Source: Candidatus Enterousia sp. (GTDB lineage Bacteria; Pseudomonadota; Alphaproteobacteria; Rs-D84). From it: 64,000 nucleotides of DNA. The stretch spans positions 179-64,178 of the forward strand of contig JAZROL010000006.1 of NCBI GenBank assembly GCA_045648665.1, read 5' to 3'. The notes beneath the pieces are model-generated. The model was given only the letters and a program-made list of their open reading frames with translations, was not told the origin of the DNA and ran no database searches. Made by a program: the position numbers and the translations under genes. Position 1 is the stretch's first letter. Every line of letters begins with the position of its first letter. Below are positions 1 to 64,000 of the stretch, piece by piece.

Positions 1-132
1 ACTTATTAGAGTTGAATCTAGGCTATACCCTAAATTCATACAAAATATACTCTATTTCAACATATAATTCTTGATAATTTCAAATAGACTTATAAAATTA
101 TATGCAAGAAAATTGCTTAAAAGGATTACAAG

Positions 133-1158
133 TTGAACCAGTTAGTTATACATTATCATTTGGACAATGATTTACACGAGATGAACGCAAAAACTCTAAA
201 TCTGTGTGAAGCAAAATCCTTGATAATTATAGAAAAAGTTCTAAGCACTCTTGAACTAAATTTAGATATTCAACTTGTTGTTCGTTCTGAAGGCGGAATT
301 CGGGACATTCTTACTTTTCAAGCTAAGACCACTTTTGATAGAATATTTTTAGGGTTAATTTATCCTATATTGCTGAATATCATAATCAGTTTGGCAACAA
401 ATGCCATATCAAATCCGAAACAAGTAACATTATCAGACGATCAAATAAATCAAATTGCAGATGCTATTGCTGCACGAATAAAAGTAGCACCAGAACCAAC
501 AACCGAAGAAGAATTTTCCGCCAGTGAAAAACGCAAGGAATATTCAAAAAACATAGCAAACTATGTGCAACGTTTTAATAATGACGATAATTTAATTGAT
601 GATTTACAAAGAACCAAATCTGCTTTTTATAAAGCACTAGATTCAGATAATACGGTTTCTGCAGTATCTATAGAACAAACAAAATCAACTGATGATAAAA
701 TTGAATATGTAGAACAAGAAAAGGTGGAAAAGAAACAATTCAAAGATTTTATTTTATCCGAAGAAAAACTAGATCCTGTTGAAGACAGGGATGCGGTCAT
801 AGAAATTATATCCCCTGTTTTAGACGGAACAAAAAATTATAAATGGAGAGGTATCTATAATGGTCAAGAAATAGATTTTTATATGATAGATAAAGATGTG
901 AAAGCTAATATCGCAAAGGGTTTGACTAAATTTGGTGCAGGAAGCCTTATGTCTGGGGTATTAGAAATGAAACGAAAAAGAAATGAATCTGGAGAAATCA
1001 TAATTACAAATTATTCTTTAAAAGAAGCATTCACTATTCCAACCGATGACGGAGGTGAATTTATCACAAACAAAGGATTAAAAGAACGCCAAAAGATAAG
1101 AGATGCCCGTATGGCTAATCAACCTGAATTATTTGATTACCATGTTGATGAACATTGA
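133..1158 (+). CDS. Hypothetical protein (341 aa)
   Basis: Long ORF with a TTG start. One hydrophobic stretch (LGLIYPILLNIIISLA) is followed by an acidic/Lys-rich region. No motif recognised. Convergent with the Fic gene across a 3-nt gap. Confidence 0.45.
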   Translation: MNQLVIHYHLDNDLHEMNAKTLNLCEAKSLIIIEKVLSTLELNLDIQLVVRSEGGIRDILTFQAKTTFDRIFLGLIYPILLNIIISLATNAISNPKQVTLSDDQINQIADAIAARIKVAPEPTTEEEFSASEKRKEYSKNIANYVQRFNNDDNLIDDLQRTKSAFYKALDSDNTVSAVSIEQTKSTDDKIEYVEQEKVEKKQFKDFILSEEKLDPVEDRDAVIEIISPVLDGTKNYKWRGIYNGQEIDFYMIDKDVKANIAKGLTKFGAGSLMSGVLEMKRKRNESGEIIITNYSLKEAFTIPTDDGGEFITNKGLKERQKIRDARMANQPELFDYHVDEH

Positions 1159-1161
1159 TGT

Positions 1162-2220
1162 CTATTTATTCAAAATATAATAAACACCCTTAGTCGAGCC
1201 TTGTTTTTTCAAATGTCCTTTAGTCACAAGTGACTGCACAGCTTTACGAACTGTTTCTGGGTTCTTGTCGGTAGCAGTGATTATTTCAGCCATATTCATT
1301 TCTGACTTATCAGCAAACAGACCCAAAATCAACATTGGTGTAGCAGACAACTTATTACTGCCTGCTTGTTTCAATTTCTTTATTTTGTCTTCCAAATGTC
1401 TTTTCTGTTTTACCAGTGACGAGATAAAGAAAGTCAACCATGGTTCATAATTTACTTTATCCGTCCATATTGTTTTCTGGGTGCCACGTAATGCACGATA
1501 GTATGCATCTTTGCTGGCTTCTATGATAGATTCCATGGATGCGTATGGCATATAATCGTAGCCAGATTTCAACATCAACATTACTGTCAAGGCACGTGAC
1601 ATTCTGCCATTACCGTCAGAGAAAGGATGGATTGACAAGAAATGTACTATAAACACACCAATTGTAATGATTGGATGAAAATATCTATCACCCAATGTGT
1701 TATTGGTCCATTTAATAATTTCTTCCATTAATTTTGGTGTATCAAATGGGGTTGCGGTTTCAAATATAGAACCGATTTCATTACCATTTGCATCAAAAGC
1801 AGCAACTCGGTTAGAATCTTTCTTGTATTCGCCACGATGTCTTTCGTCTTTATCAGAATACGCCAATAAAGTCTTATGTAACTGTTTGATATAGTTTTCA
1901 GTTAACGGAATATCTTTATAATTATCAAATATTGTTGTCAACAAATCAGAATAACCTGCGACTTCTTGTTCATCACGGGTTGTAAATGATTTTTTATCAA
2001 TATGACTGAATAATTCTTCAATCTGTTCATCGGTCATTTTGTTGCCTTCGATACGATTAGAAGAACCAACGGATTCTATGGTCGCAATACGCTTCATAAC
2101 TTTCAATTCATCAGGGGATGGACGATCAAGCCCAGCTGCCCATAAACTGTTGAATTTGTCTATTTCTGAAATACCGTTCAACATTTCTGATGTAATTACA
2201 ATATCACGATTATTTGGCAT
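1162..2220 (-). CDS. fic: Fic-domain protein (AMPylase family), class II with intramolecular inhibitory helix
   Basis: Fic core motif HPFSDGNGRMSR (HxFx[D/E]GNGRxxR). Inhibitory motif SNRIEG ([S/T]xxxE[G/N]) lies N-terminal of the core. Winged-helix-like C-terminal tail. Confidence 0.85.
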   Translation of the reverse strand: MPNNRDIVITSEMLNGISEIDKFNSLWAAGLDRPSPDELKVMKRIATIESVGSSNRIEGNKMTDEQIEELFSHIDKKSFTTRDEQEVAGYSDLLTTIFDNYKDIPLTENYIKQLHKTLLAYSDKDERHRGEYKKDSNRVAAFDANGNEIGSIFETATPFDTPKLMEEIIKWTNNTLGDRYFHPIITIGVFIVHFLSIHPFSDGNGRMSRALTVMLMLKSGYDYMPYASMESIIEASKDAYYRALRGTQKTIWTDKVNYEPWLTFFISSLVKQKRHLEDKIKKLKQAGSNKLSATPMLILGLFADKSEMNMAEIITATDKNPETVRKAVQSLVTKGHLKKQGSTKGVYYILNK

Positions 2221-2234
2221 ATTTATACCTCTTG

Positions 2235-2327
2235 TTTTTACCAGATATTACCAGAAAAGCTAAAAAAGTCAAGAATTTTTACCAGATATTCCCAGATATT
2301 ACCAAATAAACAATATTTTTTACCAGA
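2235..2327. repeat. Three direct copies of TTTTTACCAGA, with extra CCAGATATT half-sites, in the divergent fic/ABC promoter region
   Basis: Read directly: tttttaccagatattaccaga (2235-2255), tttttaccagatattcccagatattaccaaa (2276-2306), ttttttaccaga (2315-2327). Confidence 0.5.
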
Positions 2328-2443
2328 AAATCACACATATTCCCCTCTTGTACGTTTGATTAAGCAAAATAAAAATATTTTATAACCCCATACAAAACAA
2401 CCAGAAAATATGATATAATACGTTGGTAATAAAGGTTGTGTTT

Positions 2444-4201
2444 ATGAAAAAAGATTCTTTTCCAAAGACTGTTCGTGGTTATTATTGGTTATGTTTACGC
2501 AAATTTCCTTGGTTCATAGGAACTGTTTTCGCCTGCACTGTTATTGGTCACGCACTTGAAATGGTATTTAGTCCATTGATTACTAAATGGATGGTTGAAA
2601 TATTTGAAAATGCTGTAGACAAGAATTTTGGTGATATTATACACCTGTTATGTTTAATGATTGTGATGATTTCAGGTGTTCCTTTGCTGAATACATTTAG
2701 CAGATATTTAATTGGTGCATATCAGCAAAAATTTAATCGTTATAAATTATATTTGATTTATAAACGTGTTTATGAAAACGATATTTCTTTCTTTTTGGAT
2801 AAATCTAGTGGTCAAATAATGTCAGATTGCCAAGCGGCTTATGATAATTTGCATTCGCTGACAGACGGCTTTTTTGGTAAAATGATTGGTATTTTACTTG
2901 GTTTTGCTTTAATCATTGGTTCTATGTTCACCATGAATATATGGTTTGTTATTACTTTGCTTGCATATGGGGTGATAAAACTTGGTTGGGAATGGTCTTG
3001 GAATCCCAAAATAGTAAAGAAAGAAAAAGAAGAAATGAAAGAATGGTCGGTTTATCGTGGTCTGCGTAGTGACAGTTTAAACAATGCTTTGGCGGTTAAA
3101 TATTTTGCAAATAATAAATTTGAAAACGGTTATCTGTATCATGGCCGTGATAAATTAATAGAACTTGTGCGTACCAGATATTTTCTTGAACGATGGAAAG
3201 ATTTTCCAATGGATTTATTATGGGCAGGTGTTCGTATATTCTTATTAATTTTATGCTTTGTTTTCATAAAAGACGGCACAATCAATTTATCTGATGGTGT
3301 GTTTGTTATGACTTCCGCTGCTGCAATAAATGGTGCTTTTTCTTCATTGAATCGAACAATTCAAGATTATACTCGTAATTTAGCACGTGCAACTACTGCA
3401 TATGATAATATAATTGTTCCTATCAATATACAAGATAAAGAAAACGCTAAAAATCTGAAAATCAAAAAAGCAACTGTTGATTTTGATAATGTATCGTTTT
3501 CGTATGGCGACAATCATGTATTTCATAATTTCAACCTGCACATAGATAATGCGGAAAAGATAGGTATTGTTGGGCTTTCGGGGGCGGGTAAAACCACATT
3601 ATGTAATTTATTGCTTCGTATGTATGATGTGGAATCTGGTTCTATCATGGTGGGTGATACAGATATTCGTGATGTAACCCAAGAATCACTTCGTAAAAGC
3701 ATATCTTTCGTTCCCCAAGAAGCAAATATGTTTAACAGAACTATCTATGAAAATATCAAATATGCAAAACCAAATGCCACACGTGCAGAAGTTATAAATG
3801 CAGCCAAGAAAGCCCATATCCACGAATTTATCGTAAAATTGCCACGGGGTTATAATACATTGGTTGGTAATAATGGAATTAAATTATCTGGGGGACAAAG
3901 ACAAAGGGTATCTATTGCACGTGCTTTGTTAAAAAATGCACCAATATTAATGTTGGATGAAGCCACATCTGCACTGGATTCACAAAACGAAGTAATGATT
4001 CAAAAATCGTTAGCCAATGCGATGCACGGTAAAACAACATTGGTAATTGCCCACCGTTTATCAACCCTGCGTAATATGGACAAGATTATAGTTATCAAAA
4101 ACGGTAAAATTGTAGAATCAGGCAATCATAAACAATTATTGCGTAAAGACGGTGAATACAAGAAATTATGGAACCTGCAAACATCGGGGTTCGTGTCTTA
4201 A
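2444..4201 (+). CDS. ABC exporter, fused permease/ATPase (MsbA/MdlB-like half transporter)
   Basis: Hydrophobic N-terminal half. Walker A GLSGAGKTT, signature LSGGQRQRV, Walker B ILMLDEATSALD, H-loop AHRLST. ATG 2444 preferred to the track's TTG at 2423. Confidence 0.85.
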   Translation: MKKDSFPKTVRGYYWLCLRKFPWFIGTVFACTVIGHALEMVFSPLITKWMVEIFENAVDKNFGDIIHLLCLMIVMISGVPLLNTFSRYLIGAYQQKFNRYKLYLIYKRVYENDISFFLDKSSGQIMSDCQAAYDNLHSLTDGFFGKMIGILLGFALIIGSMFTMNIWFVITLLAYGVIKLGWEWSWNPKIVKKEKEEMKEWSVYRGLRSDSLNNALAVKYFANNKFENGYLYHGRDKLIELVRTRYFLERWKDFPMDLLWAGVRIFLLILCFVFIKDGTINLSDGVFVMTSAAAINGAFSSLNRTIQDYTRNLARATTAYDNIIVPINIQDKENAKNLKIKKATVDFDNVSFSYGDNHVFHNFNLHIDNAEKIGIVGLSGAGKTTLCNLLLRMYDVESGSIMVGDTDIRDVTQESLRKSISFVPQEANMFNRTIYENIKYAKPNATRAEVINAAKKAHIHEFIVKLPRGYNTLVGNNGIKLSGGQRQRVSIARALLKNAPILMLDEATSALDSQNEVMIQKSLANAMHGKTTLVIAHRLSTLRNMDKIIVIKNGKIVESGNHKQLLRKDGEYKKLWNLQTSGFVS

Positions 4202-4215
4202 AAAAGGTTTTGATA

Positions 4216-5637
4216 ATGGCAAAATATGTACCAGATAACTCTTTGATAACAACCTGGATTGATTCAGAAAGAATTGAACCGTACCCGTTGATGGCGGTGT
4301 TTGAATTTGATAACAAACACTTGATATATGTTGGAACGAAACACAATTCTTTTGCTCATCCTGCACCAAAAAGTTTTGATGCCATAAATTATGCTTTTTC
4401 TAAATTTGATATTGACTGTGTCGTGACTGAATTTGAACATACATATAAAAATATTGAAGACAGATTTGATGTTGCAATAGGTGAAACAGGTATGAATGAG
4501 TTAGCGTATGCACCATATATTGCCAAAAAGAAATGCATTCCTTATATATTTGCTGATACTAATTTAGCAGATTGGATTAAGGTTTTAGATAAACTCTCCC
4601 ATGACAAAGCGATTATATTGCAAACTATGTGGATATTAAATAGTGCAGCAAAATATAAAAAACATTTTAAAAAGAACGACACTATTAAACATGCTTTTGA
4701 CAATGTTAAAACAGATTTATCTGAAATGGGTTTTGATATGCCATTAACGATGGAAGAGTTAAAAAAATGTGTAAAAAATGATTTTGGTTTTGATGTATCT
4801 GATGAAAATATATCTGATATATTGAATACAATCCCGAATTGGAACAAGCCAGATATAAACGGTCATATTACAAATCAAATATGGGCGGAAATAGGTCTGT
4901 ATTCACGAAACCCTTATATGTTAAAATCCATATTTAAAGCGATAAATAAATACGACAATGTATTGGTTACAATGGGTGCTGGACACTATGAAGAACAACG
5001 TCTTGCATTGGAAAAAGCGTTTGGCAATCCAAAATATATCCATAAATTTCCAACATCAAAACGTGTTGATATGGAACAAACAATGCAACCGTTATCACAT
5101 TTTCCGCAAATTATTGAAACACCAAGATTGGTGTTAAAGGTTATTTTACCAACAAATGCTAATTCTGAAGCAATGTTGAATATAATTGAACAAAATCGTG
5201 ATTATCTTGAAGCATGGCAAGGACATTTTGGTGCTTTGCATACCGTTGAAGAAGTTCGTAAAAAACTTGAACACAGATATTCTCAAATTGCCAATAATGA
5301 AGGTGTTTTATTTGGTATTTATAAAGATGATAATTTAATCGGGCGAATTCGTTTCTTTGATGTAAAAGATAATAGCTGTGAAATTGGTTATTGGTTAATA
5401 AAATCTGAAAATGGGCATGGATATATGAGCGAGGCTTTGCAAGCACTAGAATCAGAACTATTCAAATTTGGTTTCAAAAAAATCAAATTAGATATAGATA
5501 ATGGAAATACCCATTCCGAAAATATCGCTAAACGCAGTGGCTATAAACTAGAACAAAGATTACCAATGGCCAGTTATGCAAAATGTGTAGGCAAATGTGA
5601 TTCCTTGATTTATAGCAAAAATAAAGGTGAAAGATGA
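4216..5637 (+). CDS. Fusion protein: uncharacterised N-terminal domain plus C-terminal RimJ/RimL-type GNAT acetyltransferase
   Basis: C-terminal GNAT signatures (TPRLVLK..., GYWLIKSENGHGYMSEAL, NTHSENIAKRSGYKLE). The N-terminal ~290 aa contains MGAGHYE, weakly reminiscent of TraB/GumN. Start moved to MAKYVPD. Confidence 0.65.
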   Translation: MAKYVPDNSLITTWIDSERIEPYPLMAVFEFDNKHLIYVGTKHNSFAHPAPKSFDAINYAFSKFDIDCVVTEFEHTYKNIEDRFDVAIGETGMNELAYAPYIAKKKCIPYIFADTNLADWIKVLDKLSHDKAIILQTMWILNSAAKYKKHFKKNDTIKHAFDNVKTDLSEMGFDMPLTMEELKKCVKNDFGFDVSDENISDILNTIPNWNKPDINGHITNQIWAEIGLYSRNPYMLKSIFKAINKYDNVLVTMGAGHYEEQRLALEKAFGNPKYIHKFPTSKRVDMEQTMQPLSHFPQIIETPRLVLKVILPTNANSEAMLNIIEQNRDYLEAWQGHFGALHTVEEVRKKLEHRYSQIANNEGVLFGIYKDDNLIGRIRFFDVKDNSCEIGYWLIKSENGHGYMSEALQALESELFKFGFKKIKLDIDNGNTHSENIAKRSGYKLEQRLPMASYAKCVGKCDSLIYSKNKGER

Positions 5638-6353
5638 TGCGGTCTTCGAACACAGATTTTGCAAAGCAATATGAACCATTAAAAGAAGCCAAGGCTGAAA
5701 TTCAAAAGCAAATTGATATACTGGTTGCGAAAGATGCCAAGGCTAATTTGGCACGAATAAACGAACTGGTGGATAAACGTGATGCTTATAGGGCTGCCAT
5801 TATCAAATTGATAAACGAAGGTTCTGACAAAGCATTTGAAGAATATGCCAAGAAATTGTTTGATATGTCATTATATGTGATTGGGAAAAATCTATCTGGT
5901 TCTGCCGTCAAATTTGATAAATTATCAGCCGAAGAAAAACTTAGTTTCGCCCAAGAATTTATAAATCATATTGCTGCACGATTCAAAGTGACACCTAATA
6001 AGTTGGTCTATAAAGAAGATTTACCAGAAGGCATGGGTGCAGAATATGACGAAAAAACAGATAATATCAATATAAACAAAAACGATATGAATGGTTTACA
6101 ATATGTGACAGGAATGCTTTTACATGAATTCACACATTATCTGTATCACAAACACCCAGACAAAAGCCCAATAGGCAAAGAAAAAGCATTGGCTGCTGTG
6201 GCAGAAAGTTATAATGGTTATCGCAATCTGGACGAATATAAGCAAAAGCCTTTTGAAACCGTAGCATATTATGTCCAAGATTACTTTGAAAAACACAAGT
6301 TCTATGAACAATTGTTATCACTTATAACCCCAACCCCAGACCATGAAAGATAA
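5634..6353 (+). CDS. Putative zinc metallopeptidase-like protein (HExxH)
   Basis: HEFTH motif (LLHEFTHYLYH). Coiled-coil-like N-terminus. 4-nt overlap with the upstream gene. Confidence 0.45.
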   Translation: MMRSSNTDFAKQYEPLKEAKAEIQKQIDILVAKDAKANLARINELVDKRDAYRAAIIKLINEGSDKAFEEYAKKLFDMSLYVIGKNLSGSAVKFDKLSAEEKLSFAQEFINHIAARFKVTPNKLVYKEDLPEGMGAEYDEKTDNININKNDMNGLQYVTGMLLHEFTHYLYHKHPDKSPIGKEKALAAVAESYNGYRNLDEYKQKPFETVAYYVQDYFEKHKFYEQLLSLITPTPDHER

Positions 6354-6417
6354 GTCCATATTTTTGCTTAAACCAATTTTTTGTGATATAATATCCCTAA
6401 CAGGACTGGTTTAATAT

Positions 6418-8583
6418 ATGGATTTACAAGATATAAGCCTTTTACGTAGTGGAATAAAACACCTTATAGATGTGGATACACAACACAGCCTACGAGATAA
6501 GCAGGTAGAAGCATTTCGTGCCTTGGTATCTGGTAAATTTACAGACCAACAAATTGCCCACAGTTATTTTAAACTGCCTACTGGGTTTGGTAAAACGGTT
6601 ATGTTTGCAACAATGGCACGTGCATATTTTGATGCAATTGCTGCCGCTGGTGCTAAACGACAAAAAATAATAATAATTGTTCCACGTCTGTCCTTGATAA
6701 ATCAGACCAAAGAAAAGTTAGATAAATTTGCAGATCTTGTCTCTACTGAATACAGTGGTCGTGTGAAAGATAACAAAAGCGATATTGTCATAACTACATA
6801 TAATTCATTAGGAAGATTGTTCGGCACAGTTGATTTTAGTGAAGTTGGGTTGATTTTTGCAGACGAAGCACACCATATGCTGGGGGGTAAAATTTCTGAA
6901 AAATTGGCTTTTTATAATAAATTTGTGCCAATTATTGGTTTTACAGCAACACCTGAATATGAAGCAAATCGTGCTGTTGCTGATATGTTGACCACAGAGA
7001 TATTCGCAATGGATATCCCAGACAGTATAAAAAGCGGTATTTTAAGTCCTGTGAAAAACGTTTTGTATCGTTCCAGTATAGTTTGTGATTTAGAAGAAGT
7101 GCCTGCATTATCAAATGGTGATTTCGATTATGAAGCAATTACAACAAAAATAAGTCCTGATACTTTGGCAACAGAAATTGCACGTATTTATGCCGAAGGT
7201 GTTGATGAAGATACGGGAATTGAGTTTAGAAAACTGAAAGCAATTGTAAATTGCCCAAATGCCGAAATTGCTAATTTGCAAGCAGCCAAGATAAATGAAA
7301 TTATGGGACGTGAAGTTGCAATATCTTTACACAAAGTTGGTATTAGCAATAAGAAATATGATCGTTTACAGCAAGACTTTATCGATGGGAAATATACCAT
7401 TGCATGTCAGGTTGGAACAATGACCGAAGGTTTTGACGATGTGACAGTTTCTATGTGTATAAACTATCCAACACGTTCAAGGGTAAAAGCAGAACAAGCC
7501 GCAGGTCGTGCAATACGTATTGATGACAACAATTCAAATAAAATTGCTTTTGTTGTAGATACTATATTTAGAAATACACCAGAAGCCTCAAATGAAGATA
7601 TATTATATACTGTATCAAATTCTAAACAGGTATTATTCAAAGATATTGCAGGGGGAATGGTGCTTTATCCAAAAGACTTTCAATCCCAAGAAACACAACC
7701 TAAAAGCCCAAGAACTCGTAGTACTGGTAATGTAGAATTTGTAGATTTTGATTTGATTACAGACAGCACAACATTGATTGAATTAAATCGTAATGTCGAA
7801 GAACGTATCGCAAATAAAAATGTTAAGATAAAAACATCAGAATGGCAATCTGCCTTAGATTTGGCAAATGACGAAACATTCCCTATGAACACACAAAAAA
7901 TTATATCCCAAACAATGGAAAAATTACAATTTGATATACCAGATTTTATAAAATTAAAGAAAAGTGAAAACGGTTTGTTTTCTTTGTGTTTGCACCATGA
8001 TGGTCGTGAAATATTTCTAAATAAAGCTGGCATTAAATCATATCAAATCAAAACAGAAGAATGGTTATCTGCAAAAGATTTAAGAAAAGATCCATCTTTC
8101 CCAAGCGGTGACGAAAACAGAATTTTAAAAAAACTTGAAGAATTCCAATCACAAATGCCTGATTTTATACAGATCAAAAACTCAAGAGGCAAACCTTGTT
8201 TATGTCTAAGTCGTCATGGCAAAAAACAATTTATGGCGAAAGCAGGATTTATAGATTACCCGCCAAAAACATCAGAATGGCAATCTGCACTTGATTTAGA
8301 AAAAGACCCTACGTTTCCAATGACAAAAAGTGAAAAAATTTTACAAAATTTGAAATATTTCCAATCACAAATGCCAAATTTTATAGCAATACGTAAACCA
8401 AAAACAAGCAGTTCTTCTTTATGTCTTCATAGGGATGGCAGGGAAGAATTTTTAAGACGTGTACAAGAAAGCAAAACAAAATCTATGAAAAAGGCTGCAA
8501 CGGGTGTTGCTGCTGTAAATAATATCATAGAAACCAGTAAAACTGTTAAATCCACTGCAGACCCAGATACCCACCAAAAATAG
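6418..8583 (+). CDS. SF2 DEAD/DEAH-box helicase (ResIII-like) with C-terminal triple repeat
   Basis: Walker A LPTGFGKT, DEAH box FADEAHH, FTATP, motif VI QAAGRAIR. Residues ~470-683 form three ~73-aa repeats. Confidence 0.8.
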   Translation: MDLQDISLLRSGIKHLIDVDTQHSLRDKQVEAFRALVSGKFTDQQIAHSYFKLPTGFGKTVMFATMARAYFDAIAAAGAKRQKIIIIVPRLSLINQTKEKLDKFADLVSTEYSGRVKDNKSDIVITTYNSLGRLFGTVDFSEVGLIFADEAHHMLGGKISEKLAFYNKFVPIIGFTATPEYEANRAVADMLTTEIFAMDIPDSIKSGILSPVKNVLYRSSIVCDLEEVPALSNGDFDYEAITTKISPDTLATEIARIYAEGVDEDTGIEFRKLKAIVNCPNAEIANLQAAKINEIMGREVAISLHKVGISNKKYDRLQQDFIDGKYTIACQVGTMTEGFDDVTVSMCINYPTRSRVKAEQAAGRAIRIDDNNSNKIAFVVDTIFRNTPEASNEDILYTVSNSKQVLFKDIAGGMVLYPKDFQSQETQPKSPRTRSTGNVEFVDFDLITDSTTLIELNRNVEERIANKNVKIKTSEWQSALDLANDETFPMNTQKIISQTMEKLQFDIPDFIKLKKSENGLFSLCLHHDGREIFLNKAGIKSYQIKTEEWLSAKDLRKDPSFPSGDENRILKKLEEFQSQMPDFIQIKNSRGKPCLCLSRHGKKQFMAKAGFIDYPPKTSEWQSALDLEKDPTFPMTKSEKILQNLKYFQSQMPNFIAIRKPKTSSSSLCLHRDGREEFLRRVQESKTKSMKKAATGVAAVNNIIETSKTVKSTADPDTHQK
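7825..8466 (+). repeat. Three tandem ~219-nt coding repeats (73-aa module KT[S/E]EW[Q/L]SA.DL..D.[T/S]FP...F[Q]SQMP[D/N]FI...LCL.[H/R].G...F)
   Basis: Repeat starts at helicase residues 472, 545 and 617 (KTSEWQSALDL / KTEEWLSAKDL / KTSEWQSALDL). The matching DNA (aaaacatcagaatggcaatctgc...) recurs. Confidence 0.8.
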
Positions 8584-8630
8584 CAATCTGATAATCATAA
8601 AATATTCATTATATTTTTTTGTAATACTAC

Positions 8631-8659
8631 TTGACAAATAATATTTTTTGTATTATATT
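8631..8659 (+). promoter_or_regulatory. Sigma70-type promoter (TTGACA-17-TATATT)
   Basis: ttgacaaataatattttttgtattatatt read directly, 36 nt upstream of the 8695 ATG. GGAG RBS at 8685. Confidence 0.55.
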
Positions 8660-8694
8660 TTGGTCGTAACATAACAAAACCACAGGAGTTTATT

Positions 8695-9330
8695 ATGATA
8701 ACAGTAACACCAGGTGATTTAAAAGCAGTATATCAAGACGGCAAACCAATGTTTGTTCGCAAGACTTGGGAAGAAATGATGGAAGCATATGAAAAATGTC
8801 CATTAAAACAAAGATTGGACTTTTATCGTAGAAGTGCCCCAGAAGTATGCGACAGATTGGATTCTATCAGTAGATTGAGTGTCGAATTAGAAGATTTTTA
8901 TGTAGAAGATGGTGCTAATTGGGTTATTTTATATGCTTTGCCAAAAAGAAAGAACATAGCAGAAGCACGTAGACAAGAATATGCAGATATGGCTGCTGAA
9001 GATTTGCAAGGATTGGGATTTGATACAGTTTATAACTTCAAAGACCAAGGCAAAGGTTCTGGTTTGGCTGCTGCTGATATTGTATGTGAATACGATATTA
9101 AACAAAAACCATACACAATCACATCTGCACGTGTTCAGGATATGGTTGCATTGAACAAAGTGGTTCTCAACCCTGTTATCAAAATCGATGTTGCTCGTAA
9201 GTATGTTGACCCTGAAACAGGCAAGGAAGTAATTGAAAAAGTTCCAGCTGCTGAATTTAAAAAAGCAGTTAAGAAGTTCTTGGCTGAAAAAGGTATGCTT
9301 AGCACAGAACCATATCGTACACGTTATTAA
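8695..9330 (+). CDS. Hypothetical protein (211 aa)
   Basis: Clean ORF with RBS (caggag), a near-consensus promoter upstream and a terminator downstream. No motif recognised. Confidence 0.6.
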   Translation: MITVTPGDLKAVYQDGKPMFVRKTWEEMMEAYEKCPLKQRLDFYRRSAPEVCDRLDSISRLSVELEDFYVEDGANWVILYALPKRKNIAEARRQEYADMAAEDLQGLGFDTVYNFKDQGKGSGLAAADIVCEYDIKQKPYTITSARVQDMVALNKVVLNPVIKIDVARKYVDPETGKEVIEKVPAAEFKKAVKKFLAEKGMLSTEPYRTRY

Positions 9331-9367
9331 TGGTTGTCCAGCACATACAAGATAACACAAACAACAG

Positions 9368-9395
9368 ACCACCCGATTGGGTGGTTTTGTTATTT
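9368..9395. terminator. Bidirectional intrinsic terminator between convergent genes
   Basis: ACCACCC-gatt-GGGTGGT followed by tttgttatttg; an A-rich run on the other side. Confidence 0.6.
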
Positions 9396-9932
9396 GTTCT
9401 TAAACTTTGCAAAACAGTTAGTATCACGAAAGCGATTTTCGTATTTTAACCACCTGTCTTGTTTCAAAACTCCTTCTAATTCATATCCCAGTTTCTTTGC
9501 AACATTTACAGAATTCTTGTTCAAAACGTCATTATGAATTATAATTTTATTAAATCCGTTCTTGAATAATTCTTGTTCCAATACTCGTACAGATTCCATA
9601 ACATAGCCGTTGCCACGATAATCATTTGCCAGCCAATAACCAAGTGCTACCTTTTTATTGCCAGAATCAACTTCTACTGCTCCACACATACCAATTATCG
9701 TATCATTCAGAACAATCGCATATTCAAAAGCATCACCATTATCCCATTTCTTATCAGACGAAACAAGGAAGTTATAAGTATCTTTCACAGATTTAGTATT
9801 ATTTAACCATTGCATCCAAGGTAATAAATATTTCTTGTTCTGTATCAATACTTCATACATTAACTCTGCATTGTGCATTGATGGTTCAAGGTGTATTAAT
9901 GTGATTCTTTTACCTTTTAATACATATTTCAT
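9390..9932 (-). CDS. GNAT N-acetyltransferase (RimJ/RimL-like)
   Basis: ALGYWLANDYRGNGYVMES and NSVNVAKKLGYELEG motifs. Start moved to MKYVLKGKR (M19 of the track ORF). Confidence 0.8.
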   Translation of the reverse strand: MKYVLKGKRITLIHLEPSMHNAELMYEVLIQNKKYLLPWMQWLNNTKSVKDTYNFLVSSDKKWDNGDAFEYAIVLNDTIIGMCGAVEVDSGNKKVALGYWLANDYRGNGYVMESVRVLEQELFKNGFNKIIIHNDVLNKNSVNVAKKLGYELEGVLKQDRWLKYENRFRDTNCFAKFKNK

Positions 9933-10036
9933 AACAATGTTCCTTTTAATTGTACTAATTATAACATAAATACCTAAAATCTTCAATTTTTATATATTTT
10001 GTGATATAATTATTTGGAATACTATAAGGTTATTAT

Positions 10037-10810
10037 ATGCAACTGACCTGGCGACAGAAAGATTTTGAAAAGGATATCGATTTTATACTGTTTCACCAGA
10101 AAGATGGAACACCTGTCTGGTGGCAAAAGCAGTTATTCAATGTGTATCCTGATTTGAATTATGAATATGCCAAATCTTTACCCGAAGAAAAACGGTTTGA
10201 ATATATTACTGGTCAAATGAAGATTCAGGTAAAAAAGAGAAAACCTATCATAGATAACTCTATAAACGAATTTAGTAAAAAGTGGCATAGCTTATCATCC
10301 AAAGCAGAAAATGCTTTTACACAGGCATTTAACAGCGATTGTAGCGGTATATTGAATGATATGATTGCAGAAGTTGGATTAAATCCGATTTGTCCACGTG
10401 ATATTGAAAGCCATACCTTTGATATTTACCATTATTTTGACCCAAGGTATGCAATAACAACAGCTTTACACGAAATAACCCATTTTGCTTGGTTCTATTT
10501 CTGGAACAAGCATTTTCAAGACAATCCAGCAGAATACGATTTTCCAAATATCAAATGGTTGTTGTCAGAGATAGTAGTTGAAACACTTATTCGTAATTCA
10601 GCCATAAATGATTTGATAGAACAACCAAAATATATTGCTTATTCATATTTCTATGATATGAAAATTGGTAATGAATTGATATTTGATACTATGAAGCGTT
10701 TGTATATGAACCGTAAAGATATATATGATTTTATGGATAAAGCATTTGAATGGATAAAATCAAACGAACCAGAACTTCGTGATAAAATCCAAAAAGCAGA
10801 ATCAAAATAA
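10037..10810 (+). CDS. Hypothetical protein with HExxH motif (possible metallopeptidase)
   Basis: ALHEITHFAWF motif; no other signature recognised. Confidence 0.45.
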   Translation: MQLTWRQKDFEKDIDFILFHQKDGTPVWWQKQLFNVYPDLNYEYAKSLPEEKRFEYITGQMKIQVKKRKPIIDNSINEFSKKWHSLSSKAENAFTQAFNSDCSGILNDMIAEVGLNPICPRDIESHTFDIYHYFDPRYAITTALHEITHFAWFYFWNKHFQDNPAEYDFPNIKWLLSEIVVETLIRNSAINDLIEQPKYIAYSYFYDMKIGNELIFDTMKRLYMNRKDIYDFMDKAFEWIKSNEPELRDKIQKAESK

Positions 10811-10842
10811 AACACTCCCAGCATTTAACTAAGGAACATGCT

Positions 10843-11169
10843 TTAATCGCTATATTTCTTGTTTAATATGTCCTTTTCGTATCTTTCTACATATTTACCA
10901 AAATCAATATTTTTACGTTCTTCAAATGCCTCTGGAGCAATATTCATTAAAGTGCTTAACTTATTTATTAAATCGGCAATCATCTTAAGTTCAAACTCTT
11001 TATCCAGGAACTCAATATTTGTGGGAATGTCAATAGATGAGAATTCACCATCTTCATCAAATGATATAATGAACCCAGAAATTTGGATATAATTATCTAA
11101 AACTAATACTACTTCTTGTTTATTGATGTTTCCATCCTTTGCTTCCGTCTTTAATTTTGTAATTTGCAT
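10843..11169 (-). CDS. Hypothetical protein (108 aa)
   Basis: ORF only; acidic; no motif. Confidence 0.4.
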   Translation of the reverse strand: MQITKLKTEAKDGNINKQEVVLVLDNYIQISGFIISFDEDGEFSSIDIPTNIEFLDKEFELKMIADLINKLSTLMNIAPEAFEERKNIDFGKYVERYEKDILNKKYSD

Positions 11170-11421
11170 GATAGCCCCCTATGCTTTTTTCTTTATTTAT
11201 TAAGAACTATGTTCGCAAAACAAAAGATTATCCTTGTAATTTTTTGCCTGTTATTACAAGAAAATCATATACAAATACCATATCAGATGTGGGTTAGCAC
11301 ATACCCACTAACCTAAAAACATCCGAAATAAACATCCTTTATAAGAGGCATTTCTAATTCGTACAAATATAAATATTTGCAAAATTTACGTTCTATATAC
11401 TAAGGAACCCAAGGATTTAAC

Positions 11422-11646
11422 ATGATTAATAACAATATATTTTATCCCGATACATTGATTACTGTTGATGAACTATCAAAGATGAGCGGTATTAGCAAAT
11501 CAACCCTTTACCACGATATTTATAAGTCTAAAAAACAAGATTTGAAACCATTATTCCCATATATTAAGTTGGGTGGGAAAATCCTTTTCAGAAGTTCTGA
11601 CATACAAAATACTATTAACAATGCTTTTTCCATTAATAAATATTAA
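11422..11646 (+). CDS. AlpA/excisionase-type helix-turn-helix DNA-binding protein
   Basis: ITVDELSKMSGISKSTLYHDIYK resembles the excisionase/AlpA (MerR-superfamily) HTH. 74 aa. Located in the mobility core. Confidence 0.6.
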   Translation: MINNNIFYPDTLITVDELSKMSGISKSTLYHDIYKSKKQDLKPLFPYIKLGGKILFRSSDIQNTINNAFSINKY

Positions 11647-11683
11647 TCCTATGACCCAAAAGCCATAGGATTATATCTAACAC

Positions 11684-12601
11684 CTATTTTCTAAAAATAC
11701 GGTATATTCTACCAGCTAATTTGTTTATAGGATTAGGTATATTTAATATACCTTTTTTCTTTTTATCAAAAGCTGTTTTTATCATACCGATAAGCTCTTT
11801 AAATTTCCCCCTTTTCTTTTGACGTTCTTTTCTTTCTTCTTCAGATTCCTTCGGTTTCTTTTCAAAAGACACATGAAACAATGTTTCCATTGTATAATAC
11901 ATTGGGATATCGGCTTCTTGGAGATAATCTTTCCGATCAAATTTAAGTTCTTTAACTAGATACATGCATACACCCTCTTTGTCATACACATATCTAAAAT
12001 CAATAACATTTTTACCAAATTGGAACTTTTCTCTGACTGTTTCACAAGCTTCCTCTAATGCTGGCATTTTCCAATATTTAGGTTGTTCTGGAGGAGCTAT
12101 AATACCTATATGACAATGCCAGATTTTTTCTTTCCCTTTTTCTATAACAAAAATAAAATCAAATCCGGGTTGCTTCTCCCAATGACTTCTTCCTACACAA
12201 GCTCTCTGAATCTCTCTAAGTATTTTTCTATACATTTTTAATGATTCAGTAAAATCCTGTGTTCTCGCATATCCACAATTAGACTTAGAAGGTAATTTTA
12301 TACTCAATAAAGCAACTATATTATGCTTCATAAAGTCTTCTTTCAAAGCAATCTGATAATCATTTAATTTTATGTCATGTTTTCTAAATTTTCCATTGGA
12401 TTCCCACCAAAGTTCTTTTTTAAATTCAGGATCTTGCAATATAGTTTCTGGTTCTCTCTTAAAACATGTTTTATCTGTTTTAGATCTAACCCAGGTACGT
12501 CTTTTTATAGTTTTACTATACTTTATTTTCTCTATCTCAGAAGGATCTACATAACATAAAGGTATAGCCCATTCTGGTACATAATACTTTTTCTTATTCA
12601 T
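11684..12601 (-). CDS. Putative rolling-circle (HUH) replication/relaxase-like protein
   Basis: FIFVIEKGKEKIWHCHIGII gives an HUH-like H-C-H followed by hydrophobics. The downstream MYLVKELK fits the YxxK catalytic-Tyr motif. Assignment is by motif only. Confidence 0.35.
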   Translation of the reverse strand: MNKKKYYVPEWAIPLCYVDPSEIEKIKYSKTIKRRTWVRSKTDKTCFKREPETILQDPEFKKELWWESNGKFRKHDIKLNDYQIALKEDFMKHNIVALLSIKLPSKSNCGYARTQDFTESLKMYRKILREIQRACVGRSHWEKQPGFDFIFVIEKGKEKIWHCHIGIIAPPEQPKYWKMPALEEACETVREKFQFGKNVIDFRYVYDKEGVCMYLVKELKFDRKDYLQEADIPMYYTMETLFHVSFEKKPKESEEERKERQKKRGKFKELIGMIKTAFDKKKKGILNIPNPINKLAGRIYRIFRK

Positions 12602-12852
12602 TTCTTTATTCCTTATATTTTAAATCGTTAACGTTATGGATGTTGGTTAAAAAAAGACAAAAAAAAGGAGACCCTCCCAATTTTTTTTCATCACCCGGCC
12701 AGACAAAATCGTTTAAAGAATAAGTTAAGTTACTTATTATTAATTTTGCCTATTGAATAAGAACTCATAATTTTTCTGAAAATTGCATTTTTTTACTTAT
12801 TTCTTTGCATGAATATTTTGAATAGTGCATAATTAGAAAAAAGGATAAAAAC

Positions 12853-13242
12853 ATGGAAAAATATGATTCATTCCAAGCATTATTATCAATGTCCCCTGAA
12901 CTGAAAAAGGTTTACGACACCTTACTCCCAGAAGACATATCAAAACACTTACATAAGGAAGCCCTGACACATCTTCAGGAATCTATAAAGACATTTATTA
13001 GAACTCTTATGATAAACAATATATTAAAAGATTTTATTCAGATTACTCGTTCTGACATATCTATGTATGTATCAGACATCTTAAATCTACAATCGACAGA
13101 AAAACTTAAAAAGCACCTTATATCTATTTACAGTAAACCAGGGGTAAACATTTCTGAAGAGGAAGCAGAAAATATGATAGAAAACATGGATATTTTAATA
13201 AAACAATTAATTAATAACATAAAAGGTGAAAACAATGGCTAA
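12853..13242 (+). CDS. Hypothetical protein (129 aa)
   Basis: ORF only; overlaps the recombinase start, suggesting co-transcription. Confidence 0.4.
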   Translation: MEKYDSFQALLSMSPELKKVYDTLLPEDISKHLHKEALTHLQESIKTFIRTLMINNILKDFIQITRSDISMYVSDILNLQSTEKLKKHLISIYSKPGVNISEEEAENMIENMDILIKQLINNIKGENNG

Positions 13243-14866
13243 AGTTACAGATAAAGACCTTTTAAAAAAATTAGGTGCAACAAAAAGCATTAACAAATTA
13301 GAAAAACAAACCAACCATAATACCAATTTGCAATACGTTGGTTTAGCCAGAGTTTCAACCATTAAACAAGAACAAAACGGTCAATCTCTGGAAACCCAAA
13401 AGAATATCATTACCGATTATTGTCAATCTCATAACTATCCTTTATCATATATCGAGCAATTAGCAGAAAGTGCATCAAAACAACATCGTAAACAATTTCA
13501 AAATTTTTTAAACCGTTTATCAAAGAACACCAAAAATAAAACAGCCATTATTGTAACAAGAGTGGATAGATTAACCAGACAAGAATGCAGTCTTCTTGAT
13601 GATTTAAGACTAAAGGACAAAATAGAAATTCATATTGTTTCAGATAATAAAAAATTAACATCTAAATCTAGCCCCGATGAAGTTGTTATATGGGAATTTA
13701 ATGTCAGTTTGGCCAAACGAGAAGCAAGTTTGTTATCAAACAGAGTAAAAGAAGTTCGTAACGCACAAATGCAAAATGGACAATATCCAAGGGCGGCACT
13801 TGTTGGATATCTAAACTCAACCAATTCACAAAAGAAAAAAACTATTATCAAAGATCCAGATAAAGCACATTTAGTAAAGAAAGTACTTGAAGAATTCGCC
13901 AAAGGAACTTATACACTCGATACGATATGTGCTTATGCTAACGACATTGGATTAACAAGCAAAAAGAATCAAAAATGGGTAAGAGGTAATATGTCCAGCA
14001 TGTTACACAATCCGTTTTATTGTGGATTCTTTATAGATGGCGATAATACATATAGACATGTATATGACACACTTATCACTGTAGATACATATCAAAAAAT
14101 ACAGGATATTTTATCGGGTAGAAACAAAAAGGCTATTCGTGCCAACCAAAAGAACAGTCAAGTATTTATATTCAGTAATGTAATTAAGTGCAAATGTGGT
14201 TGTCAAATGACAACTATAGAAAAACGTAAACCAAATGGTAAAACGTACAGATACGTAAAATGTTCTCATGCATCAACAACTACACCTTGTGATGTAAAAG
14301 AAGTAAATGAAAATGTGTTTTTAACACAATTAAAAACAGAAGTACTAGATAAACTTAACTTTGATCCAGAAATATTAAAAATATACGAACCAGCAATCAA
14401 AAAAGCTATTCAATTAGAACAAGCAAGTAGCAAACAACAGCTAACCCAACTACAAATTCAAAAAGATGAACTTGAAGCAGAATTAAAAGGGTATATAAAA
14501 TCCGTATCACAAGGCATTATAACCAAAGATGACTTTGAAATGATGAAACAAGATATTTTAGTCAGAAAAGCTCAAATAGAAGAAAAAATAGCCACAGCAA
14601 ACGTATCTGAAGAACGTGTAGATAAAATATTAAAAAAAGTATTAAAAATGCTTAGTTCCGGGAACGAATTATTTGAGAGTTCCCAAGTAGATGAAAAAAA
14701 TCGCTTTCTTAAAATTTTACTTGGGAACTGTATTTACGATGGTAAAAAACTGCAGATTTCCGTGAAAAAACCGTTCGATTTATTCATCTCGAACGGTTTA
14801 AATCATACTTGGCAGCCCCACTCGGATTTGAACCGGGATTCTCGCCTTGAAAGGGCGGTGTCCTAA
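13235..14866 (+). CDS. Large serine recombinase (integrase)
   Basis: Resolvase catalytic N-terminus (VGLARVSTIKQ..SLETQ, VTRVDRLTR). Recombinase domain, Cys cluster CKCGCQ...CSHASTTTPC (zinc ribbon) and a long coiled coil. The last 19 codons are antisense to tRNA-Glu. Confidence 0.85.
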   Translation: MAKVTDKDLLKKLGATKSINKLEKQTNHNTNLQYVGLARVSTIKQEQNGQSLETQKNIITDYCQSHNYPLSYIEQLAESASKQHRKQFQNFLNRLSKNTKNKTAIIVTRVDRLTRQECSLLDDLRLKDKIEIHIVSDNKKLTSKSSPDEVVIWEFNVSLAKREASLLSNRVKEVRNAQMQNGQYPRAALVGYLNSTNSQKKKTIIKDPDKAHLVKKVLEEFAKGTYTLDTICAYANDIGLTSKKNQKWVRGNMSSMLHNPFYCGFFIDGDNTYRHVYDTLITVDTYQKIQDILSGRNKKAIRANQKNSQVFIFSNVIKCKCGCQMTTIEKRKPNGKTYRYVKCSHASTTTPCDVKEVNENVFLTQLKTEVLDKLNFDPEILKIYEPAIKKAIQLEQASSKQQLTQLQIQKDELEAELKGYIKSVSQGIITKDDFEMMKQDILVRKAQIEEKIATANVSEERVDKILKKVLKMLSSGNELFESSQVDEKNRFLKILLGNCIYDGKKLQISVKKPFDLFISNGLNHTWQPHSDLNRDSRLERAVS

Positions 14867-14884
14867 CCATTAGACGATGGGGCC
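14810..14884 (-). tRNA. tRNA-Glu (anticodon UUC)
   Basis: Reverse complement GGCCCCATCGTCTAATGGTTAGGACACCGCCCTTTCAAGGCGAGAATCCCGGTTCAAATCCGAGTGGGGCTGCCA folds as a cloverleaf. Anticodon loop CTTTCAA. Encoded CCA. Confidence 0.9.
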
Positions 14885-14906
14885 AAAACTCTTTTCAAGC
14901 GGACAA

Positions 14907-14935
14907 ATTTTATATGATTATTTGTCACTTGTCAA
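14907..14935 (-). promoter_or_regulatory. Sigma70-type promoter for tRNA-Glu (TTGACA-17-TAAAAT)
   Basis: Minus strand reads ttgacaagtgacaaataatcatataaaat, about 22 nt upstream of the tRNA 5' end. Confidence 0.55.
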
Positions 14936-14980
14936 GAATTATCTGCAAGCGTTTAAACACGATTGGGCAATTCTTAGTTT

Positions 14981-15009
14981 AAAATAAAAATACCGCCACG
15001 ATGGGCGGT
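14981..15009 (-). terminator. Intrinsic terminator downstream of tRNA-Asp
   Basis: Minus strand ACCGCC-catcgt-GGCGGT followed by ATTTTTATTTT. Confidence 0.6.
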
Positions 15010-15017
15010 GAAATCTC

Positions 15018-15095
15018 TGGCGGGATGTAAGGGGCTCGAACCCTCGACCTTCTGCGTGACAGGCAGACGCTCTAAACCAGCTGAGCTAACACCCC
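15018..15095 (-). tRNA. tRNA-Asp (anticodon GUC)
   Basis: Reverse complement GGGGTGTTAGCTCAGCTGGTTTAGAGCGTCTGCCTGTCACGCAGAAGGTCGAGGGTTCGAGCCCCTTACATCCCGCCA. Anticodon loop CTGTCAC. Encoded CCA. Confidence 0.9.
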
Positions 15096-15200
15096 AGAGC
15101 AAGGTGTATATTATAATTAAATCTTCACAAAAGCAAGCATTTTTTTCATAAATTTTATTTTTATATAAAATATGCAAAATTCTGTTTTTTATTTCATAAA

Positions 15201-15229
15201 TTGACATTGTTATTATTTGTTTTTATAAT
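15201..15229 (+). promoter_or_regulatory. Consensus sigma70 promoter (TTGACA-17-TATAAT) ending 6 nt before the lptE ATG
   Basis: ttgacattgttattatttgtttttataat cgcggt ATG read directly. The predicted TSS falls at or next to the start codon. Confidence 0.55.
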
Positions 15230-15235
15230 CGCGGT

Positions 15236-15691
15236 ATGAAAAAGTTAATTTTGATTTTATTGCTTGCCGGATGCAGTTTTAGACCTATTTTTTCAGGGCA
15301 AAATATAAATGTTTATGTCGCGCCAATCAGTGGTGTTAATGGTATTGAATTACGTAATTCTTTGAATGCCAGGTTCGGTGGTATGCATGAAGAAAATGCT
15401 AAATATAATTTGGTGGTGAATTTACAAGAACCTGTCACGGAATATATGGCTTTGGAACGCACAGGGGATGCAACCTGGCAAAAGGTTATATTAAACGCAT
15501 CGTATGTGTTGAAATATGATGGCAAGGAAATTGCATCTGGCGCCGAATCTGCATCCGAAAGTTATAGTTTTGTTCGATATCTTGTTGCGGCAAATGCTTC
15601 ATATAATAATGCCGTATTGAACAGTATTCATTTGTTGGCAGATAAAATCGGTATGCGTGTGATTGCCGAAACACAAAAAAACACTGATTAG
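15236..15691 (+). CDS. lptE: LPS-assembly lipoprotein LptE-like
   Basis: Signal peptide with lipobox LLAGC. 151 aa. Immediately upstream of holA, as in the proteobacterial leuS-lptE-holA arrangement. Confidence 0.6.
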   Translation: MKKLILILLLAGCSFRPIFSGQNINVYVAPISGVNGIELRNSLNARFGGMHEENAKYNLVVNLQEPVTEYMALERTGDATWQKVILNASYVLKYDGKEIASGAESASESYSFVRYLVAANASYNNAVLNSIHLLADKIGMRVIAETQKNTD

Positions 15692-15699
15692 CATATAGT

Positions 15700-16686
15700 A
15701 TGAAATGGAAAGAGTCTGATTTTAATTCTGGAATATTAAATGTCAATGCGGTGTTGATATATGGTCCGGATGCTGGATTGGTTGACGAATATTGCGACAA
15801 AGCTATTGAAAAACTTGATGTTGATAAAGATAATTTACTGGCCATTGATGCAAATGAATTACGTGAAAAACAAGATGCTGTGTTCGCAGAAAGTTGCAGT
15901 CCCTCTATGTTTGGTGGAAATAAAGCGGTATTAATATCAGGGGCAGGGGATGGCGACAGTAAAATTATAGCAGAGTTGGTCACTTTATCGTCATTATGTG
16001 CGACTATTATTATCACCGCGGGTGATTTGCGCGTAGGGTCATTACGTAAATTGTTTGAAGAAGGAAAAAATATAGCTGCAATCGCTTGCTATACTGATGA
16101 TACGAAAACTTTGGAAGCTTTAATACACAAAGAGTTATCGGCGGACGCCGGAATACGTCAGGTTACACCAGATGCTATGTCCTATATGTTGTCACACATG
16201 GGGGGTGATCGCGGAATTACACGTGGATTTTTGCAAAAAATAGCAATTTATGTTTCTGATAAACATACTGTGGAATTAGAAGATGTTGAGAAATGTTTGC
16301 CGGATACTTCTGCATCCAGTGCAGATGATTATATGTATTCTATGACTGCGGGTCATATAAATCAAACTATGGTTGCGCTGGACAGGCTTGTTTACGGCGG
16401 TGCAGATGCAAATATGTTGGTTCGTATGTTATATAATCATTTCACTAAATTGTTAATAGCTGTTGTGGATGGACAATTACCAAAATTATTTTGGAAAGTT
16501 GCGGATAAGTTTAATATGGCTATGAAAATATGGCCGGAAAGCGAAATAGTAAACGTTTTATCTAAATTAAATGATTTGGAAAAAATGTGCAGAACAAGTG
16601 GTATGCAGCCCGAAATTTTAATCAGAGATTTTTCTTTGAAATTATCGGTGCGTGCTGCTAAATTGGCTTTGAAAAAAAGGAAATAA
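15700..16686 (+). CDS. holA: DNA polymerase III delta subunit
   Basis: 328 aa. N-terminal VLIYGPDAGLV pattern. Position after lptE. Confidence 0.75.
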   Translation: MKWKESDFNSGILNVNAVLIYGPDAGLVDEYCDKAIEKLDVDKDNLLAIDANELREKQDAVFAESCSPSMFGGNKAVLISGAGDGDSKIIAELVTLSSLCATIIITAGDLRVGSLRKLFEEGKNIAAIACYTDDTKTLEALIHKELSADAGIRQVTPDAMSYMLSHMGGDRGITRGFLQKIAIYVSDKHTVELEDVEKCLPDTSASSADDYMYSMTAGHINQTMVALDRLVYGGADANMLVRMLYNHFTKLLIAVVDGQLPKLFWKVADKFNMAMKIWPESEIVNVLSKLNDLEKMCRTSGMQPEILIRDFSLKLSVRAAKLALKKRK

Positions 16687-16689
16687 AAA

Positions 16690-17457
16690 ATGTTAGCATC
16701 TGTGTATGCACCGAAAGATTTTAAAAGATTAAGGGTATCTGGTGATTTAGTTGCTCGTTGTTTCGATTATATTACCCCGCATATTGTCGCCGGAATATCT
16801 ACGGGTGAAATAGACAGATTAGTTGCAGGTTTTCTTAAAGAAAACGGTGCGCGTTCATCTGATTTGGGATATATGGGATATCCTAAAAGCATTTGCACAT
16901 CGGTTAATGATGTTATTGTGCATGGAATCCCCAGTGATGATGTGATATTAAAAGATGGTGATATTGTAAATGTTGATTTGACTGCTGAATATCATGGTTT
17001 TCATGGTGATGCATCGCGTATGTTTATGATTGGTAATGTTTCAAACAAAGCACGTGAGTTAGTGCAAACTTGTCAAGATGCATTAAATGCGGCGATTTCA
17101 ATTTGTGCGCCTGGGGTGCCTTTGTCCGAAATAGGTAAAACCATAGAAGCAGTTGTTAAACCACATGGTTTTTCTATATCACGTGATTTTGTTGGACACG
17201 GTATCGGCAAAGTTATGCATGATGATCCACAGATATATCATTTTTATGATAAAATGTGGGATAAAGTAAAAATGGTGCCGGGCCTTGTTTTTACCATAGA
17301 ACCAATGATAAACACTGGAAAACCCGATTGTAAAATAGATCCTGATGGTTGGACTGCGCGTACGGTTGATGGTGGATTATCTGCGCAATGGGAACATACA
17401 CTTGGTATCACAGAAGATGGTGTAATTATATTTACTGAAAAAATGGTCAATGATTAA
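16690..17457 (+). CDS. map: Methionine aminopeptidase, type I
   Basis: VHGIP, DLTAEYHGFHGD, GHGIG, FTIEPM and WEHT metal-ligand contexts. Confidence 0.92.
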   Translation: MLASVYAPKDFKRLRVSGDLVARCFDYITPHIVAGISTGEIDRLVAGFLKENGARSSDLGYMGYPKSICTSVNDVIVHGIPSDDVILKDGDIVNVDLTAEYHGFHGDASRMFMIGNVSNKARELVQTCQDALNAAISICAPGVPLSEIGKTIEAVVKPHGFSISRDFVGHGIGKVMHDDPQIYHFYDKMWDKVKMVPGLVFTIEPMINTGKPDCKIDPDGWTARTVDGGLSAQWEHTLGITEDGVIIFTEKMVND

Positions 17458-18136
17458 AGATGAAGAAGTAAAATCTTTACAACAAGGTCACAGAGAAAGA
17501 CTTCGCAAAAAGTTTCTGGAAGATCATTTGGAAGAATATGAAATTCTGGAATTATTGCTGACCTATGCCATACCACGTCGCGATGTTCGTTTGTTGGCGC
17601 GCAGGCTTTATAACAAATACGGTAATATTCCCCGCATGTTGTCCGTTCCGTATGAAAAATTGATGGAAAATGAAGGGGTAAAAGAAAACACTGCCGTTTT
17701 CTTTAAAGTTATACACAGTTTAATGTTGTTAAAATATGAAAGTGTTTTGAAAGATATCCCTGTGTTTCACGACTATGATAAATTGATACATTATTGTCAA
17801 TTGAGTGTCGGTGGCAAAGCAACAGAAGAATTTCATGTTCTGTATCTGGACGGAAAATATAGATTAATCAAAGATGAATTGCATAGTGCTGGAACCACAG
17901 ATTGGGCGGCGGTTTATGTTCGTGAAATCATTAAAAAAGCGGTGATATTAAACGCGCGTAATGTTATTTTGTATCATAATCATCCAACCCCAGGAACATG
18001 TTTTTCAGAAGAAGATATAAATATGACTGTGGATTTAGAAAAGTCTCTTTTAAAATTAAATATAGGTCTGTATGACCATTTGGTTATATCTGGAAATGAC
18101 GCGTATTCAGCAAGAAATATGCATTTATTAGATTGA
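17450..18136 (+). CDS. radC: RadC-family JAB/MPN domain protein
   Basis: C-terminal HNHPTP JAMM motif. HhH-like N-terminus. 8-nt overlap with map. Confidence 0.85.
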   Translation: MIKDEEVKSLQQGHRERLRKKFLEDHLEEYEILELLLTYAIPRRDVRLLARRLYNKYGNIPRMLSVPYEKLMENEGVKENTAVFFKVIHSLMLLKYESVLKDIPVFHDYDKLIHYCQLSVGGKATEEFHVLYLDGKYRLIKDELHSAGTTDWAAVYVREIIKKAVILNARNVILYHNHPTPGTCFSEEDINMTVDLEKSLLKLNIGLYDHLVISGNDAYSARNMHLLD

Positions 18137-18143
18137 ATATAAA

Positions 18144-18623
18144 TTAATTTTCGGTTTCTGTGACTGTTGCATCTTCATAAACTATACCAGAATCAACCAC
18201 ATCAAAATTTTCATAAAGCAGATAGTTATCATTGTTTTCATAACGTTTATTACGTTCTGCTAATAACGCATCAACTTCGGCACGTGATACCTGAATTGTT
18301 TTGCAGCCACGTGCAAATAAATCATCACCGTATACAACGTTAACTATTGGTTTTACAACACTTAAAACACAGAAAATTAAAATTAAAGATTTTGCATTGT
18401 TAAAGACTGTATTTATATTCACACCGTTTTTAATGTACAATATGCCCCAACCAAATAACATAATTAAAGTAAAAACACAAATAGCAATCCAAGCCCAATC
18501 CAACAAAGTATCAAACACCGGTAATATACAAGACGGATCAATCACAGATATATAATCAGGTTGCACATCAATGCCCGTGAATCCAGAATTTTCTAAGATA
18601 AGTTTAATTAGATTTTCGTTCAT
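18144..18623 (-). CDS. Hypothetical membrane protein (159 aa)
   Basis: Two hydrophobic helices (WAWIAICVFTLIMLFGWGILYI; LILIFCVLSVVKPIV). Confidence 0.5.
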   Translation of the reverse strand: MNENLIKLILENSGFTGIDVQPDYISVIDPSCILPVFDTLLDWAWIAICVFTLIMLFGWGILYIKNGVNINTVFNNAKSLILIFCVLSVVKPIVNVVYGDDLFARGCKTIQVSRAEVDALLAERNKRYENNDNYLLYENFDVVDSGIVYEDATVTETEN

Positions 18624-18626
18624 GTA

Positions 18627-19541
18627 TTATTTTCTTGATGCGGCATTTGTAAAAAATCCAGGCACAGAAAAATCTTCATCGTTTGCGGCAACGCCAGCCC
18701 AACCGAATAAATCGCCCAATCCTTGATCTTTATGTTTAGATTGTTTAAACGGCAATATGTTGCGTAATTTGCCGATTTTTCCATGTTTAGAATTTTTTGT
18801 TTCCAATGCGATTTTATCTTCGTTCTGTGCGAATTCAGTTGCCAGTTGTGCCAAAGTTGCATCAACACTTTCTTCGTCGTCTTGTGTTGGTTCTATTTCA
18901 TCTGTAATTGGTGTTTCTGTGTTATCTTCGATAATATCTTCCTGCAAAGGTTTCATTGCGGATAATAATTGTTCCAAATCTGGTTCTGTATCTAAATCTT
19001 CAGTGGCTTCTGCAGAGACAGTATTTATTTCTTCTTCTTGGATTATGTCTTCGATAATTTCTATATTTTCAGGTTCGTCGATTTGTTCATTTTTGGAATC
19101 GTTTGCAGATAAAATTGATAATATAGGAACTACTTTTTCATCATCGACTTGTTCAATAATTTCTTCTTGTGCAGGTTCGTCGGTCGCTGTTTCTTCTTCG
19201 TTTTCTTCGACAATTTTGCGTGGGCGCCCGCGTTTCTTAGTTTGGTTTTCAACATTTTCAATATTTGTTTCAGCGATTATCGATTCGCTTGGTGTATCTT
19301 CTGTTATTATCTCTTCTTCTTCAATTAAATCTGTATCTGGTTCAATTGTATCAGTTTGAACTGGTTCAATATTTTGTTTTTCCGCTTCAACAATACCGGC
19401 ATCATCCGCATCCACAGGCACACCAAACAACACAGTATCGTTGTCCAGGTTTAATGCGCCACGCACCGCGTCGAAAGCAGCGCGAATATCAGCCATATCA
19501 AAAACTTCATTTCCAGATATATAGATTATTTTGGTTTTCAT
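18627..19541 (-). CDS. Highly acidic hypothetical protein with an AT-hook-like KKRGRPRK
   Basis: Start moved to MKTKIIYISG. Long E/D/I/T-rich low-complexity middle, RGRP core, conserved-looking C-terminal GDLFGWAGV...VPGFF. Confidence 0.5.
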   Translation of the reverse strand: MKTKIIYISGNEVFDMADIRAAFDAVRGALNLDNDTVLFGVPVDADDAGIVEAEKQNIEPVQTDTIEPDTDLIEEEEIITEDTPSESIIAETNIENVENQTKKRGRPRKIVEENEEETATDEPAQEEIIEQVDDEKVVPILSILSANDSKNEQIDEPENIEIIEDIIQEEEINTVSAEATEDLDTEPDLEQLLSAMKPLQEDIIEDNTETPITDEIEPTQDDEESVDATLAQLATEFAQNEDKIALETKNSKHGKIGKLRNILPFKQSKHKDQGLGDLFGWAGVAANDEDFSVPGFFTNAASRK

Positions 19542-19623
19542 AATAACAATACCCCTATGATGATAACGCATTATATCACATTTTAGGGTTGAACGCATAT
19601 AAAAAATGTCTTAATATAAAAAT

Positions 19624-19836
19624 ATGGCAGATATCAAACAACAAATTTTTCAAGAACTGGATTCTTTGGAATCTTGTGTCGTGCATTTGCGTGCAGATGC
19701 TTCGTGGGCCAGTAAGCAGACTGATTTAGAGGTCGCAATTTTGTCAAAACAGGTCAAAAGCCTGCGCGAAAAGAACGAACGTGCCAAAGATTTAATTGAA
19801 AAATCTGTTTCTATATTGGAGAAATTAAAGAAATGA
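19624..19836 (+). CDS. Small coiled-coil protein (DUF4164/ZauP-like by position)
   Basis: 70-aa coiled coil, overlapping the start of zapA by 4 nt. A ZapA-associated coiled-coil gene precedes zapA in alphaproteobacteria. Confidence 0.4.
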   Translation: MADIKQQIFQELDSLESCVVHLRADASWASKQTDLEVAILSKQVKSLREKNERAKDLIEKSVSILEKLKK

Positions 19837-20111
19837 GTGTTGTTTCTATCCCTATTGTTAATCGCAATTATCCAATGGGTTGTGAAGATGGCCAGGAAGG
19901 ACGCCTTATCGAATTAGGACGTATGGTCGATGCGCGTGCGCGCCAAATATTGGATAAAATAGGGCCATTACAAGAAAATGCTCTGTTGGCGACTTTGTGC
20001 ATAGTCTTAATAGACGAAATTCAAAATAAAAATCAAACACCAACTGTTTCAGACGAAGATTTACATGAAATATTGGCCCGTATCCGCGAAATCAAACATA
20101 AAATAGGCTAG
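19833..20111 (+). CDS. zapA: Cell division protein ZapA
   Basis: 92 aa. The VSIPIVNRNYPMGCEDGQEGRL...ALLATLCIVLIDE pattern is typical of ZapA. Confidence 0.7.
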   Translation: MSVVSIPIVNRNYPMGCEDGQEGRLIELGRMVDARARQILDKIGPLQENALLATLCIVLIDEIQNKNQTPTVSDEDLHEILARIREIKHKIG

Positions 20112-20151
20112 GGCAGTTTTTATTGTTTATTACCCAGCCCCTTGTGGGGAA

Positions 20152-20640
20152 CTATTGTTGCACCGGGGTTGTGCGTAACCGCCATCCACTAAAAATGTAT
20201 CCTGAACGGGTTGGGGCTGGCGGTAATGTTATTTTTTCTCCATAAGTGCAAGTCGTTTGTGCAACTATTGTATCCCGGTCATACCAATTAAGGTTTATCA
20301 CATTTGGTGTTCTTGTTGCGTGCATTATATGTCCCAGATTTGCAGAACACGTATTATGAGTATTTGATGATATGTACGGATTGTTGGATGTTTTTACTAT
20401 CCCCTGTGCCAATGTCGGATTGTAATAATACGTTCCACCACTACAAGTATATCCGTCCGGACAATTTGCACATTGTACAGAATTCGCCGGCAGAAATTGC
20501 CCTGCATTACATTCCGCAGATTTAGGCACCGCATAAATATATTTATATCCCAGTCCGCACTTATTTGAAAAATCACTGATTACTTCACCGAATGATGAAG
20601 ATACAAAAACAACAAAAAATAAAACAAATATCTTTTTCAT
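20152..20640 (-). CDS. Cassette 1 gene B: secreted Cys-rich protein with C-terminal Listeria-Bacteroides (Flg_new) repeat
   Basis: Signal peptide MKKIFVLFFVVFVSSSFG. Cys module CNAGQFLPANSVQCANCPDGYTCSGGTYYY. C-terminus INLNWY...TLPPAPTRSGYIFSGWRLRT. Paralogs at 31389 and 57851. Confidence 0.75.
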   Translation of the reverse strand: MKKIFVLFFVVFVSSSFGEVISDFSNKCGLGYKYIYAVPKSAECNAGQFLPANSVQCANCPDGYTCSGGTYYYNPTLAQGIVKTSNNPYISSNTHNTCSANLGHIMHATRTPNVINLNWYDRDTIVAQTTCTYGEKITLPPAPTRSGYIFSGWRLRTTPVQQ

Positions 20641-20653
20641 AATCGCGTTTTAA

Positions 20654-21202
20654 TTAATTTGCATTGTATAATCGGACACGTAATTGGTTATTAGCACCAT
20701 TTGCCAAATATTGTCCACAATCGCTAGTACAATTGGCATCTTTACAACTGGACAAATTGCGATCATATACAAGCGTTCCTTGCAATGGTTCATATATTTT
20801 TGTTTCACCGGTTGGGATAAAACTTGTAAGGCGACACCAACAATAATTTCCACCAGATGTGGTATCAATACCATTTGCCACAGCGGTTGGATCGTTCCCA
20901 TTGGTTGGACTGCATATACCTTTAGCGCACACACGTCCATAACTAAAATTAACACAGCCATCGTCTCCAACACGAGTACCATTTATCGAAGCATCCAAAG
21001 TAGACATATCGTATATTGCGGGTTCCCAACCAGCGAAAGTATATCCAAAATTATCAATATTCGGCGGGGTTATGTCACCACCCGATTCGCAGGTTGTTGT
21101 GTCGTATAATTCACCATTAACATACCATTTTATTGTTTCAGTTTGTGCATACGTAGCAATATTTATAAATATTGCAAACAAAAATAATACGAATCGTTTC
21201 AT
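20654..21202 (-). CDS. Cassette 1 gene A: secreted protein with N-terminal Flg_new repeat and Cys-containing C-terminal domain
   Basis: Start set at MKRFVLFLFAIF (signal peptide, GGAGAG RBS). ETIKWYVNG...GYTFAGWEP. The upstream part of the track ORF is the conserved leader. Confidence 0.75.
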   Translation of the reverse strand: MKRFVLFLFAIFINIATYAQTETIKWYVNGELYDTTTCESGGDITPPNIDNFGYTFAGWEPAIYDMSTLDASINGTRVGDDGCVNFSYGRVCAKGICSPTNGNDPTAVANGIDTTSGGNYCWCRLTSFIPTGETKIYEPLQGTLVYDRNLSSCKDANCTSDCGQYLANGANNQLRVRLYNAN

Positions 21203-21465
21203 TTTACTCTCCATAACCATGTTCAACAATCCGTCCCGGCTGTGCTTTGCACACCCGCGGCCGCGACAAAGAAACACCGCATTGAAAAAACACAAGGCGG
21301 TTGGAGGTTCGAAACAAATTAAGTGGAATTTGTGTGCATATTCAATATATTTTGCAACCCTCCAACTAAATTAAGTTGGAGTTTCCATCCGTACTTAACG
21401 AATGCCACTTACAAGAGGTTTCGACACCTCGTCAAAAGAATTCCTTTTGACATAATTATGTTATC
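21203..21465 (-). promoter_or_regulatory. Conserved structured 5' leader L1 of cassette 1 (candidate cis-regulatory RNA)
   Basis: Homologous to 30363-30626. Hairpins show compensatory changes. Long-range pair GTTGGAGG/CCTCCAAC is followed by a short hairpin plus U-rich tract. Confidence 0.55.
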
Positions 21466-21487
21466 AAAATAATTTTATTTAATGCAA

Positions 21488-21526
21488 TAAAAAAATCCCA
21501 TCGTTTTTGATGGGATTGAGTTTTTT
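21488..21526. terminator. Bidirectional intrinsic terminator (gap 3' end)
   Basis: aaaaaATCCCATC-gttttt-GATGGGATtgagtttttt. Confidence 0.65.
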
Positions 21527-22523
21527 ATATTAACTTTCCAATCGCAACGGCGGTGTCGCACATGCGGTTTGAAAATCCCCATTCGTTGTCGTACCACGCG
21601 CATACGTGTAAAACGTTTTTATCTATGACTTTTGTTTGTGATGCATCAAATATCGCGCTGTGTGTGTCGTGTGTGAAATCTATGGATACCAATGGTTCAT
21701 TGATATACCCCAGAATTGCAGATTGTGCCGCCAACATTGCACGATTTACAGATTCCGCCGAAACCGATTTTTTCATGTTCAAAGTCACATCTATCATTGA
21801 CACGTCAGGTGTTGGAACACGTATCGCAACACCGTCCATTTTGCCCGCCAATTTAGGTAATACTAAACCGATTGCCTTTGCCGCGCCAGTGCTGGTCGGG
21901 ATAATAGATAAATTAGCAGCACGTGCACGTCGGAAATCTTTGTGGGTTTTATCCAGTAATTGTTGATCGCCTGTATAAGCATGGACAGTTGTCATCCATC
22001 CGTTTATGATACCAAACTTTTTATCCAATACATTTAACACAGGTGCCAAACAATTTGTTGTACAAGATGCATTTGAAATAATTATATCGCGTTTGGTCAA
22101 AGTTTTTTCGTTAACGCCAAACACTATTGTTTTATCTGCGCCCGCGGATGGTGCAGATACCAATACACGTTTTGCACCACAATCAATATGAACGCGTGCT
22201 TTGTCCGCCGCAGTAAATAATCCGGTGCATTCCATAACTATATCTATATTCAATTTTTTCCATGGCAATTTAGATGGATCGCGTTCGGACAAACATTTAA
22301 TTTTTTGTTTTCCAACCAATATGTATTCGCCGTCTATTTTTACATCTGTTTTTAATTTTCCATGTACTGAATCATATTGCAACAGGTAGGCATTTTGTTC
22401 AATTGGTGCCAAATCATTAATTGCCACAAATTCGATATCTTTACGTCCAGATTCAATAGCGGCGCGCAAAACCATACGACCAATGCGGCCAAATCCGTTA
22501 ATTGCAACTCTTGTTTTTTTCAT
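21525..22523 (-). CDS. gap: Glyceraldehyde-3-phosphate dehydrogenase
   Basis: INGFGRIGR NAD-binding motif; catalytic SNASCTTNCLAP; WYDNEWGFS. Confidence 0.95.
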   Translation of the reverse strand: MKKTRVAINGFGRIGRMVLRAAIESGRKDIEFVAINDLAPIEQNAYLLQYDSVHGKLKTDVKIDGEYILVGKQKIKCLSERDPSKLPWKKLNIDIVMECTGLFTAADKARVHIDCGAKRVLVSAPSAGADKTIVFGVNEKTLTKRDIIISNASCTTNCLAPVLNVLDKKFGIINGWMTTVHAYTGDQQLLDKTHKDFRRARAANLSIIPTSTGAAKAIGLVLPKLAGKMDGVAIRVPTPDVSMIDVTLNMKKSVSAESVNRAMLAAQSAILGYINEPLVSIDFTHDTHSAIFDASQTKVIDKNVLHVCAWYDNEWGFSNRMCDTAVAIGKLI

Positions 22524-22638
22524 GAATTTTTCCTTTCTTTGTATGTATGTATTGTATCACGATATAGGCATAAATTACAATTTGATTTTTTTCTATTTGA
22601 AAACTTGCAAAAGAAAAAGACGGTTTTATAATTTGCTT

Positions 22639-23562
22639 ATGAAAACACAAGCGTTGATTATAGCGGGACCAACCGCATCTGGAAAATCTGGATTTGCACA
22701 CGAATTGGCAAAACGGATAAACGGTGCGATTATAAATTGCGACAGTGTTCAAATTTATCGTGATGTTGAAACTATTTCTGCTTCGCCTTTTGCGGGACGT
22801 AAAGAAGATTCTTTCGACGAAATAGACGGTGTGCCGTATAAATTGTTTTCTGTATTACCTTTGGCGGAACATATCAGTGTTGCGGATTATTTGAATTTAG
22901 CACGTGTTGCCATGAACGAAGTTTTGGAATCTGGCAAGTTGCCTATTTTCGTCGGGGGCAGTGGATATTATATAAATGTTTTATTAAATGGTATTGTGCA
23001 AATCCCGGAAATAGATACACAAATTAGGAATCGTGCACGTGAAATTGTCAAAAATGATATAAATTATGCACGTGGTTTGTTGCCAGAAAATTTTGATTTT
23101 TCAGATCCACAACGTGTTGCACGTGCTTTGGAAGTTTTTCTGCAAACCGGTAAACATATAACAGATTGGCAAAAGACAGAACGCATAGGTGCTTTGGTGC
23201 CAAACGCTTTTAAAATTTTATTGGCGCCACCGCGTGATATTTTGCTGCAAAGAATCGCAACTCGTATCCCCGAAATGTTAAAAGAAAACGCGATAAGCGA
23301 AGCGCAATATATATTATCAAATGAACTTAATGAAACACGCGCCATCGGTGCAGAGCAACTGTGTAAAATGTTGCGCGGTGAAATATCTATGGATGCAGCA
23401 ATAGAAAATTGGACAATAAAAACAAATCAATATGCAAAACGGCAACGTACTTGGTTTAAAACTCAATACATTGCCGATTATGAAATAAATCACATCCCCG
23501 ATGATAAAGACATAGAAGATGTGATTAATAAAATTGACAATAATTTATTTGTGTTTTGCTAG
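22639..23562 (+). CDS. miaA: tRNA dimethylallyltransferase
   Basis: P-loop GPTASGKS; DSVQIYR motif. Start moved to MKTQALIIAG, because the track ORF extension overlaps gap. Confidence 0.9.
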   Translation: MKTQALIIAGPTASGKSGFAHELAKRINGAIINCDSVQIYRDVETISASPFAGRKEDSFDEIDGVPYKLFSVLPLAEHISVADYLNLARVAMNEVLESGKLPIFVGGSGYYINVLLNGIVQIPEIDTQIRNRAREIVKNDINYARGLLPENFDFSDPQRVARALEVFLQTGKHITDWQKTERIGALVPNAFKILLAPPRDILLQRIATRIPEMLKENAISEAQYILSNELNETRAIGAEQLCKMLRGEISMDAAIENWTIKTNQYAKRQRTWFKTQYIADYEINHIPDDKDIEDVINKIDNNLFVFC

Positions 23563-24273
23563 AATTTTGTTGTATTGTTCGCGCGTGCTTTTATCTATTC
23601 CAATTTTGCGCATTTTTTTACGAACCCAAACCAATCCTTTGAATTCGTCTTCTGTTGGGCCATATCCCGCCCATTCCCAATCTATGATACCTGTAATTTT
23701 CATGGTTTTAGGGTTAACCAGAATATTAGAGCACATGTCGCCATGAATCCAACTGTATCCATCAACTGGTTTTCCGCGTAAATCAGCCAATTCAGTTGGA
23801 TTAGCAAAAGATTTTTTATAAATAAATTCTGCCAATTGTTTGCTTAGTTGTTTTTGATATTTTTTTATACGTTTTGTTGAAATATTTATCAACAATTTGC
23901 CAGGAATAAAATCAGATTTATAAAAAGTATATCCATTTGATTTTATAAATTCTATGTTTGGGATATTGATAGTGCAATATTTCCGCAAAGCATCAGTTAT
24001 ACGTTTTTCCAATTCGAATCTGGCGAATTCACCGGATTCATTATTGCGCTTGCGAACTTTGAAAGTAAATTTATTATTGAATATGAACACTATTGAACCG
24101 CCGCCCTTTGCCAGGCGCATTTTAGAAAAATCTAAATCGGGACATGCTTTTTTCAGGGCGTTTAATTTGCGGCGATAATCGAACAAAACATACCCGCGCA
24201 AATATTCACGCCATTTTTTCACGGGCACAGTTGAAAACAACAAATCTGATATTTCAAATAAAATCTTCCACAT
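23545..24273 (-). CDS. Phosphotransferase-family kinase (APH/choline-kinase fold)
   Basis: WIHGDMCSNILVN...GIIDWEWAGYG (Brenner/HxDxxxxN and DxE motifs). Confidence 0.75.
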   Translation of the reverse strand: MWKILFEISDLLFSTVPVKKWREYLRGYVLFDYRRKLNALKKACPDLDFSKMRLAKGGGSIVFIFNNKFTFKVRKRNNESGEFARFELEKRITDALRKYCTINIPNIEFIKSNGYTFYKSDFIPGKLLINISTKRIKKYQKQLSKQLAEFIYKKSFANPTELADLRGKPVDGYSWIHGDMCSNILVNPKTMKITGIIDWEWAGYGPTEDEFKGLVWVRKKMRKIGIDKSTREQYNKILAKHK

Positions 24274-24315
24274 AATTAAATGATTATTGAAAAAAACAAA
24301 AAAAACAAGTATTTT

Positions 24316-26526
24316 ATGACTATGTTCAAATCTGGCGATATTGTAAAAGTGCTTATTCCAAACGTCATAAATACTGGTTATGACTATCGTTTAAACGCTG
24401 ATGCAGGTGTTGGCGCGTTTGTACGATGTACTGTTATGAACAAGCAATATATTGGTGTCATAGTTGGCCCAGGCGACAGTAATTTACCGCAAACCAAGAT
24501 AAAATCTGTCATAGAAGTTTCTAATTTATCCCATTTATCGCAATCTGATATAGACTGGATTTATAAGATGGCAGAATGGACACTTATGTCGCCAGGGGCG
24601 GTGTTGCGCTTGATTGTAAATGTACCAGACGCTTTTAATCCGCCGAAGACGGAACCTTTGTATTCATACAATTTTGATGTTAAATGTAAAATGACGGATT
24701 CAAGGCAACGGGTCGCAGATGCTTTTCAGTCAAATGATAATGAAGCAATGTCCATAAATGATATAATCAATATTGCGCATGTTGGACCGTCTGTTGTGAA
24801 AACTATGGTGAAAAATGACGTTTTGATACCAGTTGACGAACGCGAAAGAAAAACAAATGATTTCAATTATAATTATCGGGATACTGGCGCGGTTGTTTTA
24901 AATCCAGAACAACAATCCGCTGCAGATGTAATTGGAACAGCCATTGATAAAAACGAATTCAGTGTTCATTTATTGGATGGCATAACTGGTTCCGGTAAAA
25001 CTCAGGTTTATTTTGATTCGGTATTGCGTGCGTATAACAAAGGGAAATCAGTATTACTGATGATGCCTGAAATTGCTTTGACTGCGCAGTTTATAACGCG
25101 TTTTCAAAAAAGATTTGGTGCGCCACCTGTTGTGTGGCACAGCAATTTAACATCTGCGCGCCGGCGCAGTATTTGGCGTGGTGTAGCTTGTGGTGATATA
25201 CGAATAGTTGTCGGTACACGCAGTGCGCTGTTTTTACCATGGCAAAATTTAGGATTGATAGTTGTTGACGAAGAACATGACACTTCGTATAAACAGGAAG
25301 ATATGGGAAATTATCATGCGCGTGATATGGCGATTTTAAGGGCCAAGATTGCGAATTTTCCGGTGGTGTTGGCCAGTGCAACTCCGTCTTTTGAAACTTT
25401 GCATAATGTCAGCATTGGAAAATATAAGCGGTTGCGTTTAATGTCGCGATTTGGTGGTGCGCAATTGCCGACAATAGAAACCATAGATATGCGAAAACAA
25501 AGACCTGAACCTTATAAATTAAAACCAGACGATGAAAATGAAATCAGTGGTAATTTATCGCCACAGTTATGTACGGAAATTGCGGAAACTTTGAATCAGC
25601 ATAAACAGGTGATGCTGTTTATCAATCGTCGTGGTTTTGCGCACATAGTTCAATGTAAAAAATGTGGTTGGGTTGCCCAATGTCCCGATTGTTCAACTGG
25701 ATTAAATTATCATAAACGCATAAATAAGTTGCTTTGCCATATGTGCGGAAAAACTTTTGAATTGCCGGAAAAATGCCCGCAATGTGGTGGTGATATCTCT
25801 ATGCGTGGCGCAGGACTTGAAAAAATAGAGCAAGAGATATCGGTAAAATTTCCAAATGTGCGTGTTGCGCTGGTGTCCAGTGATACGATTATGTCGCGCG
25901 AATCTTTGGAAAGATTGGTTAATAAAATGGAGAATGGCGACATAGATATAATCATTGGAACACAGATTTTGGCAAAGGGACATCATTTTCCAAACCTGAC
26001 TTTGGTCGGCGTTGTTGATGCAGATATGGGATTGTTTGGAACTGATTTTCGTGCGGGTGAACATACTTTTCAACAGTTGTTCCAGGTCTCGGGCCGTGCC
26101 GGTCGTGGTGATTTTCCGGGACGTGTGTTGTTGCAAACTTTTCAGCCCGAACATCCAGTGATAACCGCAATTTGCGCCGGGGACAGGGATAATTTTATGC
26201 AACAAGATATGGAATCTCGGCGTAGTGCGAAAATGCCACCTTTTGGTCAGTTAATCGCGGTAATAATAGAATCAGACAAAGAAAATACACTTAAAAAATA
26301 TTGTGCACAATTGGCGGATGTCGCGCCTAAATTAAACGGCGGAAAAATAATGGGACCCATAGCGGCACAAATTTATCAAATCCGTAATTGGTATCGTATG
26401 CGGTTTTTAGTATCGGGTGATGCGCGTGCAAATTTGCAACCAATAGTTCGCGCGTGGTTAAACAAAATAAAACAGCCGGTGAACGTTCGTGTAAAAATAG
26501 ACGTAAACCCACAAAATTTTATGTAA
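24316..26526 (+). CDS. priA: Primosomal protein N' (replication restart helicase PriA)
   Basis: Walker A GITGSGKT, VVDEEHD, two Cys4 zinc knuckles (CKKCGW..CPDC, CHMCG..CPQCG), SGRAGR. Confidence 0.92.
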   Translation: MTMFKSGDIVKVLIPNVINTGYDYRLNADAGVGAFVRCTVMNKQYIGVIVGPGDSNLPQTKIKSVIEVSNLSHLSQSDIDWIYKMAEWTLMSPGAVLRLIVNVPDAFNPPKTEPLYSYNFDVKCKMTDSRQRVADAFQSNDNEAMSINDIINIAHVGPSVVKTMVKNDVLIPVDERERKTNDFNYNYRDTGAVVLNPEQQSAADVIGTAIDKNEFSVHLLDGITGSGKTQVYFDSVLRAYNKGKSVLLMMPEIALTAQFITRFQKRFGAPPVVWHSNLTSARRRSIWRGVACGDIRIVVGTRSALFLPWQNLGLIVVDEEHDTSYKQEDMGNYHARDMAILRAKIANFPVVLASATPSFETLHNVSIGKYKRLRLMSRFGGAQLPTIETIDMRKQRPEPYKLKPDDENEISGNLSPQLCTEIAETLNQHKQVMLFINRRGFAHIVQCKKCGWVAQCPDCSTGLNYHKRINKLLCHMCGKTFELPEKCPQCGGDISMRGAGLEKIEQEISVKFPNVRVALVSSDTIMSRESLERLVNKMENGDIDIIIGTQILAKGHHFPNLTLVGVVDADMGLFGTDFRAGEHTFQQLFQVSGRAGRGDFPGRVLLQTFQPEHPVITAICAGDRDNFMQQDMESRRSAKMPPFGQLIAVIIESDKENTLKKYCAQLADVAPKLNGGKIMGPIAAQIYQIRNWYRMRFLVSGDARANLQPIVRAWLNKIKQPVNVRVKIDVNPQNFM

Positions 26527-26533
26527 TTTTATA

Positions 26534-27493
26534 CTAAACAACTTCTGTGACTGCGCGAAGGGCGCCATCACGGGATAACTGAACCACGCGGATTTTACGT
26601 TTCATTTCCGCTATTAAATCAGTTCTGTCATACGCGGGTTGTGTGTGTAAAATTCTGTCCGCAAAGGCGGCATAGGCGGCCTCGGCACTTTCGGCATGAA
26701 TTGTAGTGTAAAAGTGGTCGTGTCCTGTGCCCAACATTTCCCATAATACAGATGCGTTGTCTGTTGATATTTCACCGCCGATTATCACGTCTGGTGTCAT
26801 ACGGACAACTAAATCCAGTAAACGCGCATAATTAAAATCGTTAGATTGTTCGGTTCTGGATAATACAAAATGGACTCTGTTTTTTTGTGGAACGCGAATT
26901 TCGCGCGCATCTTCGACAGTGATAACACGACTGTTTTGGTCAATTAATGTTAACATATGATTCAAAAATGTAGTTTTTCCGGTTGCCGTTGCACCTGATA
27001 TTAAAATAGGACTGCCATCGTTAATGGCCGACATTAAACGGTCGTACGGATCGTCTGGACGTGTTGATTCACGTGGTTTTACTTTTAATAATTTTTTCCC
27101 GCGTTCCAAATGATAATTTTCAAAACTAGTTTCCGCAACACCAGCGCCACGTATGTTTAACGCAACACCACCTGTTAAATCGCGTTCGTCATATTGGACG
27201 TTAGGTCCCGCTATGGCTGAAAATCTATGGTTGCCCGGCAAAGTTGCATACACAACCGGTATGCCATGAATTGGATCAAAAGGTTTTTCATATATATTCG
27301 CGACGGTGTGTATCAAATCAACCAGATATTGTTTAGATAAAATATCCGCGTTATATGCAACCCAAGGAACCTTTGCCCCATGCAGGCGCATCCATACTTC
27401 GCCGGCATGATTTATCGCTATTTCTTCGACAAACGAAGGACGATAAAATTCTTCCAATGGTTTTAATAAAGATTCAAGTACTACATTCGTCAT
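26534..27493 (-). CDS. VirB11/TrbB/CpaF-family secretion ATPase (orphan)
   Basis: Walker A SGATATGKTT, Walker B-like PDVIIGGEI, His-box region GHDHFYTTIHA. 319 aa. No neighbouring T4SS/pilus genes. Confidence 0.7.
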   Translation of the reverse strand: MTNVVLESLLKPLEEFYRPSFVEEIAINHAGEVWMRLHGAKVPWVAYNADILSKQYLVDLIHTVANIYEKPFDPIHGIPVVYATLPGNHRFSAIAGPNVQYDERDLTGGVALNIRGAGVAETSFENYHLERGKKLLKVKPRESTRPDDPYDRLMSAINDGSPILISGATATGKTTFLNHMLTLIDQNSRVITVEDAREIRVPQKNRVHFVLSRTEQSNDFNYARLLDLVVRMTPDVIIGGEISTDNASVLWEMLGTGHDHFYTTIHAESAEAAYAAFADRILHTQPAYDRTDLIAEMKRKIRVVQLSRDGALRAVTEVV

Positions 27494-27572
27494 TTATTTT
27501 CATTTTATCATAAATCGTGTCTTGAATCAAAATAGTTTATTTGCTAAAATGTAAAAAAAGAAAGGAAAAGAT

Positions 27573-28130
27573 ATGGCCATAAAAAAATCTTTATTGTATG
27601 TGTTTGTTGCTTCGCTGGCATTGGTTGCATGTTCCGGAAATCGTGAATATTATGCAAACGGTGGCAATCCGGGGGAGGTTTATGACGAAAACACTCAACA
27701 ATATATCACTGAAAAAAATGAATTTGCCGAAATCGATTCGTATGAACCTATGTCTATGAAAGAACGCGAAGAAATCGCAAACCATTGGAATACTGCACGC
27801 AAAGAAACCCGTTGGCAGGAATATAAAGGTACAATGGTTCGTGTCGAAATCTTGTTGGGTGATACAGATGTCCGCGAAATGCGCTTACGTTTGATTCAAA
27901 ATGCTTCTGGGGCCGATATAGATGCGGATGCACGCACAGTATTGGGCAAAGTTGCTGATTATGAAATGAAACATGTTTGCGGGCGTAATGCCGAAAGCAT
28001 AGTCGTTGTATATGACCGTCCATCCAGTGAAGTTATGCGTCCTACAACATTTTTCGATTACAGAATTGAATCCGAAGGTGTCACTATGCGTGAATACGGG
28101 TTTAGATGCGTTTATAACAAAATTAACTAA
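27573..28130 (+). CDS. Hypothetical lipoprotein (185 aa)
   Basis: Signal peptide with lipobox LVACSG. Confidence 0.55.
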
Positions 28131-28150
28131 CAACAAAAAAAGGAAAACAA

Positions 28151-28471
28151 ATGAAAAAATTAATGGGAATAGCGGCGGTTTGTTCTGCGGCTTTGTTGGG
28201 TGCTTGTGATAAAAGTGCTAAAAATGGCGATACGGTTATAATTGATTTTGCGGGTTTCTTAGGCGAAGAACAATTCGCAGGTGGAACCGCTGAAAATTAT
28301 CCTTTGAAATTGGGCAGTGGTCAATTTGTTCCTGGATTCGAAGAACAATTGATTGGGGCAAAAATTGGTGAAAGTCGTGATGTTAAAATAACTTTCCCTG
28401 AAAATTATTTCCCTACATTGGCAGGCAAAGATGTAGTATTCAAAGTGACTATTAAAGATATTAAGAAATAA
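28151..28471 (+). CDS. FKBP-type peptidyl-prolyl isomerase lipoprotein (trigger-factor-like PPIase domain)
   Basis: Lipobox [42 protein letters not shown]...FPENY...[16 protein letters not shown]. Confidence 0.8.
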
Positions 28472-28499
28472 AAAAAAACCGCCGTTTGGCGGTTTTTTT
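28472..28499 (+). terminator. Intrinsic terminator
   Basis: aaaaaAACCGCC-gttt-GGCGGTTttttt. Confidence 0.8.
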
Positions 28500-28526
28500 A
28501 TCTCGCTATAGCACAGCGAATGCGGA

Positions 28527-29345
28527 TTAAATTGCTTTGATAAATATTTTAAGTTTGTTTGCGGTGTCTAATACCGCTTTTTTATCAATAATGAAACAAG
28601 TTTTAGTGTTCACTATTATTCCATGCAATTTAGCCGCCGCAACCGCTTTTACCGTATCAACGCCAATCGCAGGTATATCAATTCTTAAATCTTGACCAGG
28701 TTTAGTCATTTTTGCAAAAACGCCACCTGTCTTTTTGCGGTTTTTACGCATTTCAACAACTCTGTCCAGCATGCGTGCGGTGCCTTCTGCCGCTTCAACT
28801 GCGACAACTTGTTTATCAACAACAACAGATGCGCCGATGTCTTCCACCCCAATGGTATGCGAAACCTGAATTGCGCGTTCTATGTCGCGAGCATCAGATT
28901 TAGATGGTTTCGTTTTTGTTTGAATTCCCGGTTTTTCAAATGTCAATTCCGGCGCCACATCTTGGGCCGCAACAATTTCATATCCGCGTTTTTCCAACGC
29001 TTTTGTAAAAGCAACCGCCATAGAATCATACCCCCGTTGATGTTTTAATACACTTAATAATACAGATACAGACCATAAGTCAGGCCGTATATCCGCCAAA
29101 TTCAAATGTCCCAATGCGCCGACAAAAGTCAGTTTGCTTATTCCGCGTTTTTTGCATTCCCTCGCGGCGGTTCCGCCACCGCCAATACGAATTACTAAAT
29201 CAGGATTTAATTTTGGGTCATAGAAATTTTTGATTCCTATGACTAAAACTTCCCATCCATTTTTACGCAATGCATCGCGTGTCAAAAACGGTAATGACAA
29301 CGCGCCCGCAAACAAAGCAATCTTTTTATCTGTTTTTTTAATCAT
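28527..29345 (-). CDS. lpxI: UDP-2,3-diacylglucosamine pyrophosphatase LpxI (DUF1009)
   Basis: N-terminal KIALFAGALSLPF. DIGASVVVDKQVVAVEAAEGTARMLDR and QDLRIDIPAIGVDTV patterns are typical of LpxI. Confidence 0.65.
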   Translation of the reverse strand: MIKKTDKKIALFAGALSLPFLTRDALRKNGWEVLVIGIKNFYDPKLNPDLVIRIGGGGTAARECKKRGISKLTFVGALGHLNLADIRPDLWSVSVLLSVLKHQRGYDSMAVAFTKALEKRGYEIVAAQDVAPELTFEKPGIQTKTKPSKSDARDIERAIQVSHTIGVEDIGASVVVDKQVVAVEAAEGTARMLDRVVEMRKNRKKTGGVFAKMTKPGQDLRIDIPAIGVDTVKAVAAAKLHGIIVNTKTCFIIDKKAVLDTANKLKIFIKAI

Positions 29346-29407
29346 GCCTATATGATAGTTTCAAAACAATTTGTAATCAAGTGTGAATTTATGTTAATAT
29401 ATTAAAT

Positions 29408-30343
29408 ATGAATGATAAAAAATGTCCTTTTTTTGGTGTGTGTGGTGGCTGCAAATATGATTTTGCAGATGAAAAATATAGAACTGAAAAATTGAAAGAT
29501 TTACCACAATTAGAATACACCCACGAACCTATTTGGGGTGGTTTTGGTGCGCGTCGGCGGGCAGATTTTGCTTTTGTTGACGGGCATTTTGGCTTTTTCA
29601 AAGATAAAACCAAAGATATAGTTGATATAACAAATTGTCCTAATTTGGTTCCTGAAATAAATGATGTTTTGCCGGTTGTTGCGAAATTGCCATGGCGCGG
29701 TGCGGGCAGTGTTTTAATAACAAAATGTGAAAACGGAATTGATATTGCTGTTAATACTGACGTGCCGTATTTCGGGGTTGAATTCAAAAACGCAGTTGAA
29801 AAATTGCCTGCATCAATAATTCGTGTTGTTTGGAATGATAAAATTATCAGGCAATATGCAGAACCAGAAATAAAATTTAATGATAAAATAGTAAAATATC
29901 CACCTAATGCTTTTTTGCAACCAACCGTTGAAACAGAACAAATTTTGCGCGATTTAGTTGTTCAATATGTAAATGGTGCTAAAAAAGTTGCGGATTTATT
30001 TTGTGGTTTGGGTAATTTTACTTTTGCAACCAAAGCAACAGGTTTTGATATTGTTGGTAATGGAATAAAACGCGATTTATTTAAAAAGCCCTTGTCTGTG
30101 CAAAATTTAAATCAATATGATGTTGTGATAATGGATCCGCCACGTGCTGGCGCAATGGCACAGGCAAAAGAATTGGCAAAATCAAATGTGAAAAAAATAA
30201 TTTATGTGTCTTGCAATCCAAATACTTTCGTGCGGGATAAGAATATTTTGGAACATGGCGGATATAAAATGACTGTTGCAATCCCGGTTGACCAGTTTGT
30301 TGGTTCAATACATTGGGAAATTTTCAGTGTGTTTGAGAAATAA
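29408..30343 (+). CDS. RNA (uracil-5-)-methyltransferase, RlmD/TrmA family, lacking TRAM domain
   Basis: Fe-S Cys cluster CPFFGVCGGCKY. SAM motifs DLFCGLGNFT and DPPRAG. Catalytic YVSCNP. Confidence 0.75.
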   Translation: MNDKKCPFFGVCGGCKYDFADEKYRTEKLKDLPQLEYTHEPIWGGFGARRRADFAFVDGHFGFFKDKTKDIVDITNCPNLVPEINDVLPVVAKLPWRGAGSVLITKCENGIDIAVNTDVPYFGVEFKNAVEKLPASIIRVVWNDKIIRQYAEPEIKFNDKIVKYPPNAFLQPTVETEQILRDLVVQYVNGAKKVADLFCGLGNFTFATKATGFDIVGNGIKRDLFKKPLSVQNLNQYDVVIMDPPRAGAMAQAKELAKSNVKKIIYVSCNPNTFVRDKNILEHGGYKMTVAIPVDQFVGSIHWEIFSVFEK

Positions 30344-30362
30344 TATTTATTTTTCCTAATTT

Positions 30363-30626
30363 TTATGTTAACATAACTGTGTCAGCAAGATTTTTGCTGA
30401 TGGGGTATCGAAACCCTTTGTCAGACAGCGCCTGGATATACAGGTGAAATCTCCAACTTTGGTTGGAGGGCTGCAAAATATATTGAATATGCGCACAATA
30501 TTCTGTCTGAATTGTTTCGAACCTCCAACCGCCTTGTGTTTTTTCAATGCGGTGTTTGTTTGTCGCGGCCGCCGGTGTGCGAAGCACAGCTGGGACGGAT
30601 TGTTGAACATGTTTATGGAGAGCAAA
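30363..30626 (+). promoter_or_regulatory. Conserved structured 5' leader L2 of cassette 2 (candidate cis-regulatory RNA)
   Basis: CTCCAAC (30451-57), GGTTGGAGG (30461-69) and CCTCCAACC (30522-30) allow alternative pairings. ACCGC...GCGGT hairpin plus gtttgtttg follows. Positions 30514-30662 match 21167-21315 (reverse complement) with 7 mismatches. Confidence 0.55.
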
Positions 30627-31385
30627 ATGAAACGATTCGTATTATTTTTATTTGCAATATTTGTTTGCCATTTTTCGCACGCCCAAACCGAAACAATAAA
30701 TTGGTATGTTGATGGTAATGTTTATACAACCACAACCAGCGAATCGGGCGCCGATATAATTTTACCCGCCACCCCAACAAAACGTGGATATACATTTCAG
30801 GGCTGGCGTACATATACGCCAATTGAATATCTGGAATCAACAGGGACACAATATATTGATACCAATATTATACCGGATATTGACACAGAAATAATTTTAA
30901 CACAAAAAATAATCGGCAATATAAAAAAACAAAAATATTTGTTTGGATTATATGAAAATACCGGACAATTTTATTTTTACACAACTAACGAATTAATTCT
31001 TCAATGGGCGTGGAGTTTCCAGTATAAAAATTCCTCAGTCACCGCAAATACTGATATACAAACATTTGATATTTTTTCTGAAAATAATATTTCATATTTA
31101 AAAATAAACGATCAAATAAAAGATTCAAAGACAACCACCACACAATCAACAATCAGAACTTTGTTTCTTTTTGGTGCGAACGAGGCTGGAATAGCAAGAT
31201 TATATGGAAACTTAAGAGTATATGCTTTCAAGGTAAAACGACATTCAACAGGTGCTCTTATACATGACTTTATTCCTGTGCTTGACTACGATGGCGTGCC
31301 TTGTATGTACGATAAAGTTGAACACACATTTTATTATAATGCTGGAACAGGTGATTTTATCGCGGGACCAACGACATGGAATTAG
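30627..31385 (+). CDS. Cassette 2 gene A: secreted protein with N-terminal Flg_new repeat and YTPIEYLESTGTQYIDT-type C-terminal domain
   Basis: Signal peptide MKRFVLFLFAIFVCHFSHA. ETINWYVDG...KRGYTFQGW. C-terminal domain shared with 58579-59364. Confidence 0.75.
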   Translation: MKRFVLFLFAIFVCHFSHAQTETINWYVDGNVYTTTTSESGADIILPATPTKRGYTFQGWRTYTPIEYLESTGTQYIDTNIIPDIDTEIILTQKIIGNIKKQKYLFGLYENTGQFYFYTTNELILQWAWSFQYKNSSVTANTDIQTFDIFSENNISYLKINDQIKDSKTTTTQSTIRTLFLFGANEAGIARLYGNLRVYAFKVKRHSTGALIHDFIPVLDYDGVPCMYDKVEHTFYYNAGTGDFIAGPTTWN

Positions 31386-31388
31386 AAT

Positions 31389-31865
31389 ATGAAAAAAATA
31401 TTCATACTATATTTATCATTATTCACATTACCAACGTCCGCATTGGTGACCCAAAATATACCAAACGCTTGTGTCTTTATGGATGCAGATGCTGTGTTTA
31501 CAATCAATGAATATCAGTGTAATCCTGGTGAGTTCTTACCCGCTGATGCTTTGGGTTGTGTACAGTGTCCAAATGGATATACTTGTCCAGGTGGAACATT
31601 TGCATTTGATGAAACCAAAGCACAAGGTTTGGTTCCGAGCAATAATATCACCCAAAATATGAATAAATCATGTGCTGCGAATACTGGACAAATTATGGAT
31701 GCGGTATTTACACCAAACATAATAAACCTGAATTGGTACAGTGTGGGCGATACAGTGTATGAAACAAATACTTGCACATACGGCCAACCGATAACATTAC
31801 CCGCCACAAACCCAACCAGACCAGGTTATATCTTCAGTGGGTGGCGATTAAGAACGAACAATTAG
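31389..31865 (+). CDS. Cassette 2 gene B: secreted Cys-rich protein with C-terminal Flg_new repeat
   Basis: Signal peptide. CNPGEFLPADALGCVQCPNGYTCPGGTFAF. INLNWY...TRPGYIFSGWRLRT. Confidence 0.75.
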   Translation: MKKIFILYLSLFTLPTSALVTQNIPNACVFMDADAVFTINEYQCNPGEFLPADALGCVQCPNGYTCPGGTFAFDETKAQGLVPSNNITQNMNKSCAANTGQIMDAVFTPNIINLNWYSVGDTVYETNTCTYGQPITLPATNPTRPGYIFSGWRLRTNN

Positions 31866-31930
31866 TCTGTCTTCGCCTCCGGCTGTGCCGCCACTCCCTC
31901 ATATTGGGGAGAACCAGGCTCTCTGGAATA

Positions 31931-31957
31931 AAAAAACCACCCTTGCGGGTGGTTTTT
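31931..31957 (+). terminator. Intrinsic terminator after cassette 2
   Basis: aaaaaaCCACCC-ttgc-GGGTGGttttt. Confidence 0.8.
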
Positions 31958-32274
31958 CCGGATGCCCTGAAAGGAAGGAAAGGAGAAAAAGAAATGGGCA
32001 TCCTAAACTTTTGTTTGGGCCCAAAGTCCAGAGGAGAGAGAATGTAGGAGGGAGTCTGAAAACTCTGGGCCCGATATTGTCAAACGATTTTCATCCTTTG
32101 ACGAATCGAAATGTAATACATAAAAATACATTTGTCAAGTATTTTGTCAAAAAAATTTTTTGGTCTAATTTTTAGATAGGAATACAAACTGATAAATACA
32201 GGTTGCGATGACTAGGAATTTCCACTAATATTAGAATGTTGAATTGGAAAACCAAATACAACAAGGAGAAAAAG

Positions 32275-32517
32275 ATGACACACGAAGATGTCTGGCGTGC
32301 AATAGAATGTTTCGCCAAAGAGCGTGAAATGTCGTGTTCCGGTCTGGCAAAACGCAGCGGTTTGGATCCAACAACATTTAACAGAAGCAAGCGCTGGTCA
32401 AAAGAAGGGCAACCAAGATGGCCTTCTACGAACAGTATTTCAAAAATATTGTCTTCTACTGGGGCTTCTTTGGAAGATTTTACCAAATTTATTCCATCTC
32501 ACGATCATACTATGTAA
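32275..32517 (+). CDS. XRE/Cro-CI-type HTH transcriptional regulator (80 aa)
   Basis: MTHEDVWRAIECFAKEREMSCSGLAKRSGLDPTTFNRSKR... has an HTH pattern. AAGGAG RBS before this ATG. Confidence 0.6.
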   Translation: MTHEDVWRAIECFAKEREMSCSGLAKRSGLDPTTFNRSKRWSKEGQPRWPSTNSISKILSSTGASLEDFTKFIPSHDHTM

Positions 32518-32552
32518 TTCCAACGCAATAAACAGTTGCACAAAATCTTATA

Positions 32553-32990
32553 ATGGTTTATTGTGAAACTATGTTGGAAAACGTAAAAATTTATGCATCG
32601 GATGAATATTGGAAACACATTTTGGCCGATTTAGGCGCTACGATTGTTGATAATGCAAATATAGCAGATGTTGTATTTGATGATATTAAGGTCGCGGCGC
32701 CAATAGCGGCAACTGATTTATGTGGCTTGATTTTTTCAAATATAAATAATGATGAAATTATTCGCCAGATATTTGGTGCGGATGTTATTTTGCCGACTTT
32801 ACAACATAAAATAGTAGTTTTGCTTTATAAAAATCCTGATATTTCAATGTGTGATTTAAAAAAGGCGATAGGTGTATTGCCTGGTGTTTCTTCACATACT
32901 GTTGAAACGGCTGTGTATCAATTACGTAAAAAATATGGACACGATTTCATTGTAAATACGGATGGGAAATATAAAATTGGACGCTTATAA
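32553..32990 (+). CDS. Hypothetical protein with C-terminal OmpR/PhoB-type winged-helix domain (no receiver domain)
   Basis: LPTLQHKIVVLLYKNPDISMCDLKKAIG...SHTVETAVYQLRKKYGHDFIVNTDGKYKIG resembles Trans_reg_C. Confidence 0.5.
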   Translation: MVYCETMLENVKIYASDEYWKHILADLGATIVDNANIADVVFDDIKVAAPIAATDLCGLIFSNINNDEIIRQIFGADVILPTLQHKIVVLLYKNPDISMCDLKKAIGVLPGVSSHTVETAVYQLRKKYGHDFIVNTDGKYKIGRL

Positions 32991-33642
32991 ATTAATTTCT
33001 TTGGATAAAATTCCCAGCACCCAAGATTGGGCGCATGATTTAGTTGCGACAGGCAAAGCATCAAATAAAACAGTTGTTGTAGCAACTTCGCAAACCGCAG
33101 GACGCGGAAGATATAGACGTACCTGGGTTTCGCATACTGGAAATTTATATGCAAGTTTTATTTATAAAATGCCGGAAAGAAATCCGCGATTGGCTTACGC
33201 TGTTGGTGTGGCAATTGCAGAAACTTTAATTTATTTTGGAATTGAACCAAAGATAAAGTGGCCTAATGATATCTTGGTTGATGGGAAAAAAATTTGCGGT
33301 GTGTTGATTGAATATGCTCAAAGTTTCGTTATCGTTGGAATTGGAATAAATATAAAAACTTGCCCAAATGTAAAAGAATATAAGACTACGAAAGTTAACA
33401 AGTATGTAAATGTGTCTGTGACCGATGTGTTGAATATTTTGATGAAGAAATTAGATAAATGGAAAAATGCTGATTTTAATATTGTGCGTAATCGATGGAT
33501 GGATTTGGCTGCTGCTGTTAATGAGACAATTACATATCGTGGAAATACTATGAAATTAATAGGTCTAAACGAAGATGGTGCGCTGGTTTTACGGCATGAT
33601 ACTAAATATCTGTTGATTTACGGTGATGAAATAACAATTTAA
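32962..33642 (+). CDS. birA: Biotin-[acetyl-CoA-carboxylase] ligase, group I (no N-terminal HTH)
   Basis: GRGRYRRTWVS (GRGRxGRxW), KWPNDILV, CGVLIE. 226 aa. Confidence 0.88.
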   Translation: MGNIKLDAYKLISLDKIPSTQDWAHDLVATGKASNKTVVVATSQTAGRGRYRRTWVSHTGNLYASFIYKMPERNPRLAYAVGVAIAETLIYFGIEPKIKWPNDILVDGKKICGVLIEYAQSFVIVGIGINIKTCPNVKEYKTTKVNKYVNVSVTDVLNILMKKLDKWKNADFNIVRNRWMDLAAAVNETITYRGNTMKLIGLNEDGALVLRHDTKYLLIYGDEITI

Positions 33643-33646
33643 TGTC

Positions 33647-33675
33647 TTGACTTTTATGTCATTTTGTGATATTAT
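33647..33675 (+). promoter_or_regulatory. Near-consensus sigma70 promoter (TTGACT-17-TATTAT) directly after the birA stop
   Basis: ttgacttttatgtcattttgtgatattat read directly. Confidence 0.5.
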
Positions 33676-33698
33676 GTAAGGCATCAAGAGTGAAGATT

Positions 33699-33768
33699 CT
33701 GTCCATCAAGCGGGACAGTTTTTTTATTCTGTTAATTCAATCCGCGCATTCATTGTGCGGTTTTTTTA
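33699..33768 (+). terminator. Two tandem intrinsic terminators between the promoter and the first gene of the phage-like cluster
   Basis: CTGTCC-atcaagcg-GGACAG + ttttttt (33699-33727). CCGCGCA-ttcat-TGTGCGG + ttttttt (33742-33768). Confidence 0.7.
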
Positions 33769-33785
33769 TTAACCAAGGTGTGACC

Positions 33786-34196
33786 ATGCAATTATATTTG
33801 ATTAACAATCCAGATGATACACAATCTGTATCATATAAATTGGCACGCATAATTTATGCGGAAACTTTGGCTTCATCTTTATCTTCTGTGGAAGCAATGG
33901 CTTCTATGATTTATAACATTCATACAAAATATAATAGGTCATTTGAAGATATTGCCATGGATAAAAATATTTTTGATGTGCTGAATGAAAATTCTTCGCG
34001 TCATGAATATATGAAAGTTATGGCCGATGATAAAAAATTCCAAATGTGTTTGCGTGTTGTTAAAACAATGATGCATGGAAATTTACGCGACTATGTTTTT
34101 GGTGCAACATCATTTCATCATACTGATGTTATTCCTGATTGGGCAATGTCTCGTGGTTATATCGCAGAAATAGGCGATATATTATTTTATCTTTAA
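33786..34196 (+). CDS. SleB-type cell wall hydrolase (endolysin-like)
   Basis: LARIIYAE...AMASMIYN...GATSFHHTDVIPDWA...IGDILFY matches the Hydrolase_2 pattern. Start set after the terminators (MQLYLINN). Confidence 0.6.
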   Translation: MQLYLINNPDDTQSVSYKLARIIYAETLASSLSSVEAMASMIYNIHTKYNRSFEDIAMDKNIFDVLNENSSRHEYMKVMADDKKFQMCLRVVKTMMHGNLRDYVFGATSFHHTDVIPDWAMSRGYIAEIGDILFYL

Positions 34197-34209
34197 CAAA
34201 GGATTTTAC

Positions 34210-34428
34210 ATGAACAAAATAATAAATGGCGGATATTTACAAGGCCGCAAAACATATGTTATATCTGGTGTTGGTATAATATCTGCAATCGGTGCATATT
34301 TAATCGGCGAAGAAGATATTTTTACAATGCTGCAAACTGTGTTTATGTTAGGTGGAATTTATTTTTTGAAACAAGAATCTTTAACCAAAGGAAAATCAAA
34401 TGGAAAAAGTTCCAGAAAAATTTCTTGA
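34210..34428 (+). CDS. Small two-TM protein (holin-like)
   Basis: 72 aa. Hydrophobic helices YVISGVGIISAIGAYLIG and MLQTVFMLGGIYFL. Basic C-terminus. Next to the hydrolase. Confidence 0.4.
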   Translation: MNKIINGGYLQGRKTYVISGVGIISAIGAYLIGEEDIFTMLQTVFMLGGIYFLKQESLTKGKSNGKSSRKIS

Positions 34429-35056
34429 TGACAAAGGCGAATTAAATACTGCTGCGTTGGTGAAATCATATTGTGAATTAGAAAAGAAAATGGGAAATAT
34501 GATTGCTGTCCCGACAGAAGATAGTGATGATGCGACAAAACAAAAATTCAATCATGCAATTGGTGTGCCTGATAATGCGGCTGAATATCCAATAAACGAA
34601 TTGTTTGATGACGAATCGGTTCGTGAAAAATTTCATGAAATTGGATTAACTTCAAAACAAGTAGAAAAAATTTATGACATTGCAGCAGAATTTTTACAAC
34701 CAACATTAAAAAATTTATTTGAATTACAAACACAAACAAATTCAATAAATGAATTAAAAAAATTTTTTGGTTCAACCGATAAAATGAATGAAGCATTACA
34801 AGAAATAAATGCGTTTGGGGAACGTTTTTTACCAAAAGATGCGTTTGATGAATTATGCGCTACACCCCAGGGAATACAAGGCATATACAAGATGATGCAA
34901 TCAATGGAGCCGGAAGTTTTAACAAATAAAAATGTGTCTGAAAATTTAACCGATGATGATTTGCGTAACATGATGAAAGATCCAAAATATTGGCGCGATC
35001 AAGATCCAGAATATGTTCGTAAAATAGAAAATGGTTTCAAAAAATTATATTCATAA
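34400..35056 (+). CDS. Phage scaffolding (capsid assembly) protein
   Basis: N-terminal VPEKFLDDKGELNTAALVKSYCELEKKMG is typical of podovirus scaffold proteins. Helical and acidic. Upstream of the capsid gene. Confidence 0.55.
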   Translation: MEKVPEKFLDDKGELNTAALVKSYCELEKKMGNMIAVPTEDSDDATKQKFNHAIGVPDNAAEYPINELFDDESVREKFHEIGLTSKQVEKIYDIAAEFLQPTLKNLFELQTQTNSINELKKFFGSTDKMNEALQEINAFGERFLPKDAFDELCATPQGIQGIYKMMQSMEPEVLTNKNVSENLTDDDLRNMMKDPKYWRDQDPEYVRKIENGFKKLYS

Positions 35057-35161
35057 AAATATTTTTTAACTTTTATTCTTTACTATTTTATTTGTTTCAT
35101 ATAAAATGGAATCAAGAACAAAATAATTTTGTTCTATCCAAAAACTTAAAAGGAGAGAATT

Positions 35162-35485
35162 ATGTTCTTTGGTTCTAAGAAAAAATGTGCATGTGCAAAA
35201 CCAGCTGCAAAACCAGCCGCTAAAAAAGCACCTGCAAAAAAAGTTGCTGCTAAAAAACCAGCCGCAAAAAAACCAGTTGCTAAAAAAGCAGCAGTAAAAA
35301 AACCAGTTGCAAAAAAAGTAGTTGCTAAAAAAGCACCTGCAAAAAAAGTTGCTGCTAAAAAACCAGTTGCTAAAAAAGCACCTGCAAAGAAAGTAGTTGC
35401 TAAAAAACCAGTTGCTAAAAAAGCACCTGCAAAAAAAGTTGCTGCTAAAAAACCAGCTGCTAAAAAAGTAGCAAAGAAAAAATAA
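35162..35485 (+). CDS. Histone H1-like Lys/Ala/Pro-repeat protein (107 aa)
   Basis: Almost entirely (A/P/V)AKK(P/A/V) repeats. Strong RBS aaaaggagag. Two terminators follow. Confidence 0.7.
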
Positions 35486-35514
35486 TTTTGCGCGATTTTG
35501 CGTAATTTTTATTG

Positions 35515-35586
35515 CCCCGAAACACAAGCGTTTCGGGGTTTTTGATAAAATTTTCAGTTAGATATTATGTCTAACTGAATTTTTTA
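35515..35586 (+). terminator. Two tandem intrinsic terminators
   Basis: CCCCGAAAC-acaagc-GTTTCGGGG + ttttt. TCAGTTAGA-tattatg-TCTAACTGA + ttttttattt. Confidence 0.75.
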
Positions 35587-35704
35587 TTTGGATAATCCGT
35601 TTGTGGACCCTGAATTAATATTTTGTTTTATGGCGCGGTATTTCGCATAACCATCAATTAAAATAAAAAGGTTTTTAATTTAATTTTTAACAAAAGGATT
35701 TTTT

Positions 35705-36529
35705 ATGTCTTTATCTGTAGATCAAGTGTTTATTAAACAATTTGAAGCAGATGTTCATTTAGCTTATCAGCAAATGGGCACAAAATTACGTTCAACAATT
35801 CGCAGTAAATCTGGGGTTGTTGGTTCTTCTACAACTTTCCAAAAAGTTGGCAAAGGTATTGCTAGCACTAAATCTCGTCATGGTATTGTTCCAGTGATGA
35901 ATTTGAATCACACACCTGTTGAATGTACTTTGCAAGATTATTATGCAGGCGATTGGGTTGATGCTTTGGATGAATTGAAAACAAACGTTGATGAACGTCG
36001 CGTTGTTGCTTCCGCAGGCGCTTATGCTTTGGGTCGCAAAACAGATGAATTGATTATCAACGCTATGAGCAATGCAACACAATATGTTGGTGATTATTCA
36101 ACCGGTTTGACAAAAGCGATGATAATGGGTGCTTTGGAAATACTTAATGCAAACGATGTGCCAGATGATGGTCGCAGATTTGCAGTTGTTGGTGTTCATC
36201 AATGGAACGAATTGTTGAAATTAGATGAATTCGTTTCTGCTGACTATGTTGGTTCTTCGACCCCATTGGTTGACGGTTGTGAATCAAGAAAATGGTTGGG
36301 CATCAACTGGATTTTATGCAATTCGTTGCCTTTGGCCAGCACAGATGATCGTGATTGCTTCATTTATCATGCATCCAGCATTGGACATGCTTGTGGCCAA
36401 GAAGTCAAGACAGATATTACATGGCATGGGGAACGTGCTGCGCACTTTATCAGCAACAGCATGTCTCAGGGAGCTGTGTTAATTGATGCAGAAGGTATTG
36501 TTCGTCTTAAATGCGATGATGATGCCTAG
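35705..36529 (+). CDS. Major capsid protein, T7 gp10-like (HK97 fold)
   Basis: FIKQFEADVHLAYQQ...RSKSGVVGSSTTFQKVGKG...HTPVECTLQDYYAGDWVDALDE...GRKTDELIINAM parallels the T7 gp10 N-terminal pattern. 274 aa. Confidence 0.7.
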   Translation: MSLSVDQVFIKQFEADVHLAYQQMGTKLRSTIRSKSGVVGSSTTFQKVGKGIASTKSRHGIVPVMNLNHTPVECTLQDYYAGDWVDALDELKTNVDERRVVASAGAYALGRKTDELIINAMSNATQYVGDYSTGLTKAMIMGALEILNANDVPDDGRRFAVVGVHQWNELLKLDEFVSADYVGSSTPLVDGCESRKWLGINWILCNSLPLASTDDRDCFIYHASSIGHACGQEVKTDITWHGERAAHFISNSMSQGAVLIDAEGIVRLKCDDDA

Positions 36530-36560
36530 GAATTTATAATTTAACCAAAAGGAAAATCAA

Positions 36561-36791
36561 ATGGCATTTCAAAATAAAAATTTGTCTGTAATTGCATATG
36601 CAAATGGCTTCACTTTGTGGCACTATAAAGAAAATGCAACAATCGCGAATATAACCGCATCTGGATATTTTGCCAGTGTAAAATCTTTGATGAATACTGG
36701 TGATATCATTTTGATTAACGGTTCAAACGGAACAACAATGAAAGTTGTGACTGTTGCAGAAGGTACAGTGACCGTCGGTGCATTGTCTTAA
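36561..36791 (+). CDS. Small phage-cluster protein (76 aa), function unknown
   Basis: ORF with RBS (aaaaggaaa), directly after the capsid gene and followed by a terminator. Confidence 0.45.
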   Translation: MAFQNKNLSVIAYANGFTLWHYKENATIANITASGYFASVKSLMNTGDIILINGSNGTTMKVVTVAEGTVTVGALS

Positions 36792-36815
36792 TTATAAATG
36801 ATTTAATTTATCAAC

Positions 36816-36844
36816 GGGCCGTGTAATGCGGCCCATTTTTTTTT
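36816..36844 (+). terminator. Intrinsic terminator
   Basis: GGGCCG-tgtaatg-CGGCCC a ttttttttt. Confidence 0.75.
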
Positions 36845-36858
36845 AATAGGAAAAAACC

Positions 36859-37377
36859 ATGTTTACAAAAATAGATTTATGTTCAATGGCTTTATTAAAA
36901 TTAGGCGAAAAACCAATTCAATCTTTGCGGGAAGATTCTGCAACTGCGCAATTAGCAAGAACTTTGTTTGATTCAGTTGTGAATACATTATTGTCTGTAT
37001 TTCCATGGTGTTTTGCAACGCAATTAATCAGCATTAATAAAAACAGTGATGGGGATTGTTTAATTCCATCTAATGTTTTACGCATAATAAAATGTGATGG
37101 TAAAATTGTTGGAAATAAAATTATTACACCAGCAGAAAAAATAGATTTAGTAGCGGTTGTTCAAGTAAATCCAGAAGATTTTCCGGATTATTTTGCATCG
37201 CTTGTAGCGACTAAATTGGCTTTGGAATTTTGTATTCCATTAACAGGCGACACAAATGTATTCAAGATGTTATTCTCGTTGTATGAAGCAGAATATCAAA
37301 CAGCTAAATTTATTGACAGTACAATATCAAACCAAACAAATATTGATAATTTTTCTTTGATAAATTCAAGATTTTAA
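36859..37377 (+). CDS. Podovirus adaptor / tail tubular protein A-like
   Basis: The N-terminal pattern IDLCSMALLKLGEKPIQSLREDSATAQLARTLFDSVVNTLLSVFPWCFA is typical of this family. Position after the capsid gene. Confidence 0.5.
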   Translation: MFTKIDLCSMALLKLGEKPIQSLREDSATAQLARTLFDSVVNTLLSVFPWCFATQLISINKNSDGDCLIPSNVLRIIKCDGKIVGNKIITPAEKIDLVAVVQVNPEDFPDYFASLVATKLALEFCIPLTGDTNVFKMLFSLYEAEYQTAKFIDSTISNQTNIDNFSLINSRF

Positions 37378-37392
37378 GAATAGGGGGATATT

Positions 37393-39105
37393 ATGGGAAA
37401 TTTCCTTAAAACACAAAATAATTTTTCTTGTGGTGAAATATCACCCGATTTTTATGCCACGAATAATGGTAAAGGTTTATCAAAACTGGAAAATATGGAC
37501 GTTTTGGAATCTGGGGGATTGACACGCAGGCCTGGGTTAAAGAAAATCGCTAATGTCGTAAATGGTGCGATTATAGTGCCGTTCCCAATTTCAGAATCTG
37601 AAAAATATTTACTTATTATATATAATATAACGACGGAAATATATCATAATGATGAAAAAATCGCGACAATTAATTCACCATGGCACACTGAAGATTTGAG
37701 CAAATTACAATATGCACAAAGATTCAATCAAATATTTTTTGTGCATCCTGATTACAGCCCTTGTGTGTTAACCAAAACAGGAGATGTGTTCAGTATAAAT
37801 AATTTTGTTTTCGCTTCAAATGAAATAGGTGAAGCAAAAGTTCCTTTTACACGATTTGATGATACAAAAGATATTTCAATCACTATCACATCCAGTACCA
37901 TAGATTATAATCATGTCACGTTTACAACAAGTGCTGACTTTTGGACTGAAAATAGTTTAGGTTTGCGTTTTTATGCTATCGGCAAACAATGGGTTATTAC
38001 AGAAGTGCAAAGTGCACGTATAGCGATTGCAAGCACAAACGGTGATTTTTCATATCCTCAAAACGCTGTGACAGATTGGCAAGAATCGGTGTTTAGTAAT
38101 AAACGCGGTTGGCCAATAAGTGTTTCTTTTCATCAAAACAGATTAATTTTTGGTGGAACAAAATCTATGCCAAATTGTTTGTGGATGTCGAAAGTTGGAG
38201 ATTATCACAATTTTGATACCGGAACCGGATTAGATGATGAAGCAATATATGTGACTTTGTTATCTGCACAACATCATCAAATTTGCACAGTTGTCAGTAG
38301 TGATAAATTGCAAGTGTTAACATCTGTTGGGGAGTGGGCTATTTCTAATTCCCCGTTAACACCATCAAACGTTAATGTAAAACAACATACATCTGTGGGT
38401 AGTGTAGCAACCAGGTATTTACCACCACAACAAATAGAAGGCAGAACTGTATTTATAGCTGAATCTGGTAAAGATATAAGAGAATTAGATTTAGATGTTT
38501 TAGGCGAAAGTTATAACGCTACAGATTTATGCGTGTTTGCTAAACATCTTATGAATACACCAATCAGTGTAGCATATAATCAAACAACACACCAACTATT
38601 TGTAGTGATGAATGATGGTTATATGAGTGTATTGAATAAATATTCAAATACAGATATTGCTGCGTGGGGAAAATATTTAACTGATGGTGATTTTAAATAT
38701 GTTTGTGTGTTGGACAATTATACCTATGTAATTGTATCAAGAAATGAAACAACGACATTAGAAAAATTTGATGCAAGTTGTTTAAAAGATGCAGATAACT
38801 ATAATTTTTCATATACAATTTCTGCTTTCCCGATGATAGTCAATGGTTATTGTCCAAAGAAAATACGTGTGCGTAAAATATCAGTGCGCGTCATAAATAC
38901 TAAAACAATATTTGTGAATAGCTATCGATTGGAAATACCTAATGATGTATATGCAGATGGTAATTCTGGATACAAGGGTGATTTATCAATGAATTTCTTG
39001 GGTACACAAAATGATACAACACAACCTATGTGGACCATCGCAAGTGATGAACAATTACCCGCAACAATTTTATCTGTGACAACAGATGGTTGGTATTCAA
39101 TATAA
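37393..39105 (+). CDS. Podovirus nozzle / tail tubular protein B-like (570 aa)
   Basis: N-terminal NFSCGEISPDFYA...GLSKLENMDVLESGGLTRRPG pattern. Size and position after the adaptor gene fit. Confidence 0.5.
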   Translation: MGNFLKTQNNFSCGEISPDFYATNNGKGLSKLENMDVLESGGLTRRPGLKKIANVVNGAIIVPFPISESEKYLLIIYNITTEIYHNDEKIATINSPWHTEDLSKLQYAQRFNQIFFVHPDYSPCVLTKTGDVFSINNFVFASNEIGEAKVPFTRFDDTKDISITITSSTIDYNHVTFTTSADFWTENSLGLRFYAIGKQWVITEVQSARIAIASTNGDFSYPQNAVTDWQESVFSNKRGWPISVSFHQNRLIFGGTKSMPNCLWMSKVGDYHNFDTGTGLDDEAIYVTLLSAQHHQICTVVSSDKLQVLTSVGEWAISNSPLTPSNVNVKQHTSVGSVATRYLPPQQIEGRTVFIAESGKDIRELDLDVLGESYNATDLCVFAKHLMNTPISVAYNQTTHQLFVVMNDGYMSVLNKYSNTDIAAWGKYLTDGDFKYVCVLDNYTYVIVSRNETTTLEKFDASCLKDADNYNFSYTISAFPMIVNGYCPKKIRVRKISVRVINTKTIFVNSYRLEIPNDVYADGNSGYKGDLSMNFLGTQNDTTQPMWTIASDEQLPATILSVTTDGWYSI

Positions 39106-39129
39106 CAATAATAACTAAAAGGATTTTTT

Positions 39130-39477
39130 ATGGGACAATTAGTATCAGATGTAACAAAAGTTTTAGATTATAAAGAATCTAAAAAACAAGCGGAAAACCA
39201 ACGTCAAAAAATTTTGGCGCAAATGGCCGCAGACGAAGCCAATAAAACTAATTTAATAAAAAAAGCATTGGCAACACAGCGTGCAAAATATGGCGCATCA
39301 GGAAATTCTGGGAAAGGGCTTTCTGAAAAAGCGGTTTTGAAACGTTTGCGTGACGAAACAGCAAGTCCATATGATGAAAAAAATAAACTTAATATTGAAA
39401 AATTGAACAGTATAAAAACTAAAAAACCAAATTTAGTAAAAAATTGGCTGTCCCAGATAGATAAAATCGCTGGATAA
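39130..39477 (+). CDS. Basic coiled-coil phage-cluster protein (115 aa)
   Basis: ORF with RBS. Lys/Gln-rich helix. No motif. Confidence 0.45.
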   Translation: MGQLVSDVTKVLDYKESKKQAENQRQKILAQMAADEANKTNLIKKALATQRAKYGASGNSGKGLSEKAVLKRLRDETASPYDEKNKLNIEKLNSIKTKKPNLVKNWLSQIDKIAG

Positions 39478-39492
39478 AAATAGGGGGAATTT

Positions 39493-40029
39493 ATGTATAA
39501 AACTTCTTATACTGGCAATGGAACAGATACAGAATTTGTATTTGCGTTCCCTTTCTTTCAAAATGCTGATGTTAAAGTCGCATTAGATAATGTTTTATTA
39601 GATGCAGACAGTTATGATGTTAATCCAAATGATAACTTCAATGGCGGTTTAGTTGTGTTTTCTGTTGCGCCAGCTGATGGTGTTCAAATAGATATTTTTC
39701 GTCAAATATCTTTGAATAGAGTGATTGATTATCAACCAACTTCTAAGATTGACCCAGAAGATTTGAATGCAGATTTTAATTTTCTGTTGGCTGCCTTTGA
39801 AGATTTGCGCAAGGTTGATGTAGATTTAGCAGAATGGGCAAATGTACACGATAACGTTTTAAGCAAAATAGATTACACTATAAATTTAATTGAAGATAAA
39901 TTGACAGGTGGCGGAGTATTGGGGTTGTATAACAATTTATTAAGCGTGCTGAACGATTTAATAAATGATTATGGTTCTGTCGCGGAAGAAGCATCTAATG
40001 ACGATAATGACGATTACGGCAGCATTTAA
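39493..40029 (+). CDS. Tail-fibre N-terminal (T7 gp17 adaptor-binding) domain protein, lacking a distal fibre
   Basis: YTGNGTDTEFVFAFPFFQNADVKVALDN...VVFSVAPADGVQIDIFRQISLNRVIDYQ...DLNADFNFLLAAFEDL matches the T7 fibre N-domain pattern. Only 178 aa. Confidence 0.6.
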   Translation: MYKTSYTGNGTDTEFVFAFPFFQNADVKVALDNVLLDADSYDVNPNDNFNGGLVVFSVAPADGVQIDIFRQISLNRVIDYQPTSKIDPEDLNADFNFLLAAFEDLRKVDVDLAEWANVHDNVLSKIDYTINLIEDKLTGGGVLGLYNNLLSVLNDLINDYGSVAEEASNDDNDDYGSI

Positions 40030-40603
40030 TTTTTTAGATGCCTGGAATAACTTGCTTGGCTTAAAGACACCGGAACACCATAAAAAAATAATGGAGTTTT
40101 TGGTAAATGTATTAAACGAAGAACCGCATCGAGGATTACTGAATGCTTTTCGTCATTCCGGCAAATCTACTGTTGTTGGGATTTTTGCAGCATGTGTGTT
40201 ATATCATCGGCCGGAAACCAGAATTTTAATATTATCTGCTGAATCTGGTTTGGCATCTAGAATGGTTTCGCATATAAAAAATATACTGGAAAACCATCCT
40301 TTCTGTGATGATATTTTGCCTGATGTTAAAAAAGAGTGGGGCGCACATAAAATAACAATTAAACGCCCTATTGGGATTAGAGAGCCTTCGGTAATATGTC
40401 AGGGAATTTCTGGGAATATTACAGGTATGCGATCTGATTTAATATTGTGCGATGACGTAGAGGTTCCAAATACCTGTAATACGCAACAAAAAAGAACTAA
40501 TTTACGTGAAAGATTGCGCGAACTCGATTTTATACTTTCGCCAAATGGCACTATGATTTACATAGGAACGCCACATACAAAGGATACTATATATCAAATT
40601 TAA
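39998..40603 (+). CDS. Terminase large subunit, N-terminal ATPase piece
   Basis: Walker A RHSGKST, Walker B LILCDDVE, IYIGTPH coupling motif. Ends YQI* at the junction with the antisense module. Start uncertain (39998 or 40007). Confidence 0.7.
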   Translation: MTIMTITAAFNFLDAWNNLLGLKTPEHHKKIMEFLVNVLNEEPHRGLLNAFRHSGKSTVVGIFAACVLYHRPETRILILSAESGLASRMVSHIKNILENHPFCDDILPDVKKEWGAHKITIKRPIGIREPSVICQGISGNITGMRSDLILCDDVEVPNTCNTQQKRTNLRERLRELDFILSPNGTMIYIGTPHTKDTIYQI

Positions 40604-41241
40604 GATAATGAAGATATAAATGTACGCAATTTGGCCAATAATTCGTTCCCTTGTTCGCCGAACATAGGTAAATATGTTTCAAATTCAGGCATGTCTGCTT
40701 GGATTTGAGCGCGATTCCGTTCGGTCAGTGTTTCGGAAACCAATTCTTGGGCGGAATCCCAAATTCTAAATGCTTTGTCCGTACGAATCACACGATCCCA
40801 TTTTGATAAAGTTTCTTTATCGGTAGATAACGCAGATTTAACATCTTGAAGCCAATCTTCGCCGAATTTTTGTACGCAAGGTAATGATTTTATTTTTTCA
40901 AGTCCTTCTGGAGTTGTTTCAAAATTATCCAAAGCAGATTTGATTTCTTCAATTTCTGGTTTGGTCAATGTTTTTGATAAATCTTTGTCATACATTAAAC
41001 CGCCGTATGGCAATAAATCATTATCTATGGAATCCATAGGTGTTTTGCCGCTGCGTAAATTGTTTATATGTGCAATTAATTTCTTACCTGTTGGCAGATT
41101 TTCGAGTTCTGCGATTACTTGTTCGTCATTAGATTCATCAATAAAAACTTGGTTCACAGCTAACCAACCACCGTTTATAACGTGTTCTTGACGATAAAGA
41201 TTCAAAAGACGTTGCGCGATTATGTGTGCTTGTTGTTGCAT
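40600..41241 (-). CDS. Hypothetical protein (213 aa), last gene of the antisense module
   Basis: ORF only. Its stop codon overlaps the TerL-N stop codon by 2 nt. Confidence 0.5.
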   Translation of the reverse strand: MQQQAHIIAQRLLNLYRQEHVINGGWLAVNQVFIDESNDEQVIAELENLPTGKKLIAHINNLRSGKTPMDSIDNDLLPYGGLMYDKDLSKTLTKPEIEEIKSALDNFETTPEGLEKIKSLPCVQKFGEDWLQDVKSALSTDKETLSKWDRVIRTDKAFRIWDSAQELVSETLTERNRAQIQADMPEFETYLPMFGEQGNELLAKLRTFISSLS

Positions 41242-41272
41242 TGTGTTCCCTCCCTTATGAAACGAATAAATT

Positions 41273-42280
41273 CTATTTCATAACAATCATAACAACTTTG
41301 TGCATGGTTTGTGCATGTATTTTTTCATCAGGATTAGATACATGACCATATTTTTTACCATGTGTATCTTGACGTGTGACCGCAATTTGACCATCAACCA
41401 CATCTGTGTCAGTCAATGCTGAAAAATCAGTGTCAATAAACATGGCCAAATCACCGACGTCAGGTGTGGAATTGGCATCTACAAAAACATACGAGTTTTC
41501 AGGAACAAAACCACCCAAACGTTTAGAATTAGGAACAACTGCGTATATGCCTTTGCGTCCTTCTAATTCAACTGGTGCAACAATCATTACTTCATCAGAT
41601 TTGTGTAATTTGATTGTTTTTCCGTTTGGATTGCCGAAAACAGGAACCAATTTCTTACGAGCGTTATCATATAATTGTGCGCCGTATAACCCGCCCTGTA
41701 CATCCAATCCAGACATAGGATTGCCAGGTTCTAAAACAGATTTGACGCGTTCTTTGACTTTATTAATTTGTTTTGTTAATTCGCCGGCATTATACATTTT
41801 TGCGATTTCTTCAAATAATTGATCCGCGGTATAGCCAAATGTTTTTGCTAATACATCAATTTCGTCTTCGTATACTTCGCGTTGACCGACCTCGATTTTA
41901 TGGTACACAGACAAAGTCATATGTGATGATTTTGCGGCCTCTGCGATTGTTTTGCCAGAATTTTGACGAATCTTGCGCAATCCGGAACCAAAAACTTTCA
42001 AACCACTGTCTTCATTATCTGTTAAACGACGTTTTATTTCACTTTGCCATTGGTTGGCAACTGAATCAGATTCGTGAATAAAGATATCAGATAACTTGCA
42101 ACCAAGAATAGAACACACGTTTAATAACTGTTTTTGGTTAAGACGACGAACGCCTTTTTCAATCTTTGATACAGCAGACAAAGACAAATTTGCACGACGT
42201 GCCAATTCAGTCATTTTCATGCCTTTCGATGCACGAATGTTTCGAATGTTATTTGGAAAAATTATTTCTTCTTGGGCCAT
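41273..42280 (-). CDS. Double XRE-type HTH regulator with S24/LexA-like C-terminal beta-domain (catalytic Ser-Lys not evident)
   Basis: Two HTH_3 units (IRNIRASKGMKMTELARRANLSLSAVSKIEKG; LRKIRQNSGKTIAEAAKSSHMTLSVYHKIEVG). The C-terminal 130 aa resemble the CI/LexA fold but have no GDSM-type serine. Confidence 0.65.
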   Translation of the reverse strand: MAQEEIIFPNNIRNIRASKGMKMTELARRANLSLSAVSKIEKGVRRLNQKQLLNVCSILGCKLSDIFIHESDSVANQWQSEIKRRLTDNEDSGLKVFGSGLRKIRQNSGKTIAEAAKSSHMTLSVYHKIEVGQREVYEDEIDVLAKTFGYTADQLFEEIAKMYNAGELTKQINKVKERVKSVLEPGNPMSGLDVQGGLYGAQLYDNARKKLVPVFGNPNGKTIKLHKSDEVMIVAPVELEGRKGIYAVVPNSKRLGGFVPENSYVFVDANSTPDVGDLAMFIDTDFSALTDTDVVDGQIAVTRQDTHGKKYGHVSNPDEKIHAQTMHKVVMIVMK

Positions 42281-42347
42281 GTGTATCCTCCTTGGGATTT
42301 GTTGACAAAATATTATACAATTTTAATTATTTTATCAAGAAAAATAA

Positions 42348-43898
42348 TTAAATTATGTCGTCAGGAATATCATTTATGTCAACTGTCGCCGGATTATCCG
42401 CTTTGGATAGTTGCGCATAACCACCGTCAACATCAATATCATCAGGTATTTGTTGGTTTCCAAAAGAATTAAGATTGTCAAATAAGTAGTATTCACCAGT
42501 GAAACTTAAACGAACTGTTTCTGGTTTACCATGACGATTCTTTGCAATGATAATTTCTGCTTTATTGCGAGATTGTTCCAATCGGTTTTGCCAATGTTGG
42601 GTCGCGGTCTCAGATGCAGTTCCAGACAAACGATTCGTTGGTGAACGGTCTTTAAGATAGTATTCTTCACGATATGTAAACATAACAATATCCGCGTCTT
42701 GTTCAATAGAGCCAGATTCACGCAAATCAGATAATATAGGTCTTTTGTCATCACGTTGTTCGACGCTTCGTGATAATTGAGACAAAGCAATCACAGGAAC
42801 ATCTAATTCCTTGGCCAATATTTTCAAACCGCGGGTGATTTCTGATAATTCTTGAACTCGATTGTCATTGTGTTTGCCACCGGGGGAGGTCATTAACTGT
42901 AAATAGTCGATAACAATCAAGGCGACACCATTAAATTGGCGTGCAATACGACGAGCGCGTGTCTTCATCATGGCAACAGACATATTTGCGGCATCATCTA
43001 TGACCAAAGGTACCTTTGACAATGCGCTGGAATACTGAGACATTTTCATGAAATCTTCGTCTGATAAATTACCTTCACGCATGTGCGATGCAGGTATTTT
43101 TGATTGCGAAGATAACACGCGTTGCGCCAGTTGTTGATTTGACATTTCAAGACTGAAAAATATAACGGCGCCCTTGTATTGTGCATTTGCGCGACCTTTG
43201 AATATAGCATCGGCAGCATTAAAAGCGATATTCATAGCCAATGTTGTTTTACCCATGCCTGGTCGTCCGGCGATAATTATTAAATCAGAATGATGCAGAC
43301 CGCTGATTGATTTATCAATATCATCAAGACCCGTGGTCAGGCCTGACAATTTACCATCCGCTTTGTACGCGATTTCTGCTTCTTGTAAAGCACCCTTTAA
43401 AGCGTCAGCCAAAGAAACCATGCTGCGTTCAGATTGACCGGTAGATGCCAAATTAAACAATTTTTGTTCGGTTGCTTCTATTTGCCTGTCCACCGGGTTA
43501 TCAATGTCTTCGGTATAAGCAGCATCGATAATGCTTTGTCCCAAACCGATTAAATCACGACGTCGGGCATTATCAAAAACTATACGACCATAATGTTCAA
43601 CGTTTACAACCGTTGCGCCAGCAGATGATAATTTAGACAAATATTCAACGCCACCAACACTATCCAAAACACCCTGTTGTTCAAGATATGTTTTCGCGGT
43701 GATGATGTCAAAAGGTATTCCAACTGCAAATTGACGTAGGGCCAATTTATAAATCTCTTTGTGCGCAGGATGTGAAAAATGTTCAGGTAGCAAAAATTCA
43801 GATACTGTTTCCAAAGCGCGGTTGTTCATTAAAACCGCGGCAAGAACAGCTTGTTCTGCCTCTAAATTCGTAGGTAAAGTTTTCGGAGTAAAGTCCAT
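42348..43898 (-). CDS. dnaB: Replicative DNA helicase DnaB
   Basis: N-terminal LEAEQAVLAAVL, Walker A GRPGMGKTT, SLEMS, IDYLQLM, ALSQLSR. Extra acidic C-terminal tail (~40 aa). Confidence 0.9.
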   Translation of the reverse strand: MDFTPKTLPTNLEAEQAVLAAVLMNNRALETVSEFLLPEHFSHPAHKEIYKLALRQFAVGIPFDIITAKTYLEQQGVLDSVGGVEYLSKLSSAGATVVNVEHYGRIVFDNARRRDLIGLGQSIIDAAYTEDIDNPVDRQIEATEQKLFNLASTGQSERSMVSLADALKGALQEAEIAYKADGKLSGLTTGLDDIDKSISGLHHSDLIIIAGRPGMGKTTLAMNIAFNAADAIFKGRANAQYKGAVIFFSLEMSNQQLAQRVLSSQSKIPASHMREGNLSDEDFMKMSQYSSALSKVPLVIDDAANMSVAMMKTRARRIARQFNGVALIVIDYLQLMTSPGGKHNDNRVQELSEITRGLKILAKELDVPVIALSQLSRSVEQRDDKRPILSDLRESGSIEQDADIVMFTYREEYYLKDRSPTNRLSGTASETATQHWQNRLEQSRNKAEIIIAKNRHGKPETVRLSFTGEYYLFDNLNSFGNQQIPDDIDVDGGYAQLSKADNPATVDINDIPDDII

Positions 43899-44745
43899 GT
43901 CTATTAGATTAAACGAAAATTTTAATAATTCAATACCTTTTTTACAAGGTTATAAACAATTAAAAATTCCAATAATGGATAATGCCGGAAATTCAGCATG
44001 GCCAGAGATGTTCCCGCCAGAAAAAATACGTGAAATGGAACATATTGTTGGCCCCAGACATTTTTCAGCGCAAATGATGTTGGAATATGTCCCAGAAGAA
44101 CGAATAGTGCTGGATCCGGGGGCTTTGCATTTTTATACGGATAATTTTGATGTTTCGCATTGTCAAATTGGTAATCATATAATCACTGGATACACAATCT
44201 ACTGGGATCCGTCTTCTGGTCGAACAGTAGCAGATGGCAGTGTTTGCGTTTTGGTGTATAAAGATGATAAATCAAAAACAGCCTTTATTCATGACATAGT
44301 TTATATGGCCACAGATGATGATGATTTACATCCTTTGGCGACCCAATGTGGATATGTATTATCTTTTATGCAAAAACACAATGTTAATCGTATAGGCATA
44401 GAAATAAATGGTATAGGAAATGCTTTGCCCGAAATTATGCGTCAAATTGCTAATAACCGTAATATGTCTGTTAACATAATACAAATTGCAAATCATATAA
44501 AAAAAGAAACAAGAATTTTGAACGCTGTAGAGCCAATGCTTAACACAGGACGACTTTACGTGCATGAAACAATAAAACAAACAATGTTGTTGTCTGAAAT
44601 GTTAGCGTGGACACCACTTGGTTCAAAAGAACACGATGACGGATTGGATGCGGTTGCAGGTGCTTTGTCTATGCAACCAATTCCAATGCGACCATCACAA
44701 AATCGAAATGTGTTAATCAAAGCAAACACAGAATTCAAAATATAA
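43897..44745 (+). CDS. Terminase large subunit, C-terminal piece (ATPase lid plus RNase H-like nuclease)
   Basis: WPEMF...FSAQMMLEYVP, then YWDPSSG...DGSV and EHDDGLDA acidic motifs. Own ATG with GGAG 8 nt upstream. The ATG overlaps the dnaB ATG (CATG). Confidence 0.7.
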   Translation: MSIRLNENFNNSIPFLQGYKQLKIPIMDNAGNSAWPEMFPPEKIREMEHIVGPRHFSAQMMLEYVPEERIVLDPGALHFYTDNFDVSHCQIGNHIITGYTIYWDPSSGRTVADGSVCVLVYKDDKSKTAFIHDIVYMATDDDDLHPLATQCGYVLSFMQKHNVNRIGIEINGIGNALPEIMRQIANNRNMSVNIIQIANHIKKETRILNAVEPMLNTGRLYVHETIKQTMLLSEMLAWTPLGSKEHDDGLDAVAGALSMQPIPMRPSQNRNVLIKANTEFKI

Positions 44746-44760
44746 ACAAAAGGAAAATAA

Positions 44761-45984
44761 ATGCAAAATAACATAATGCAACTATATAAACGTGCGTTAA
44801 ACGAACGTGAAATTTGGTTAAACCGTTGGAAAACAGCGATGCGATATACGAATCCAACTGATGATATAGATGCTGCAACTTTATTTGATGCAACTGCATC
44901 TGATGCGGTGGATAATTTGGCTGCATCAATGTATTCTTTGTTGACACCACCTGAATCTTTGTGGATAAATCTGGTGCGTGAAAGCGATTTATCTCCAGAT
45001 GCAGAAAATGCAACAGCTGTATTGCGCGCGCATTTGAACGATTCAAATTTTTATACAACAATTCATCAATGCTATACTGATTTAGTCGTTTTAGGAACAG
45101 CATGTTTGTTTATGGCTGAAAATCCAATAGGCGCAGATTCCGCTTTCTCGTTTACTGCAATTCCAATGACAGATATAGCGTTGTTGCCGGGGGCAGTTTT
45201 TCACACTACATCAATGCCTGCGTGCGATGTCATGGAAAAATATCCAACTTTTGTTTTTCCTGATAATTTGAAAAACACAATTAAATCAAATCCTCAAACA
45301 CCAATTAGATTAGTGCAATCATTAATAGGGCAAGATTTTACAGCCTGGGTCGATGTTGGCGGAGATATTGAAAACAATATTGTTGCGCGTGGAACATTTG
45401 AAACAAACCCATATATAATTTTCCGTTGGTCTTTGTTAAGTGGTGAAATTTATGGGCGCAGTCCTGTTTTGCGTGCGTTGCCAGATATAAAAACGGCAAA
45501 CAAAGTTGTTGAATTGGTTTTGAAAAACGCGACTATCGCGGTCAGTGGTATTTGGCAGGCAGACGATGATGGAGTGATAAATTTATCAAACATAAATTTA
45601 ACTCCAGGTGCAATTATACCAAAAGCAGTGGGCAGTTCTGGATTAACACCATTATCCAGTGGAGCTGATTTCGACGTTTCACAAATAGTATTGCGTGATT
45701 TGCGCGATAGAATCAGACATACGCTTTTAGCGGATAGACTTGGTTTGTTGTCTGATAAAGAAATGACAGCAACTGAAATATTGGCGCGCAATAGTGATAT
45801 GGTAAGAATTTTAGGTGCTACATATGGTCGTTTATTGCATGAATTCATTAAACCTTTGTGTGAACGAGGATTGCAGATATTATCACGTCGTGGTTTGATT
45901 GAACCAATTTCTCTGCACAGTGATGCGGAATTGAAATATATTGCGCCGATTGCCCAAATGGCACGTGAAGAAATGTCGATATAA
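44761..45984 (+). CDS. Portal (head-to-tail connector), T7 gp8-like
   Basis: N-terminal RWKTAMRYTNP...DATASDAVDNLAASMYSLLTPPESLWINL matches the connector-family pattern. 407 aa. Directly after TerL. Confidence 0.6.
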   Translation: MQNNIMQLYKRALNEREIWLNRWKTAMRYTNPTDDIDAATLFDATASDAVDNLAASMYSLLTPPESLWINLVRESDLSPDAENATAVLRAHLNDSNFYTTIHQCYTDLVVLGTACLFMAENPIGADSAFSFTAIPMTDIALLPGAVFHTTSMPACDVMEKYPTFVFPDNLKNTIKSNPQTPIRLVQSLIGQDFTAWVDVGGDIENNIVARGTFETNPYIIFRWSLLSGEIYGRSPVLRALPDIKTANKVVELVLKNATIAVSGIWQADDDGVINLSNINLTPGAIIPKAVGSSGLTPLSSGADFDVSQIVLRDLRDRIRHTLLADRLGLLSDKEMTATEILARNSDMVRILGATYGRLLHEFIKPLCERGLQILSRRGLIEPISLHSDAELKYIAPIAQMAREEMSI

Positions 45985-45995
45985 GGATTTATAGT

Positions 45996-46196
45996 ATGAC
46001 TGATATTGAAAAAGAATATGCGCGTACTTTTGCAAGTGCTTCTGGAAAACAAGTATTGGCCCATTTGCGTTCTATAACAATAGAACGCATTTTGGGGCAA
46101 AATGTATCAAATGAAGAATTACGCTGGTGGGCGGCGCAGAATGCCTTGGTCCATCAAATAGAAAATTTAATAAAAAGGGGGAATAATCCAACATAA
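45996..46196 (+). CDS. Bbp19-like small phage protein
   Basis: FASASGKQVLAHLRSITIER...ELRWWAAQNALVHQIENLI resembles the Bbp19 (Bordetella phage BPP-1) domain pattern. Confidence 0.45.
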   Translation: MTDIEKEYARTFASASGKQVLAHLRSITIERILGQNVSNEELRWWAAQNALVHQIENLIKRGNNPT

Positions 46197-46237
46197 ATTC
46201 ATAACATAAACATTTACTGCGGATTATTATATAACAA

Positions 46238-46498
46238 ATGCAAAAACAAAATAATTTTATGATTTTTTTAGATGTTTTGCGGGATAGTTGGTTTCTTATT
46301 GCGTTCGTCGCCGGCATTATTTATTGGGTCGCACGCCAGGATTCTTCACTGTCTGAACTAGAACGTCAAAATCAACGTATAACATCACTGGAAAACAGAA
46401 CTACTATTTTAGAATCAGGAATAGGCCAATTACAATTAAAAATAGACGGGATAAAGGAAGATGTCACTTTGATAAAAAGTGCAGTTATAAAAAACTAG
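46238..46498 (+). CDS. Membrane-anchored coiled-coil protein (86 aa)
   Basis: One TM (WFLIAFVAGIIYWV) followed by a coiled coil. Last gene of the cluster. Confidence 0.45.
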   Translation: MQKQNNFMIFLDVLRDSWFLIAFVAGIIYWVARQDSSLSELERQNQRITSLENRTTILESGIGQLQLKIDGIKEDVTLIKSAVIKN

Positions 46499-46848
46499 AT
46501 GGCATTTTTTGCCCAATAAATTTTGTTTTTACAAACAACAATAACATCAAATCTGGCATCGCCCATCCAATGTTTATTTATAAGAAAAGTTTCTGCCGCC
46601 CGGCGCAGACGTGCGGATTGTGCCGGTGTAATCGCGGCCCATGCAGCGCCGACGCTTTGCCTGTTTTTTACTTCTACAAAAACAATAGTATTTTTGTGTT
46701 TTGCGATAATGTCTATTTCGGCGCGGTTTGTGTTTTTACCGGTTATGTACCTGGATTTTAAAATGCTGTATCCATGAAAACGCAAATACCATCGTGCCAG
46801 AAATTCTGCCCAAAGCCCAACTGTATAAGATGTTTTATTAAAAAGCAT
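46495..46848 (-). CDS. yraN: YraN-family (UPF0102) endonuclease
   Basis: GLWAEFLARWYLRFHGYSIL...EIDIIAKHKNTIVFVEVKNR is the typical YraN pattern. Start moved to MLFNKTS. Confidence 0.8.
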   Translation of the reverse strand: MLFNKTSYTVGLWAEFLARWYLRFHGYSILKSRYITGKNTNRAEIDIIAKHKNTIVFVEVKNRQSVGAAWAAITPAQSARLRRAAETFLINKHWMGDARFDVIVVCKNKIYWAKNAI

Positions 46849-47644
46849 ATGGTTTTGCCTGGAAATTTTCACGCGCAGATATAATATTTTCTGCGGCATC
46901 ATTTGCTTTTAATCCATTGTCGGTCAAAATCAATTGACCATAATATGCTTGCATCATAGGTTCGTGTGCATTTTCTGCAGAAATCCATTTGTCTTCATCT
47001 GAATTTGGTTTGCCGTATTTATCTATTACGCCCTGCCAAAAAGCCAATAACTTTTTTTCTCTTTGATTTTCGAAACGCGTATCAGCACCATCTAAATCAT
47101 TTGCATCATTTGTGTAAACTATCTTCCATACAAGATTATCTGTCGCATTGCTGGTAAAATAAATGTCCAATTTTTCACCCGTAAAAGGCCGTTCCAGATG
47201 AATTTCGGACACGTAGAGCAATCCGCGATTACGTGCTGTTGAATAAATACAATTATTAAGTGCCTCTGGAACAAAAACATTGTTTTGACGGCATTCGTAA
47301 TCCAGGTTATATTTCCATTCTTTGTCTATTGTGTAAACAACGCTGTCTTTTTGACGTGGGGCATACAAACCGCCATTATCAAAAAACAAATTATTTATTT
47401 CATCATAATTCATTCCCAACATAACGCCGGCTATATCAAATTGTTTTACATTTAAAACATCTGCATCATCATTTAGATATACATAATCAAGGTTTACATC
47501 AGTATCTTCACTTTCGACCGTTGCAAAATTATTAAATGAAAAATCATATTCATCTGCATAAACATTTATTGTGTTTAAATTAAACACAAAACATAAAATC
47601 ATAAAAGATAAAAATTTCTTTAACATATTACTTTTTCCCATCAT
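46838..47644 (-). CDS. Secreted hypothetical protein (268 aa)
   Basis: Signal peptide MLKKFLSFMILCFVFNLNTINVYA. No motif. Confidence 0.55.
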   Translation of the reverse strand: MMGKSNMLKKFLSFMILCFVFNLNTINVYADEYDFSFNNFATVESEDTDVNLDYVYLNDDADVLNVKQFDIAGVMLGMNYDEINNLFFDNGGLYAPRQKDSVVYTIDKEWKYNLDYECRQNNVFVPEALNNCIYSTARNRGLLYVSEIHLERPFTGEKLDIYFTSNATDNLVWKIVYTNDANDLDGADTRFENQREKKLLAFWQGVIDKYGKPNSDEDKWISAENAHEPMMQAYYGQLILTDNGLKANDAAENIISARENFQAKPYAF

Positions 47645-48344
47645 CTATATCCGATACTACGAATTTAAACATATTTACAGGATCCAACCCAGATTCCAAA
47701 TATTTTTGAATATTGAAATATTGGATATCTTTTTTGTCTGGTTCTGTATATATGCCCACAGGTATTTTGTCCCAAATCCCTGGTTTGAAAATAGCCTGGA
47801 TATAAATTATACCACTTTCAGTTTTTGGTTCAACCGCCATAAAATTGGATTCGTCCCATGTCAAAGTATAATATTTCACAGAATAAAAAACAGGACGTGG
47901 AATAACGGAATTATAATAATCGTATCCCTTTGGCAAATCTATTGCTGCGATACCGTCATCCGGCACCATCACCAAGCGAAACTTACCCTGTGCAGACATT
48001 GTTGCTATTTCTGGGGCCATATTTTTTTTCCAATATTTATATGCTGCTTCATCAGACATTGTTTCCAGAACGGAATTATTGGTTAAATTTTTTATTCCAG
48101 GAATAACTTTGAAATATTCTGCAACATATTTTTTTATCAGTTTATTTCTTAAATCAACCGCGGACATATCATTTATATTTTGCAAAGCACCAACGCGCTG
48201 ATTTTTTAAATAATTCATTTGAAAAATATAACTTCTTACTGACATATTTTCATTTGCACGATAAATAAAAGCGGCACAAATCACCATGAAAAATGTCACG
48301 ACCAACAACAATATACCAATAAAGAAATGTTTTATTTTGGTCAT
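47628..48344 (-). CDS. Membrane-anchored periplasmic protein (238 aa), possible VirB8/NTF2-like fold
   Basis: Single N-terminal TM (FFIGILLLVVTFFMVICAAFIY). Fold guess is from the layout only. Confidence 0.4.
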   Translation of the reverse strand: MTKIKHFFIGILLLVVTFFMVICAAFIYRANENMSVRSYIFQMNYLKNQRVGALQNINDMSAVDLRNKLIKKYVAEYFKVIPGIKNLTNNSVLETMSDEAAYKYWKKNMAPEIATMSAQGKFRLVMVPDDGIAAIDLPKGYDYYNSVIPRPVFYSVKYYTLTWDESNFMAVEPKTESGIIYIQAIFKPGIWDKIPVGIYTEPDKKDIQYFNIQKYLESGLDPVNMFKFVVSDIDDGKK

Positions 48345-49066
48345 TGACTTATCCTGTATGAATTAAATGTTTCTATGTAATATCCAAGTGTTGTTGGATA
48401 TATGCCTTGTTTGCGGGATACTTTTACAAAAGCCAACACATCAAATTGTCCGTTAACGGTTGAATTGATTGTTGCGTATATTTGCCAAGTGCTGCCATTT
48501 TGTGTGACAGAATGCGGGACTTCTTCCATTTTTACGATTGTCCAACGTTCGGCTTTTTCAGCAATTCTAGCGCGATATTCCGGTAATACTTTTGTTTTAA
48601 ATTCTTCAAATACATCATCATCGGCTTTACAAGATATTGCACATTTTATGTTATCGGGAATAAATTGTTCGTCTGCACCACATTCATCAACAGAGCATTC
48701 ACGCCAACGCAATTCGTTTGTTGATTGGTTGTTTGAGATTGTAAACCAATCCGTCATAAAATCATGAACCAGATTTTTCTGAATAACTTGATATTGTTCA
48801 ACTTTGTCTTTTGTGCGTTTTCCAGGATAGGCGACAACAGTCCAACTGTTAGTGAAAGGATTAATCGATATTAAAAAGGGATAATTCTTTTTAAGATGCA
48901 CACCTAACAAAACAAAACCGCATGCACAAAATATCAAAAAGAAAACAACACTTATCCAAACAGAAACACGGCGCGACAATGCTATGGATTTGCCCGCCGG
49001 AAAAGAAGGTATGTCAAAATTGTTTGGATAATCCAATGCTACGCCCCCCTGTTGTCTGTTTGTCAA
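48341..49066 (-). CDS. Membrane-anchored periplasmic protein (241 aa), possible VirB8/DotI-like fold
   Basis: TTG start. Cytoplasmic N-terminus, one TM (VWISVVFFLIFCACGFVLLGV), periplasmic domain with the LVHDFMTDWFTIS pattern. Confidence 0.4.
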   Translation of the reverse strand: MTNRQQGGVALDYPNNFDIPSFPAGKSIALSRRVSVWISVVFFLIFCACGFVLLGVHLKKNYPFLISINPFTNSWTVVAYPGKRTKDKVEQYQVIQKNLVHDFMTDWFTISNNQSTNELRWRECSVDECGADEQFIPDNIKCAISCKADDDVFEEFKTKVLPEYRARIAEKAERWTIVKMEEVPHSVTQNGSTWQIYATINSTVNGQFDVLAFVKVSRKQGIYPTTLGYYIETFNSYRISQ

Positions 49067-49072
49067 TACGTT

Positions 49073-49228
49073 TTACGCTTGATAAACCAAAATACAAGCG
49101 CAAGGACTCAATTTCAATTCATTGTTATCGTAACCAATGCTGACTGGTTCGGCATCGTAAACCTGGCCACAGCCGGCAAAAGAAACTGCGACGACAACCA
49201 ATGCAAGAACAGATAATAACTTTTTCAT
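49073..49228 (-). CDS. Small lipoprotein (51 aa), not in the ORF track
   Basis: MKKLLSVLALVVVAVSFAGCGQVYDAEPVSIGYDNNELKLSPCACILVYQA. Lipobox FAGC. AAGGAG RBS. 6 nt upstream of the next gene. Confidence 0.6.
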   Translation of the reverse strand: MKKLLSVLALVVVAVSFAGCGQVYDAEPVSIGYDNNELKLSPCACILVYQA

Positions 49229-49294
49229 ATATTCAATCTCCTTTCTTTTTTGAAATTATAAGAAATATTCAAGCCCTACGTCAAGACAAAACAA

Positions 49295-51580
49295 TTAAAA
49301 CTGTGTTTCAAACGAAAGCAAGAATCTTTGTTCCTGGTCATATTCATTTACTTTCAATGGCCAACCCCATGAAAAATTCATAGGTCCCATAGGCGTATTC
49401 CAATAAACACCGAAACCAACCGATGTGCGCCAATCTTCATCTATGGTGTTATCTTGTAATTGATGAGTATATGGATTCATATACTGAAATTCCTTTCTTG
49501 GTGGACGTCCCAAAATACCATAATCAGCAAATACGAAACCTTTGACCTGATATTCATCTGGAATAAATACAGGGAAGTTTAATTGGGTTGAACCGTTTGC
49601 CTTCCATAATCCACCAAGCGAATAACTGCGGAAGAAACTGTTCCGCGAACCTATACCCGCAACTTCAAAACCACGTAAAGATTCACCACCAAGGAAATAA
49701 CGATAAACACGCGGTATATAATTATCGCTTTCCAATGATTGCAGATACCCAAAATCCCATGAAGAACGCAATTGCCACCTGTCATCAAAGAATTTAATCA
49801 TACCTATGATATCAGCATTGTATCGCATAAAAGTATTTGTGCCACCAAAACCGGTATATGTTGCGCCTATGTTTCCAACAACACCTGTGTGAGTGTTTTG
49901 TTGGAAATTAGTGTTTAAATTATAATAACGTAAATTTGTTCCCAACGCATACAGATTTGCTTCACGCCAGCCACCTAGTTGCAAATCATAGTTTTGATCG
50001 AATGTTGCAGATAAACGTAACGTTTGTGTCCAATGGTCTGTTAAACGCCAGCCCAAACGTCCCGCAACCATAAAAGAATCACGATCATAACCATAGCCAC
50101 CCAATTGAGAATATTTGTATTGTGTATAAGATACATCAAATCCACCAGATAATTCACGATTAAATAAAAACGGTTCTGTGAAACTGAACATCGCCTGGCG
50201 TTGATACTGTGCAATAGAACCCTTGATTTGTACAATTTGTCCGCGTCCCATGAAATTGTTTTCGGTAATTCCGGCATCAACCATAAATCCGTTTATGCTT
50301 GACCATCCAAATCCACCAGATAATTCGCCGGTTGGTTGTTCTTCTACCTTTACATCCAAATTCATCATATTTGCATCGGCCAAACGTGTGGGCACCATTT
50401 GCACGTCTTTGAAATAACGTGTGTGCATTAAATTCTGGCGGCCCGTTTCAATGGTTTGTAATGAAAAAGGATCACCTTCGCGCATTGGCAGATGATGTTC
50501 GATAACACTGTCAAAAGTACGCACATTACCCAACAAATTTATAGAATTGATGTAAATACGATTTGTTTTTTTGATTTCAAATTTCAAATCAACAATGCGG
50601 GTGTCATCATGTTTGTCCGGAATAGGTTCAACATTAATAAATGCGTAGCCATGTTCCGCAACCACACCACGCAAAGCGGTCATAGTTTCGTCTACTTTAT
50701 CAATATTATAAATGTCTTTCTTTGATATAGTTAATGCTTTGTACAATTCTTTGTCAGGGACATCAGGGAAAGGGTTAACAATAGTTATATCGCCAATTTT
50801 ATATTGATTTCCTTCGTCAACAGTAAATTTTACAGAATAATATTCACGATCTGGTGTAAATTCACCTTTTGCCTCTGTGACACGAAAATCAAGAAATCCA
50901 TTGCGCAGATAAAATTGTTGCAGCATTTGTTGATCATATTGAATTCTGTCTTCGTCATAAACATCGAATTGCGTCATAAAACGCCACCATGCATGTTCAC
51001 GTGATAATATTTCTTTGCGCAAAGTACCAGAACGGAATTTTTTGTTGTTTTCAAAATCTATATTGCGAATATAAGTAGGGTGGCCTTCACGTATTTCATA
51101 AACAACATTTACACGATTATTGTCCAATTCAATTTTCTTTGGGTTAATTTTAGTTCCAAAAAAACCTTTGCGCTGGTAAAGTGTCAACATGCGTTGAACG
51201 TCGCCACCGATAACAGATATATCATACGAAGCACGTTCTTTTGTTCGTATTTCTTTTTTTAAATCTTCGGTATCAATTTCATCATTTCCTTCAACTGTCA
51301 CCATATTTATTATGGGGGCCTCTGTGACATTTATTTTTAAAATGTCACCATTCAATGATGCATTAACAGATGAAAAATAACCGCTGGATTGCAATTTCTT
51401 TGCAATGTTATTTACTGTTTCAGAATTAACATTATCACCTTTCTTTACATCCGCCAGAATACGCACAGATTCAGCATCCATACGTTGATTGCCGTTAACA
51501 TCAATACGAGAAATAATCGCCGCATGAACATTTTGTGCGATAATCATAGTTGGTAAAATTAGCAATAGTTTGTGTTTCAT
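49295..51580 (-). CDS. bamA: Outer membrane protein assembly factor BamA (Omp85)
   Basis: 761 aa. Signal peptide, POTRA repeats, C-terminal beta-barrel ending ...RFLLSFETQF (terminal Phe). Confidence 0.92.
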   Translation of the reverse strand: MKHKLLLILPTMIIAQNVHAAIISRIDVNGNQRMDAESVRILADVKKGDNVNSETVNNIAKKLQSSGYFSSVNASLNGDILKINVTEAPIINMVTVEGNDEIDTEDLKKEIRTKERASYDISVIGGDVQRMLTLYQRKGFFGTKINPKKIELDNNRVNVVYEIREGHPTYIRNIDFENNKKFRSGTLRKEILSREHAWWRFMTQFDVYDEDRIQYDQQMLQQFYLRNGFLDFRVTEAKGEFTPDREYYSVKFTVDEGNQYKIGDITIVNPFPDVPDKELYKALTISKKDIYNIDKVDETMTALRGVVAEHGYAFINVEPIPDKHDDTRIVDLKFEIKKTNRIYINSINLLGNVRTFDSVIEHHLPMREGDPFSLQTIETGRQNLMHTRYFKDVQMVPTRLADANMMNLDVKVEEQPTGELSGGFGWSSINGFMVDAGITENNFMGRGQIVQIKGSIAQYQRQAMFSFTEPFLFNRELSGGFDVSYTQYKYSQLGGYGYDRDSFMVAGRLGWRLTDHWTQTLRLSATFDQNYDLQLGGWREANLYALGTNLRYYNLNTNFQQNTHTGVVGNIGATYTGFGGTNTFMRYNADIIGMIKFFDDRWQLRSSWDFGYLQSLESDNYIPRVYRYFLGGESLRGFEVAGIGSRNSFFRSYSLGGLWKANGSTQLNFPVFIPDEYQVKGFVFADYGILGRPPRKEFQYMNPYTHQLQDNTIDEDWRTSVGFGVYWNTPMGPMNFSWGWPLKVNEYDQEQRFLLSFETQF

Positions 51581-51583
51581 TTT

Positions 51584-51832
51584 TTACTTTACATTTTGTT
51601 GTCTTTCGTAATGTGGTGTGTTTGCAGCCTTTGCCCATATGTTTAATGCTTCGTTTACGGATGTGTCAGCAGACAATTCAAACCTTATTTCTTTTGTTTT
51701 TGAAGGTATTACAACCAACACTTTCTTTGTGTTGGAAACTCGTGCATGTTTAACAGCATTTTCAATAACCTCTCTTAAATTTTGGTATTCTTTTGCAACG
51801 TAAACATTACCAGCTGTATTTTCATTTGCCAT
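51584..51832 (-). CDS. Hypothetical protein (82 aa) between rseP and bamA
   Basis: ORF only, tightly packed in the operon. Confidence 0.4.
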   Translation of the reverse strand: MANENTAGNVYVAKEYQNLREVIENAVKHARVSNTKKVLVVIPSKTKEIRFELSADTSVNEALNIWAKAANTPHYERQQNVK

Positions 51833-51845
51833 TATCTTATCCTTT

Positions 51846-52904
51846 TTAATTCAATCCAAATACACGCGCTATATCATTCCACATAGTGAAAGCGAATAAC
51901 ATAGCAATTAAAACCCATCCGACCAATATAGTTATTTCCATTGCTTTGCCACCCAGTTTGCGACGAGTGATAGCTTCTATTATCAATATCAATAAATACC
52001 CGCCGTCTAACACTGGCAAGGGTAATAAATTTATCACACCTAAATTTACAGAGAGCAGGGCGATAATTGATAAAAACACAAAGAATCCCGCTTCTAATGC
52101 ATGACCGGAAACCTGTGCAATAGTGATAAATGATCCAAGTTGTTTTGAAGAACGTTCGCCAGTCACAATCTGTTTTAATACGACCAGTAAAGTTTTAGAT
52201 TGGTGATATGTTTCCCGCAGACCAGAATATATCGCGCCAAAAAAACCTTTCTTGCGAATGGTGGTTTTGCTGCCGTCCGCAATCAGACCCCATCTTTCTG
52301 CAGGCGACAAAGTGACACGAATCAATTTGTCTTTGCGTGCCAACAAAACATCTGCATCATGTTTATCCGCCAATTCTTTTGCGATGATTAATTCGCCCCA
52401 GTTATCAATGCTGGCTTTATCTATTTTCATTATGATATCGCCTGGTTTTACGCCGGCTTTAAAAGCAACACTGTCGCGAACAACTTGGCCTATGACTGGT
52501 AATTGCACTGTTTTTGGCCTGAACATAAAATCGGCAGAATAAATGATCCATGCCAACATAAAATTCATAAAAACACCGGCGCCAATAATTATAAATTGTT
52601 TCCAAGCGGGGACAGACAAATAATGTCCAATCTTTTTAGATGCAGGTAATTCTGCATATTTTTTACGGTTGAACATGTCTTCTTGGCCATATATAGATAC
52701 ATAGCCACCCAATGGCAAACAACATAATTTCCATACTGTATTATGCTTGTCGGTCCATTTTAATATTGCCGGGCCAAATCCAATAGAAAAAGCATTAACG
52801 GTCACACCCGCCCAACGTGCGGCCATAAAGTGCCCAAATTCATGGACAAACACCACAACACCTAAAACAATCAACAAAGCCACAATAGTTAAAACAGTAT
52901 GCAT
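51846..52904 (-). CDS. rseP: RIP zinc metalloprotease RseP (site-2 protease)
   Basis: HEFGHFMAAR HExxH in TM1, PDZ region, NLLPLPVLDGG. Confidence 0.92.
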   Translation of the reverse strand: MHTVLTIVALLIVLGVVVFVHEFGHFMAARWAGVTVNAFSIGFGPAILKWTDKHNTVWKLCCLPLGGYVSIYGQEDMFNRKKYAELPASKKIGHYLSVPAWKQFIIIGAGVFMNFMLAWIIYSADFMFRPKTVQLPVIGQVVRDSVAFKAGVKPGDIIMKIDKASIDNWGELIIAKELADKHDADVLLARKDKLIRVTLSPAERWGLIADGSKTTIRKKGFFGAIYSGLRETYHQSKTLLVVLKQIVTGERSSKQLGSFITIAQVSGHALEAGFFVFLSIIALLSVNLGVINLLPLPVLDGGYLLILIIEAITRRKLGGKAMEITILVGWVLIAMLFAFTMWNDIARVFGLN

Positions 52905-52916
52905 ATCTATAAATCC

Positions 52917-53573
52917 TTATCCTATTATGAACCAAATCAAGGGCAACACGTAAATCCAGCCATCAAATCTGTCCATTATTCCGCCATGCCCAGGCAAAAT
53001 ATTTCCAAAATCTTTTATATTTAATTTGCGTTTTATCAAACTGGCGGTCAAATCACCATATTGTGAAAGCAGGGATACACCAATACCTATCCATAATAAT
53101 TCAGGCATAAATATATCTGTTCCTAATAATCCATACATCAGGGACATGCCCGTTCCGCAGACAATACCGCCGATTTGTCCGGCCCATGTTTTATGTTCCG
53201 AAATTTGAGGCCACATTTTATCGCCACCAAATATTTTGCCAAATAACCATCCGCCAACATCTGCGCCAACTATAATCATTAACAACCATAAAATTATCCA
53301 TGGACGTGCACCAACGATATACGCTGCGCCTAACATCACAAACAACCATGCGACAAAAGCAATGAACAAAACCGCATTTTTGCGAAAGTTTTCTTTTTTT
53401 GTTTCGGTTATTCTTTTGATGGTTTCAACAATTCCACCACACATAATCAACACGCACAGCCAACGAACGGAATGTATATTTGGATAAAAAACCTGTATCA
53501 CAAAAGCAACAGCCAACACCGCAATCATAATTGCACCAGTTATAATTCTTAATTTAGTATTAGATATTTTCAT
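52917..53573 (-). CDS. cdsA: Phosphatidate cytidylyltransferase
   Basis: Polytopic. C-terminal SLIKRKLNIKDFGNILPGHGGIMDRFD signature. Start moved to MKISNTK (ATGA overlap with uppS). Confidence 0.9.
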   Translation of the reverse strand: MKISNTKLRIITGAIMIAVLAVAFVIQVFYPNIHSVRWLCVLIMCGGIVETIKRITETKKENFRKNAVLFIAFVAWLFVMLGAAYIVGARPWIILWLLMIIVGADVGGWLFGKIFGGDKMWPQISEHKTWAGQIGGIVCGTGMSLMYGLLGTDIFMPELLWIGIGVSLLSQYGDLTASLIKRKLNIKDFGNILPGHGGIMDRFDGWIYVLPLIWFIIG

Positions 53574-54328
53574 TTTATTTTCCCTGCGTAATTTTTCTTT
53601 TTTCCACCGCCAAAGCGACGATCGCGTTTTGCGTATTCGTCCAAAACATGTTGCCACAGTTTTTCTGATTTAACCAAATCAGGCCAATGTTCCGGGACAA
53701 ATAACAATTCAGCATAAGCCAATTTCCAAAGCAAGAAATTAGAAATTCTGTTTTCATTACTTGTGCGAACCATCAAATCCACGGGCAACAAATCCCCAGT
53801 ATCAAGAAACGTTTCAAATGTATCTTTATCAACCGGATTTCCAGCGGCAATCGCGTTGTTTACGGCGCGTACAATTTCATCTTGTCCACCGTAATTCAGA
53901 GCAAAAACAACCGTTCCGTTTGTGTTTTCTGCAGATACTTCTTCCAATTTATCACATAAATCAGCCAATTTTTTTGGCAATCTGTCACGTGAACCAACAA
54001 CACGATAACGCAGATTTTTTTCAACCGCATGTTTCATGTTTTTATTTAATTCCGTGTAAAACAGTTTCATAAGAAAATCGACTTCTTCTTTTGAACGATT
54101 CCAGTTTTCAGTTGAAAAAATATAAAAAGTGATTGTTGAAACGCCATGTGATATAAACCAATCAACCAAGTTTTCAAAATTAGAAATACCTGCCTGATGG
54201 CCAGCCAATGGCGGCAGGCCACGATTTTCAGCCCATCTGCGATTTCCATCACAAATAAAAGCAATATGCTGTGGAATCTTTGCGTTTTTCTGTGATGCTG
54301 GTTCTTTCTTTTTGAACAGTTTTAACAT
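53570..54328 (-). CDS. uppS: Undecaprenyl-diphosphate synthase
   Basis: HIAFICDGNRRWA, FSTENWNRS, RISNFLLWKLAYAEL. Confidence 0.93.
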   Translation of the reverse strand: MLKLFKKKEPASQKNAKIPQHIAFICDGNRRWAENRGLPPLAGHQAGISNFENLVDWFISHGVSTITFYIFSTENWNRSKEEVDFLMKLFYTELNKNMKHAVEKNLRYRVVGSRDRLPKKLADLCDKLEEVSAENTNGTVVFALNYGGQDEIVRAVNNAIAAGNPVDKDTFETFLDTGDLLPVDLMVRTSNENRISNFLLWKLAYAELLFVPEHWPDLVKSEKLWQHVLDEYAKRDRRFGGGKKKNYAGKIK

Positions 54329-54349
54329 ATTTGTATCCTGAATTATAGG

Positions 54350-54910
54350 TTAAACAGACATGATATCAGTTTCTTTTTGTTTTAATATTGCATCAACTTC
54401 GTTTGCACGATTATCAAAGACCTTTTGCAAATCTTCTTCATATTTGTGTTGATCATCTTCTGAAATTTCTTTGTCTGCAACAGCGCGTTTGATTTTACCC
54501 ATAGCATCCTGGCGGATATTACGCATAGAAATTTTTGCTTCTTCTGCGTATTTTCCGGCAACTTTGGTTAATTCACGACGACGTTCTTCTGTTAATGGTG
54601 GCAAATTCAAGCGGATAACACCACCGGCGGTCATAGGATTTAATCCCAAACCAGAATCACGAATCGCTTTTTCAACCACTGCGGCATTTGTTATATCCCA
54701 CACAGTAACAGACAAGGTCTGGTTATCCGGCGCAGATACTGTCGCAAGTTGATTCAATGGCATGTCGGAACCATATGCAGGAACACGTACCCCATCAAGT
54801 AAATGAATTGAAGCGCGCCCAGTGCGCAGACCAGCATATTCATTTTGCAGAACTTCCAGTGTTTGTGCGGTTTTTTGTTCCGCTTCGGCTTTAAGTAAAG
54901 AATAATCCAT
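54350..54910 (-). CDS. frr: Ribosome recycling factor
   Basis: 186 aa. GLRTGRASIHLLDGVRV...LTEERRRELTK pattern. Confidence 0.93.
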   Translation of the reverse strand: MDYSLLKAEAEQKTAQTLEVLQNEYAGLRTGRASIHLLDGVRVPAYGSDMPLNQLATVSAPDNQTLSVTVWDITNAAVVEKAIRDSGLGLNPMTAGGVIRLNLPPLTEERRRELTKVAGKYAEEAKISMRNIRQDAMGKIKRAVADKEISEDDQHKYEEDLQKVFDNRANEVDAILKQKETDIMSV

Positions 54911-55001
54911 AAAACGACTCCTTAGAATATAAGTTCAAAGAAAGGTTAGCAAAATCATTTGACTTTTTGCAAGAAGAAATATAGAATACTTTTCGCATCG
55001 T

Positions 55002-55077
55002 GGGGTTGTAGCTCAGTTGGTAGAGCACTTGCATGGCATGCAAGGGGTCGTCAGTTCGAGTCTGATCAGCTCCACCA
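55002..55077 (+). tRNA. tRNA-Ala (anticodon GGC)
   Basis: GGGGTTGTAGCTCAGTTGGTAGAGCACTTGCATGGCATGCAAGGGGTCGTCAGTTCGAGTCTGATCAGCTCCACCA. G3:U70 pair. Anticodon loop ATGGCAT. Confidence 0.9.
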
Positions 55078-55099
55078 TTCGTCTTTGTAAGCAAAGTTT

Positions 55100-55177
55100 G
55101 GCGGGTGTAGCTCAGTTGGTTAGAGCGTCGGTTTGTGGTACCGAATGTCGCCAGTTCGAATCTGGTCACCCGCCCCA
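55100..55177 (+). tRNA. tRNA-His (anticodon GUG) with encoded G-1 and CCA
   Basis: G-GCGGGTGTAGCTCAGTTGGTTAGAGCGTCGGTTTGTGGTACCGAATGTCGCCAGTTCGAATCTGGTCACCCGC-C-CCA. Anticodon loop TTGTGGT. Confidence 0.9.
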
Positions 55178-55506
55178 TAAAATTCAAACCCGCAAAAATG
55201 CGGGTTTTAATTTTATCATGACGGGTGCCAGATATCGAACGGGCAGTAGCCAGTTCGACTATGAGTAAGCGAGAACGAGCATAGCGAAGTTCGAGCGCTA
55301 ACGAATGCCGCGCAGTGTCGGCATAGCCGACCGAGCGACCCGCAAAAAGGCGATAGCGAAGCAATCTGGTCATCCGTCTTCGCTGCGCTACGCCGAGACC
55401 TTGCCCGATGCCGATTTTTACCGCAGCGTCAGCAAGGATTAAAAATCGAGCATACAAAGTTCACCCTTGGAAGATTGTGTATCGAGGAAAGGTCACCCGC
55501 CCCATA
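55164..55506 (+). repeat. 16-bp direct repeat GGTCACCCGCCCCATA (tRNA-His 3' end, 55164-55179 and 55491-55506) bounding a GC-rich ~0.3 kb segment
   Basis: Both copies read directly. A partial T-arm copy (gccagttcgact vs gccagttcgaat) lies at about 55250. The segment between is visibly GC-richer than its surroundings. Confidence 0.7.
55186..55216 (+). terminator. Intrinsic terminator after the tRNA pair
   Basis: ACCCGC-aaaaat-GCGGGT tttaatttt. Confidence 0.7.
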
Positions 55507-55509
55507 TTT

Positions 55510-55875
55510 TTACACCGTCAATTTATAGGACATTTCTACCAAATTTTGGATGTTTTTTATTGGTAATGTACCGTCCAGCAATATTGTAATCCAATGATTT
55601 TTATTCATATGATATGCTGGCAAAATACCTGTTACACCATGAAAGAATTCTGTATCGCTTGTTTTTACATTTATAATATCAATATTTCCATCGCCAGACA
55701 GTTTTAAAATACGACGAGGAACAGTGCCGATTAACGCGAACCATTTATTGTTGTCTTTGTGTCTAAATATGCAATATGTTGGATAACGCCTCCACAGATA
55801 TTCTGGGGCGGCGTTATATTTTTTATTTATGAATTTTATGATATCCTGTTTCATTGCATTTGTTCTTCGGCCCAT
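55510..55875 (-). CDS. MmcQ/YjbR-family protein
   Basis: PEYLWRRYPTYCIFRHKDNNKWFALI... is the typical YjbR pattern. Confidence 0.7.
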   Translation of the reverse strand: MGRRTNAMKQDIIKFINKKYNAAPEYLWRRYPTYCIFRHKDNNKWFALIGTVPRRILKLSGDGNIDIINVKTSDTEFFHGVTGILPAYHMNKNHWITILLDGTLPIKNIQNLVEMSYKLTV

Positions 55876-56444
55876 GTTTTTAATTCTTCCGCAGTAACAC
55901 TTGTTGGAAAACGTTTGCCTGTCAGGACTTTTGCGTTTGGTGCCAATGTTTGCAGGTTTGCACCGTAATCACCGATACCACTGCTGCCCGATGTGATAAA
56001 CGGTATAACAGTTTTCCCGGCGAAGTCATAACTTTCAATAAAGGTATCCATAATGGATGGTTCACGCCCCCACCAAATCGGCGAACCAACAAATACTATT
56101 TTATATTTAGAAATATCTTCTATTTTTGATGCTATCGCTGGTCTGGAACTTCTGTCGCTCATTTCAATGGAAGAGCGGCTTTGGTCATTGTGCCAATTCA
56201 AATCTTCGGAAGTATATAATTGTTCCGGTACGATTTCAAACAAATCTGCATTTATTGCCGTCGCTAATTTTTCAGCCACAGATTTTGTGTTTCCTGTGGC
56301 ACTGAAATATGCAACCAACACATCTGTCTTTGTTTTATTTGAATTACCTGTCCTTGTGAAAAACAGAGTTCCAATAATTAAAAATATAGTTAAAATTATT
56401 AATAACAGTTTTTTCATTTTTGACTCCTTTTTATAAACTTTCAC
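55851..56444 (-). CDS. Flavodoxin-like protein with N-terminal signal/anchor
   Basis: VLVAYFSATGNTKSVAEKLA FMN-binding loop. Hydrophobic N-terminus. Confidence 0.75.
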   Translation of the reverse strand: MKVYKKESKMKKLLLIILTIFLIIGTLFFTRTGNSNKTKTDVLVAYFSATGNTKSVAEKLATAINADLFEIVPEQLYTSEDLNWHNDQSRSSIEMSDRSSRPAIASKIEDISKYKIVFVGSPIWWGREPSIMDTFIESYDFAGKTVIPFITSGSSGIGDYGANLQTLAPNAKVLTGKRFPTSVTAEELKTWAEEQMQ

Positions 56445-56943
56445 CTAAAGCTTTCGCCTCGGCTAATTTCGCTGGTGTTTTATTTGTGGAATTATCAGCC
56501 GTTACAATACCTTTGTCGGTCATTCCCATATAACCAATCATATCTTTGTATTGTGCGATTGCACCAGTATAAACATTTGGTGAATAAGATGACAATAACA
56601 ACGCACTATACTTTGCTTTGGCAGGATGATTGATAGCATAGAAACGATGGATAACAGATTCCAACTGGGCAGACATAATGAAGTAATAGATAGGTGATGC
56701 GAACACAATCATATCGGCATCTTGAATTTGTGGGTATATTTCCTGCATATCATCTTTTTGAACACATTGTCCGTTGTTACGTTTGCAGAAATTACATGCC
56801 ATACAACCATTTACTTTTTTATGTGCGACATCTACAATATTGATTTCGTGTCCTTTGGATTCGGCGCCTTCTTTGAAAGCATTTACCAAAGCTACTGTGT
56901 TTCCGTTTGGTGTAGGACTGCCATTTAATACAAGTATTTTCAT
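56431..56943 (-). CDS. Flavodoxin-fold NADPH-dependent FMN reductase / iron-sulfur flavoprotein-like
   Basis: MKILVLNGSPTPNGNT..., Cys motif CMACNFC...C. Confidence 0.7.
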   Translation of the reverse strand: MKILVLNGSPTPNGNTVALVNAFKEGAESKGHEINIVDVAHKKVNGCMACNFCKRNNGQCVQKDDMQEIYPQIQDADMIVFASPIYYFIMSAQLESVIHRFYAINHPAKAKYSALLLSSYSPNVYTGAIAQYKDMIGYMGMTDKGIVTADNSTNKTPAKLAEAKALGESL

Positions 56944-57083
56944 CTTTGACTCCTTTCATTTTGCAACATACAGGATATACAAAATTTTTGCAAGTGAATA
57001 ACTTTGTTATTCTTTTTCCCTCTTGCAATATTTTTACAGTATGACTATAATTGCATTGATAAAAAGAAAGGAGGAAAAATAAA

Positions 57084-57830
57084 ATGAAAATAGCTGAAAA
57101 GTTTAAAAATTTACCAACTGTTTGGGTTGTGATTTTGGCGTTTGGATTCGCATTGGGTGGATTTTTTATTGGTAACGGTGTTTATAAATCGATTGCTTCT
57201 CGAACCGTCACTGTAAAGGGGTTGGCGGAATTAGATGTTGTTGCGGATACCGCTGTTTGGTCTGTGAAATTTAATCGTGTCGGTGCTGATTTGGCCAAGG
57301 TGCAATCTAATATAGATGATGATATCAAAAAAGCCCGTCAATTTTTAATAGATAATGGTTTCAAAGACAATGAAATTCAAAACCTTCGTATCCAGGTGCG
57401 CGATAAATTCGCAGGCTATTCGGATATTGAACGTAAAAACCAAGAAACCGCGGACAGATATGTAATTGAAACCGGTGTTATGGTGCGTTCTACGTCTGTC
57501 GATTTGGTTGATTCTGTATCCCGCAAAATGGGCGATTTAGTAAAACAAGGTGTCACTGTTACCGAAGATTATACGGGCCCAATTTATATATTTAATGGCC
57601 TGAACGATATCAAAATCAAGATGATAGAAGATGCGACCAAAAACGCACGTGCCGCAGGGGAACAATTTGCCAAAGATGCCGGTGCAAAATTGGGAAAAAT
57701 ACAATCTGCGAATCAGGGGGTTTTCAGTATAACCGCGCGTGATCAAGTTGATGCTTGGTCTGATAATGAAAAACAGTCGATTAACAAACGTGTTCGTGTC
57801 GTTTCAACAATAACTTTTTATTTGAAATAG
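57084..57830 (+). CDS. SIMPL-domain (DUF541) periplasmic protein
   Basis: N-terminal anchor, then TVTVKGLAELDVVADTAVWSVKF... typical of SIMPL/26-kDa periplasmic immunogenic protein. Confidence 0.7.
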   Translation: MKIAEKFKNLPTVWVVILAFGFALGGFFIGNGVYKSIASRTVTVKGLAELDVVADTAVWSVKFNRVGADLAKVQSNIDDDIKKARQFLIDNGFKDNEIQNLRIQVRDKFAGYSDIERKNQETADRYVIETGVMVRSTSVDLVDSVSRKMGDLVKQGVTVTEDYTGPIYIFNGLNDIKIKMIEDATKNARAAGEQFAKDAGAKLGKIQSANQGVFSITARDQVDAWSDNEKQSINKRVRVVSTITFYLK

Positions 57831-57850
57831 TGCTTTATAGTTCCAAGGTT

Positions 57851-58582
57851 TTATTGTTCTTGGGGTTGGGTTGTGCGGAGGCGCCACCCACTGAATATAT
57901 ACCCTGGTTTTGTTGGGTTGGTGTCTGGTAAAGTAATCTTTTGACCATATATACATTTTTGTGCGTCGGGTTGCACTGTTAAAGGTATTGTTGCGTTTTC
58001 ATCTAAATACCATTGTAAATTTATCACTTTATAACATTGGTCAATTGACGTAGAAGCGGCCGGTGAATACGGCGTATCACTTGGACACGGGTTTAATCCC
58101 TGAGGGGTTGTTTCGTTAAATGTAAGTTGTCCACCATGGCAATAATAGTTTTCCAAACACTGTCTGCATTCATCAACCCCGGCGGGTAAATAATATCCCG
58201 GATTACAATTATGAACATTTGGAATAAAAGTTGCCGTAATATTTGCAACATTGTTGAGTGCTCGCAGAAAATCAGTTTTACAACCATTTCTTATATTTTC
58301 CGTGACTTGCACTTTGAATTTATTACCTTGGTCATATTCTTCATTAAAAGTGAAAGTTCCACCATTACAATCATAAACATCAGGACACATAACACAACCA
58401 TCATTATTTGCCGGGACATAATAGCCAGAACCACATTGATATTGATTTGGTGTAAAAGTGGCTAATAAAATTGTATCTGTATTTAAACTGCTCGAACAAC
58501 CATTTGTAATATTTGACATAATCAAATCGTCCGCAAAAGCAGATACCGGTATTATTAAAAATAATAACCATTTATATTTCAT
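57851..58582 (-). CDS. Cassette 3 gene B: secreted protein with two Cys-rich modules and C-terminal Flg_new repeat
   Basis: Signal peptide. CGSGYYVPANNDGCVMCPDVYDCNGGTFTF and CNPGYYLPAGVDECRQCLENYYCHGGQLTF. INLQWY...TKPGYIFSGWRLRT. Confidence 0.75.
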   Translation of the reverse strand: MKYKWLLFLIIPVSAFADDLIMSNITNGCSSSLNTDTILLATFTPNQYQCGSGYYVPANNDGCVMCPDVYDCNGGTFTFNEEYDQGNKFKVQVTENIRNGCKTDFLRALNNVANITATFIPNVHNCNPGYYLPAGVDECRQCLENYYCHGGQLTFNETTPQGLNPCPSDTPYSPAASTSIDQCYKVINLQWYLDENATIPLTVQPDAQKCIYGQKITLPDTNPTKPGYIFSGWRLRTTQPQEQ

Positions 58583-59364
58583 TGTAATGCTGGACCTGCT
58601 ATAAATTGCCCTGTGCCTTGGTTATAGAAAAATTGACCTGTCACTCTGTCAAACATACAGGGTGTGCCCGCACCATCAAGGACAGGGATAAGATCACGAA
58701 CAAGTGAGTCATTGTTGTATACCTTAAGGAAATAAAATCTCATTGGAGAAGCTCTTTGTACAACAGCCCCAGCATTGTTAAGAGTACATAACAAAAGCGG
58801 TAAAGAGGTTGTTCCATTACTTGTAAATGTATGTGATCCAACAATAAAAGATTCTTCATATAAGATTGTTTCTTTGTTTTCAATTTTAACTCGGTATTTT
58901 TTATTTTGTTTTATTGTTATATTTGTAAGCCAACGGTCGTTTATAGCCGCACCAAAAAAATCTACAGTTATTGTTTTATTGGAGTTATATCCAATATTGA
59001 ATCCTGCTCCGCCAGAAGAAGTGTTTCGTGAACCTAATAAACTTGTTCCGTCATTAATAATATCTGTCACTACGAAACTAATATCATAGTGCATATTATT
59101 TGTCACTATTAACCCAGTATCAATCCACTGTGTTCCTGTGCTTTCAAGATATTCAATCGGTGTGTATAATTGTTTTATTTGCCACCCAGTAAATGTATAA
59201 CCATATTTTGTTGGCGGGGTGGCGGGCAGAATTAAATCACTATCAATCACACATGTTGAATTTTCGTATACAGTCCCATCTTCATTTAACCAGTGCAGAT
59301 TTATTGTGTCTGCAAATACCACATTACAGAACAGTAATGATAATAATATTAAAAACCGTTTCAT
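58579..59364 (-). CDS. Cassette 3 gene A: secreted protein with N-terminal Flg_new repeat and YTPIEYLESTGTQWIDT-type domain
   Basis: Start set at MKRFLILLSLLFCNVVFA. TINLHWLNEDG...KYGYTFTGW. ATGA overlap with gene B. Confidence 0.75.
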   Translation of the reverse strand: MKRFLILLSLLFCNVVFADTINLHWLNEDGTVYENSTCVIDSDLILPATPPTKYGYTFTGWQIKQLYTPIEYLESTGTQWIDTGLIVTNNMHYDISFVVTDIINDGTSLLGSRNTSSGGAGFNIGYNSNKTITVDFFGAAINDRWLTNITIKQNKKYRVKIENKETILYEESFIVGSHTFTSNGTTSLPLLLCTLNNAGAVVQRASPMRFYFLKVYNNDSLVRDLIPVLDGAGTPCMFDRVTGQFFYNQGTGQFIAGPALQ

Positions 59365-59720
59365 CCCTTTTTCCTTTTTTTTCTTGGTTCTGTTTCCAGA
59401 ATGCAGAGTTCTCCTCTGGCTAGAGGAGTACGGTCGAAGACCGGGAGGTGTCGCTATAACATAATTTATTCTTGGGCGACACCCCGTCCACTTCGTGTCC
59501 ACCCCTCTAGCCAGAGGGGAACTAAAAAACACCGCCAAAGAAATCAGGCGGTCGGGGAGTTCAAAAATCATTAGTTCAGTGATTCCGCGGTCTTTATATA
59601 TACGCCAACGGCTCCCCAACCTTGTTGTGTCAGGGATAACAACGGTGCAAAAAAACACCGAAAATATCAAATAACGATGCGTTTTGCACCGGAACTAACG
59701 GGCTTTTGATAACCCCGAAC
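59365..59720 (-). promoter_or_regulatory. Structured 5' leader L3 of cassette 3 (diverged homolog of L1/L2)
   Basis: GGTTGGGGAG/CTCCCCGACC long-range pair (59612-21 / 59550-59). ACCGCC-N10-GGCGGT + UGUUUUUU terminator-like hairpin (59524-59552). Nested inverted repeats at 59411-59519. Confidence 0.5.
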
Positions 59721-59787
59721 CCAATTCCCATTGGATTCTATTTAATTCTAGCAAAAACATATTTTTAAATAAAGTGTTTTTTATTAA

Positions 59788-61809
<2,022 letters not shown>

Positions 61810-61829
61810 ATTAAACGAAGGAATCGGGC

Positions 61830-63614
61830 GTGCAAAAGAAAAACAATCGGGCAAGAAATTCAAGAAACAAAGGAAAAAATTCCAATGACACAATACATTC
61901 TTGGAAATGGTATTTGATGTCTGTGATTTTCAATTTTTTATTGGTCGGTGTTGCTGCGGTTGGTTTGTATGTTTTGTTTGTGTTTTTACAAATGCCTTCT
62001 TTGGATTCTATTTTGCATGAAACACGTGAACCCGCTGTGATATTCCTTGACAAAGATGGAAATGAAATTCGTTCTATGGGGCGCATAATGGGTGATGCAG
62101 TATCTGTTGAAAAATTGCCGCCACATGTTTGGCAATCTATTGTTGCAATAGAAGATAAACGTTTTTATAAACATGGGGCGATTTCTTATCGTGGAACTTT
62201 GCGCGCGGTGTTTGTGAATCTGTTTCATGGAAAATTTGCTGCAGGTGGGTCAACTATAACACAACAAACGGCCAAAAATATCTTTTTGTCGCGCGATAAA
62301 AAAGTATCGCGTAAAATCCAAGAATTAATATTGTCTTATTGGTTGGAAAACAGATTCGATAAAAACCAAATTTTGGATTTATATTTGAACAGGGTGTCTT
62401 TGGTTGGTGGGTTGCGTGGAATTGATGCCGCGGCAAACGCTTTGTTTGGGCATGGTGCGAAAGATTTAACCGTTGCAGAATCTGCACAGATTGCCGCAAT
62501 GTTAAAAGCACCAACTTTGTACAGTCCTGCTAAAAATCCAGAGCGCAATATTAAACGTGCGCGGGTTATTTTAATGGAAATGGTCAATCAAGGATATATA
62601 TCGCTTGAAACGGCACAACATGCAGCCAAAGAATTAAAAGCAACTGGTATGAAAAACGACAAAAATCTTTACAGATATTGGACTGATTTTGTTATGGACG
62701 AAGTGGAATCGAGAATTGGAGATATAAATCAAGATTTGTATGTGTATACAACTATGGATACTAAATTACAAGAACAAGTTGCCGCGTCTTTATCCTCGAA
62801 TATAGGTGAATATCAGGGCGCAATTGTTGCGATTTCGCGCGATGGTGCAATACAATCAATGGTTGGTGGTGATGATTATCAGGTCAGCCAATTTAATCGT
62901 GTCTTGGCACCGCGTCAACCGGGTTCAGCATTTAAACCTGTTGTGTATTTAGTTGCGTTGGAAAATGGCATGACGCCGGAATCTTATGTTAATGATTCTC
63001 CGTTTTCTATTGGTGATTACAACCCAAAGAATTATAACGAACAATATTACGGTGGAATAAACCTGGCAACTGCCTTTGCAAAAAGCGTGAATTCTGTCCC
63101 ACTGAAATTAACAAAAGAATATGGCATAGATACTGTGTTGAATATGGCGGCGCGTCTGGGCGTAGGCAGCAAATTAAAACGTGAATATTCGACTGTTTTG
63201 GGTGCCTCTGAAATGACTTTGTTGGATTTGACGACAATATATTCGGTTATTTGGAACGATGGAAAATCGGTGCATCCTTATTCAATCACAAAAATCAAGG
63301 ACAGAGCAGGGCATATTCTTTATGAACGTAATCCATCGGACGAAATAACCGTGTTGCAGCCACAAACTGTGGAATATATGAAAGAGTTATTATATGAAGT
63401 TGTTACAAAAGGAACCGGAAAACGTGCGTATACACCAAATGTGTTCGGTGGAAAGACAGGAACCAGTAATGATAACAGAGATGCTTGGTTCGTTGGAACA
63501 ACCGCTGATTTTGTTATGGGTGTATGGGTTGGTCGCGACGATAACAAGCCTATGTCATCTAAAATCACAGGTGGCACATTGCCCGCAACAATTTTTCATG
63601 ATATTGTGAAATAA
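61830..63614 (+). CDS. mrcA: Class A penicillin-binding protein (PBP1A-type transglycosylase/transpeptidase)
   Basis: GT51 motifs EDKRFYKHGAIS, GGSTITQQ, RKIQE. Transpeptidase SAFKP, SVN, KTGT. Confidence 0.88.
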   Translation: MQKKNNRARNSRNKGKNSNDTIHSWKWYLMSVIFNFLLVGVAAVGLYVLFVFLQMPSLDSILHETREPAVIFLDKDGNEIRSMGRIMGDAVSVEKLPPHVWQSIVAIEDKRFYKHGAISYRGTLRAVFVNLFHGKFAAGGSTITQQTAKNIFLSRDKKVSRKIQELILSYWLENRFDKNQILDLYLNRVSLVGGLRGIDAAANALFGHGAKDLTVAESAQIAAMLKAPTLYSPAKNPERNIKRARVILMEMVNQGYISLETAQHAAKELKATGMKNDKNLYRYWTDFVMDEVESRIGDINQDLYVYTTMDTKLQEQVAASLSSNIGEYQGAIVAISRDGAIQSMVGGDDYQVSQFNRVLAPRQPGSAFKPVVYLVALENGMTPESYVNDSPFSIGDYNPKNYNEQYYGGINLATAFAKSVNSVPLKLTKEYGIDTVLNMAARLGVGSKLKREYSTVLGASEMTLLDLTTIYSVIWNDGKSVHPYSITKIKDRAGHILYERNPSDEITVLQPQTVEYMKELLYEVVTKGTGKRAYTPNVFGGKTGTSNDNRDAWFVGTTADFVMGVWVGRDDNKPMSSKITGGTLPATIFHDIVK

Positions 63615-63683
63615 AAAACAAAATTTATTTGATTTGCTTTTTGTTTCGAGGGGTGGTATGCTTGTCCCTGCAAGAGAATTTAA

Positions 63684-64000
63684 ATGTCGGTTAAAACGAA
63701 ACGTTTTTTTAAGAAATTAATCAGTTACGCGGGGCTTTTTTTCTTTTGTCTTGCGGCGGGCATGCTTTATTGGCAATTGCGTAATTATTCTTTGATGGAT
63801 ATAGCGCGTGCTTTGTGGAATATACCTTTTTCCAATTTAGTGTTGGCATGTGTTGCATGTTTTTGTGGGTATTTGGCATTGTCTTTTTATGATTATTTGG
63901 CGTTGGATTACGTGGGGCGCAAAGTATCCTGGTGGAAATGGATGTTGGCGGGAATGTTGGGTTTTGCCATATCTAATAATGCTGGGCATGCGGTCGTATC
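63684..64000 (+). CDS. Partial polytopic membrane protein (N-terminus), LPG-synthase-TM/UPF0104-like; runs off the window
   Basis: My own translation from ATG 63684: MSVKTKRFFKKLISYAGLFFFCLAAGMLYWQLRNYSL...; open to the window end. Family guess is weak. Confidence 0.4.
   Translation, partial: MSVKTKRFFKKLISYAGLFFFCLAAGMLYWQLRNYSLMDIARALWNIPFSNLVLACVACFCGYLALSFYDYLALDYVGRKVSWWKWMLAGMLGFAISNNAGHAVV

Follow-up and report, generated by a model that had tools for sequence, protein, structure and literature searches.

A structured leader RNA family, probably acting as a transcription attenuator, upstream of accessory genes in Candidatus Enterousia

Attenuators of the riboswitch, T-box, PyrR and trp types are built on three successive RNA strands whose pairings exclude each other, the third strand overlapping a terminator, and the whole device lies between a promoter and its gene. 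Regulons of c-di-GMP-I (GEMM-I) riboswitches comprise dozens of copies per genome, often placed before genes for secreted or surface proteins and for regulators. Another RNA, sRNA-Xcc1 (RF02221), is an annotated feature of numerous pathogen genomes to which no mechanism has been assigned, its hosts being gamma- and betaproteobacteria and mobile elements. It was detected in Northern blots as a discrete 88-nt RNA (PMC2996969), precedes symE in integron cassettes of Xanthomonas (10.1101/2025.06.18.660453) and, in APSE phages, an ORF6N gene (10.1101/2020.03.17.996009), and forms multiple copies and tandem arrays in Xylella (PMC12189769).

The leader RNA described here belongs to Candidatus Enterousia-like Alphaproteobacteria; Candidatus Enterousia, like its relatives in the order Rs-D84, is an uncultured gut and rumen bacterium with a genome below 1 Mb (PMC12306168). 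It shares the strand arrangement of the attenuators but has neither a leader peptide nor a conserved sensor pocket, and it carries two extra hypervariable long-range clamps (P1b and P2) together with local hairpins that hold their strands. The leader family is new and previously uncatalogued, while terminator/antiterminator regulatory RNAs are a kind already known. Within the window, that is, the whole stretch of 64,000 nt analysed, the leaders, their promoters and the genes behind them are the following:

21458-21487, minus strand: promoter of copy 1, TTGCAT-N18-TAACAT with an upstream TG
21265-21453, minus strand: leader RNA copy 1, type 1 (cmsearch, 113.3 bits)
20654-21202 and 20152-20640, minus strand: genes after copy 1
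30346-30374, plus strand: promoter of copy 2, weak -35 TTTATT and extended -10 TGtTAACAT (30366-30374)
30379-30564, plus strand: leader RNA copy 2, type 1 (cmsearch with the R1 model, 110.2 bits, E 1e-30)
30565-30626, plus strand: spacer of copy 2, a GC-rich hairpin and the ribosome-binding site GGAGAG (30617-30622), outside the conserved RNA
30627-31865, plus strand: two-gene operon after copy 2 (open reading frames; Pfam PF09479)
30627-31385, plus strand: first gene after copy 2, secreted InlB-B-repeat protein
31389-31865, plus strand: second gene after copy 2, secreted Cys-rich protein with a C-terminal B-repeat
59745-59753, minus strand: extended -10 of copy 3, TGcTAGAAT
59520-59739, minus strand: leader RNA copy 3, type 2 (cmsearch, 38.1 bits, E 5e-9; nhmmer relatives in 31 loci)
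59365-59519, minus strand: insert between terminator and gene of copy 3, GC-rich and palindromic, inverted repeat I5, outside the leader family
57851-59364, minus strand: two-gene operon after copy 3

The covariance-model search of the whole window returned these three copies and no others; a weak match on the minus strand at 35430-35595 (E 0.0028), considered as a possible fourth copy, was dismissed as a low-complexity region. Each copy begins about 5 nt past an extended -10 element and ends in a hairpin and U-tract shortly before the gene, and each has a minimum free energy below that of dinucleotide shuffles (z-scores of -5.2, -4.1 and -8.1 for copies 1, 2 and 3). The initial annotation had given the leader of copy 2 the interval 30363-30626, which needs correction at both ends, the conserved RNA being 30379-30564, with promoter sequence at 30346-30374 and spacer at 30565-30626. 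It had also aligned the leaders of cassettes 1 and 2, the gene pairs behind copies 1 and 2, along their whole length, and our alignment agrees: 30514-30662 and the reverse complement of 21167-21315 differ at exactly 7 of 149 nt, and a repeat search reports a 151-nt inverted repeat of 95% identity that reaches the signal-peptide codons. Copy 3 has the architecture of copies 1 and 2 in different sequences and with a longer P3, its P2 being TAGTTC/GAACTA and its P1b TCAAAA/TTTTGA; the equivalent long-range helix GGTTGGGGAG/CTCCCCGACC and the terminator ACCGCC-N10-GGCGGT-TGTTTTTT are present in it as previously described.

The anatomy of the leader is given in copy 2 coordinates:

30381-30401, plus strand: P0, the 5' hairpin, GTCAGCAA / TTGCTGAT with loop GATTT
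30402-30416, plus strand: segments a (GGGG, 30402-30405), b (TCGAAAC, 30408-30414) and a' (CCC, 30414-30416)
30421-30428, plus strand: c, TCAGACAG, 5' strand of P2, partner c' (30503-30510)
30429-30446, plus strand: P3 hairpin, CGCCTG / CAGGTG
30451-30457, plus strand: d, CTCCAAC, the anti-antiterminator strand, which forms P4 with d'
30461-30469, plus strand: d', GGTTGGAGG, the shared strand, with partner d in fold 1 or d'' in fold 2
30471-30494, plus strand: P5 hairpin with an A/U-rich loop
30495-30515, plus strand: P6 hairpin, ACAAT / ATTGT, whose loop carries c' (30503-30510)
30514-30530, plus strand: b' (GTTTCGA, 30514-30520), then a''/d'' (CCTCCAACC, 30522-30530)
30528-30563, plus strand: terminator hairpin ACCGC...GCGGT (30528-30553) and U-tract GTTTGTTTGT (30554-30563)

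The four hairpins that had been listed from copies 1 and 2 are real and correspond to P0, a:a', P3 and P6. The same reading had overlooked two helices of long range, P1b (30408-30414 with 30514-30520) and P2 (30421-30428 with 30503-30510). Segment a has two partners, the local a' and the distal CCTC at 30522-30525. The terminator of copy 2 has a long loop and was missed by a simple scanner.

The leader is found far beyond the three cassettes. The first downstream protein carries the Listeria-Bacteroides (InlB B) repeat (PF09479) and has 853 database relatives; among species-representative genomes, nearly all related loci belong to Candidatus Enterousia or to unnamed rumen and gut alphaproteobacterial MAGs, and the MAG RUG12675 holds more than 20 paralogues of the protein. 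When the three window leaders were used in nhmmer, the element was found directly upstream in about 65 of 80 loci, in two subtypes, type 1 resembling copies 1 and 2 and type 2 resembling copy 3; where the protein has relatives in Bacilli, Clostridia and Bacteroidales, no leader accompanies them. A DNA pattern describing the leader alone, GGTTGGAGGGN{44,72}CCTCCAACCRCC, retrieved at least 120 stretches from gut and rumen metagenomes. The search of related genomes and metagenomes that had been suggested thus added about 65 plus more than 110 further copies, and the set comprises more than 140 diverged copies of the two subtypes. The same pattern occurs in only 2 of 2.9 million viral contigs, by which a phage-borne leader was ruled out.

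The genes that follow the leaders encode a large superfamily of secreted B-repeat and Cys-rich proteins and other secreted families, small XRE-type HTH proteins (about 12% of the downstream genes), a UvrD-like helicase, an EcoRI-type methylase, an Mrr-type endonuclease, a UDG-family protein and an ABC exporter. An HMM of the small HTH family matched the window only in a domain of a 335-aa open reading frame (41273-42280), which has no leader. The leader had been presented as shared by the cassettes; it is instead a general module for the accessory genes of the lineage, standing before many unrelated gene families, sometimes in tandem, and not a property of the three cassettes.

A covariance model was built from six type-1 leaders with a structure derived by hand, and its alignments lean to the fold-1 structure used for fitting. 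With this model, 37 type-1 leaders score 77-197 bits and the type-2 leaders reach 20-46 bits. Among the 37 genome leaders, 97.1% of the cells in paired columns are standard pairs, double changes occur in 34 of 49 pairs, and the covariation score is 0.515 against 0.166 in shuffled alignments (none of 500 reached 0.515) and at most 0.076 when the partners are slid. In 110 independent metagenome leaders, of which the d' and d'' columns were fixed by the search pattern, the figures are 97.4% paired, 41 of 49 pairs and 0.570 against 0.177. Covariation in more homologues had been set beforehand as a check, and it proved strong in both sets. It is spread along the molecule: double changes are found in 7-8 of 8 pairs of P0 (helix 1), 6-7 of 7 of P1b, all 7 of P2 (helix 4), all 4 of P3 (helix 5), 3-4 pairs of P4 (helix 6, 95-98% paired) and 4-5 of 5 of P5 (helix 7), and the terminator (helix 8) covaries as GC:28 / AU:8. 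P1b and P2 differ in almost every copy with complementarity always kept and four pair types at most positions, P2 included; in both subtypes cognate P2 strands form helices of 8.3-8.7 bp on average, compared with 4.3-4.9 bp for non-cognate ones. The local hairpin a:a' appears as GAGG with CCU or as GGGG with CCC (column pair GC:65, AU:23, GU:18), and P6 is 95-98.4% paired, with one pair AU:58 / UA:41. The distal a:a'' (helix 2) shows no covariation of its own. Support for type 2 comes from a MAFFT alignment read by eye, from RNAalifold and from the cognate versus non-cognate comparison, with the type-1 model serving both subtypes. We regard it as practically certain that the leader is a real structured RNA feature of about 185 nt.

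The same data bear on two other origins of the conservation. An open reading frame runs from GTG at 30444 in frame into the gene, about 60-75% of type-1 copies carry an AUG at the foot of P0 on its 3' side, and copies 1 and 2 share their 151 nt at 95% into the signal-peptide codons, as would be seen if a translated upstream frame or leader peptide, or a recent duplication of the two cassettes, were responsible. Taken modulo 3, however, leader lengths fall evenly into the three classes, the peptides that could be encoded vary between 6 and 59 codons and would cross the hypervariable helices, and the AUG column covaries as a pair of P0, being ACG, AUU or UCG in some copies and without a counterpart in type 2. 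The 7 differences between copies 1 and 2 fall at codon positions 1, 1, 3, 1, 1, 3 and 3 of the upstream frame, so that the earlier statement that they are not biased to synonymous sites holds, and with it the view that a translated upstream frame does not account for the conservation. More than 140 diverged copies, moreover, keep the structure and not the sequence. The chance that translation or duplication explains the leader is next to negligible.

Nor does a DNA-level element, a MITE/REP-like repeat or an attC-like recombination site whose hairpins form in DNA, fit well. The leader is multi-copy and dispersed, it adjoins restriction-modification, XRE and helicase genes, and sRNA-Xcc1 has been found in integron cassettes (10.1101/2025.06.18.660453). 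Against this, G:U pairs are frequent and strand-specific, and the covariance model scores about 190 bits on the sense and about 20 on the reverse strand, where the scores collapse, so that the fold belongs to the sense strand. Orientation between promoter and gene is fixed, neither terminal inverted repeats nor an integrase-linked array is seen in the window, and helices that are specific to each copy and compensated are unexpected in decaying mobile repeats. We consider a DNA element very improbable.

Two folds can be drawn for the leader. Fold 1 consists of P1 (a:a'' plus b:b'), P2 (c:c'), P3, P4 (d:d') and P5, and leaves the terminator intact. In fold 2, d' (GGUUGGAGG) pairs with d'' (CCUCCAACC), and the resulting helix encloses P5 and P6 in a three-way junction. 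The initial annotation had noticed two possible partners for GGTTGGAGG (30461-30469), CTCCAAC (30451-30457) and CCTCCAACC (30522-30530); both are confirmed, the latter overlapping the terminator stem by 3 nt. Fold 2 deprives the terminator stem of 3 of its 6 pairs and P1 of the CCUC it requires; since d'' holds ACC, the start of the terminator 5' strand, together with this CCUC, fold 2 is incompatible with both terminator and P1. In types 1 and 2 alike, the selected d':d'' helix overlaps 3 nt of the terminator 5' strand and excludes the hairpin.

Selection on the second fold is seen on an alignment that was not fitted to it, where d':d'' is 99.4% paired with 3 compensated pairs and P6 (RCAAU/AUUGU) is 98.4% paired. 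The central element GGUUGGAGG covaries with both its upstream and its downstream partner, and some copies show the three-way change of d, d' and d'' as a unit: CUCCUG / GGCAGGAGG / CCUCCUGCC in L001 and L008, CUCCUA / GGUAGGAGG / CCUCCUGCC in L024 and L069, and CCCUGAC / GGUCGGGGAG / CUCCCCGACC in type 2, with more compensations in L005, L033, L072 and L076. P6 overlaps P1b by two nucleotides, and c' sits in the P6 loop with very short flanks. We assign a:a' and P6 to fold 2 or take them for kinetic intermediates; instead of being alternatives, P6 and P2 might form together in a pseudoknot.

Fold 1 lies at or near the minimum free energy, and forcing d':d'' costs on average 8.6 kcal/mol in the full leader but 2.8 kcal/mol before the 3' strand of the terminator is made. 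From these energies, termination would be the default and the antiterminated fold would be reachable during transcription.

The surroundings of the leader are as regular as its fold. Aligned at P0 over 70 nt of upstream sequence, the 37 leaders share an extended -10 element, TGnTAnAAT, that ends 5 nt before the TGTCAG of P0, and the terminator of the preceding gene often lies upstream of it. The leader's own terminator is of the intrinsic type, a covarying CCRCC/GGYGG stem directly followed by a U-tract: in 141 of 157 leaders with a recognisable d''-terminator at least 5 U occur within 8 nt past the stem, and about 10% of copies have poor U-tracts. The leader is always oriented toward the downstream gene. 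The ATG of the first long open reading frame lies a median of 33 nt past the stem; this leaves no space for a promoter, so the gene would be transcribed only by read-through.

We propose, on comparative sequence grounds, that the leader is probably a cis-acting, alternative-pairing, terminator-containing transcription attenuator used as a general module. The module would run from the extended -10 promoter through the leader of about 185 nt and the terminator to the ribosome-binding site and the gene. Fold 1 would be the thermodynamic default, in which transcription would end at the U-tract and release an RNA of about 185 nt; fold 2 would let RNA polymerase enter the gene. The choice would be made co-transcriptionally, with a:a' and P6 holding b and c' in loops and so delaying P1b and P2, at a stage, before the terminator 3' strand is made, when folds 1 and 2 are predicted to be about 3 kcal/mol apart. 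The initial annotation had offered an attenuator of this kind sensing a ligand, a protein or a tRNA. Its core stands, with covariation, a terminator and two covarying partners of the shared strand, while the riboswitch option has become weak. A leader-peptide attenuator was ruled out, the leaders examined having no start column with a conserved length.

Scanned at gathering scores, the window contains only 4 tRNAs among Rfam families. At permissive E-values no riboswitch, T-box or ribosomal-protein-leader family of Rfam 15 covers the leaders in the window, in the leader itself or in 10 related loci, and models of T-box, PyrR, ANTAR-type and riboswitch RNAs do not match it. The statement that the leader is no recognised Rfam family therefore stands at the gathering score, but the fold-2 core gives recurrent sub-threshold matches to sRNA-Xcc1. 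Otherwise the scans of the leaders listed only faint similarities, none of them significant, to sRNA and leader families of other kinds. The sRNA-Xcc1 scores are 29.7 bits in copy 2, 38.1 in L044, 31.6 in L003 and 27.8 in L009, the best of them below the gathering score of 53 bits; the match in L044 has an E-value of 0.0039 in a 57-kb search and of 1.5e-5 in 221 nt. Model positions 1-87 of 87, the whole three-way junction, are aligned in four diverged copies with few non-canonical pairs. Both RNAs have a 9-bp G/C-rich closing helix, two hairpins and short junctions, and share the letters GG..GG.GGGC, AAUA.AAU, CUU and UU.GA.CC.CC..CC, although the matched junction letters fall partly in b', which is hypervariable in the leader. 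Both lie 5' of accessory genes in multiple and tandem copies.

They differ in host, the leader occurring in Rs-D84 Alphaproteobacteria, and in extent, sRNA-Xcc1 being a stand-alone RNA of 88 nt whereas the leader has the core, a competing 5' domain and a separate terminator after the core. About 80 nt separate the leader promoter from the core downstream, which argues for an RNA longer than sRNA-Xcc1. BLAST of the Rfam sRNA-Xcc1 consensus against plasmids gave no match. The leader is probably a distant relative or an elaboration of the sRNA-Xcc1 fold, and is not a member by the Rfam criterion.

This likeness is one ground for reading the elements as free-standing genes of trans-acting sRNAs related to sRNA-Xcc1, with their own promoter and terminator and with read-through into the gene as a secondary effect. 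Such a reading would suit the stable state, fold 1 with an intact terminator, and the recurrent matches to a discrete 88-nt RNA that forms tandem arrays in Xylella. Complete promoter-leader-terminator modules are repeated without an intervening gene, four before one gene in L119 and two each in L145 and L100, which fits an sRNA product at least as well as an attenuator. But in most copies the genes would depend on read-through, their ATG standing about 33 nt past the stem with no space for a promoter; the orientation to the gene is fixed, and a second fold is selected whose sole evident effect is to undo the terminator. The most variable segments, in addition, are internal helices and offer no exposed seed. 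A scan of the window for orphan d, d' or d'' sites able to act in trans found none outside the leaders. We take the sRNA-gene reading to be unlikely, yet a serious rival.

What might set the switch of the proposed attenuator is suggested by where the sequence is conserved. Nearly all type-1 positions conserved at 90% or more belong to a, d, d', d'' or the terminator. For d, d' and d'' no trans factor has to be assumed to explain such strong conservation, since any change there requires two compensations. P5 is the only loop with notable conservation in type 1; L032 and L051 lack it, and in L009, L038 and L074 a plain hairpin takes its place, all of these being of type 2. The junction strands b, b', c and c' are hypervariable, and the two types have little unpaired sequence in common. 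With sequence conservation almost limited to the switch strands in more than 140 copies of both subtypes, a metabolite riboswitch looks unlikely. A small molecule, for example a second messenger, might nevertheless govern a secretome regulon as the multi-copy c-di-GMP riboswitches do, given the complex multi-helix fold with an expression platform, the many copies per genome, often before secreted proteins, and the moderate conservation of the P5 loop in type 1. The irregular P5, the hypervariable b, b', c and c' and the near absence of unpaired sequence common to both types weigh against it, as does the fact that no known riboswitch family matches even at E-values up to 5-10. With regard to c-di-GMP-I (GEMM-I) in particular, the leader has no Rfam sequence or structure match and no universally conserved unpaired core, and its downstream genes also include restriction-modification and repair functions. 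We hold a riboswitch to be decidedly unlikely.

For the attenuator, we think that the decision lies with a trans-acting factor of a general kind (an RNA-binding protein, an antitermination protein or NusA/NusG) or with the speed of the polymerase, and not with a metabolite pocket. A more daring version, which we put forward only tentatively and rather doubt, is a ligand-free kinetic attenuator in which a:a' and P6 would delay the P1b and P2 clamps and RNA polymerase speed or an elongation factor would set read-through. The module would then gate a few per cent of the transcription units of a genome below 1 Mb (secretome, XRE regulators, restriction-modification and repair genes, exporters), and sRNA-Xcc1 would be the antiterminator core of the same ancient cis-regulatory class.

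If the attenuator model holds, one RNA module would stand over dozens of accessory genes, the expanded secreted families above all, and would probably be a main lever of host or neighbour interaction in these bacteria. The leaders form a large and very well-supported structured RNA family of more than 140 diverged copies, their two-state design with three-way covariation is clean, and the resemblance of the core offers a first functional lead for sRNA-Xcc1.

The inserts between terminator and gene in the three window copies stand outside the leader family. The GC-rich spacer and ribosome-binding site at 30565-30626 are common to copies 1 and 2 and missing in the other copies, and the palindromic insert of copy 3 (59365-59519) has related copies in L041, on both strands and 3' of a gene.

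Copies 1 and 2 of the leader, the structured RNA placed between promoter and gene, are joined by a 151-nt inverted repeat of 95% identity (21167-21317 and 30512-30662 of the window), which runs from the 3′ part of the leader through the spacer and into the signal-peptide codons. Over the 135 nt upstream of this repeat the identity of the two copies is only about 75%. The repeat looks like the product of recent gene conversion, and it could also allow the 9.2-kb housekeeping segment that separates the two copies to invert. Each cassette is a two-gene operon consisting of a gene for a Listeria-Bacteroides repeat (B-repeat) protein and a gene for a Cys-rich protein. In cassettes 2 and 3 the second gene encodes a conserved B-repeat at the C-terminus (...GYIFSGWRLRT), which is marked by an inverted repeat of 74 nt and 80% identity (31773-31846 and 57882-57955).

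In the window, GC-rich inserts lie between terminator and gene. Copies 1 and 2, and only these, carry a short GC-rich hairpin, GTCGCGGCCGCCGGTGTGCGAAGCACAGCTGGGAC, located after the terminator and before the ribosome-binding site (21225-21264, minus strand, and 30565-30605, respectively). At copy 3, terminator and gene are separated by a strongly palindromic insert of about 155 nt (59365-59519, minus strand) with a fold of -73 kcal/mol; relatives of this insert are present on both strands at a locus from a different genome (L041, 3751-3908), where they follow a gene. The copy-3 insert appears to be a small, REP/MITE-like mobile repeat. Similar GC-rich inserts in several metagenome loci give rise to spurious Pro/Arg/Gly-rich ORFs 3′ of the leader.

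At three loci outside the window, complete promoter-leader-terminator modules are arranged in tandem with no ORF between them:

Tandem leader modules
L119, 155-1006, plus strand: four modules
L145, 2300-2674, minus strand: two modules
L100, 6307-6739, minus strand: two modules

The arrays of L119 and L100 precede small, mutually related proteins of unknown function.

XRE-like helix-turn-helix proteins of 60-117 aa account for about 12% of the leader-linked genes (L081, L085, L108, L111, L119, L145, L146, L151, L156, L165 and L171), one subgroup having no Pfam match, and could be regulators inside the same regulon. A 93-aa ORF located 3′ of cassette 2 (32236-32517, plus strand), with no preceding leader, appears by eye only to carry a repressor-like helix-turn-helix at its N-terminus.

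Two intergenic regions (8613-8660 and 32109-32156) share a 48-nt inverted repeat of 79% identity containing TTGACAAATAATATTTTTTGTATTATA, which may be a promoter or operator common to both sites. Finally, a periodic repeat with 17 overlapping copies of a 15-nt unit (35159-35527) codes for a Lys/Ala/Pro-rich protein of 107 aa (35162-35485) with AKKPAAKK repeats. This product appears to be a basic DNA-binding protein, histone-H1-like or of another kind.

Follow-up and report, generated by a model that had tools for sequence, protein, structure and literature searches.

Does the podovirus-type gene cluster between birA and yraN (UPF0102) in Candidatus Enterousia belong to a prophage, fresh or decaying, or to its host? 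The window analysed here, a 64,000-nucleotide stretch of one contig, carries at positions 33647–46498 a set of lysis, scaffold, capsid, adaptor, nozzle, fibre-stub, split large terminase (TerL), portal and Bbp19-type genes (Table 1). The 13-kb locus probably derives from a temperate, short-tailed phage of T7 type that has been domesticated into a vertically inherited 'viriform', most likely one resembling a gene transfer agent (GTA).

Table 1 Features of the locus and the evidence for each
Feature	Coordinates	Strand	Evidence
p93, small Cro/CI-type HTH protein	32236..32517	+	Pfam HTH_26 E 1.7e-5
p145, possible C-terminal winged helix, overlaps birA start	32553..32990	+	conserved position
Near-consensus sigma-70 promoter, extended -10	33647..33675	+	TTGACT-17-TG-TATTAT
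Leader, two tandem intrinsic-terminator hairpins	33699..33760	+	33699-33718, 33742-33760, T-run after each
Cell-wall hydrolase (endolysin, SleB/Hydrolase_2 type)	33786..34196	+	PF07486, phrog_938
2-TM holin-like protein, 72 aa	34210..34428	+	topology only
T7-type capsid assembly (scaffolding) protein, 218 aa	34400..35056	+	PF05396 E 1.7e-11
Ala/Lys/Pro-rich histone-H1-like DNA-binding protein	35162..35485	+	PF07382 HC2 E 8e-16
Two terminator hairpins 3′ of histone-like gene	35514..35579	+	hairpin
Conserved non-coding element upstream of capsid gene	35590..35654	+	motifs and stem-loop
Major capsid protein, HK97 fold, PF19821 family	35705..36529	+	PF19821 E 4e-73
p76, small conserved protein after capsid gene	36561..36791	+	phrog_18004 E 5e-13
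Intrinsic terminator after capsid-p76 unit	36816..36834	+	hairpin in 54/79 loci
Tail adaptor / tubular protein A, T7 gp11-like	36859..37377	+	phrog_394 E 1.4e-28
Tail nozzle / tubular protein B, T7 gp12-like, 570 aa	37393..39105	+	phrog_376 E 7e-89
p115, conserved helical protein 3′ of nozzle	39130..39477	+	conservation
Fibre stub, T7 gp17-type N-domain only	39493..40029	+	phrog_1640 E 9e-15
TerL-N, RecA-type ATPase core, separate gene	39998..40603	+	phrog_38 E 6e-44
u213, orphan all-alpha protein, 213 aa	40600..41241	-	predicted structure, conserved linkage
CI-type repressor-like regulator, 335 aa	41273..42280	-	HTH_3 E 1.4e-19, two stretches
DnaB replicative helicase, cellular (alphaproteobacterial) type	42348..43898	-	NCBIfam, Pfam
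TerL-C, lid subdomain and RNase-H-type nuclease	43897..44745	+	phrog_38 E 1.3e-39
Portal, T7 gp8 type, 407 aa	44761..45984	+	PF12236 E 2e-80
Bbp19-like small protein	45996..46196	+	PF25181 E 2e-6, above cut-off
p86, one TM helix and coiled coil, spanin- or holin-like, stop overlaps that of yraN	46238..46498	+	phrog_736 E 5e-4

Gene content of the cluster

All genes listed in the original prediction were found where it had placed them, and the capsid, portal, terminase and nozzle assignments were backed by profile and PDB searches. The structural genes are co-directional as predicted, but the cluster as a whole is not: a 3.3-kb minus-strand block between the TerL halves, missing from the original prediction, encodes an orphan protein, a repressor and DnaB. 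As expected, no integrase, polymerase, primase or recognisable small terminase (TerS) lies within the cluster; the proposed lack of a replication and integration module is right as to the integrase, but a replication gene, dnaB, and a CI-like repressor gene lie inside. The cellular-type dnaB apart, integration, replication, ejection-protein and distal-fibre functions are absent.

The hydrolase scored 27.4 bits against a PF07486 cut-off of 27 (E 5.3e-6) and matched the endolysin family phrog_938 (E 6e-11). The 72-aa protein, conserved in position, has two hydrophobic helices and a charged C terminus by sequence and no family match in Pfam, PHROGs or NCBIfam. In the head module, the scaffold also matched phrog_3742 (E 1e-16), and the capsid protein (phrog_3437, E 4e-73; PDB 9eg4 major capsid protein, E 1e-26) spans the whole PF19821 profile with its 274 aa, so it is not truncated. 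Between the two genes lies a histone-H1-like gene missing from the original prediction, with its own promoter-like site (35079–35107) and terminators; NCBIfam histone-like matches were below cut-off, and an A/K/P/V-rich ORF occupies this position in 66 of 67 loci, the deepest lineages included. Host-type genes (dnaB and the histone-like gene) sit inside the cluster.

Among the tail proteins, the adaptor matched Pfam Tube below cut-off (E 9e-4) and the nozzle matched PDB 8ck1 'Tail Nozzle' (E 1e-28). The nozzle is the fastest-evolving structural protein (45–83% identity across loci; dN/dS 0.20) and has 570 aa here versus 632–693 aa in related elements. The fibre stub (PF03906, E 1.4e-4, below cut-off) is a tail-attachment N-domain whose distal fibre is missing, and the stub itself is absent from L002, L007, L016, L023, L025, L028, L039 and L049, likewise from L052, L054, L079, L085 and others. 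For p115, no match was obtained in Pfam, PHROGs, NCBIfam or the PDB profile search; its homolog in L166 follows the nozzle gene, not TerL, and this position speaks for a role of p115 in the virion or with the tail, and against TerS.

A split terminase around a minus-strand block

TerL is encoded by two genes, TerL-N matching phrog_38 positions 287–458 and TerL-C positions 468–712 (also PF22530 and PF17289). Judged from the alignments, both halves retain their catalytic motifs in working form: TerL-N (dN/dS 0.052) has Walker A FRHSGKST, Walker B LILCDDVE and GTPH without variation and ends at an identical residue in all lineages, and TerL-C, whose alignment with intact TerL begins at PFLQGY, keeps WDPS, EINGIG and HDDGLDAV. 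The ATG of TerL-C overlaps that of the opposite-strand dnaB (CATG) and is in frame in 71 of 73 loci. The split is ancient: L135 is split with a spacer of only 335 nt, and in L078 the gap has widened to ~9 kb. To our knowledge, no split TerL has been found to work, and we know of no reconstitution of packaging from separately expressed T4 gp17 domains. No TerS was recognised in the cluster, in which p76, p115, the Bbp19-like protein and p86 are uncharacterised; TerS could also be encoded elsewhere in the genome. The portal covers PF12236 positions 3–441 of 489 and matches the T7 portal (PDB 6r21, E 1.5e-7), without the ~100 C-terminal residues of its relatives (505–527 aa).

Within the block, u213 had no match in Pfam, PHROGs, NCBIfam or PADLOC, and its AF2 model (pLDDT 78) had no Foldseek match in PDB or BFVD. 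It has 1202 homologs, those among the 120 matches listed being 68–100% identical and devoid of Pfam domains; its place beside TerL-N and the repressor is kept down to the deepest lineages, with TerL-N linkage in L047 and L078. The regulator, 335 aa long in nearly all homologs, combines two HTH_3 domains with a C-terminal beta domain resembling that of lambda CI (AF2 pLDDT 76); Foldseek matched the model to 7jvt, a lambda-186 hybrid repressor (E 7e-5), to 3bdn, the lambda repressor (E 2e-3), and to 2ho0, a CI cleavage-domain fragment (TM 0.56). DnaB carries the DnaB and DnaB_C Pfam domains and exceeds the cut-offs of NCBIfam NF006606 (605 bits, cut-off 540) and TIGR00665 (508 bits, cut-off 385); a phage-type assignment fails, with 418 bits versus 499 for phage_DnaB TIGR03600. 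Family scores and genome size suggest that it may be the genome's only helicase gene.

Transcription signals

The prediction that the locus has its own promoter and terminator logic was confirmed, and this logic is kept across loci. The promoter directly follows the birA stop; TTGAY-N17(±1)-TAnnnT precedes the hydrolase gene in 64 of 65 loci, with the consensus CTTGACTTTt...TGaTAntATa...CATnAA. An ORF read from GTG 33666 is in fact promoter and leader, the hydrolase starting at 33786. Of 64 loci, 63 have one hairpin or more in the leader, between the promoter and this first gene, and 50 have two or more, their sequences varying by lineage while position and structure are retained; the tandem terminators could in part be those of birA. 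Downstream, at least one hairpin occupies the scaffold–capsid gap in 64 of 67 loci. The non-coding element, without a match in Rfam, contains in order GGATAATCC, GGACCC and a stem-loop (35630–35654) with invariant GGCGC...GCATAACC; an ATAACC-containing motif precedes the capsid gene in 67 of 77 loci, and three of the six stem pairs show compensatory changes (RNAalifold). The terminator after the capsid-p76 unit has the place that T-phi has after T7 gene 10. The conserved strong promoter, tandem terminators and further internal terminators point to antitermination-type gating.

Upstream of birA, in related loci too, lies p93 (dN/dS 0.066). It is homologous to the N-terminal DNA-binding domain of S24 (LexA/CI-type) repressors from related temperate elements, with 46–62% identity (tblastn) to the N terminus of 207–210-aa HTH+Peptidase_S24 repressors in group-2 loci, and lacks the cleavage domain. 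Whether fast-evolving p145 (dN/dS 0.24; weak, below-cut-off Trans_reg_C match in the L002 ortholog, E 0.01) is part of the system is uncertain.

Distribution, selection and descent

With a TerL-N alignment as the query, a scan of genome contigs matched at least 558 species-representative genomes, of which the best 80 (80 species-level loci) were inspected. Every one of these is a gut MAG of Enterousia or Alphaproteobacteria, and a circular chromosome of 958,618 bp is among them; Ca. Enterousia/Rs-D84 genomes measure 0.75–1 Mb. The cluster lies between birA and yraN in every one, with order and strand of the 21 genes from p93 to yraN unchanged as far as the contigs reach, and never as a ~40-kb integrase-bearing prophage. 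In IMG/VR the locus is present only as 4–14 kb 'provirus' fragments.

Judged by substitution patterns, purifying selection acts on every gene, and the divergence of the cluster follows that of host genes: capsid and dnaB identities correlate (Spearman rho 0.71), and capsid (72–100% identity; dN/dS 0.053) and portal (74–96%; 0.053) are more conserved than birA (48–88%; 0.14) or dnaB (dN/dS 0.083); p86 has a dN/dS of 0.042. Recombination between diverged strains does occur, as the capsid-p76 segment is 95–99% identical to one strain that is otherwise 80–86% identical.

The outcomes named as refuting the original prediction were looked for, and none of them appeared. Against a decaying prophage, dN/dS is 0.04–0.24 for all genes, not near 1, and the 13 phage-derived genes are whole in ~52 of 56 complete loci. 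A fresh or mobile prophage is contradicted by the fixed locus, these dN/dS values and the lack of an integrase, of att-like repeats at the cluster ends or around the dnaB block, and of any compositional anomaly of the cluster. Because the cluster is kept intact at one spot in at least 80 species, a domesticated, host-owned particle locus is a well-supported reading of the sequences.

Proposed mechanism

We suggest that a phage derivative was fixed chromosomally before Candidatus Enterousia and its relatives (order Rs-D84) diverged, in their common ancestor, and then descended vertically. Rs-D84 hosts are gut Alphaproteobacteria. In most cells the locus would be silent, as the strong constitutive promoter downstream of birA meets one or two terminators, and additional terminators before and after the capsid unit would hold it so; candidates for the repressor are p93 and the 335-aa regulator, both HTH proteins of CI type. 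Some cells might receive a signal for antitermination or derepression that lets RNA polymerase read through; no antiterminator was identified, and u213 is similar to no solved structure. Scaffold, capsid and truncated portal would then form a procapsid, and the TerL-N ATPase and TerL-C lid/nuclease would join non-covalently into a packaging motor that, lacking a recognisable TerS, may load heads with any available DNA, namely host DNA. Adaptor, nozzle and, where present, fibre stub would close the head, and lysis, with release of the particles, would fall to the hydrolase, 2-TM protein and p86.

The most likely role would be GTA-like DNA exchange between related cells, and gene transfer is the leading candidate function. 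Delivery would have to work without T7-type ejection proteins, and with these and the receptor-binding fibre lost, entry into a Gram-negative recipient is hard to picture. The hosts may also live in small populations, making a GTA benefit doubtful; such a benefit has been doubted for endosymbionts, and purifying selection on GTA genes has been reported in reduced genomes (PMC9254644).

Comparison with phages and gene transfer agents

Related phage-like elements, with capsids 59–65% identical to that of Enterousia, have an intact TerL (498–510 aa) instead of two genes, a portal of 505–512 rather than 407 aa and a full HTH+S24 repressor, whereas p93 lacks the cleavage domain; one encodes an 802-aa collagen-like protein, probably a fibre, with none in Enterousia. 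In Pelagibacter phage Hodr, the nozzle gene is followed, where T7 has its core proteins, by genes of 783 and 1247 aa; Enterousia has neither. Compared with related phages, the Enterousia cluster is without ejection (core) proteins, distal fibre, recognisable TerS and portal C terminus; the placement of p76 3′ of the capsid gene is shared with them, and p76 homologs follow the capsid gene in group-2 loci too.

The original prediction took described GTAs to be long-tailed; this no longer holds, a podovirus-like GTA (FpGTA, Faecalibacterium) having been published in 2026 (PMC12946183). After this precedent, the podovirus-like particle locus of Enterousia is apparently undescribed. Early accounts of Bartonella particles gave them short tails or none (PMC9662315), and control of CcGTA works through antitermination that carries transcription past internal terminators (PMC11150451).

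Gene content of the cluster and its flanks

The original prediction, a reading of the sequence alone, had listed a compact set of podovirus-type lysis, head, tail and packaging genes between birA and yraN, and the ORF listing together with profile searches reproduced that list over window 33647–46498. Its capsid, portal and terminase assignments were supported by both profile and solved-structure searches, and a T7-like structural module, with a gp8-type portal, a gp9-type scaffold and a gp11/gp12-type adaptor and nozzle, was recovered with Pfam, PHROGs and PDB. The description of the structural genes as co-directional held for their orientation, which is plus-strand, but missed a 3.3-kb block on the opposite strand that separates the two pieces of the large terminase (TerL-N and TerL-C) and holds u213 (a 213-aa orphan), a 335-aa regulator and dnaB. 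Pfam and PHROGs scans of all cluster ORFs agreed with the predicted lack of an integrase, excisionase, polymerase, primase or recognizable small terminase (TerS), and gave no match to a single-subunit RNA polymerase or to phage DNA replication genes. The 115-aa orphan p115 was considered as TerS and rejected: it had no match in Pfam, PHROGs, NCBIfam or a PDB profile search, and it sits after the nozzle in relatives.

All family matches were to podoviruses, with no siphovirus-type tape measure, tail tube or head–tail connector in Pfam or PHROGs. The same two collections revealed neither the gp14/gp15/gp16 core (ejection) proteins nor a full gp17 fibre; the interval between nozzle and TerL-N contains only p115 and a fibre stub.

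The flanks are housekeeping genes, as had been proposed: priA, lpxI, a trmA-like gene and birA on the left, and yraN, three genes without family match, bamA, rseP, cdsA, uppS and frr on the right. No further phage-like genes were found in them with Pfam or PHROGs, the GC content of the cluster is that of its surroundings, and PADLOC returned only generic HTH matches when searched for known defence systems.

Features of the cluster and of its surroundings in the window, with matches, dN/dS and the fraction of compared loci carrying each feature
Feature	Window position	Strand	Match or description	dN/dS	Loci
Region of 546-aa serine recombinase and two tRNA genes	13226–15095		Resolvase, Recombinase and Zn-ribbon domains		
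tRNA-Glu	14810–14884				
tRNA-Asp	15018–15095				
ORFs with Flg_new repeat	20152–20640, 30444–31865		Listeria–Bacteroides repeat		
Stretch missing in L001	26534–32200				
p145	32553–32990				
birA				0.14	
Promoter after birA	33647–33675		near-consensus, extended −10		64/65
Leader terminators	33699–33718, 33742–33760		intrinsic		at least one, 63/64; two, 50/64
Endolysin	33786–34196	+	Hydrolase_2-type		
72-aa membrane protein		+	two-helix		
Scaffolding protein		+	T7-type; PF05396, E 1.7e-11		
Histone-H1-like protein		+	Ala/Lys-rich		66/67
Terminator(s) after histone-like gene					64/67
Element 5′ of capsid gene	35590–35654		non-coding, stem-loop		
Major capsid protein		+	PF19821, E 4e-73, whole profile length covered; 9eg4 (phage major capsid protein), E 1e-26	0.053	
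p76, 76 aa		+	phrog_18004		
Terminator after capsid–p76 unit					54/79
Tail adaptor		+	phrog_394, E 1e-28		
Nozzle		+	phrog_376, E 7e-89; PDB 8ck1 'Tail Nozzle' chain, E 1e-28	0.20	
p115, 115 aa		+	orphan		
Fibre stub, 178 aa		+	tail-attachment domain of T7 gp17-type fibre only		
TerL-N		+	phrog_38 positions 287–458	0.052	
u213		−	orphan		
335-aa regulator		−	CI-type, two HTH_3 domains	0.098	
dnaB		−	cellular-type	0.083	
CATG start-codon overlap	43896–43899		dnaB/TerL-C		71/73
TerL-C		+	phrog_38 positions 468–712	0.14	
Portal		+	gp8-type; PF12236, E 2e-80; T7 gp8 structure 6r21	0.053	
Rfam FuFi-1 match	45939–46094		29 bits vs gathering score 59.6, E 0.005		
Bbp19-like protein		+	after portal		
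p86, 86 aa		+	TM/coiled-coil	0.042	
Three genes, 268, 238 and 241 aa	46838–49066	−	no Pfam or PHROGs match		

The three consecutive genes between yraN and bamA encode signal-peptide-like or TM-like N-termini in at least two cases. The weak FuFi-1 sRNA match at the portal/Bbp19 junction is probably due to chance. Elsewhere in the window, the large serine recombinase gene ends in or beside the two tRNA genes, and the GC minimum of the window (~0.30) falls in the 11–14 kb stretch upstream of it, whose ORFs have no family match; this region, 19 kb from the cluster and without relation to it, may represent another integrated element. Several ORFs carry the Flg_new repeat, and a YadA-anchor protein is encoded nearby in L001, the nearest other strain; such proteins probably sit at the cell surface of this bacterium with its reduced genome.

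Relationship to T7-like phages

Among cultured phages, Pelagibacter phage Hodr is nearest (capsid 44% and portal 31% identical). Hodr has the order TerL, portal, scaffold, capsid, p76-like gene, adaptor and nozzle, and the same circular order is found in the Enterousia cluster. Behind its nozzle gene, where T7 has its core proteins, Hodr carries genes of 159, 783 and 1247 aa, and its genome has ~20 kb of further genes; the cluster has lost all of these. Closer elements, with capsids 59–65% identical, are the loci L138–L168 and the faecal virome scaffold MT838907. They share with the cluster, as do phages of the T7/Pelagibacter-podophage type, homologous TerL, portal, Bbp19-like protein, scaffold, capsid, p76, adaptor and nozzle, arranged in one and the same circular order.

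Against these relatives the cluster is reduced. Those of the closer elements that were examined have an intact TerL of 498–510 aa, a GTA_holin_3TM-type holin and a 207–210-aa repressor with HTH and Peptidase_S24 domains; the HTH of this repressor is homologous to that of p93, which has lost the cleavage domain. The portal is 505–527 aa in related phages and elements (505–512 aa in the closer elements examined) and shorter by ~100 C-terminal residues in Enterousia, and the nozzle and scaffold are also shorter. L146, one of the closer elements, encodes a collagen-like protein of 802 aa that probably forms a long fibre, whereas the cluster has no distal fibre.

A terminase in two genes

TerL-N ends at one fixed residue (…TIYQI/TIYR…) in all lineages, and TerL-C starts, by alignment, with the segment that directly follows in intact relatives (PFLQGYKQLKIP…). 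TerL-N keeps the Walker A motif FRHSGKST, the Walker B motif with catalytic Glu LILCDDVE, and GTPH; TerL-C keeps the nuclease motifs WDPS, EINGIG and HDDGLDAV. Judged from known TerL architecture, the break would lie after the RecA-type core, so that the lid subdomain goes with the nuclease. Both halves are under purifying selection and therefore presumably form a functional two-subunit terminase, for which we know of no precedent.

The split is old. In L135, a more distant locus with a capsid 69% identical, the halves are only 335 nt apart and the spacer contains promoter- and terminator-like sequences; the gap is ~9 kb in L078, from a termite-gut lineage; and in two further loci, L047 and L088, neither dnaB nor TerL-C nor the portal gene appears within the 8–10 kb sequenced beyond TerL-N. 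Among 1.8 billion representative proteins, the nearest non-Enterousia TerL relatives are at most 51% identical and are mostly intact terminases of 450–510 aa. An intron was rejected, as the window and the L135 spacer gave no Rfam group I/II matches, and so was a split intein, there being no extra residues at the junction. A skin-like element restoring TerL on excision was not supported either: the insert lacks flanking repeats and a recombinase.

Genes between the terminase halves and around birA

The dnaB gene is complete, and its product passes the NCBIfam equivalogs of cellular replicative helicases (NF006606, 605 bits against 540; TIGR00665, 508 against 385) while failing the NCBIfam phage-DnaB model (418 bits against 499). 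Its ATG overlaps that of TerL-C on the opposite strand in the shared sequence CATG, in frame in nearly all loci; the exceptions are L044, with a 306-nt spacer, and L060. Intergenic DNA is absent, each gene has its promoter and ribosome-binding region inside the other's coding sequence, and we speculate that the TerL-C/portal operon and dnaB could interfere with each other's transcription.

The 335-aa regulator has a predicted fold like that of lambda CI, including the C-terminal domain. By sequence, its alignment with an S24 repressor is non-significant and pairs the catalytic Ser position with Arg, and neither a PDB profile search nor hhalign detected a significant S24 domain; it is the predicted fold that suggests a CI-like C-terminal domain. 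The third product, u213, is all-helical in an AF2 model and had no match in Pfam, PHROGs, NCBIfam, PADLOC, a PDB profile search or a Foldseek comparison of its model with PDB and BFVD.

Upstream of birA lies p93, a 93-aa protein with a Cro/CI-type HTH. The p145 gene overlaps the start of birA, and this birA lacks the winged-helix N-domain. The C-terminus of p145 resembles the winged-helix N-domain of bifunctional BirA, and an ortholog alone gives a weak Trans_reg_C match; p145 may be a split-off DNA-binding domain of BirA rather than a cluster regulator. Within the cluster, the Ala/Lys/Pro-rich histone-like ORF occupies its place between scaffold and capsid even in the deepest lineages and has its own promoter-like site and terminators. 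Its product may be a nucleoid protein of the cell or a condenser of DNA to be packaged.

Regulatory anatomy

The cluster was predicted to have its own promoter and terminator logic, and the elements concerned are conserved across loci. Directly after birA, a near-consensus promoter with extended −10 is followed by a conserved start region (CATnAA…) and by two intrinsic terminators that precede the first gene; the stem sequences of these terminators vary between lineages. Further terminators stand inside the cluster, and no sigma-70 consensus promoter was found before the capsid, adaptor, TerL-C or portal genes.

A conserved non-coding element 5′ of the capsid gene comprises GGATAATCC, GGACCC and a stem-loop with invariant GGCGC…GCATAACC. 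It contains a TGGCGC...TTGCA look-alike of a sigma-54 promoter, which was rejected: the distance between its two arms ranges from 9 to 17 nt and the arms change together, which identifies a hairpin. This hairpin shows compensatory changes and a variable loop length, and has no Rfam match.

In L164, one of the closer elements, positions 5067–5200 hold a promoter, CATAAAC and a terminator hairpin before the scaffold gene, as in the leader of the cluster; the gated late-promoter design may therefore come from the phage ancestor.

Distribution, selection and recombination

We scanned one genome per GTDB species with the TerL-N alignment as query; at least 558 genomes matched, and the best 80 were inspected. 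These 80 are Candidatus Enterousia or alphaproteobacterial MAGs from rumen, hindgut, chicken, mouse, human and termite samples, one of them a circular chromosome of 958,618 bp. Enterousia belongs to the order Rs-D84 and has genomes of 0.75–1.0 Mb without TCA cycle or respiratory chain (PMC12306168). The birA–yraN cluster, which the original prediction had proposed to look for in relatives, was found in all 80 species-level loci: as far as the contigs extend, p93 through yraN give full-length matches in identical order and orientation, and only the fibre stub is often missing. Capsid homologs numbered 4079; the best 120 clusters are 74–100% identical, those named by source being 'Alphaproteobacteria bacterium' MAGs, some on contigs of up to 0.97 Mb. 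IMG/VR holds the locus many times, solely as 4–14 kb 'provirus' fragments and never within a phage-sized genome.

L135 has, between TerL-C and portal (10341–11267), two genes with type IV pilin-like N-terminal methylation motifs, and a membrane protein in place of the histone-like gene; the host-type genes recruited to the cluster in this lineage are different ones. L001 (6171–6480) shows a strain-specific deletion or rearrangement: it lacks ~5.7 kb that the window and the loci L002 and L007 carry between priA and p93, with lpxI, a trmA-like gene and genes for a T2SSE-type ATPase, FKBP and an outer-membrane beta-barrel.

Pairwise dN/dS (Nei–Gojobori, against 13 moderately diverged loci) ranged from 0.04 to 0.24 for the cluster genes. 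Across loci, identity is 72–100% for capsid and 74–96% for portal, with birA (48–88%) and DnaB (61–93%) less conserved, and the divergence of the structural proteins follows that of host genes (Spearman rho 0.5–0.7). All 13 phage-derived genes are intact in ~52 of the 56 loci that hold both cluster ends; two MAGs have a frameshift in one gene each (L029 in the capsid, L057 in the scaffold). No att-like repeats flank the cluster. Measured by the checks that the original prediction had proposed, on dN/dS, frameshifts and att repeats, a recent prophage and a decaying remnant are both excluded.

The window and L001 are 80–86% identical in nucleotide sequence over the locus but 95–99% over capsid and p76 (window 35600–36800), a tract that ends abruptly at the terminator after p76 and has a dS of 0.08–0.10 against ~1 elsewhere. 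These alleles have therefore moved recently between strains diverged to the species level.

Interpretation

Three properties of a gene transfer agent or viriform are found together here. The locus is chromosomally fixed and vertically inherited in 80 species-level genomes, it has no genes for autonomous replication, integration or excision, its DnaB being of the cellular type, and it is under purifying selection. The marks of an inducible prophage (integrase, att sites, variable presence and a genome of ~35–40 kb) are absent. Its origin from a T7-like temperate phage, followed by domestication and vertical inheritance, is well supported. Constraint on the capsid, portal, both terminase halves, adaptor, nozzle and lysis genes strongly suggests that it would still build DNA-filled short-tailed particles, released by lysis. 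The most economical reading is that these particles would be loaded with random host DNA and serve as a gene transfer agent (GTA), given the host-fixed element, the absence of replication and integration modules and the failure to find a TerS. Release by lysis of a subpopulation, as in GTAs, would be served by the lysis genes and the gated promoter architecture; indirect pointers to random packaging and to delivery with recombination in recipients are, respectively, the lack of a recognizable TerS and the recombinant capsid segment.

This GTA reading faces a real difficulty: the ejection proteins and the receptor-binding fibre are lost. The particles could instead be made but repurposed, for discarding or exporting DNA, for supplying DNA or lysis products to kin, for killing or adhering to neighbours, or for interaction with a host or partner. 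The loss of the portal C-terminus along with ejection proteins and distal fibre, and the dispensability of the fibre stub in many lineages, speak for such a role. GTA head genes of reduced endosymbiont genomes pose the same puzzle and have prompted the same proposal (PMC9254644), the GTA-like PBSX does not deliver its DNA (discussed in PMC12946183), and Enterousia, lacking many transporters and pathways, may depend on partners (PMC12306168). However, the catalytic motifs are intact and constraint is strong in both terminase halves, which argues that selection still acts on the packaging of DNA; adaptor and nozzle, which a mere nanocompartment would not need, are retained; and recombination between diverged strains is seen at the locus. 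On balance we consider repurposing unlikely and retain gene transfer as the working interpretation.

It is very improbable that we are dealing with a still selfish element. This would be a minimal temperate phage or satellite, packaging its own ~13 kb (plus flanks), using host replication and spreading horizontally. Such an element would account for the complete head, tail, packaging and lysis set with CI-type regulators, the classification as viral by IMG/VR and the recent exchange of a capsid segment, and the seven chains per entry of the capsid family's nearest solved structure have been counted on the same side; if these are a T=7 asymmetric unit, as we infer, head capacity would be far above 13 kb. 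Yet locus, order and orientation are identical in 80 species-level genomes, and the genes co-diverge with host genes, have the composition of the host and enclose a cellular-type dnaB and a histone-like gene. Integrase and att repeats are lacking, and the only recombinase of the window is 19 kb away beside tRNA genes. In L088 and L047 the cluster also appears split, with TerL-C and portal not within 8–10 kb of TerL-N, which a self-packaging element should not tolerate.

A decaying, functionless remnant kept only for its embedded essential genes (dnaB, histone-like) might explain the many lost phage functions, the TerL in two genes and the two single-gene frameshifts, but is hardly credible and effectively refuted by the fixed locus, by dN/dS as low as or below that of flanking housekeeping genes for every gene and by full-length genes down to 48% birA identity; strongly reduced genomes (PMC12306168) would not keep 9.5 kb of junk, and embedded essential genes protect themselves only, not 13 other ORFs.

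A more far-reaching reading can be sketched, which we regard, taken as a whole, as unlikely. All or nearly all Rs-D84 would carry an undescribed viriform family, independently derived from a T7-like podovirus, with a two-subunit TerL (ATPase core; lid and nuclease) and a packaging/portal operon placed head-to-head with essential dnaB via CATG. Particle production and dnaB expression would interfere with each other, making a switch between chromosome replication and terminal DNA packaging, and the histone-like protein would condense the packaged DNA.

Significance

If the particles move DNA, they would represent an independent invention of a GTA from a short-tailed phage, the first of T7 type, present throughout a widespread, uncultured order of animal-gut bacteria. 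About 1% of a genome below 1 Mb is spent on the locus, which implies a strong benefit, possibly recombination that offsets mutational decay in small genomes. The cluster also provides, in natural form, a minimal inventory of parts for a DNA-packaging podovirus particle, without core proteins or long fibre and with a shortened portal. The split of TerL in all lineages examined, whose birA identity falls to 48%, is informative about the construction of packaging motors. Furthermore, hundreds of 'proviruses' in IMG/VR are this host locus. We found no literature linking Rs-D84 or Enterousia with gene transfer agents or phage-like particles, and the words phage, capsid and gene transfer are absent from the main Enterousia genomics paper (PMC12306168).

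Comparison with known systems

In lambdoid late operons a strong promoter is followed by terminators, others stand within the operon, and a sigma-dependent pause element lies at the transcript start. The leader of the cluster resembles lambdoid PR′–tR′ in architecture only: a strong constitutive promoter is followed by terminator(s) within ~50–100 nt, before lysis and structural genes, and a conserved −10-like CATAAA lies at the transcript start, where lambdoid promoters have the pause element. A Q antiterminator acts there, whereas no antiterminator or Q-like protein was identified in the cluster.

The Caulobacter GTA cluster (CcGTA) has the same gated design, with GafZ as antiterminator, and its antitermination past internal terminators parallels the promoter–terminator leader and internal terminators described here (PMC11150451). 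RcGTA, CcGTA and BaGTA are likewise chromosomal phage-derived clusters of head, tail, packaging and lysis genes without an integration or replication module, and alphaproteobacterial GTAs share vertical inheritance, purifying selection and host-integrated regulators. Compared with the RcGTA type, however, the cluster stems from another viral ancestor (PF12236, PF19821, PF05396, short-tail nozzle and adaptor). Homology of its capsid, portal or tail genes to those of Rhodogtaviriformidae was not seen with Pfam or PHROGs, and no long-tail component had a Pfam match. Its TerL is in two genes with host genes between, and TerS is not recognizable.

GTA head genes under purifying selection are already known from reduced endosymbiont genomes, and these remnants in Rickettsiales and Holosporaceae resemble the cluster in being maintained in strongly reduced alphaproteobacterial genomes (PMC9254644). 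They are RcGTA-type head genes without tail genes, whereas Enterousia has a complete short-tailed set with lysis genes and another ancestor.

The original prediction had stated that described GTAs are long-tailed and had been aware of no short-tailed one. This no longer holds, as FpGTA of Faecalibacterium was reported in 2026 as podovirus-like and called the first of that morphology (PMC12946183). Like the cluster, it belongs to a gut bacterium, is near-ubiquitous in its genus and is encoded by a compact operon (~10.5 kb) with TerL, portal, scaffold, capsid and short-tail-type proteins, for which a podovirus-like GTA was proposed (PMC12946183). It differs in its Bacillota host, a candidate TerS, a second locus for tail and lysis genes, and particles shown experimentally to contain ~9 kb of host DNA (PMC12946183). 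Compared by description, not by sequence, the two are likely of independent origin. Four features set the Enterousia cluster apart from all described GTAs: T7-type ancestry, a split terminase, a dnaB inside the cluster whose start codon overlaps that of TerL-C, and the host lineage.

Follow-up and report, generated by a model that had tools for sequence, protein, structure and literature searches.

How can a DNA-packaging enzyme be made from a gene that lies in two pieces on the chromosome, with genes of the opposite strand between them? The question is raised by a 64,000-nucleotide stretch of a Candidatus Enterousia sp. genome (GCA_045648665.1 JAZROL010000006.1:179-64178; hereafter the window), in which the large terminase (TerL) of a T7-like cluster is encoded by two open reading frames separated by three antisense genes. 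A preliminary description of this DNA offered two readings: a terminase that works as two polypeptides, or a gene that is reconstituted when the insert is excised, as in skin elements. An assembly artefact was rejected, as the arrangement recurs in >120 independent assemblies.

Results

The upstream gene, TerL-N (201 aa; plus strand, 39998-40603, ORF from 39965/39998; dN/dS 0.10), encodes the ATPase core. Its translation contains Walker A (RHSGKST), Walker B with the catalytic Glu (LILCDDVE) and the C-motif (IGTPHT), and ends in ...IGTPHTKDTIYQI before the stop. The downstream gene, TerL-C (282 aa; plus strand, 43897-44745; dN/dS 0.18), encodes the last ATPase β-strand, the lid helices and the RNase H-like nuclease, as judged from Pfam, PHROG_38 and an AF2 model, and carries WPEMF, FSAQMMLEY, YWDPSSG and HDDGLDA; every motif claimed for the two halves in the preliminary description is present. 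TerL-N by itself scores 222 bits against NCBIfam termin_lrg_T7 (NF033889; cut-off 150), covering positions 4-189 of 500, and TerL-C extends to position 500. On the PHROG_38 TerL profile the halves occupy 287-458 and 468-712, respectively. TerL-N also matches residues 32-211 of PDB 8dgc, and TerL-C, from residue ~101 onwards, matches Pfam PF22530 and PF17289. To include a conserved PFLxGY motif (residues 14-19), TerL-C has to start at the ATG at 43897 or slightly upstream of it. Together the halves have the ASCE ATPase motifs and the acidic nuclease residues (WDPS, E.NG.G and DDG.DA conserved) of a T7-type TerL; they depart from it in that ATPase and nuclease are not on a single polypeptide, the first frame closing with the stop at 40601-40603 and the second opening at 43897, a break that recurs in >120 loci. 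No residues are missing at the break: the profiles and an intact relative (P0141; 498 aa) agree on a clean split, with P0141 residues 9-196 falling at 40031-40594 and 193-498 at 43882-44742.

The split had been placed at the ATPase/nuclease boundary; AF2, Foldseek and Pfam place it inside the ATPase domain instead. The AF2 model of the halves joined as one fused chain (pLDDT 93.6) has its lowest-confidence internal stretch precisely where the halves meet (residues ~201-210), followed by a strand (221-225) and helices (242-260) before the nuclease. Foldseek matched this model to the full-length TerLs of PhiV-1 (E=7e-27), T4 gp17, Sf6 and D6E, and also to terminase nuclease domains; because ATPase-only structures align over ~280-300 columns, a break at residue 201 falls inside the ATPase domain. 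In the model the break is in a flexible or disordered surface loop of this domain, ~75-100 residues before the nuclease starts. The last ATPase strand and the lid belong to TerL-C, in keeping with the earlier remark that the C-terminal half continues with the lid.

Three minus-strand genes lie between the halves. The first, dnaB (42348-43898; 516 aa; dN/dS 0.09), is the one copy in the window; it has the DnaB helicase domains PF00772 and PF03796 and is assigned as a host-type replicative helicase by NCBIfam equivalogs, passing NF006606 (605 > 540) and TIGR00665 (508 > 385) and failing the phage_DnaB exception model (417 < 498). The second (41273-42280; 335 aa; dN/dS 0.12) encodes a regulator with two XRE-type HTH domains, seen as two stretches of Pfam HTH_3, and an unassigned C-terminal domain; PDB profile matches cover the HTH part only. 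The last gene of this operon (40600-41241; dN/dS 0.21) encodes a 213-aa protein of unassigned function, for which Pfam, PHROG, NCBIfam and PDB searches returned no match.

At the left junction, the TerL-N stop (TAA, 40601-40603) overlaps the minus-strand stop (TTA on the plus strand, 40600-40602). At the right, the dnaB and TerL-C starts have CATG in common (43896-43899), as they do in 121 of the 125 loci that hold both genes, and GGAG at 43885-43888 on the plus strand, the TerL-C Shine-Dalgarno (SD) sequence, lies within dnaB codons 4-5 and is near-invariant in 48 aligned loci. Coordinates bear out these features, all of them described earlier, together with the intact frames and the C-terminal half's own start and ribosome-binding site. 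The left junction differs freely in sequence between species, indels included. Direct or inverted repeats were found at neither junction, and searches of the insert and the cluster with Pfam, PHROG and NCBIfam gave no recombinase domain, in agreement with the preliminary description.

Synonymous third-position entropy falls to 0.16 in TerL-C codons 4-15 (43906-43941), against a gene mean of 1.15; no other 12-codon window in six genes is as low. A candidate dnaB promoter can be read here by consensus on the minus strand (TTGAAT, 43933-43928; 16 nt; TAATCT, 43911-43906), and the constrained stretch is probably that promoter, transcription from which would leave the dnaB mRNA with little or no leader. 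The reading is weakened because these TerL-C 5′ codons are conserved as well at locus L062, where the dnaB start is 270 bp away. TerL-N codons 2-15 also vary little at synonymous positions, which fits dual coding with the tail-fibre gene whose 3′ end overlaps the TerL-N start.

The host of the window is an uncultured Candidatus Enterousia-like gut alphaproteobacterium of the order Rs-D84, with genomes <1 Mb. Its T7-like head-tail-packaging cluster, whose packaging end is the region described above, spans ~12.8 kb between host genes (birA ... yraN/bamA) that adjoin it on both sides and are syntenic across relatives. birA (32962-33642; NCBIfam TIGR00121) directly precedes the first cluster gene, a cell-wall hydrolase (33666-34196; Hydrolase_2, PF07486) found at the same position in relatives. 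Next on the plus strand are a T7-type scaffold (capsid assembly) protein (34400-35056; PF05396, E=1.7e-11; dN/dS 0.23), the major capsid protein (35705-36529; PF19821 Phage_capsid_2, E=4e-73; dN/dS 0.09) and a small conserved protein of 76 aa (36561-36791; PHROG match phrog_18004), syntenic in all loci. An adaptor-like tail tubular protein A (36859-37377; dN/dS 0.20) matches PF17212 Tube weakly, under the curated cut-off (19.6 vs 22.3 bits). A nozzle-like tail tubular protein B (37393-39105; 570 aa; dN/dS 0.20) was assigned by position and size; its homologues at L174 and, faintly, L090 match PF25675 Phage_nozzle. A conserved 115-aa protein with no family match and no assigned role (39130-39477; dN/dS 0.22), again syntenic in all loci, precedes a short tail-fibre protein (39493-40029) with the T7 fibre N-terminal domain only (PF03906, under the curated cut-off at 22 vs 25.2 bits). 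Beyond TerL-C are the portal protein (44761-45984, plus strand; PF12236, E=2e-80) and, at the cluster end, two small proteins of 66 and 86 aa (45996-46498, plus strand), conserved in synteny, the 86-aa protein matching phrog_736; at L092 and L174 the gene after the portal is PF25181 Phage_Bbp19. The host gene yraN (46495-46902, minus strand) follows directly. The cluster and ~10 kb around it contain no integrase, polymerase or primase, but the inserted dnaB, which scores as host-type, and the HTH regulator lie within it. Neither a small terminase nor the T7 internal core proteins were recognised in the region by Pfam or PHROG.

A search of species-representative genomes gave at least 544 stretches coding for a relative. 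Among the best 80 of these, from species-level genomes, 68 have the full architecture, contig ends truncate another 11 and one is different; the same architecture is also found in 53 IMG/VR fragments. TerL-N has 825 homologues, of which the best 120 are all 198-212 aa long. All 126 sequences compared retain Walker A, Walker B, the C-motif and the first two nuclease motifs, and 125 of the 126 retain the last nuclease motif. Across 15 cluster and insert genes, dN/dS ranges from 0.07, the value for the portal, to 0.31, compared with 0.18 for the host birA, indicating purifying selection; the values are rough because dS is near saturation (~1.2-1.4).

The survey of relatives proposed in the preliminary description recovered both split and intact terL, with the split extending over deep divergence. 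The same break occurs at L173 with 5 nt between stop and ATG, at L090, L091, L092 and L168 with small-RNA genes between the halves, and at L006 with small-RNA genes and a methyltransferase; intact relatives, such as the one at L174, are also in compact chromosomal clusters. In the lineages examined, the N-terminal half has its own stop and the C-terminal half its own start with an SD-like sequence, weakest in L173. At L062 a terminator follows TerL-N and a 270-bp intergenic region precedes TerL-C, making the halves separate transcription units there. A neighbour-joining tree groups the split forms together with the dnaB type nested within them; the tree is crude, in that the intact P0159 branches close to the base of the split group and the presumed split P0170 lies outside it. 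As judged from these sequence comparisons, the halves were separate before dnaB came between them. The view that terL was split by a dnaB module holds only in part, the module being one of several pieces of DNA that entered later between two existing cistrons.

Discussion

We consider it probable that the two genes encode a two-polypeptide terminase within a GTA-like domesticated element. Between the options first proposed, this is the one favoured by the comparative evidence, namely deep conservation, purifying selection, intact motifs, signals of each half's own and a lineage in which only 5 nt separate the halves. We know of no other terminase whose ATPase is divided inside its core fold, and our search of the literature found no description of this two-piece arrangement.

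The cluster, whose context had been missed in the preliminary description, is best read not as a phage but as a domesticated, vertically inherited element fixed in Rs-D84/Enterousia chromosomes. As a phage-derived structural cluster at a fixed site in 68 species-level genomes, inherited vertically under purifying selection, it shares one defining feature with GTAs. GTA particles package random host DNA, in portions too small for the whole cluster, and transfer it; the present element may do likewise. RcGTA, BaGTA, CcGTA and the podovirus-like FpGTA of Faecalibacterium (PMC12946183) are likewise fixed head-tail-packaging clusters of phage origin, inherited vertically under purifying selection and, in some lineages, interspersed with host genes. 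They also lack replication and integration genes, a point on which the present cluster, with a dnaB and an HTH regulator inside it, compares less clearly. Unlike them, the present cluster has T7-like rather than HK97/siphovirus-like structural genes, Rs-D84 hosts with genomes under 1 Mb, and a terminase in two pieces.

It is rather unlikely that the halves have ceased to be a packaging motor, and now serve a particle or compartment that packages no DNA, or do separate jobs, for example as a stand-alone nuclease. The lack of a recognised small terminase or T7 core proteins would fit such a change, as would the lack of a known precedent and locus L076, where dnaB, TerL-C and the portal are apparently absent next to TerL-N. 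Against it, portal, TerL-N and TerL-C are constrained, the catalytic motifs of ATPase and nuclease are retained together, and an ATPase strand and lid in the C-terminal half make little sense without the N-terminal half.

We think it very improbable that the cluster is an ordinary, possibly defective T7-like prophage whose terminase was split by decay. Some 70 of these ~10 kb stretches do appear as viral contigs in IMG/VR; however, 68 species-level genomes share one chromosomal position and gene order, with host genes flanking the cluster, no integrase, replication or lysogeny genes were recognised apart from the host-type dnaB and the HTH regulator, all genes are under purifying selection, and the cluster is kept in genomes of only 0.75-1.0 Mb (PMC12306168).

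It is more doubtful still that a subpopulation excises or inverts the 3.3 kb insert and so restores terL in its DNA. The appeal of this model is the gene geometry, a block between two halves, which recalls the interruption of sigK by skin in B. subtilis. In contrast to skin elements, there are no att repeats and no recombinase in or near the cluster, the insert holds an essential-type, host-type dnaB, and the halves are complete cistrons with their own stop and start-plus-SD, such that a coding join would need a precise in-frame deletion. Indels at the left junction between species, the quite different intervening DNA of other lineages and the split without any insert at L173 speak against excision as well. 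Equally doubtful is a joining of the halves as RNA or protein, whether through a group I/II intron (cis or trans) or through a split intein: Rfam has no intron match in 39900-44800 at E<=0.1 or, at gathering threshold, in the L006 and L090-L092 spacers, an intein has no room between an N-terminal half ending 3-8 residues past the conserved TIY and a C-terminal half starting <=13 before PFLxGY, and in the lineages examined the second half has its own start codon and SD-like sequence.

A two-polypeptide terminase differs from the known systems closest to it. T7 gp19 (NF033889; PDB 8dgc, 4bij) has the same fold and order of motifs (Walker A, Walker B, C-motif, lid, RNase H-like nuclease) in one chain of 586 residues, compared with 483 for the joined halves, whose break comes in the loop that follows the C-motif strand. 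In phages such as the Jug jumbo phages (PMC12880540), terL can also be in separate pieces on the genome, owing to group I introns, homing endonucleases or inteins; those pieces are rejoined by RNA or protein splicing, whereas the pieces here have their own translation signals and can be separate transcription units.

The terminase ATPase gene of herpesviruses, UL15, is also divided, into two exons with the unrelated UL16 and UL17 antisense in its intron. Its mRNA is spliced to one ORF, whereas two proteins are expected here, in bacteria without such splicing.

In conclusion, for the two-polypeptide terminase that we favour, TerL-N and TerL-C would be translated separately and most likely reassemble non-covalently into a packaging motor. 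The split probably began with no more than a stop and a restart separating neighbouring cistrons, with different DNA entering later between the halves in different lineages. In the Enterousia lineage a host dnaB-HTH-213aa operon would have entered antisense, followed by compaction to zero intergenic DNA, which would account for a TerL-C ribosome-binding site in dnaB codons and a strongly constrained element within TerL-C codons 1-16. The layout, which is conserved across well over a hundred related genomes, looks like a working design rather than damage.

Organization of the interrupted terminase locus

The large terminase is encoded in two pieces on the forward strand: TerL-N, the ATPase-core half, at 39998–40603 (a longer ORF starts at 39965), and TerL-C, which holds the last ATPase strand, the lid and the nuclease, at 43897–44745. 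Between them, three minus-strand ORFs encode a 213-aa protein (40600–41241), a double-HTH protein (41273–42280) and DnaB (42348–43898). The stop codons of TerL-N and the 213-aa gene overlap at 40600–40603, both start codons of dnaB and TerL-C are contained in the CATG at 43896–43899, and the Shine-Dalgarno sequence of TerL-C, GGAG at 43885–43888, lies within dnaB codons 4–5. The five ORFs, overlapping stops, common CATG and GGAG had been claimed in a preliminary description, which ORF and sequence checks bore out.

Gene identities were backed by Pfam, PHROG and NCBIfam. DnaB scored above the cut-offs of two bacterial equivalog models (NF006606, 605 against 540; TIGR00665, 508 against 385) and below that of the phage_DnaB model (417 against 498). 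No second dnaB was found within the 64-kb window, and in Enterousia this gene very probably encodes the sole replicative helicase of genomes smaller than 1 Mb. The lowest synonymous-site variation within dnaB occurs at codons 478–489 (42431–42464), ~150–180 bp upstream of the HTH gene start, where there may be an internal promoter for that gene. In the HTH protein, two XRE-type domains are accompanied by a C-terminal domain without family assignment, for which a profile-PDB search was uninformative; the 213-aa protein had no match in Pfam, PHROG, NCBIfam or a profile-PDB search.

Upstream of the terminase, host birA is followed by the T7-like cluster, which starts with a cell-wall hydrolase and continues with T7 scaffold, capsid, adaptor, nozzle, a 115-aa protein and a short fibre; downstream are the portal, two small proteins, host yraN and, farther on, bamA. 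No integrase, polymerase or primase was found in the cluster region. Three conserved genes between yraN and bamA (46838–49066, minus strand; 268, 238 and 241 aa) gave no family match, and their synteny is kept in all relatives, including the otherwise divergent locus L076.

Position of the break

The preliminary description had raised the possibility that residues are missing at the break; none are, as together the halves cover a TerL profile from one end to the other, and no terminase segment is lost at the split. The N- and C-halves match positions 287–458 and 468–712 of the PHROG_38 TerL profile and residues 9–196 and 193–498 of a 498-aa intact relative, while NCBIfam termin_lrg_T7 is matched at 4–189 by the N-half and continued to position 500 by the C-half. 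A second, intact terL, also considered in that description, was not found within the 64-kb window. Intact relatives share the consensus ...IGTPHTxxTIY-(~10 variable residues)-PFLxGFxxLxIPI...WPE.F...SQMML; in the window, TerL-N stops 3 residues past TIY and TerL-C restarts 13 residues ahead of PFL.

The joined halves were modelled as a single chain using AlphaFold2 with a 57-sequence alignment, giving a pLDDT of 93.6 and a pTM of 0.88 (pLDDT 36 without the alignment). Internal confidence was lowest at the join (residues ~201–210, mean pLDDT 67), beyond which the model has a β-strand at 221–225, two helices at 242–260, and the nuclease from ~279. With this model, Foldseek retrieved full-length terminases (PhiV-1, E=7e-27; T4 gp17; Sf6 gp2; D6E) and ATPase-domain-only structures (P74-26; T4 gp17 N-domain). 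Because the latter aligned over ~280–300 columns, the ATPase domain spans approximately residues 1–275, with the break at residue 201 inside it, after the C-motif strand; the earlier placement of the split at the ATPase/nuclease boundary was inaccurate. For TerL-C alone, an exact-sequence look-up gave no record and phmmer against the PDB no match, and its profile retrieved only 8dgc from the PDB, as a weak match.

Distribution of the cluster

Of the 825 N-half homologues in the protein collection, the best 120 (198–212 aa, 80–100% identity) derive from MAGs labelled "Alphaproteobacteria bacterium" or Candidatus Enterousia, where they lie on contigs as long as 367 kb. Enterousia belongs to the order Rs-D84, with genomes of 0.75–1.0 Mb (PMC12306168). 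At least 544 stretches encoding a relative were detected in a scan of species-representative genomes, whose matches were close relatives only (70–85% identity). Among the 80 best loci, 68 had the order birA-hydrolase-...-fibre-TerL-N-[213-aa gene, HTH, dnaB reversed]-TerL-C-portal, 11 were broken by contig ends and one, L076, was different. Approximately 70 IMG/VR fragments (L093–L162; ~4–16 kb, mostly ~4–12 kb), 53 of them complete across the split, carried the same cluster, host-type dnaB included, and were labelled viral; here virus-prediction pipelines mistake a domesticated element for a provirus. One Candidatus Enterousia sp. MAG, JAZTWT01, has two cluster contigs (L051 and L068), whose TerL-N proteins are 74% and 72% identical to that of the window, and is either a mixed bin or has two copies of the cluster.

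Age of the split

A search with TerL-C over 1.84 billion representative proteins returned intact terminases (450–515 aa, 27–35% identity) and many proteins of 270–300 aa (32–51% identity) that start within a few residues of PFLxGF. One match, P0137, was rejected as a contig-end fragment of an intact protein; the remaining 270–300-aa matches with genomic context are genuine C-halves. The DNA between the halves varies among loci. L173 has only TGA, 5 nt and ATG, in a different frame, and a programmed frameshift was rejected there because the A-run follows the stop codon. The halves of L090, L091, L092 and L168 are separated by 270–550 bp containing one or two small-RNA genes, every one of which has a promoter-like site and a terminator-like hairpin of its own; L006 has such small RNAs plus a same-strand methyltransferase, and its portal lies ~10 kb off, past murJ and ftsZ. 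In L009 (51% identity), dnaB is divergent, 19 bp ahead of TerL-C, and the contig ends short of TerL-N. L062 holds the dnaB operon, with a left spacer of 92 bp containing a hairpin terminator and a right intergenic region of 270 bp. In L076, host genes come directly after TerL-N, the 213-aa gene and HTH; the locus lacks dnaB, TerL-C and portal, so the terminase halves may be unlinked in that genome. The HTH gene of this termite-gut MAG (WRJH01000001.1; L076 5366–12875) adjoins host genes usually located beyond yraN, and the two small post-portal genes are also absent.

Intact relatives L165 and L171 have the usual order portal-scaffold-capsid-tube-fibre-TerL. L174 carries an intact terL in a compact ~9.5 kb cluster with host genes on both sides, on a 113-kb contig, which argues that a reduced chromosomal cluster probably predates the split. 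Split forms group together in a crude neighbour-joining tree, with the dnaB type nested within them; the exceptions are intact P0159, which branches close to the base of the split clade, and presumed split P0170, outside it. By these sequence comparisons, the split came before the dnaB insertion. Most likely, intact terL first lay in a compact chromosomal cluster; the gene was then split by stop and restart, insertions lodged between the two cistrons and, in Enterousia, compaction left zero spacer.

Other features of these loci were observed. An L173 cluster protein (6578–7768) contains Mtd_N, the domain with the tropism-determinant fold known from Bordetella phage BPP-1, a hint that the receptor-binding module is a different one. 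Distant lineages have ftsZ beside portal or near the cluster (L006 18758–20876, L092 16336–20213, L091 19160–20870), which suggests that parts of the element and cell-division genes share an ancient, conserved linkage. A conserved small-RNA candidate is present in the window at 31930–32150 (minus strand), and in L090 (9725–9950), L091 (9815–9970), L092 (9475–9620 and 9820–9960) and L006 (8585–9030). It comprises a sigma-70-like promoter, two hairpins and a terminator; the hairpin loops, CUCCCUCCUACAUUCUCUCUCCUC and UUCUCCUUUCCUUCCUUUC, are invariant, CU-rich and anti-Shine-Dalgarno-like, the stems show compensatory changes, and there was no Rfam family match. The candidate is situated ~0.9 kb upstream of birA in Enterousia-type genomes, and between TerL-N and TerL-C in other lineages.

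Selection and embedded signals

Pairwise NG86 estimates of dN/dS (pairs with dS ≤ 1.5), which are rough as dS is close to saturation, were 0.07 for portal, 0.09 for capsid and dnaB, 0.10 for TerL-N, 0.12 for the HTH regulator, and 0.18 for both TerL-C and host birA; by this measure, none of these genes looks to be decaying. All 126 reconstructed sequences retain Walker A, Walker B, the C-motif and the first two nuclease motifs; the last nuclease motif is retained in 125.

The CATG is present in 121 of the 125 loci holding both dnaB and TerL-C. About one third of CATG loci have another ATG, in frame and five or six codons farther downstream, which could be the real TerL-C start, with a gap of 13–19 bp. 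At the left junction, a 4-nt overlap occurs in 33 loci and gaps of 0–8 nt in ~33, the rest having larger overlaps or gaps. At TerL-C codons 4–15, synonymous third-position entropy falls to 0.16 (gene mean, 1.15), the lowest value of any 12-codon window among six genes, which shows that the DNA or RNA is under additional constraint here. The minus-strand sequence of this stretch is TTGAAT-16 nt-TAATCT; it stops 8 nt ahead of the dnaB ATG and may be a dnaB promoter giving a leaderless mRNA; however, the 5' codons of TerL-C are similar in L062, where the dnaB start is 270 bp away. The best minus-strand scan match upstream of dnaB, TTGTAA-17-TAAAAT, is not kept in relatives and was rejected. The TerL-C Shine-Dalgarno sequence is near-invariant across relatives, and synonymous-site conservation showed no clear sign of a promoter for TerL-C within dnaB, the HTH gene or the 213-aa gene. 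Promoter-like sites (29, versus 21.7 ± 3.8 in shuffled sequence) and terminator-like sites (3 versus 4.3) were near expectation. Read-through from TerL-N is unlikely as a general source of TerL-C mRNA because L062 has a terminator past TerL-N.

Discussion

Of the two options put forward in the preliminary description, a two-polypeptide terminase is supported by retention of the split across lineages, the intact motifs and the dN/dS values. The two proteins would associate, with the C-half strand completing the N-half sheet. Excision of the insert to restore terL is disfavoured: repeat searches at both junctions gave chance-level matches only, no recombinase is present in the cluster, the insert holds an essential-type gene, and the split also occurs without any insert. 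As for splicing, Rfam revealed no introns or known RNAs at 39900–44800 with a limit as permissive as E ≤ 0.1. At the gathering threshold, it gave nothing in the loci of other lineages, their short spacers included, except tRNAs elsewhere. Inteins have no room at the ends of either half.

We consider it rather unlikely that the two polypeptides form an obligate two-chain packaging ATPase of a podovirus-type GTA in which interference with the nested dnaB operon creates a replication-linked switch. Under such a scheme, the operon of the cell's only replicative helicase would be nested head-to-head in the Enterousia terminase, with the dnaB promoter within TerL-C codons and the translation and transcription signals of TerL-C within dnaB codons. 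Transcription of TerL-C and portal and that of dnaB would hinder each other, and this built-in switch would tie particle production to replication shut-off in a terminal subpopulation.

As a candidate GTA-like element, the cluster shares with GTAs a fixed locus and genes under purifying selection. No integrase, polymerase or primase turned up in it or in about 10 kb of surrounding DNA, but dnaB, which scores as host-type, and the HTH regulator gene sit inside it. Herpesvirus UL15 also has antisense genes between its two exons, but its transcript is spliced. The only "split terL" cases in the literature searched, from jumbo phages, are split by introns and restored by splicing (PMC12880540), and a Faecalibacterium element was described in 2026 as the first podovirus-like GTA (PMC12946183). 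We found no paper on phage-like clusters in Rs-D84 or Enterousia, and no description of a two-cistron terL, in the literature searched. The conserved encoding of a terminase by two cistrons, within a domesticated T7-like element of gut alphaproteobacteria with very small genomes, appears to be undescribed.

Should TerL-N and TerL-C assemble into an active motor, they would be a naturally occurring example of a viral packaging ATPase that is divided inside its core fold, bearing on terminase subunit folding, assembly and tolerated cut sites. With dnaB and TerL-C head-to-head and no spacer left, their junction is a clear example from nature of regulatory signals within the codons of a divergent neighbour, and, for databases, many of these host loci appear in IMG/VR as viral contigs. 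The evidence points to an undescribed T7-like domesticated element that selection maintains in hundreds of alphaproteobacterial species from gut and rumen. These hosts have among the smallest free-living-type genomes (< 1 Mb), and that such genomes have kept ~13 kb of phage genes speaks for a real benefit.
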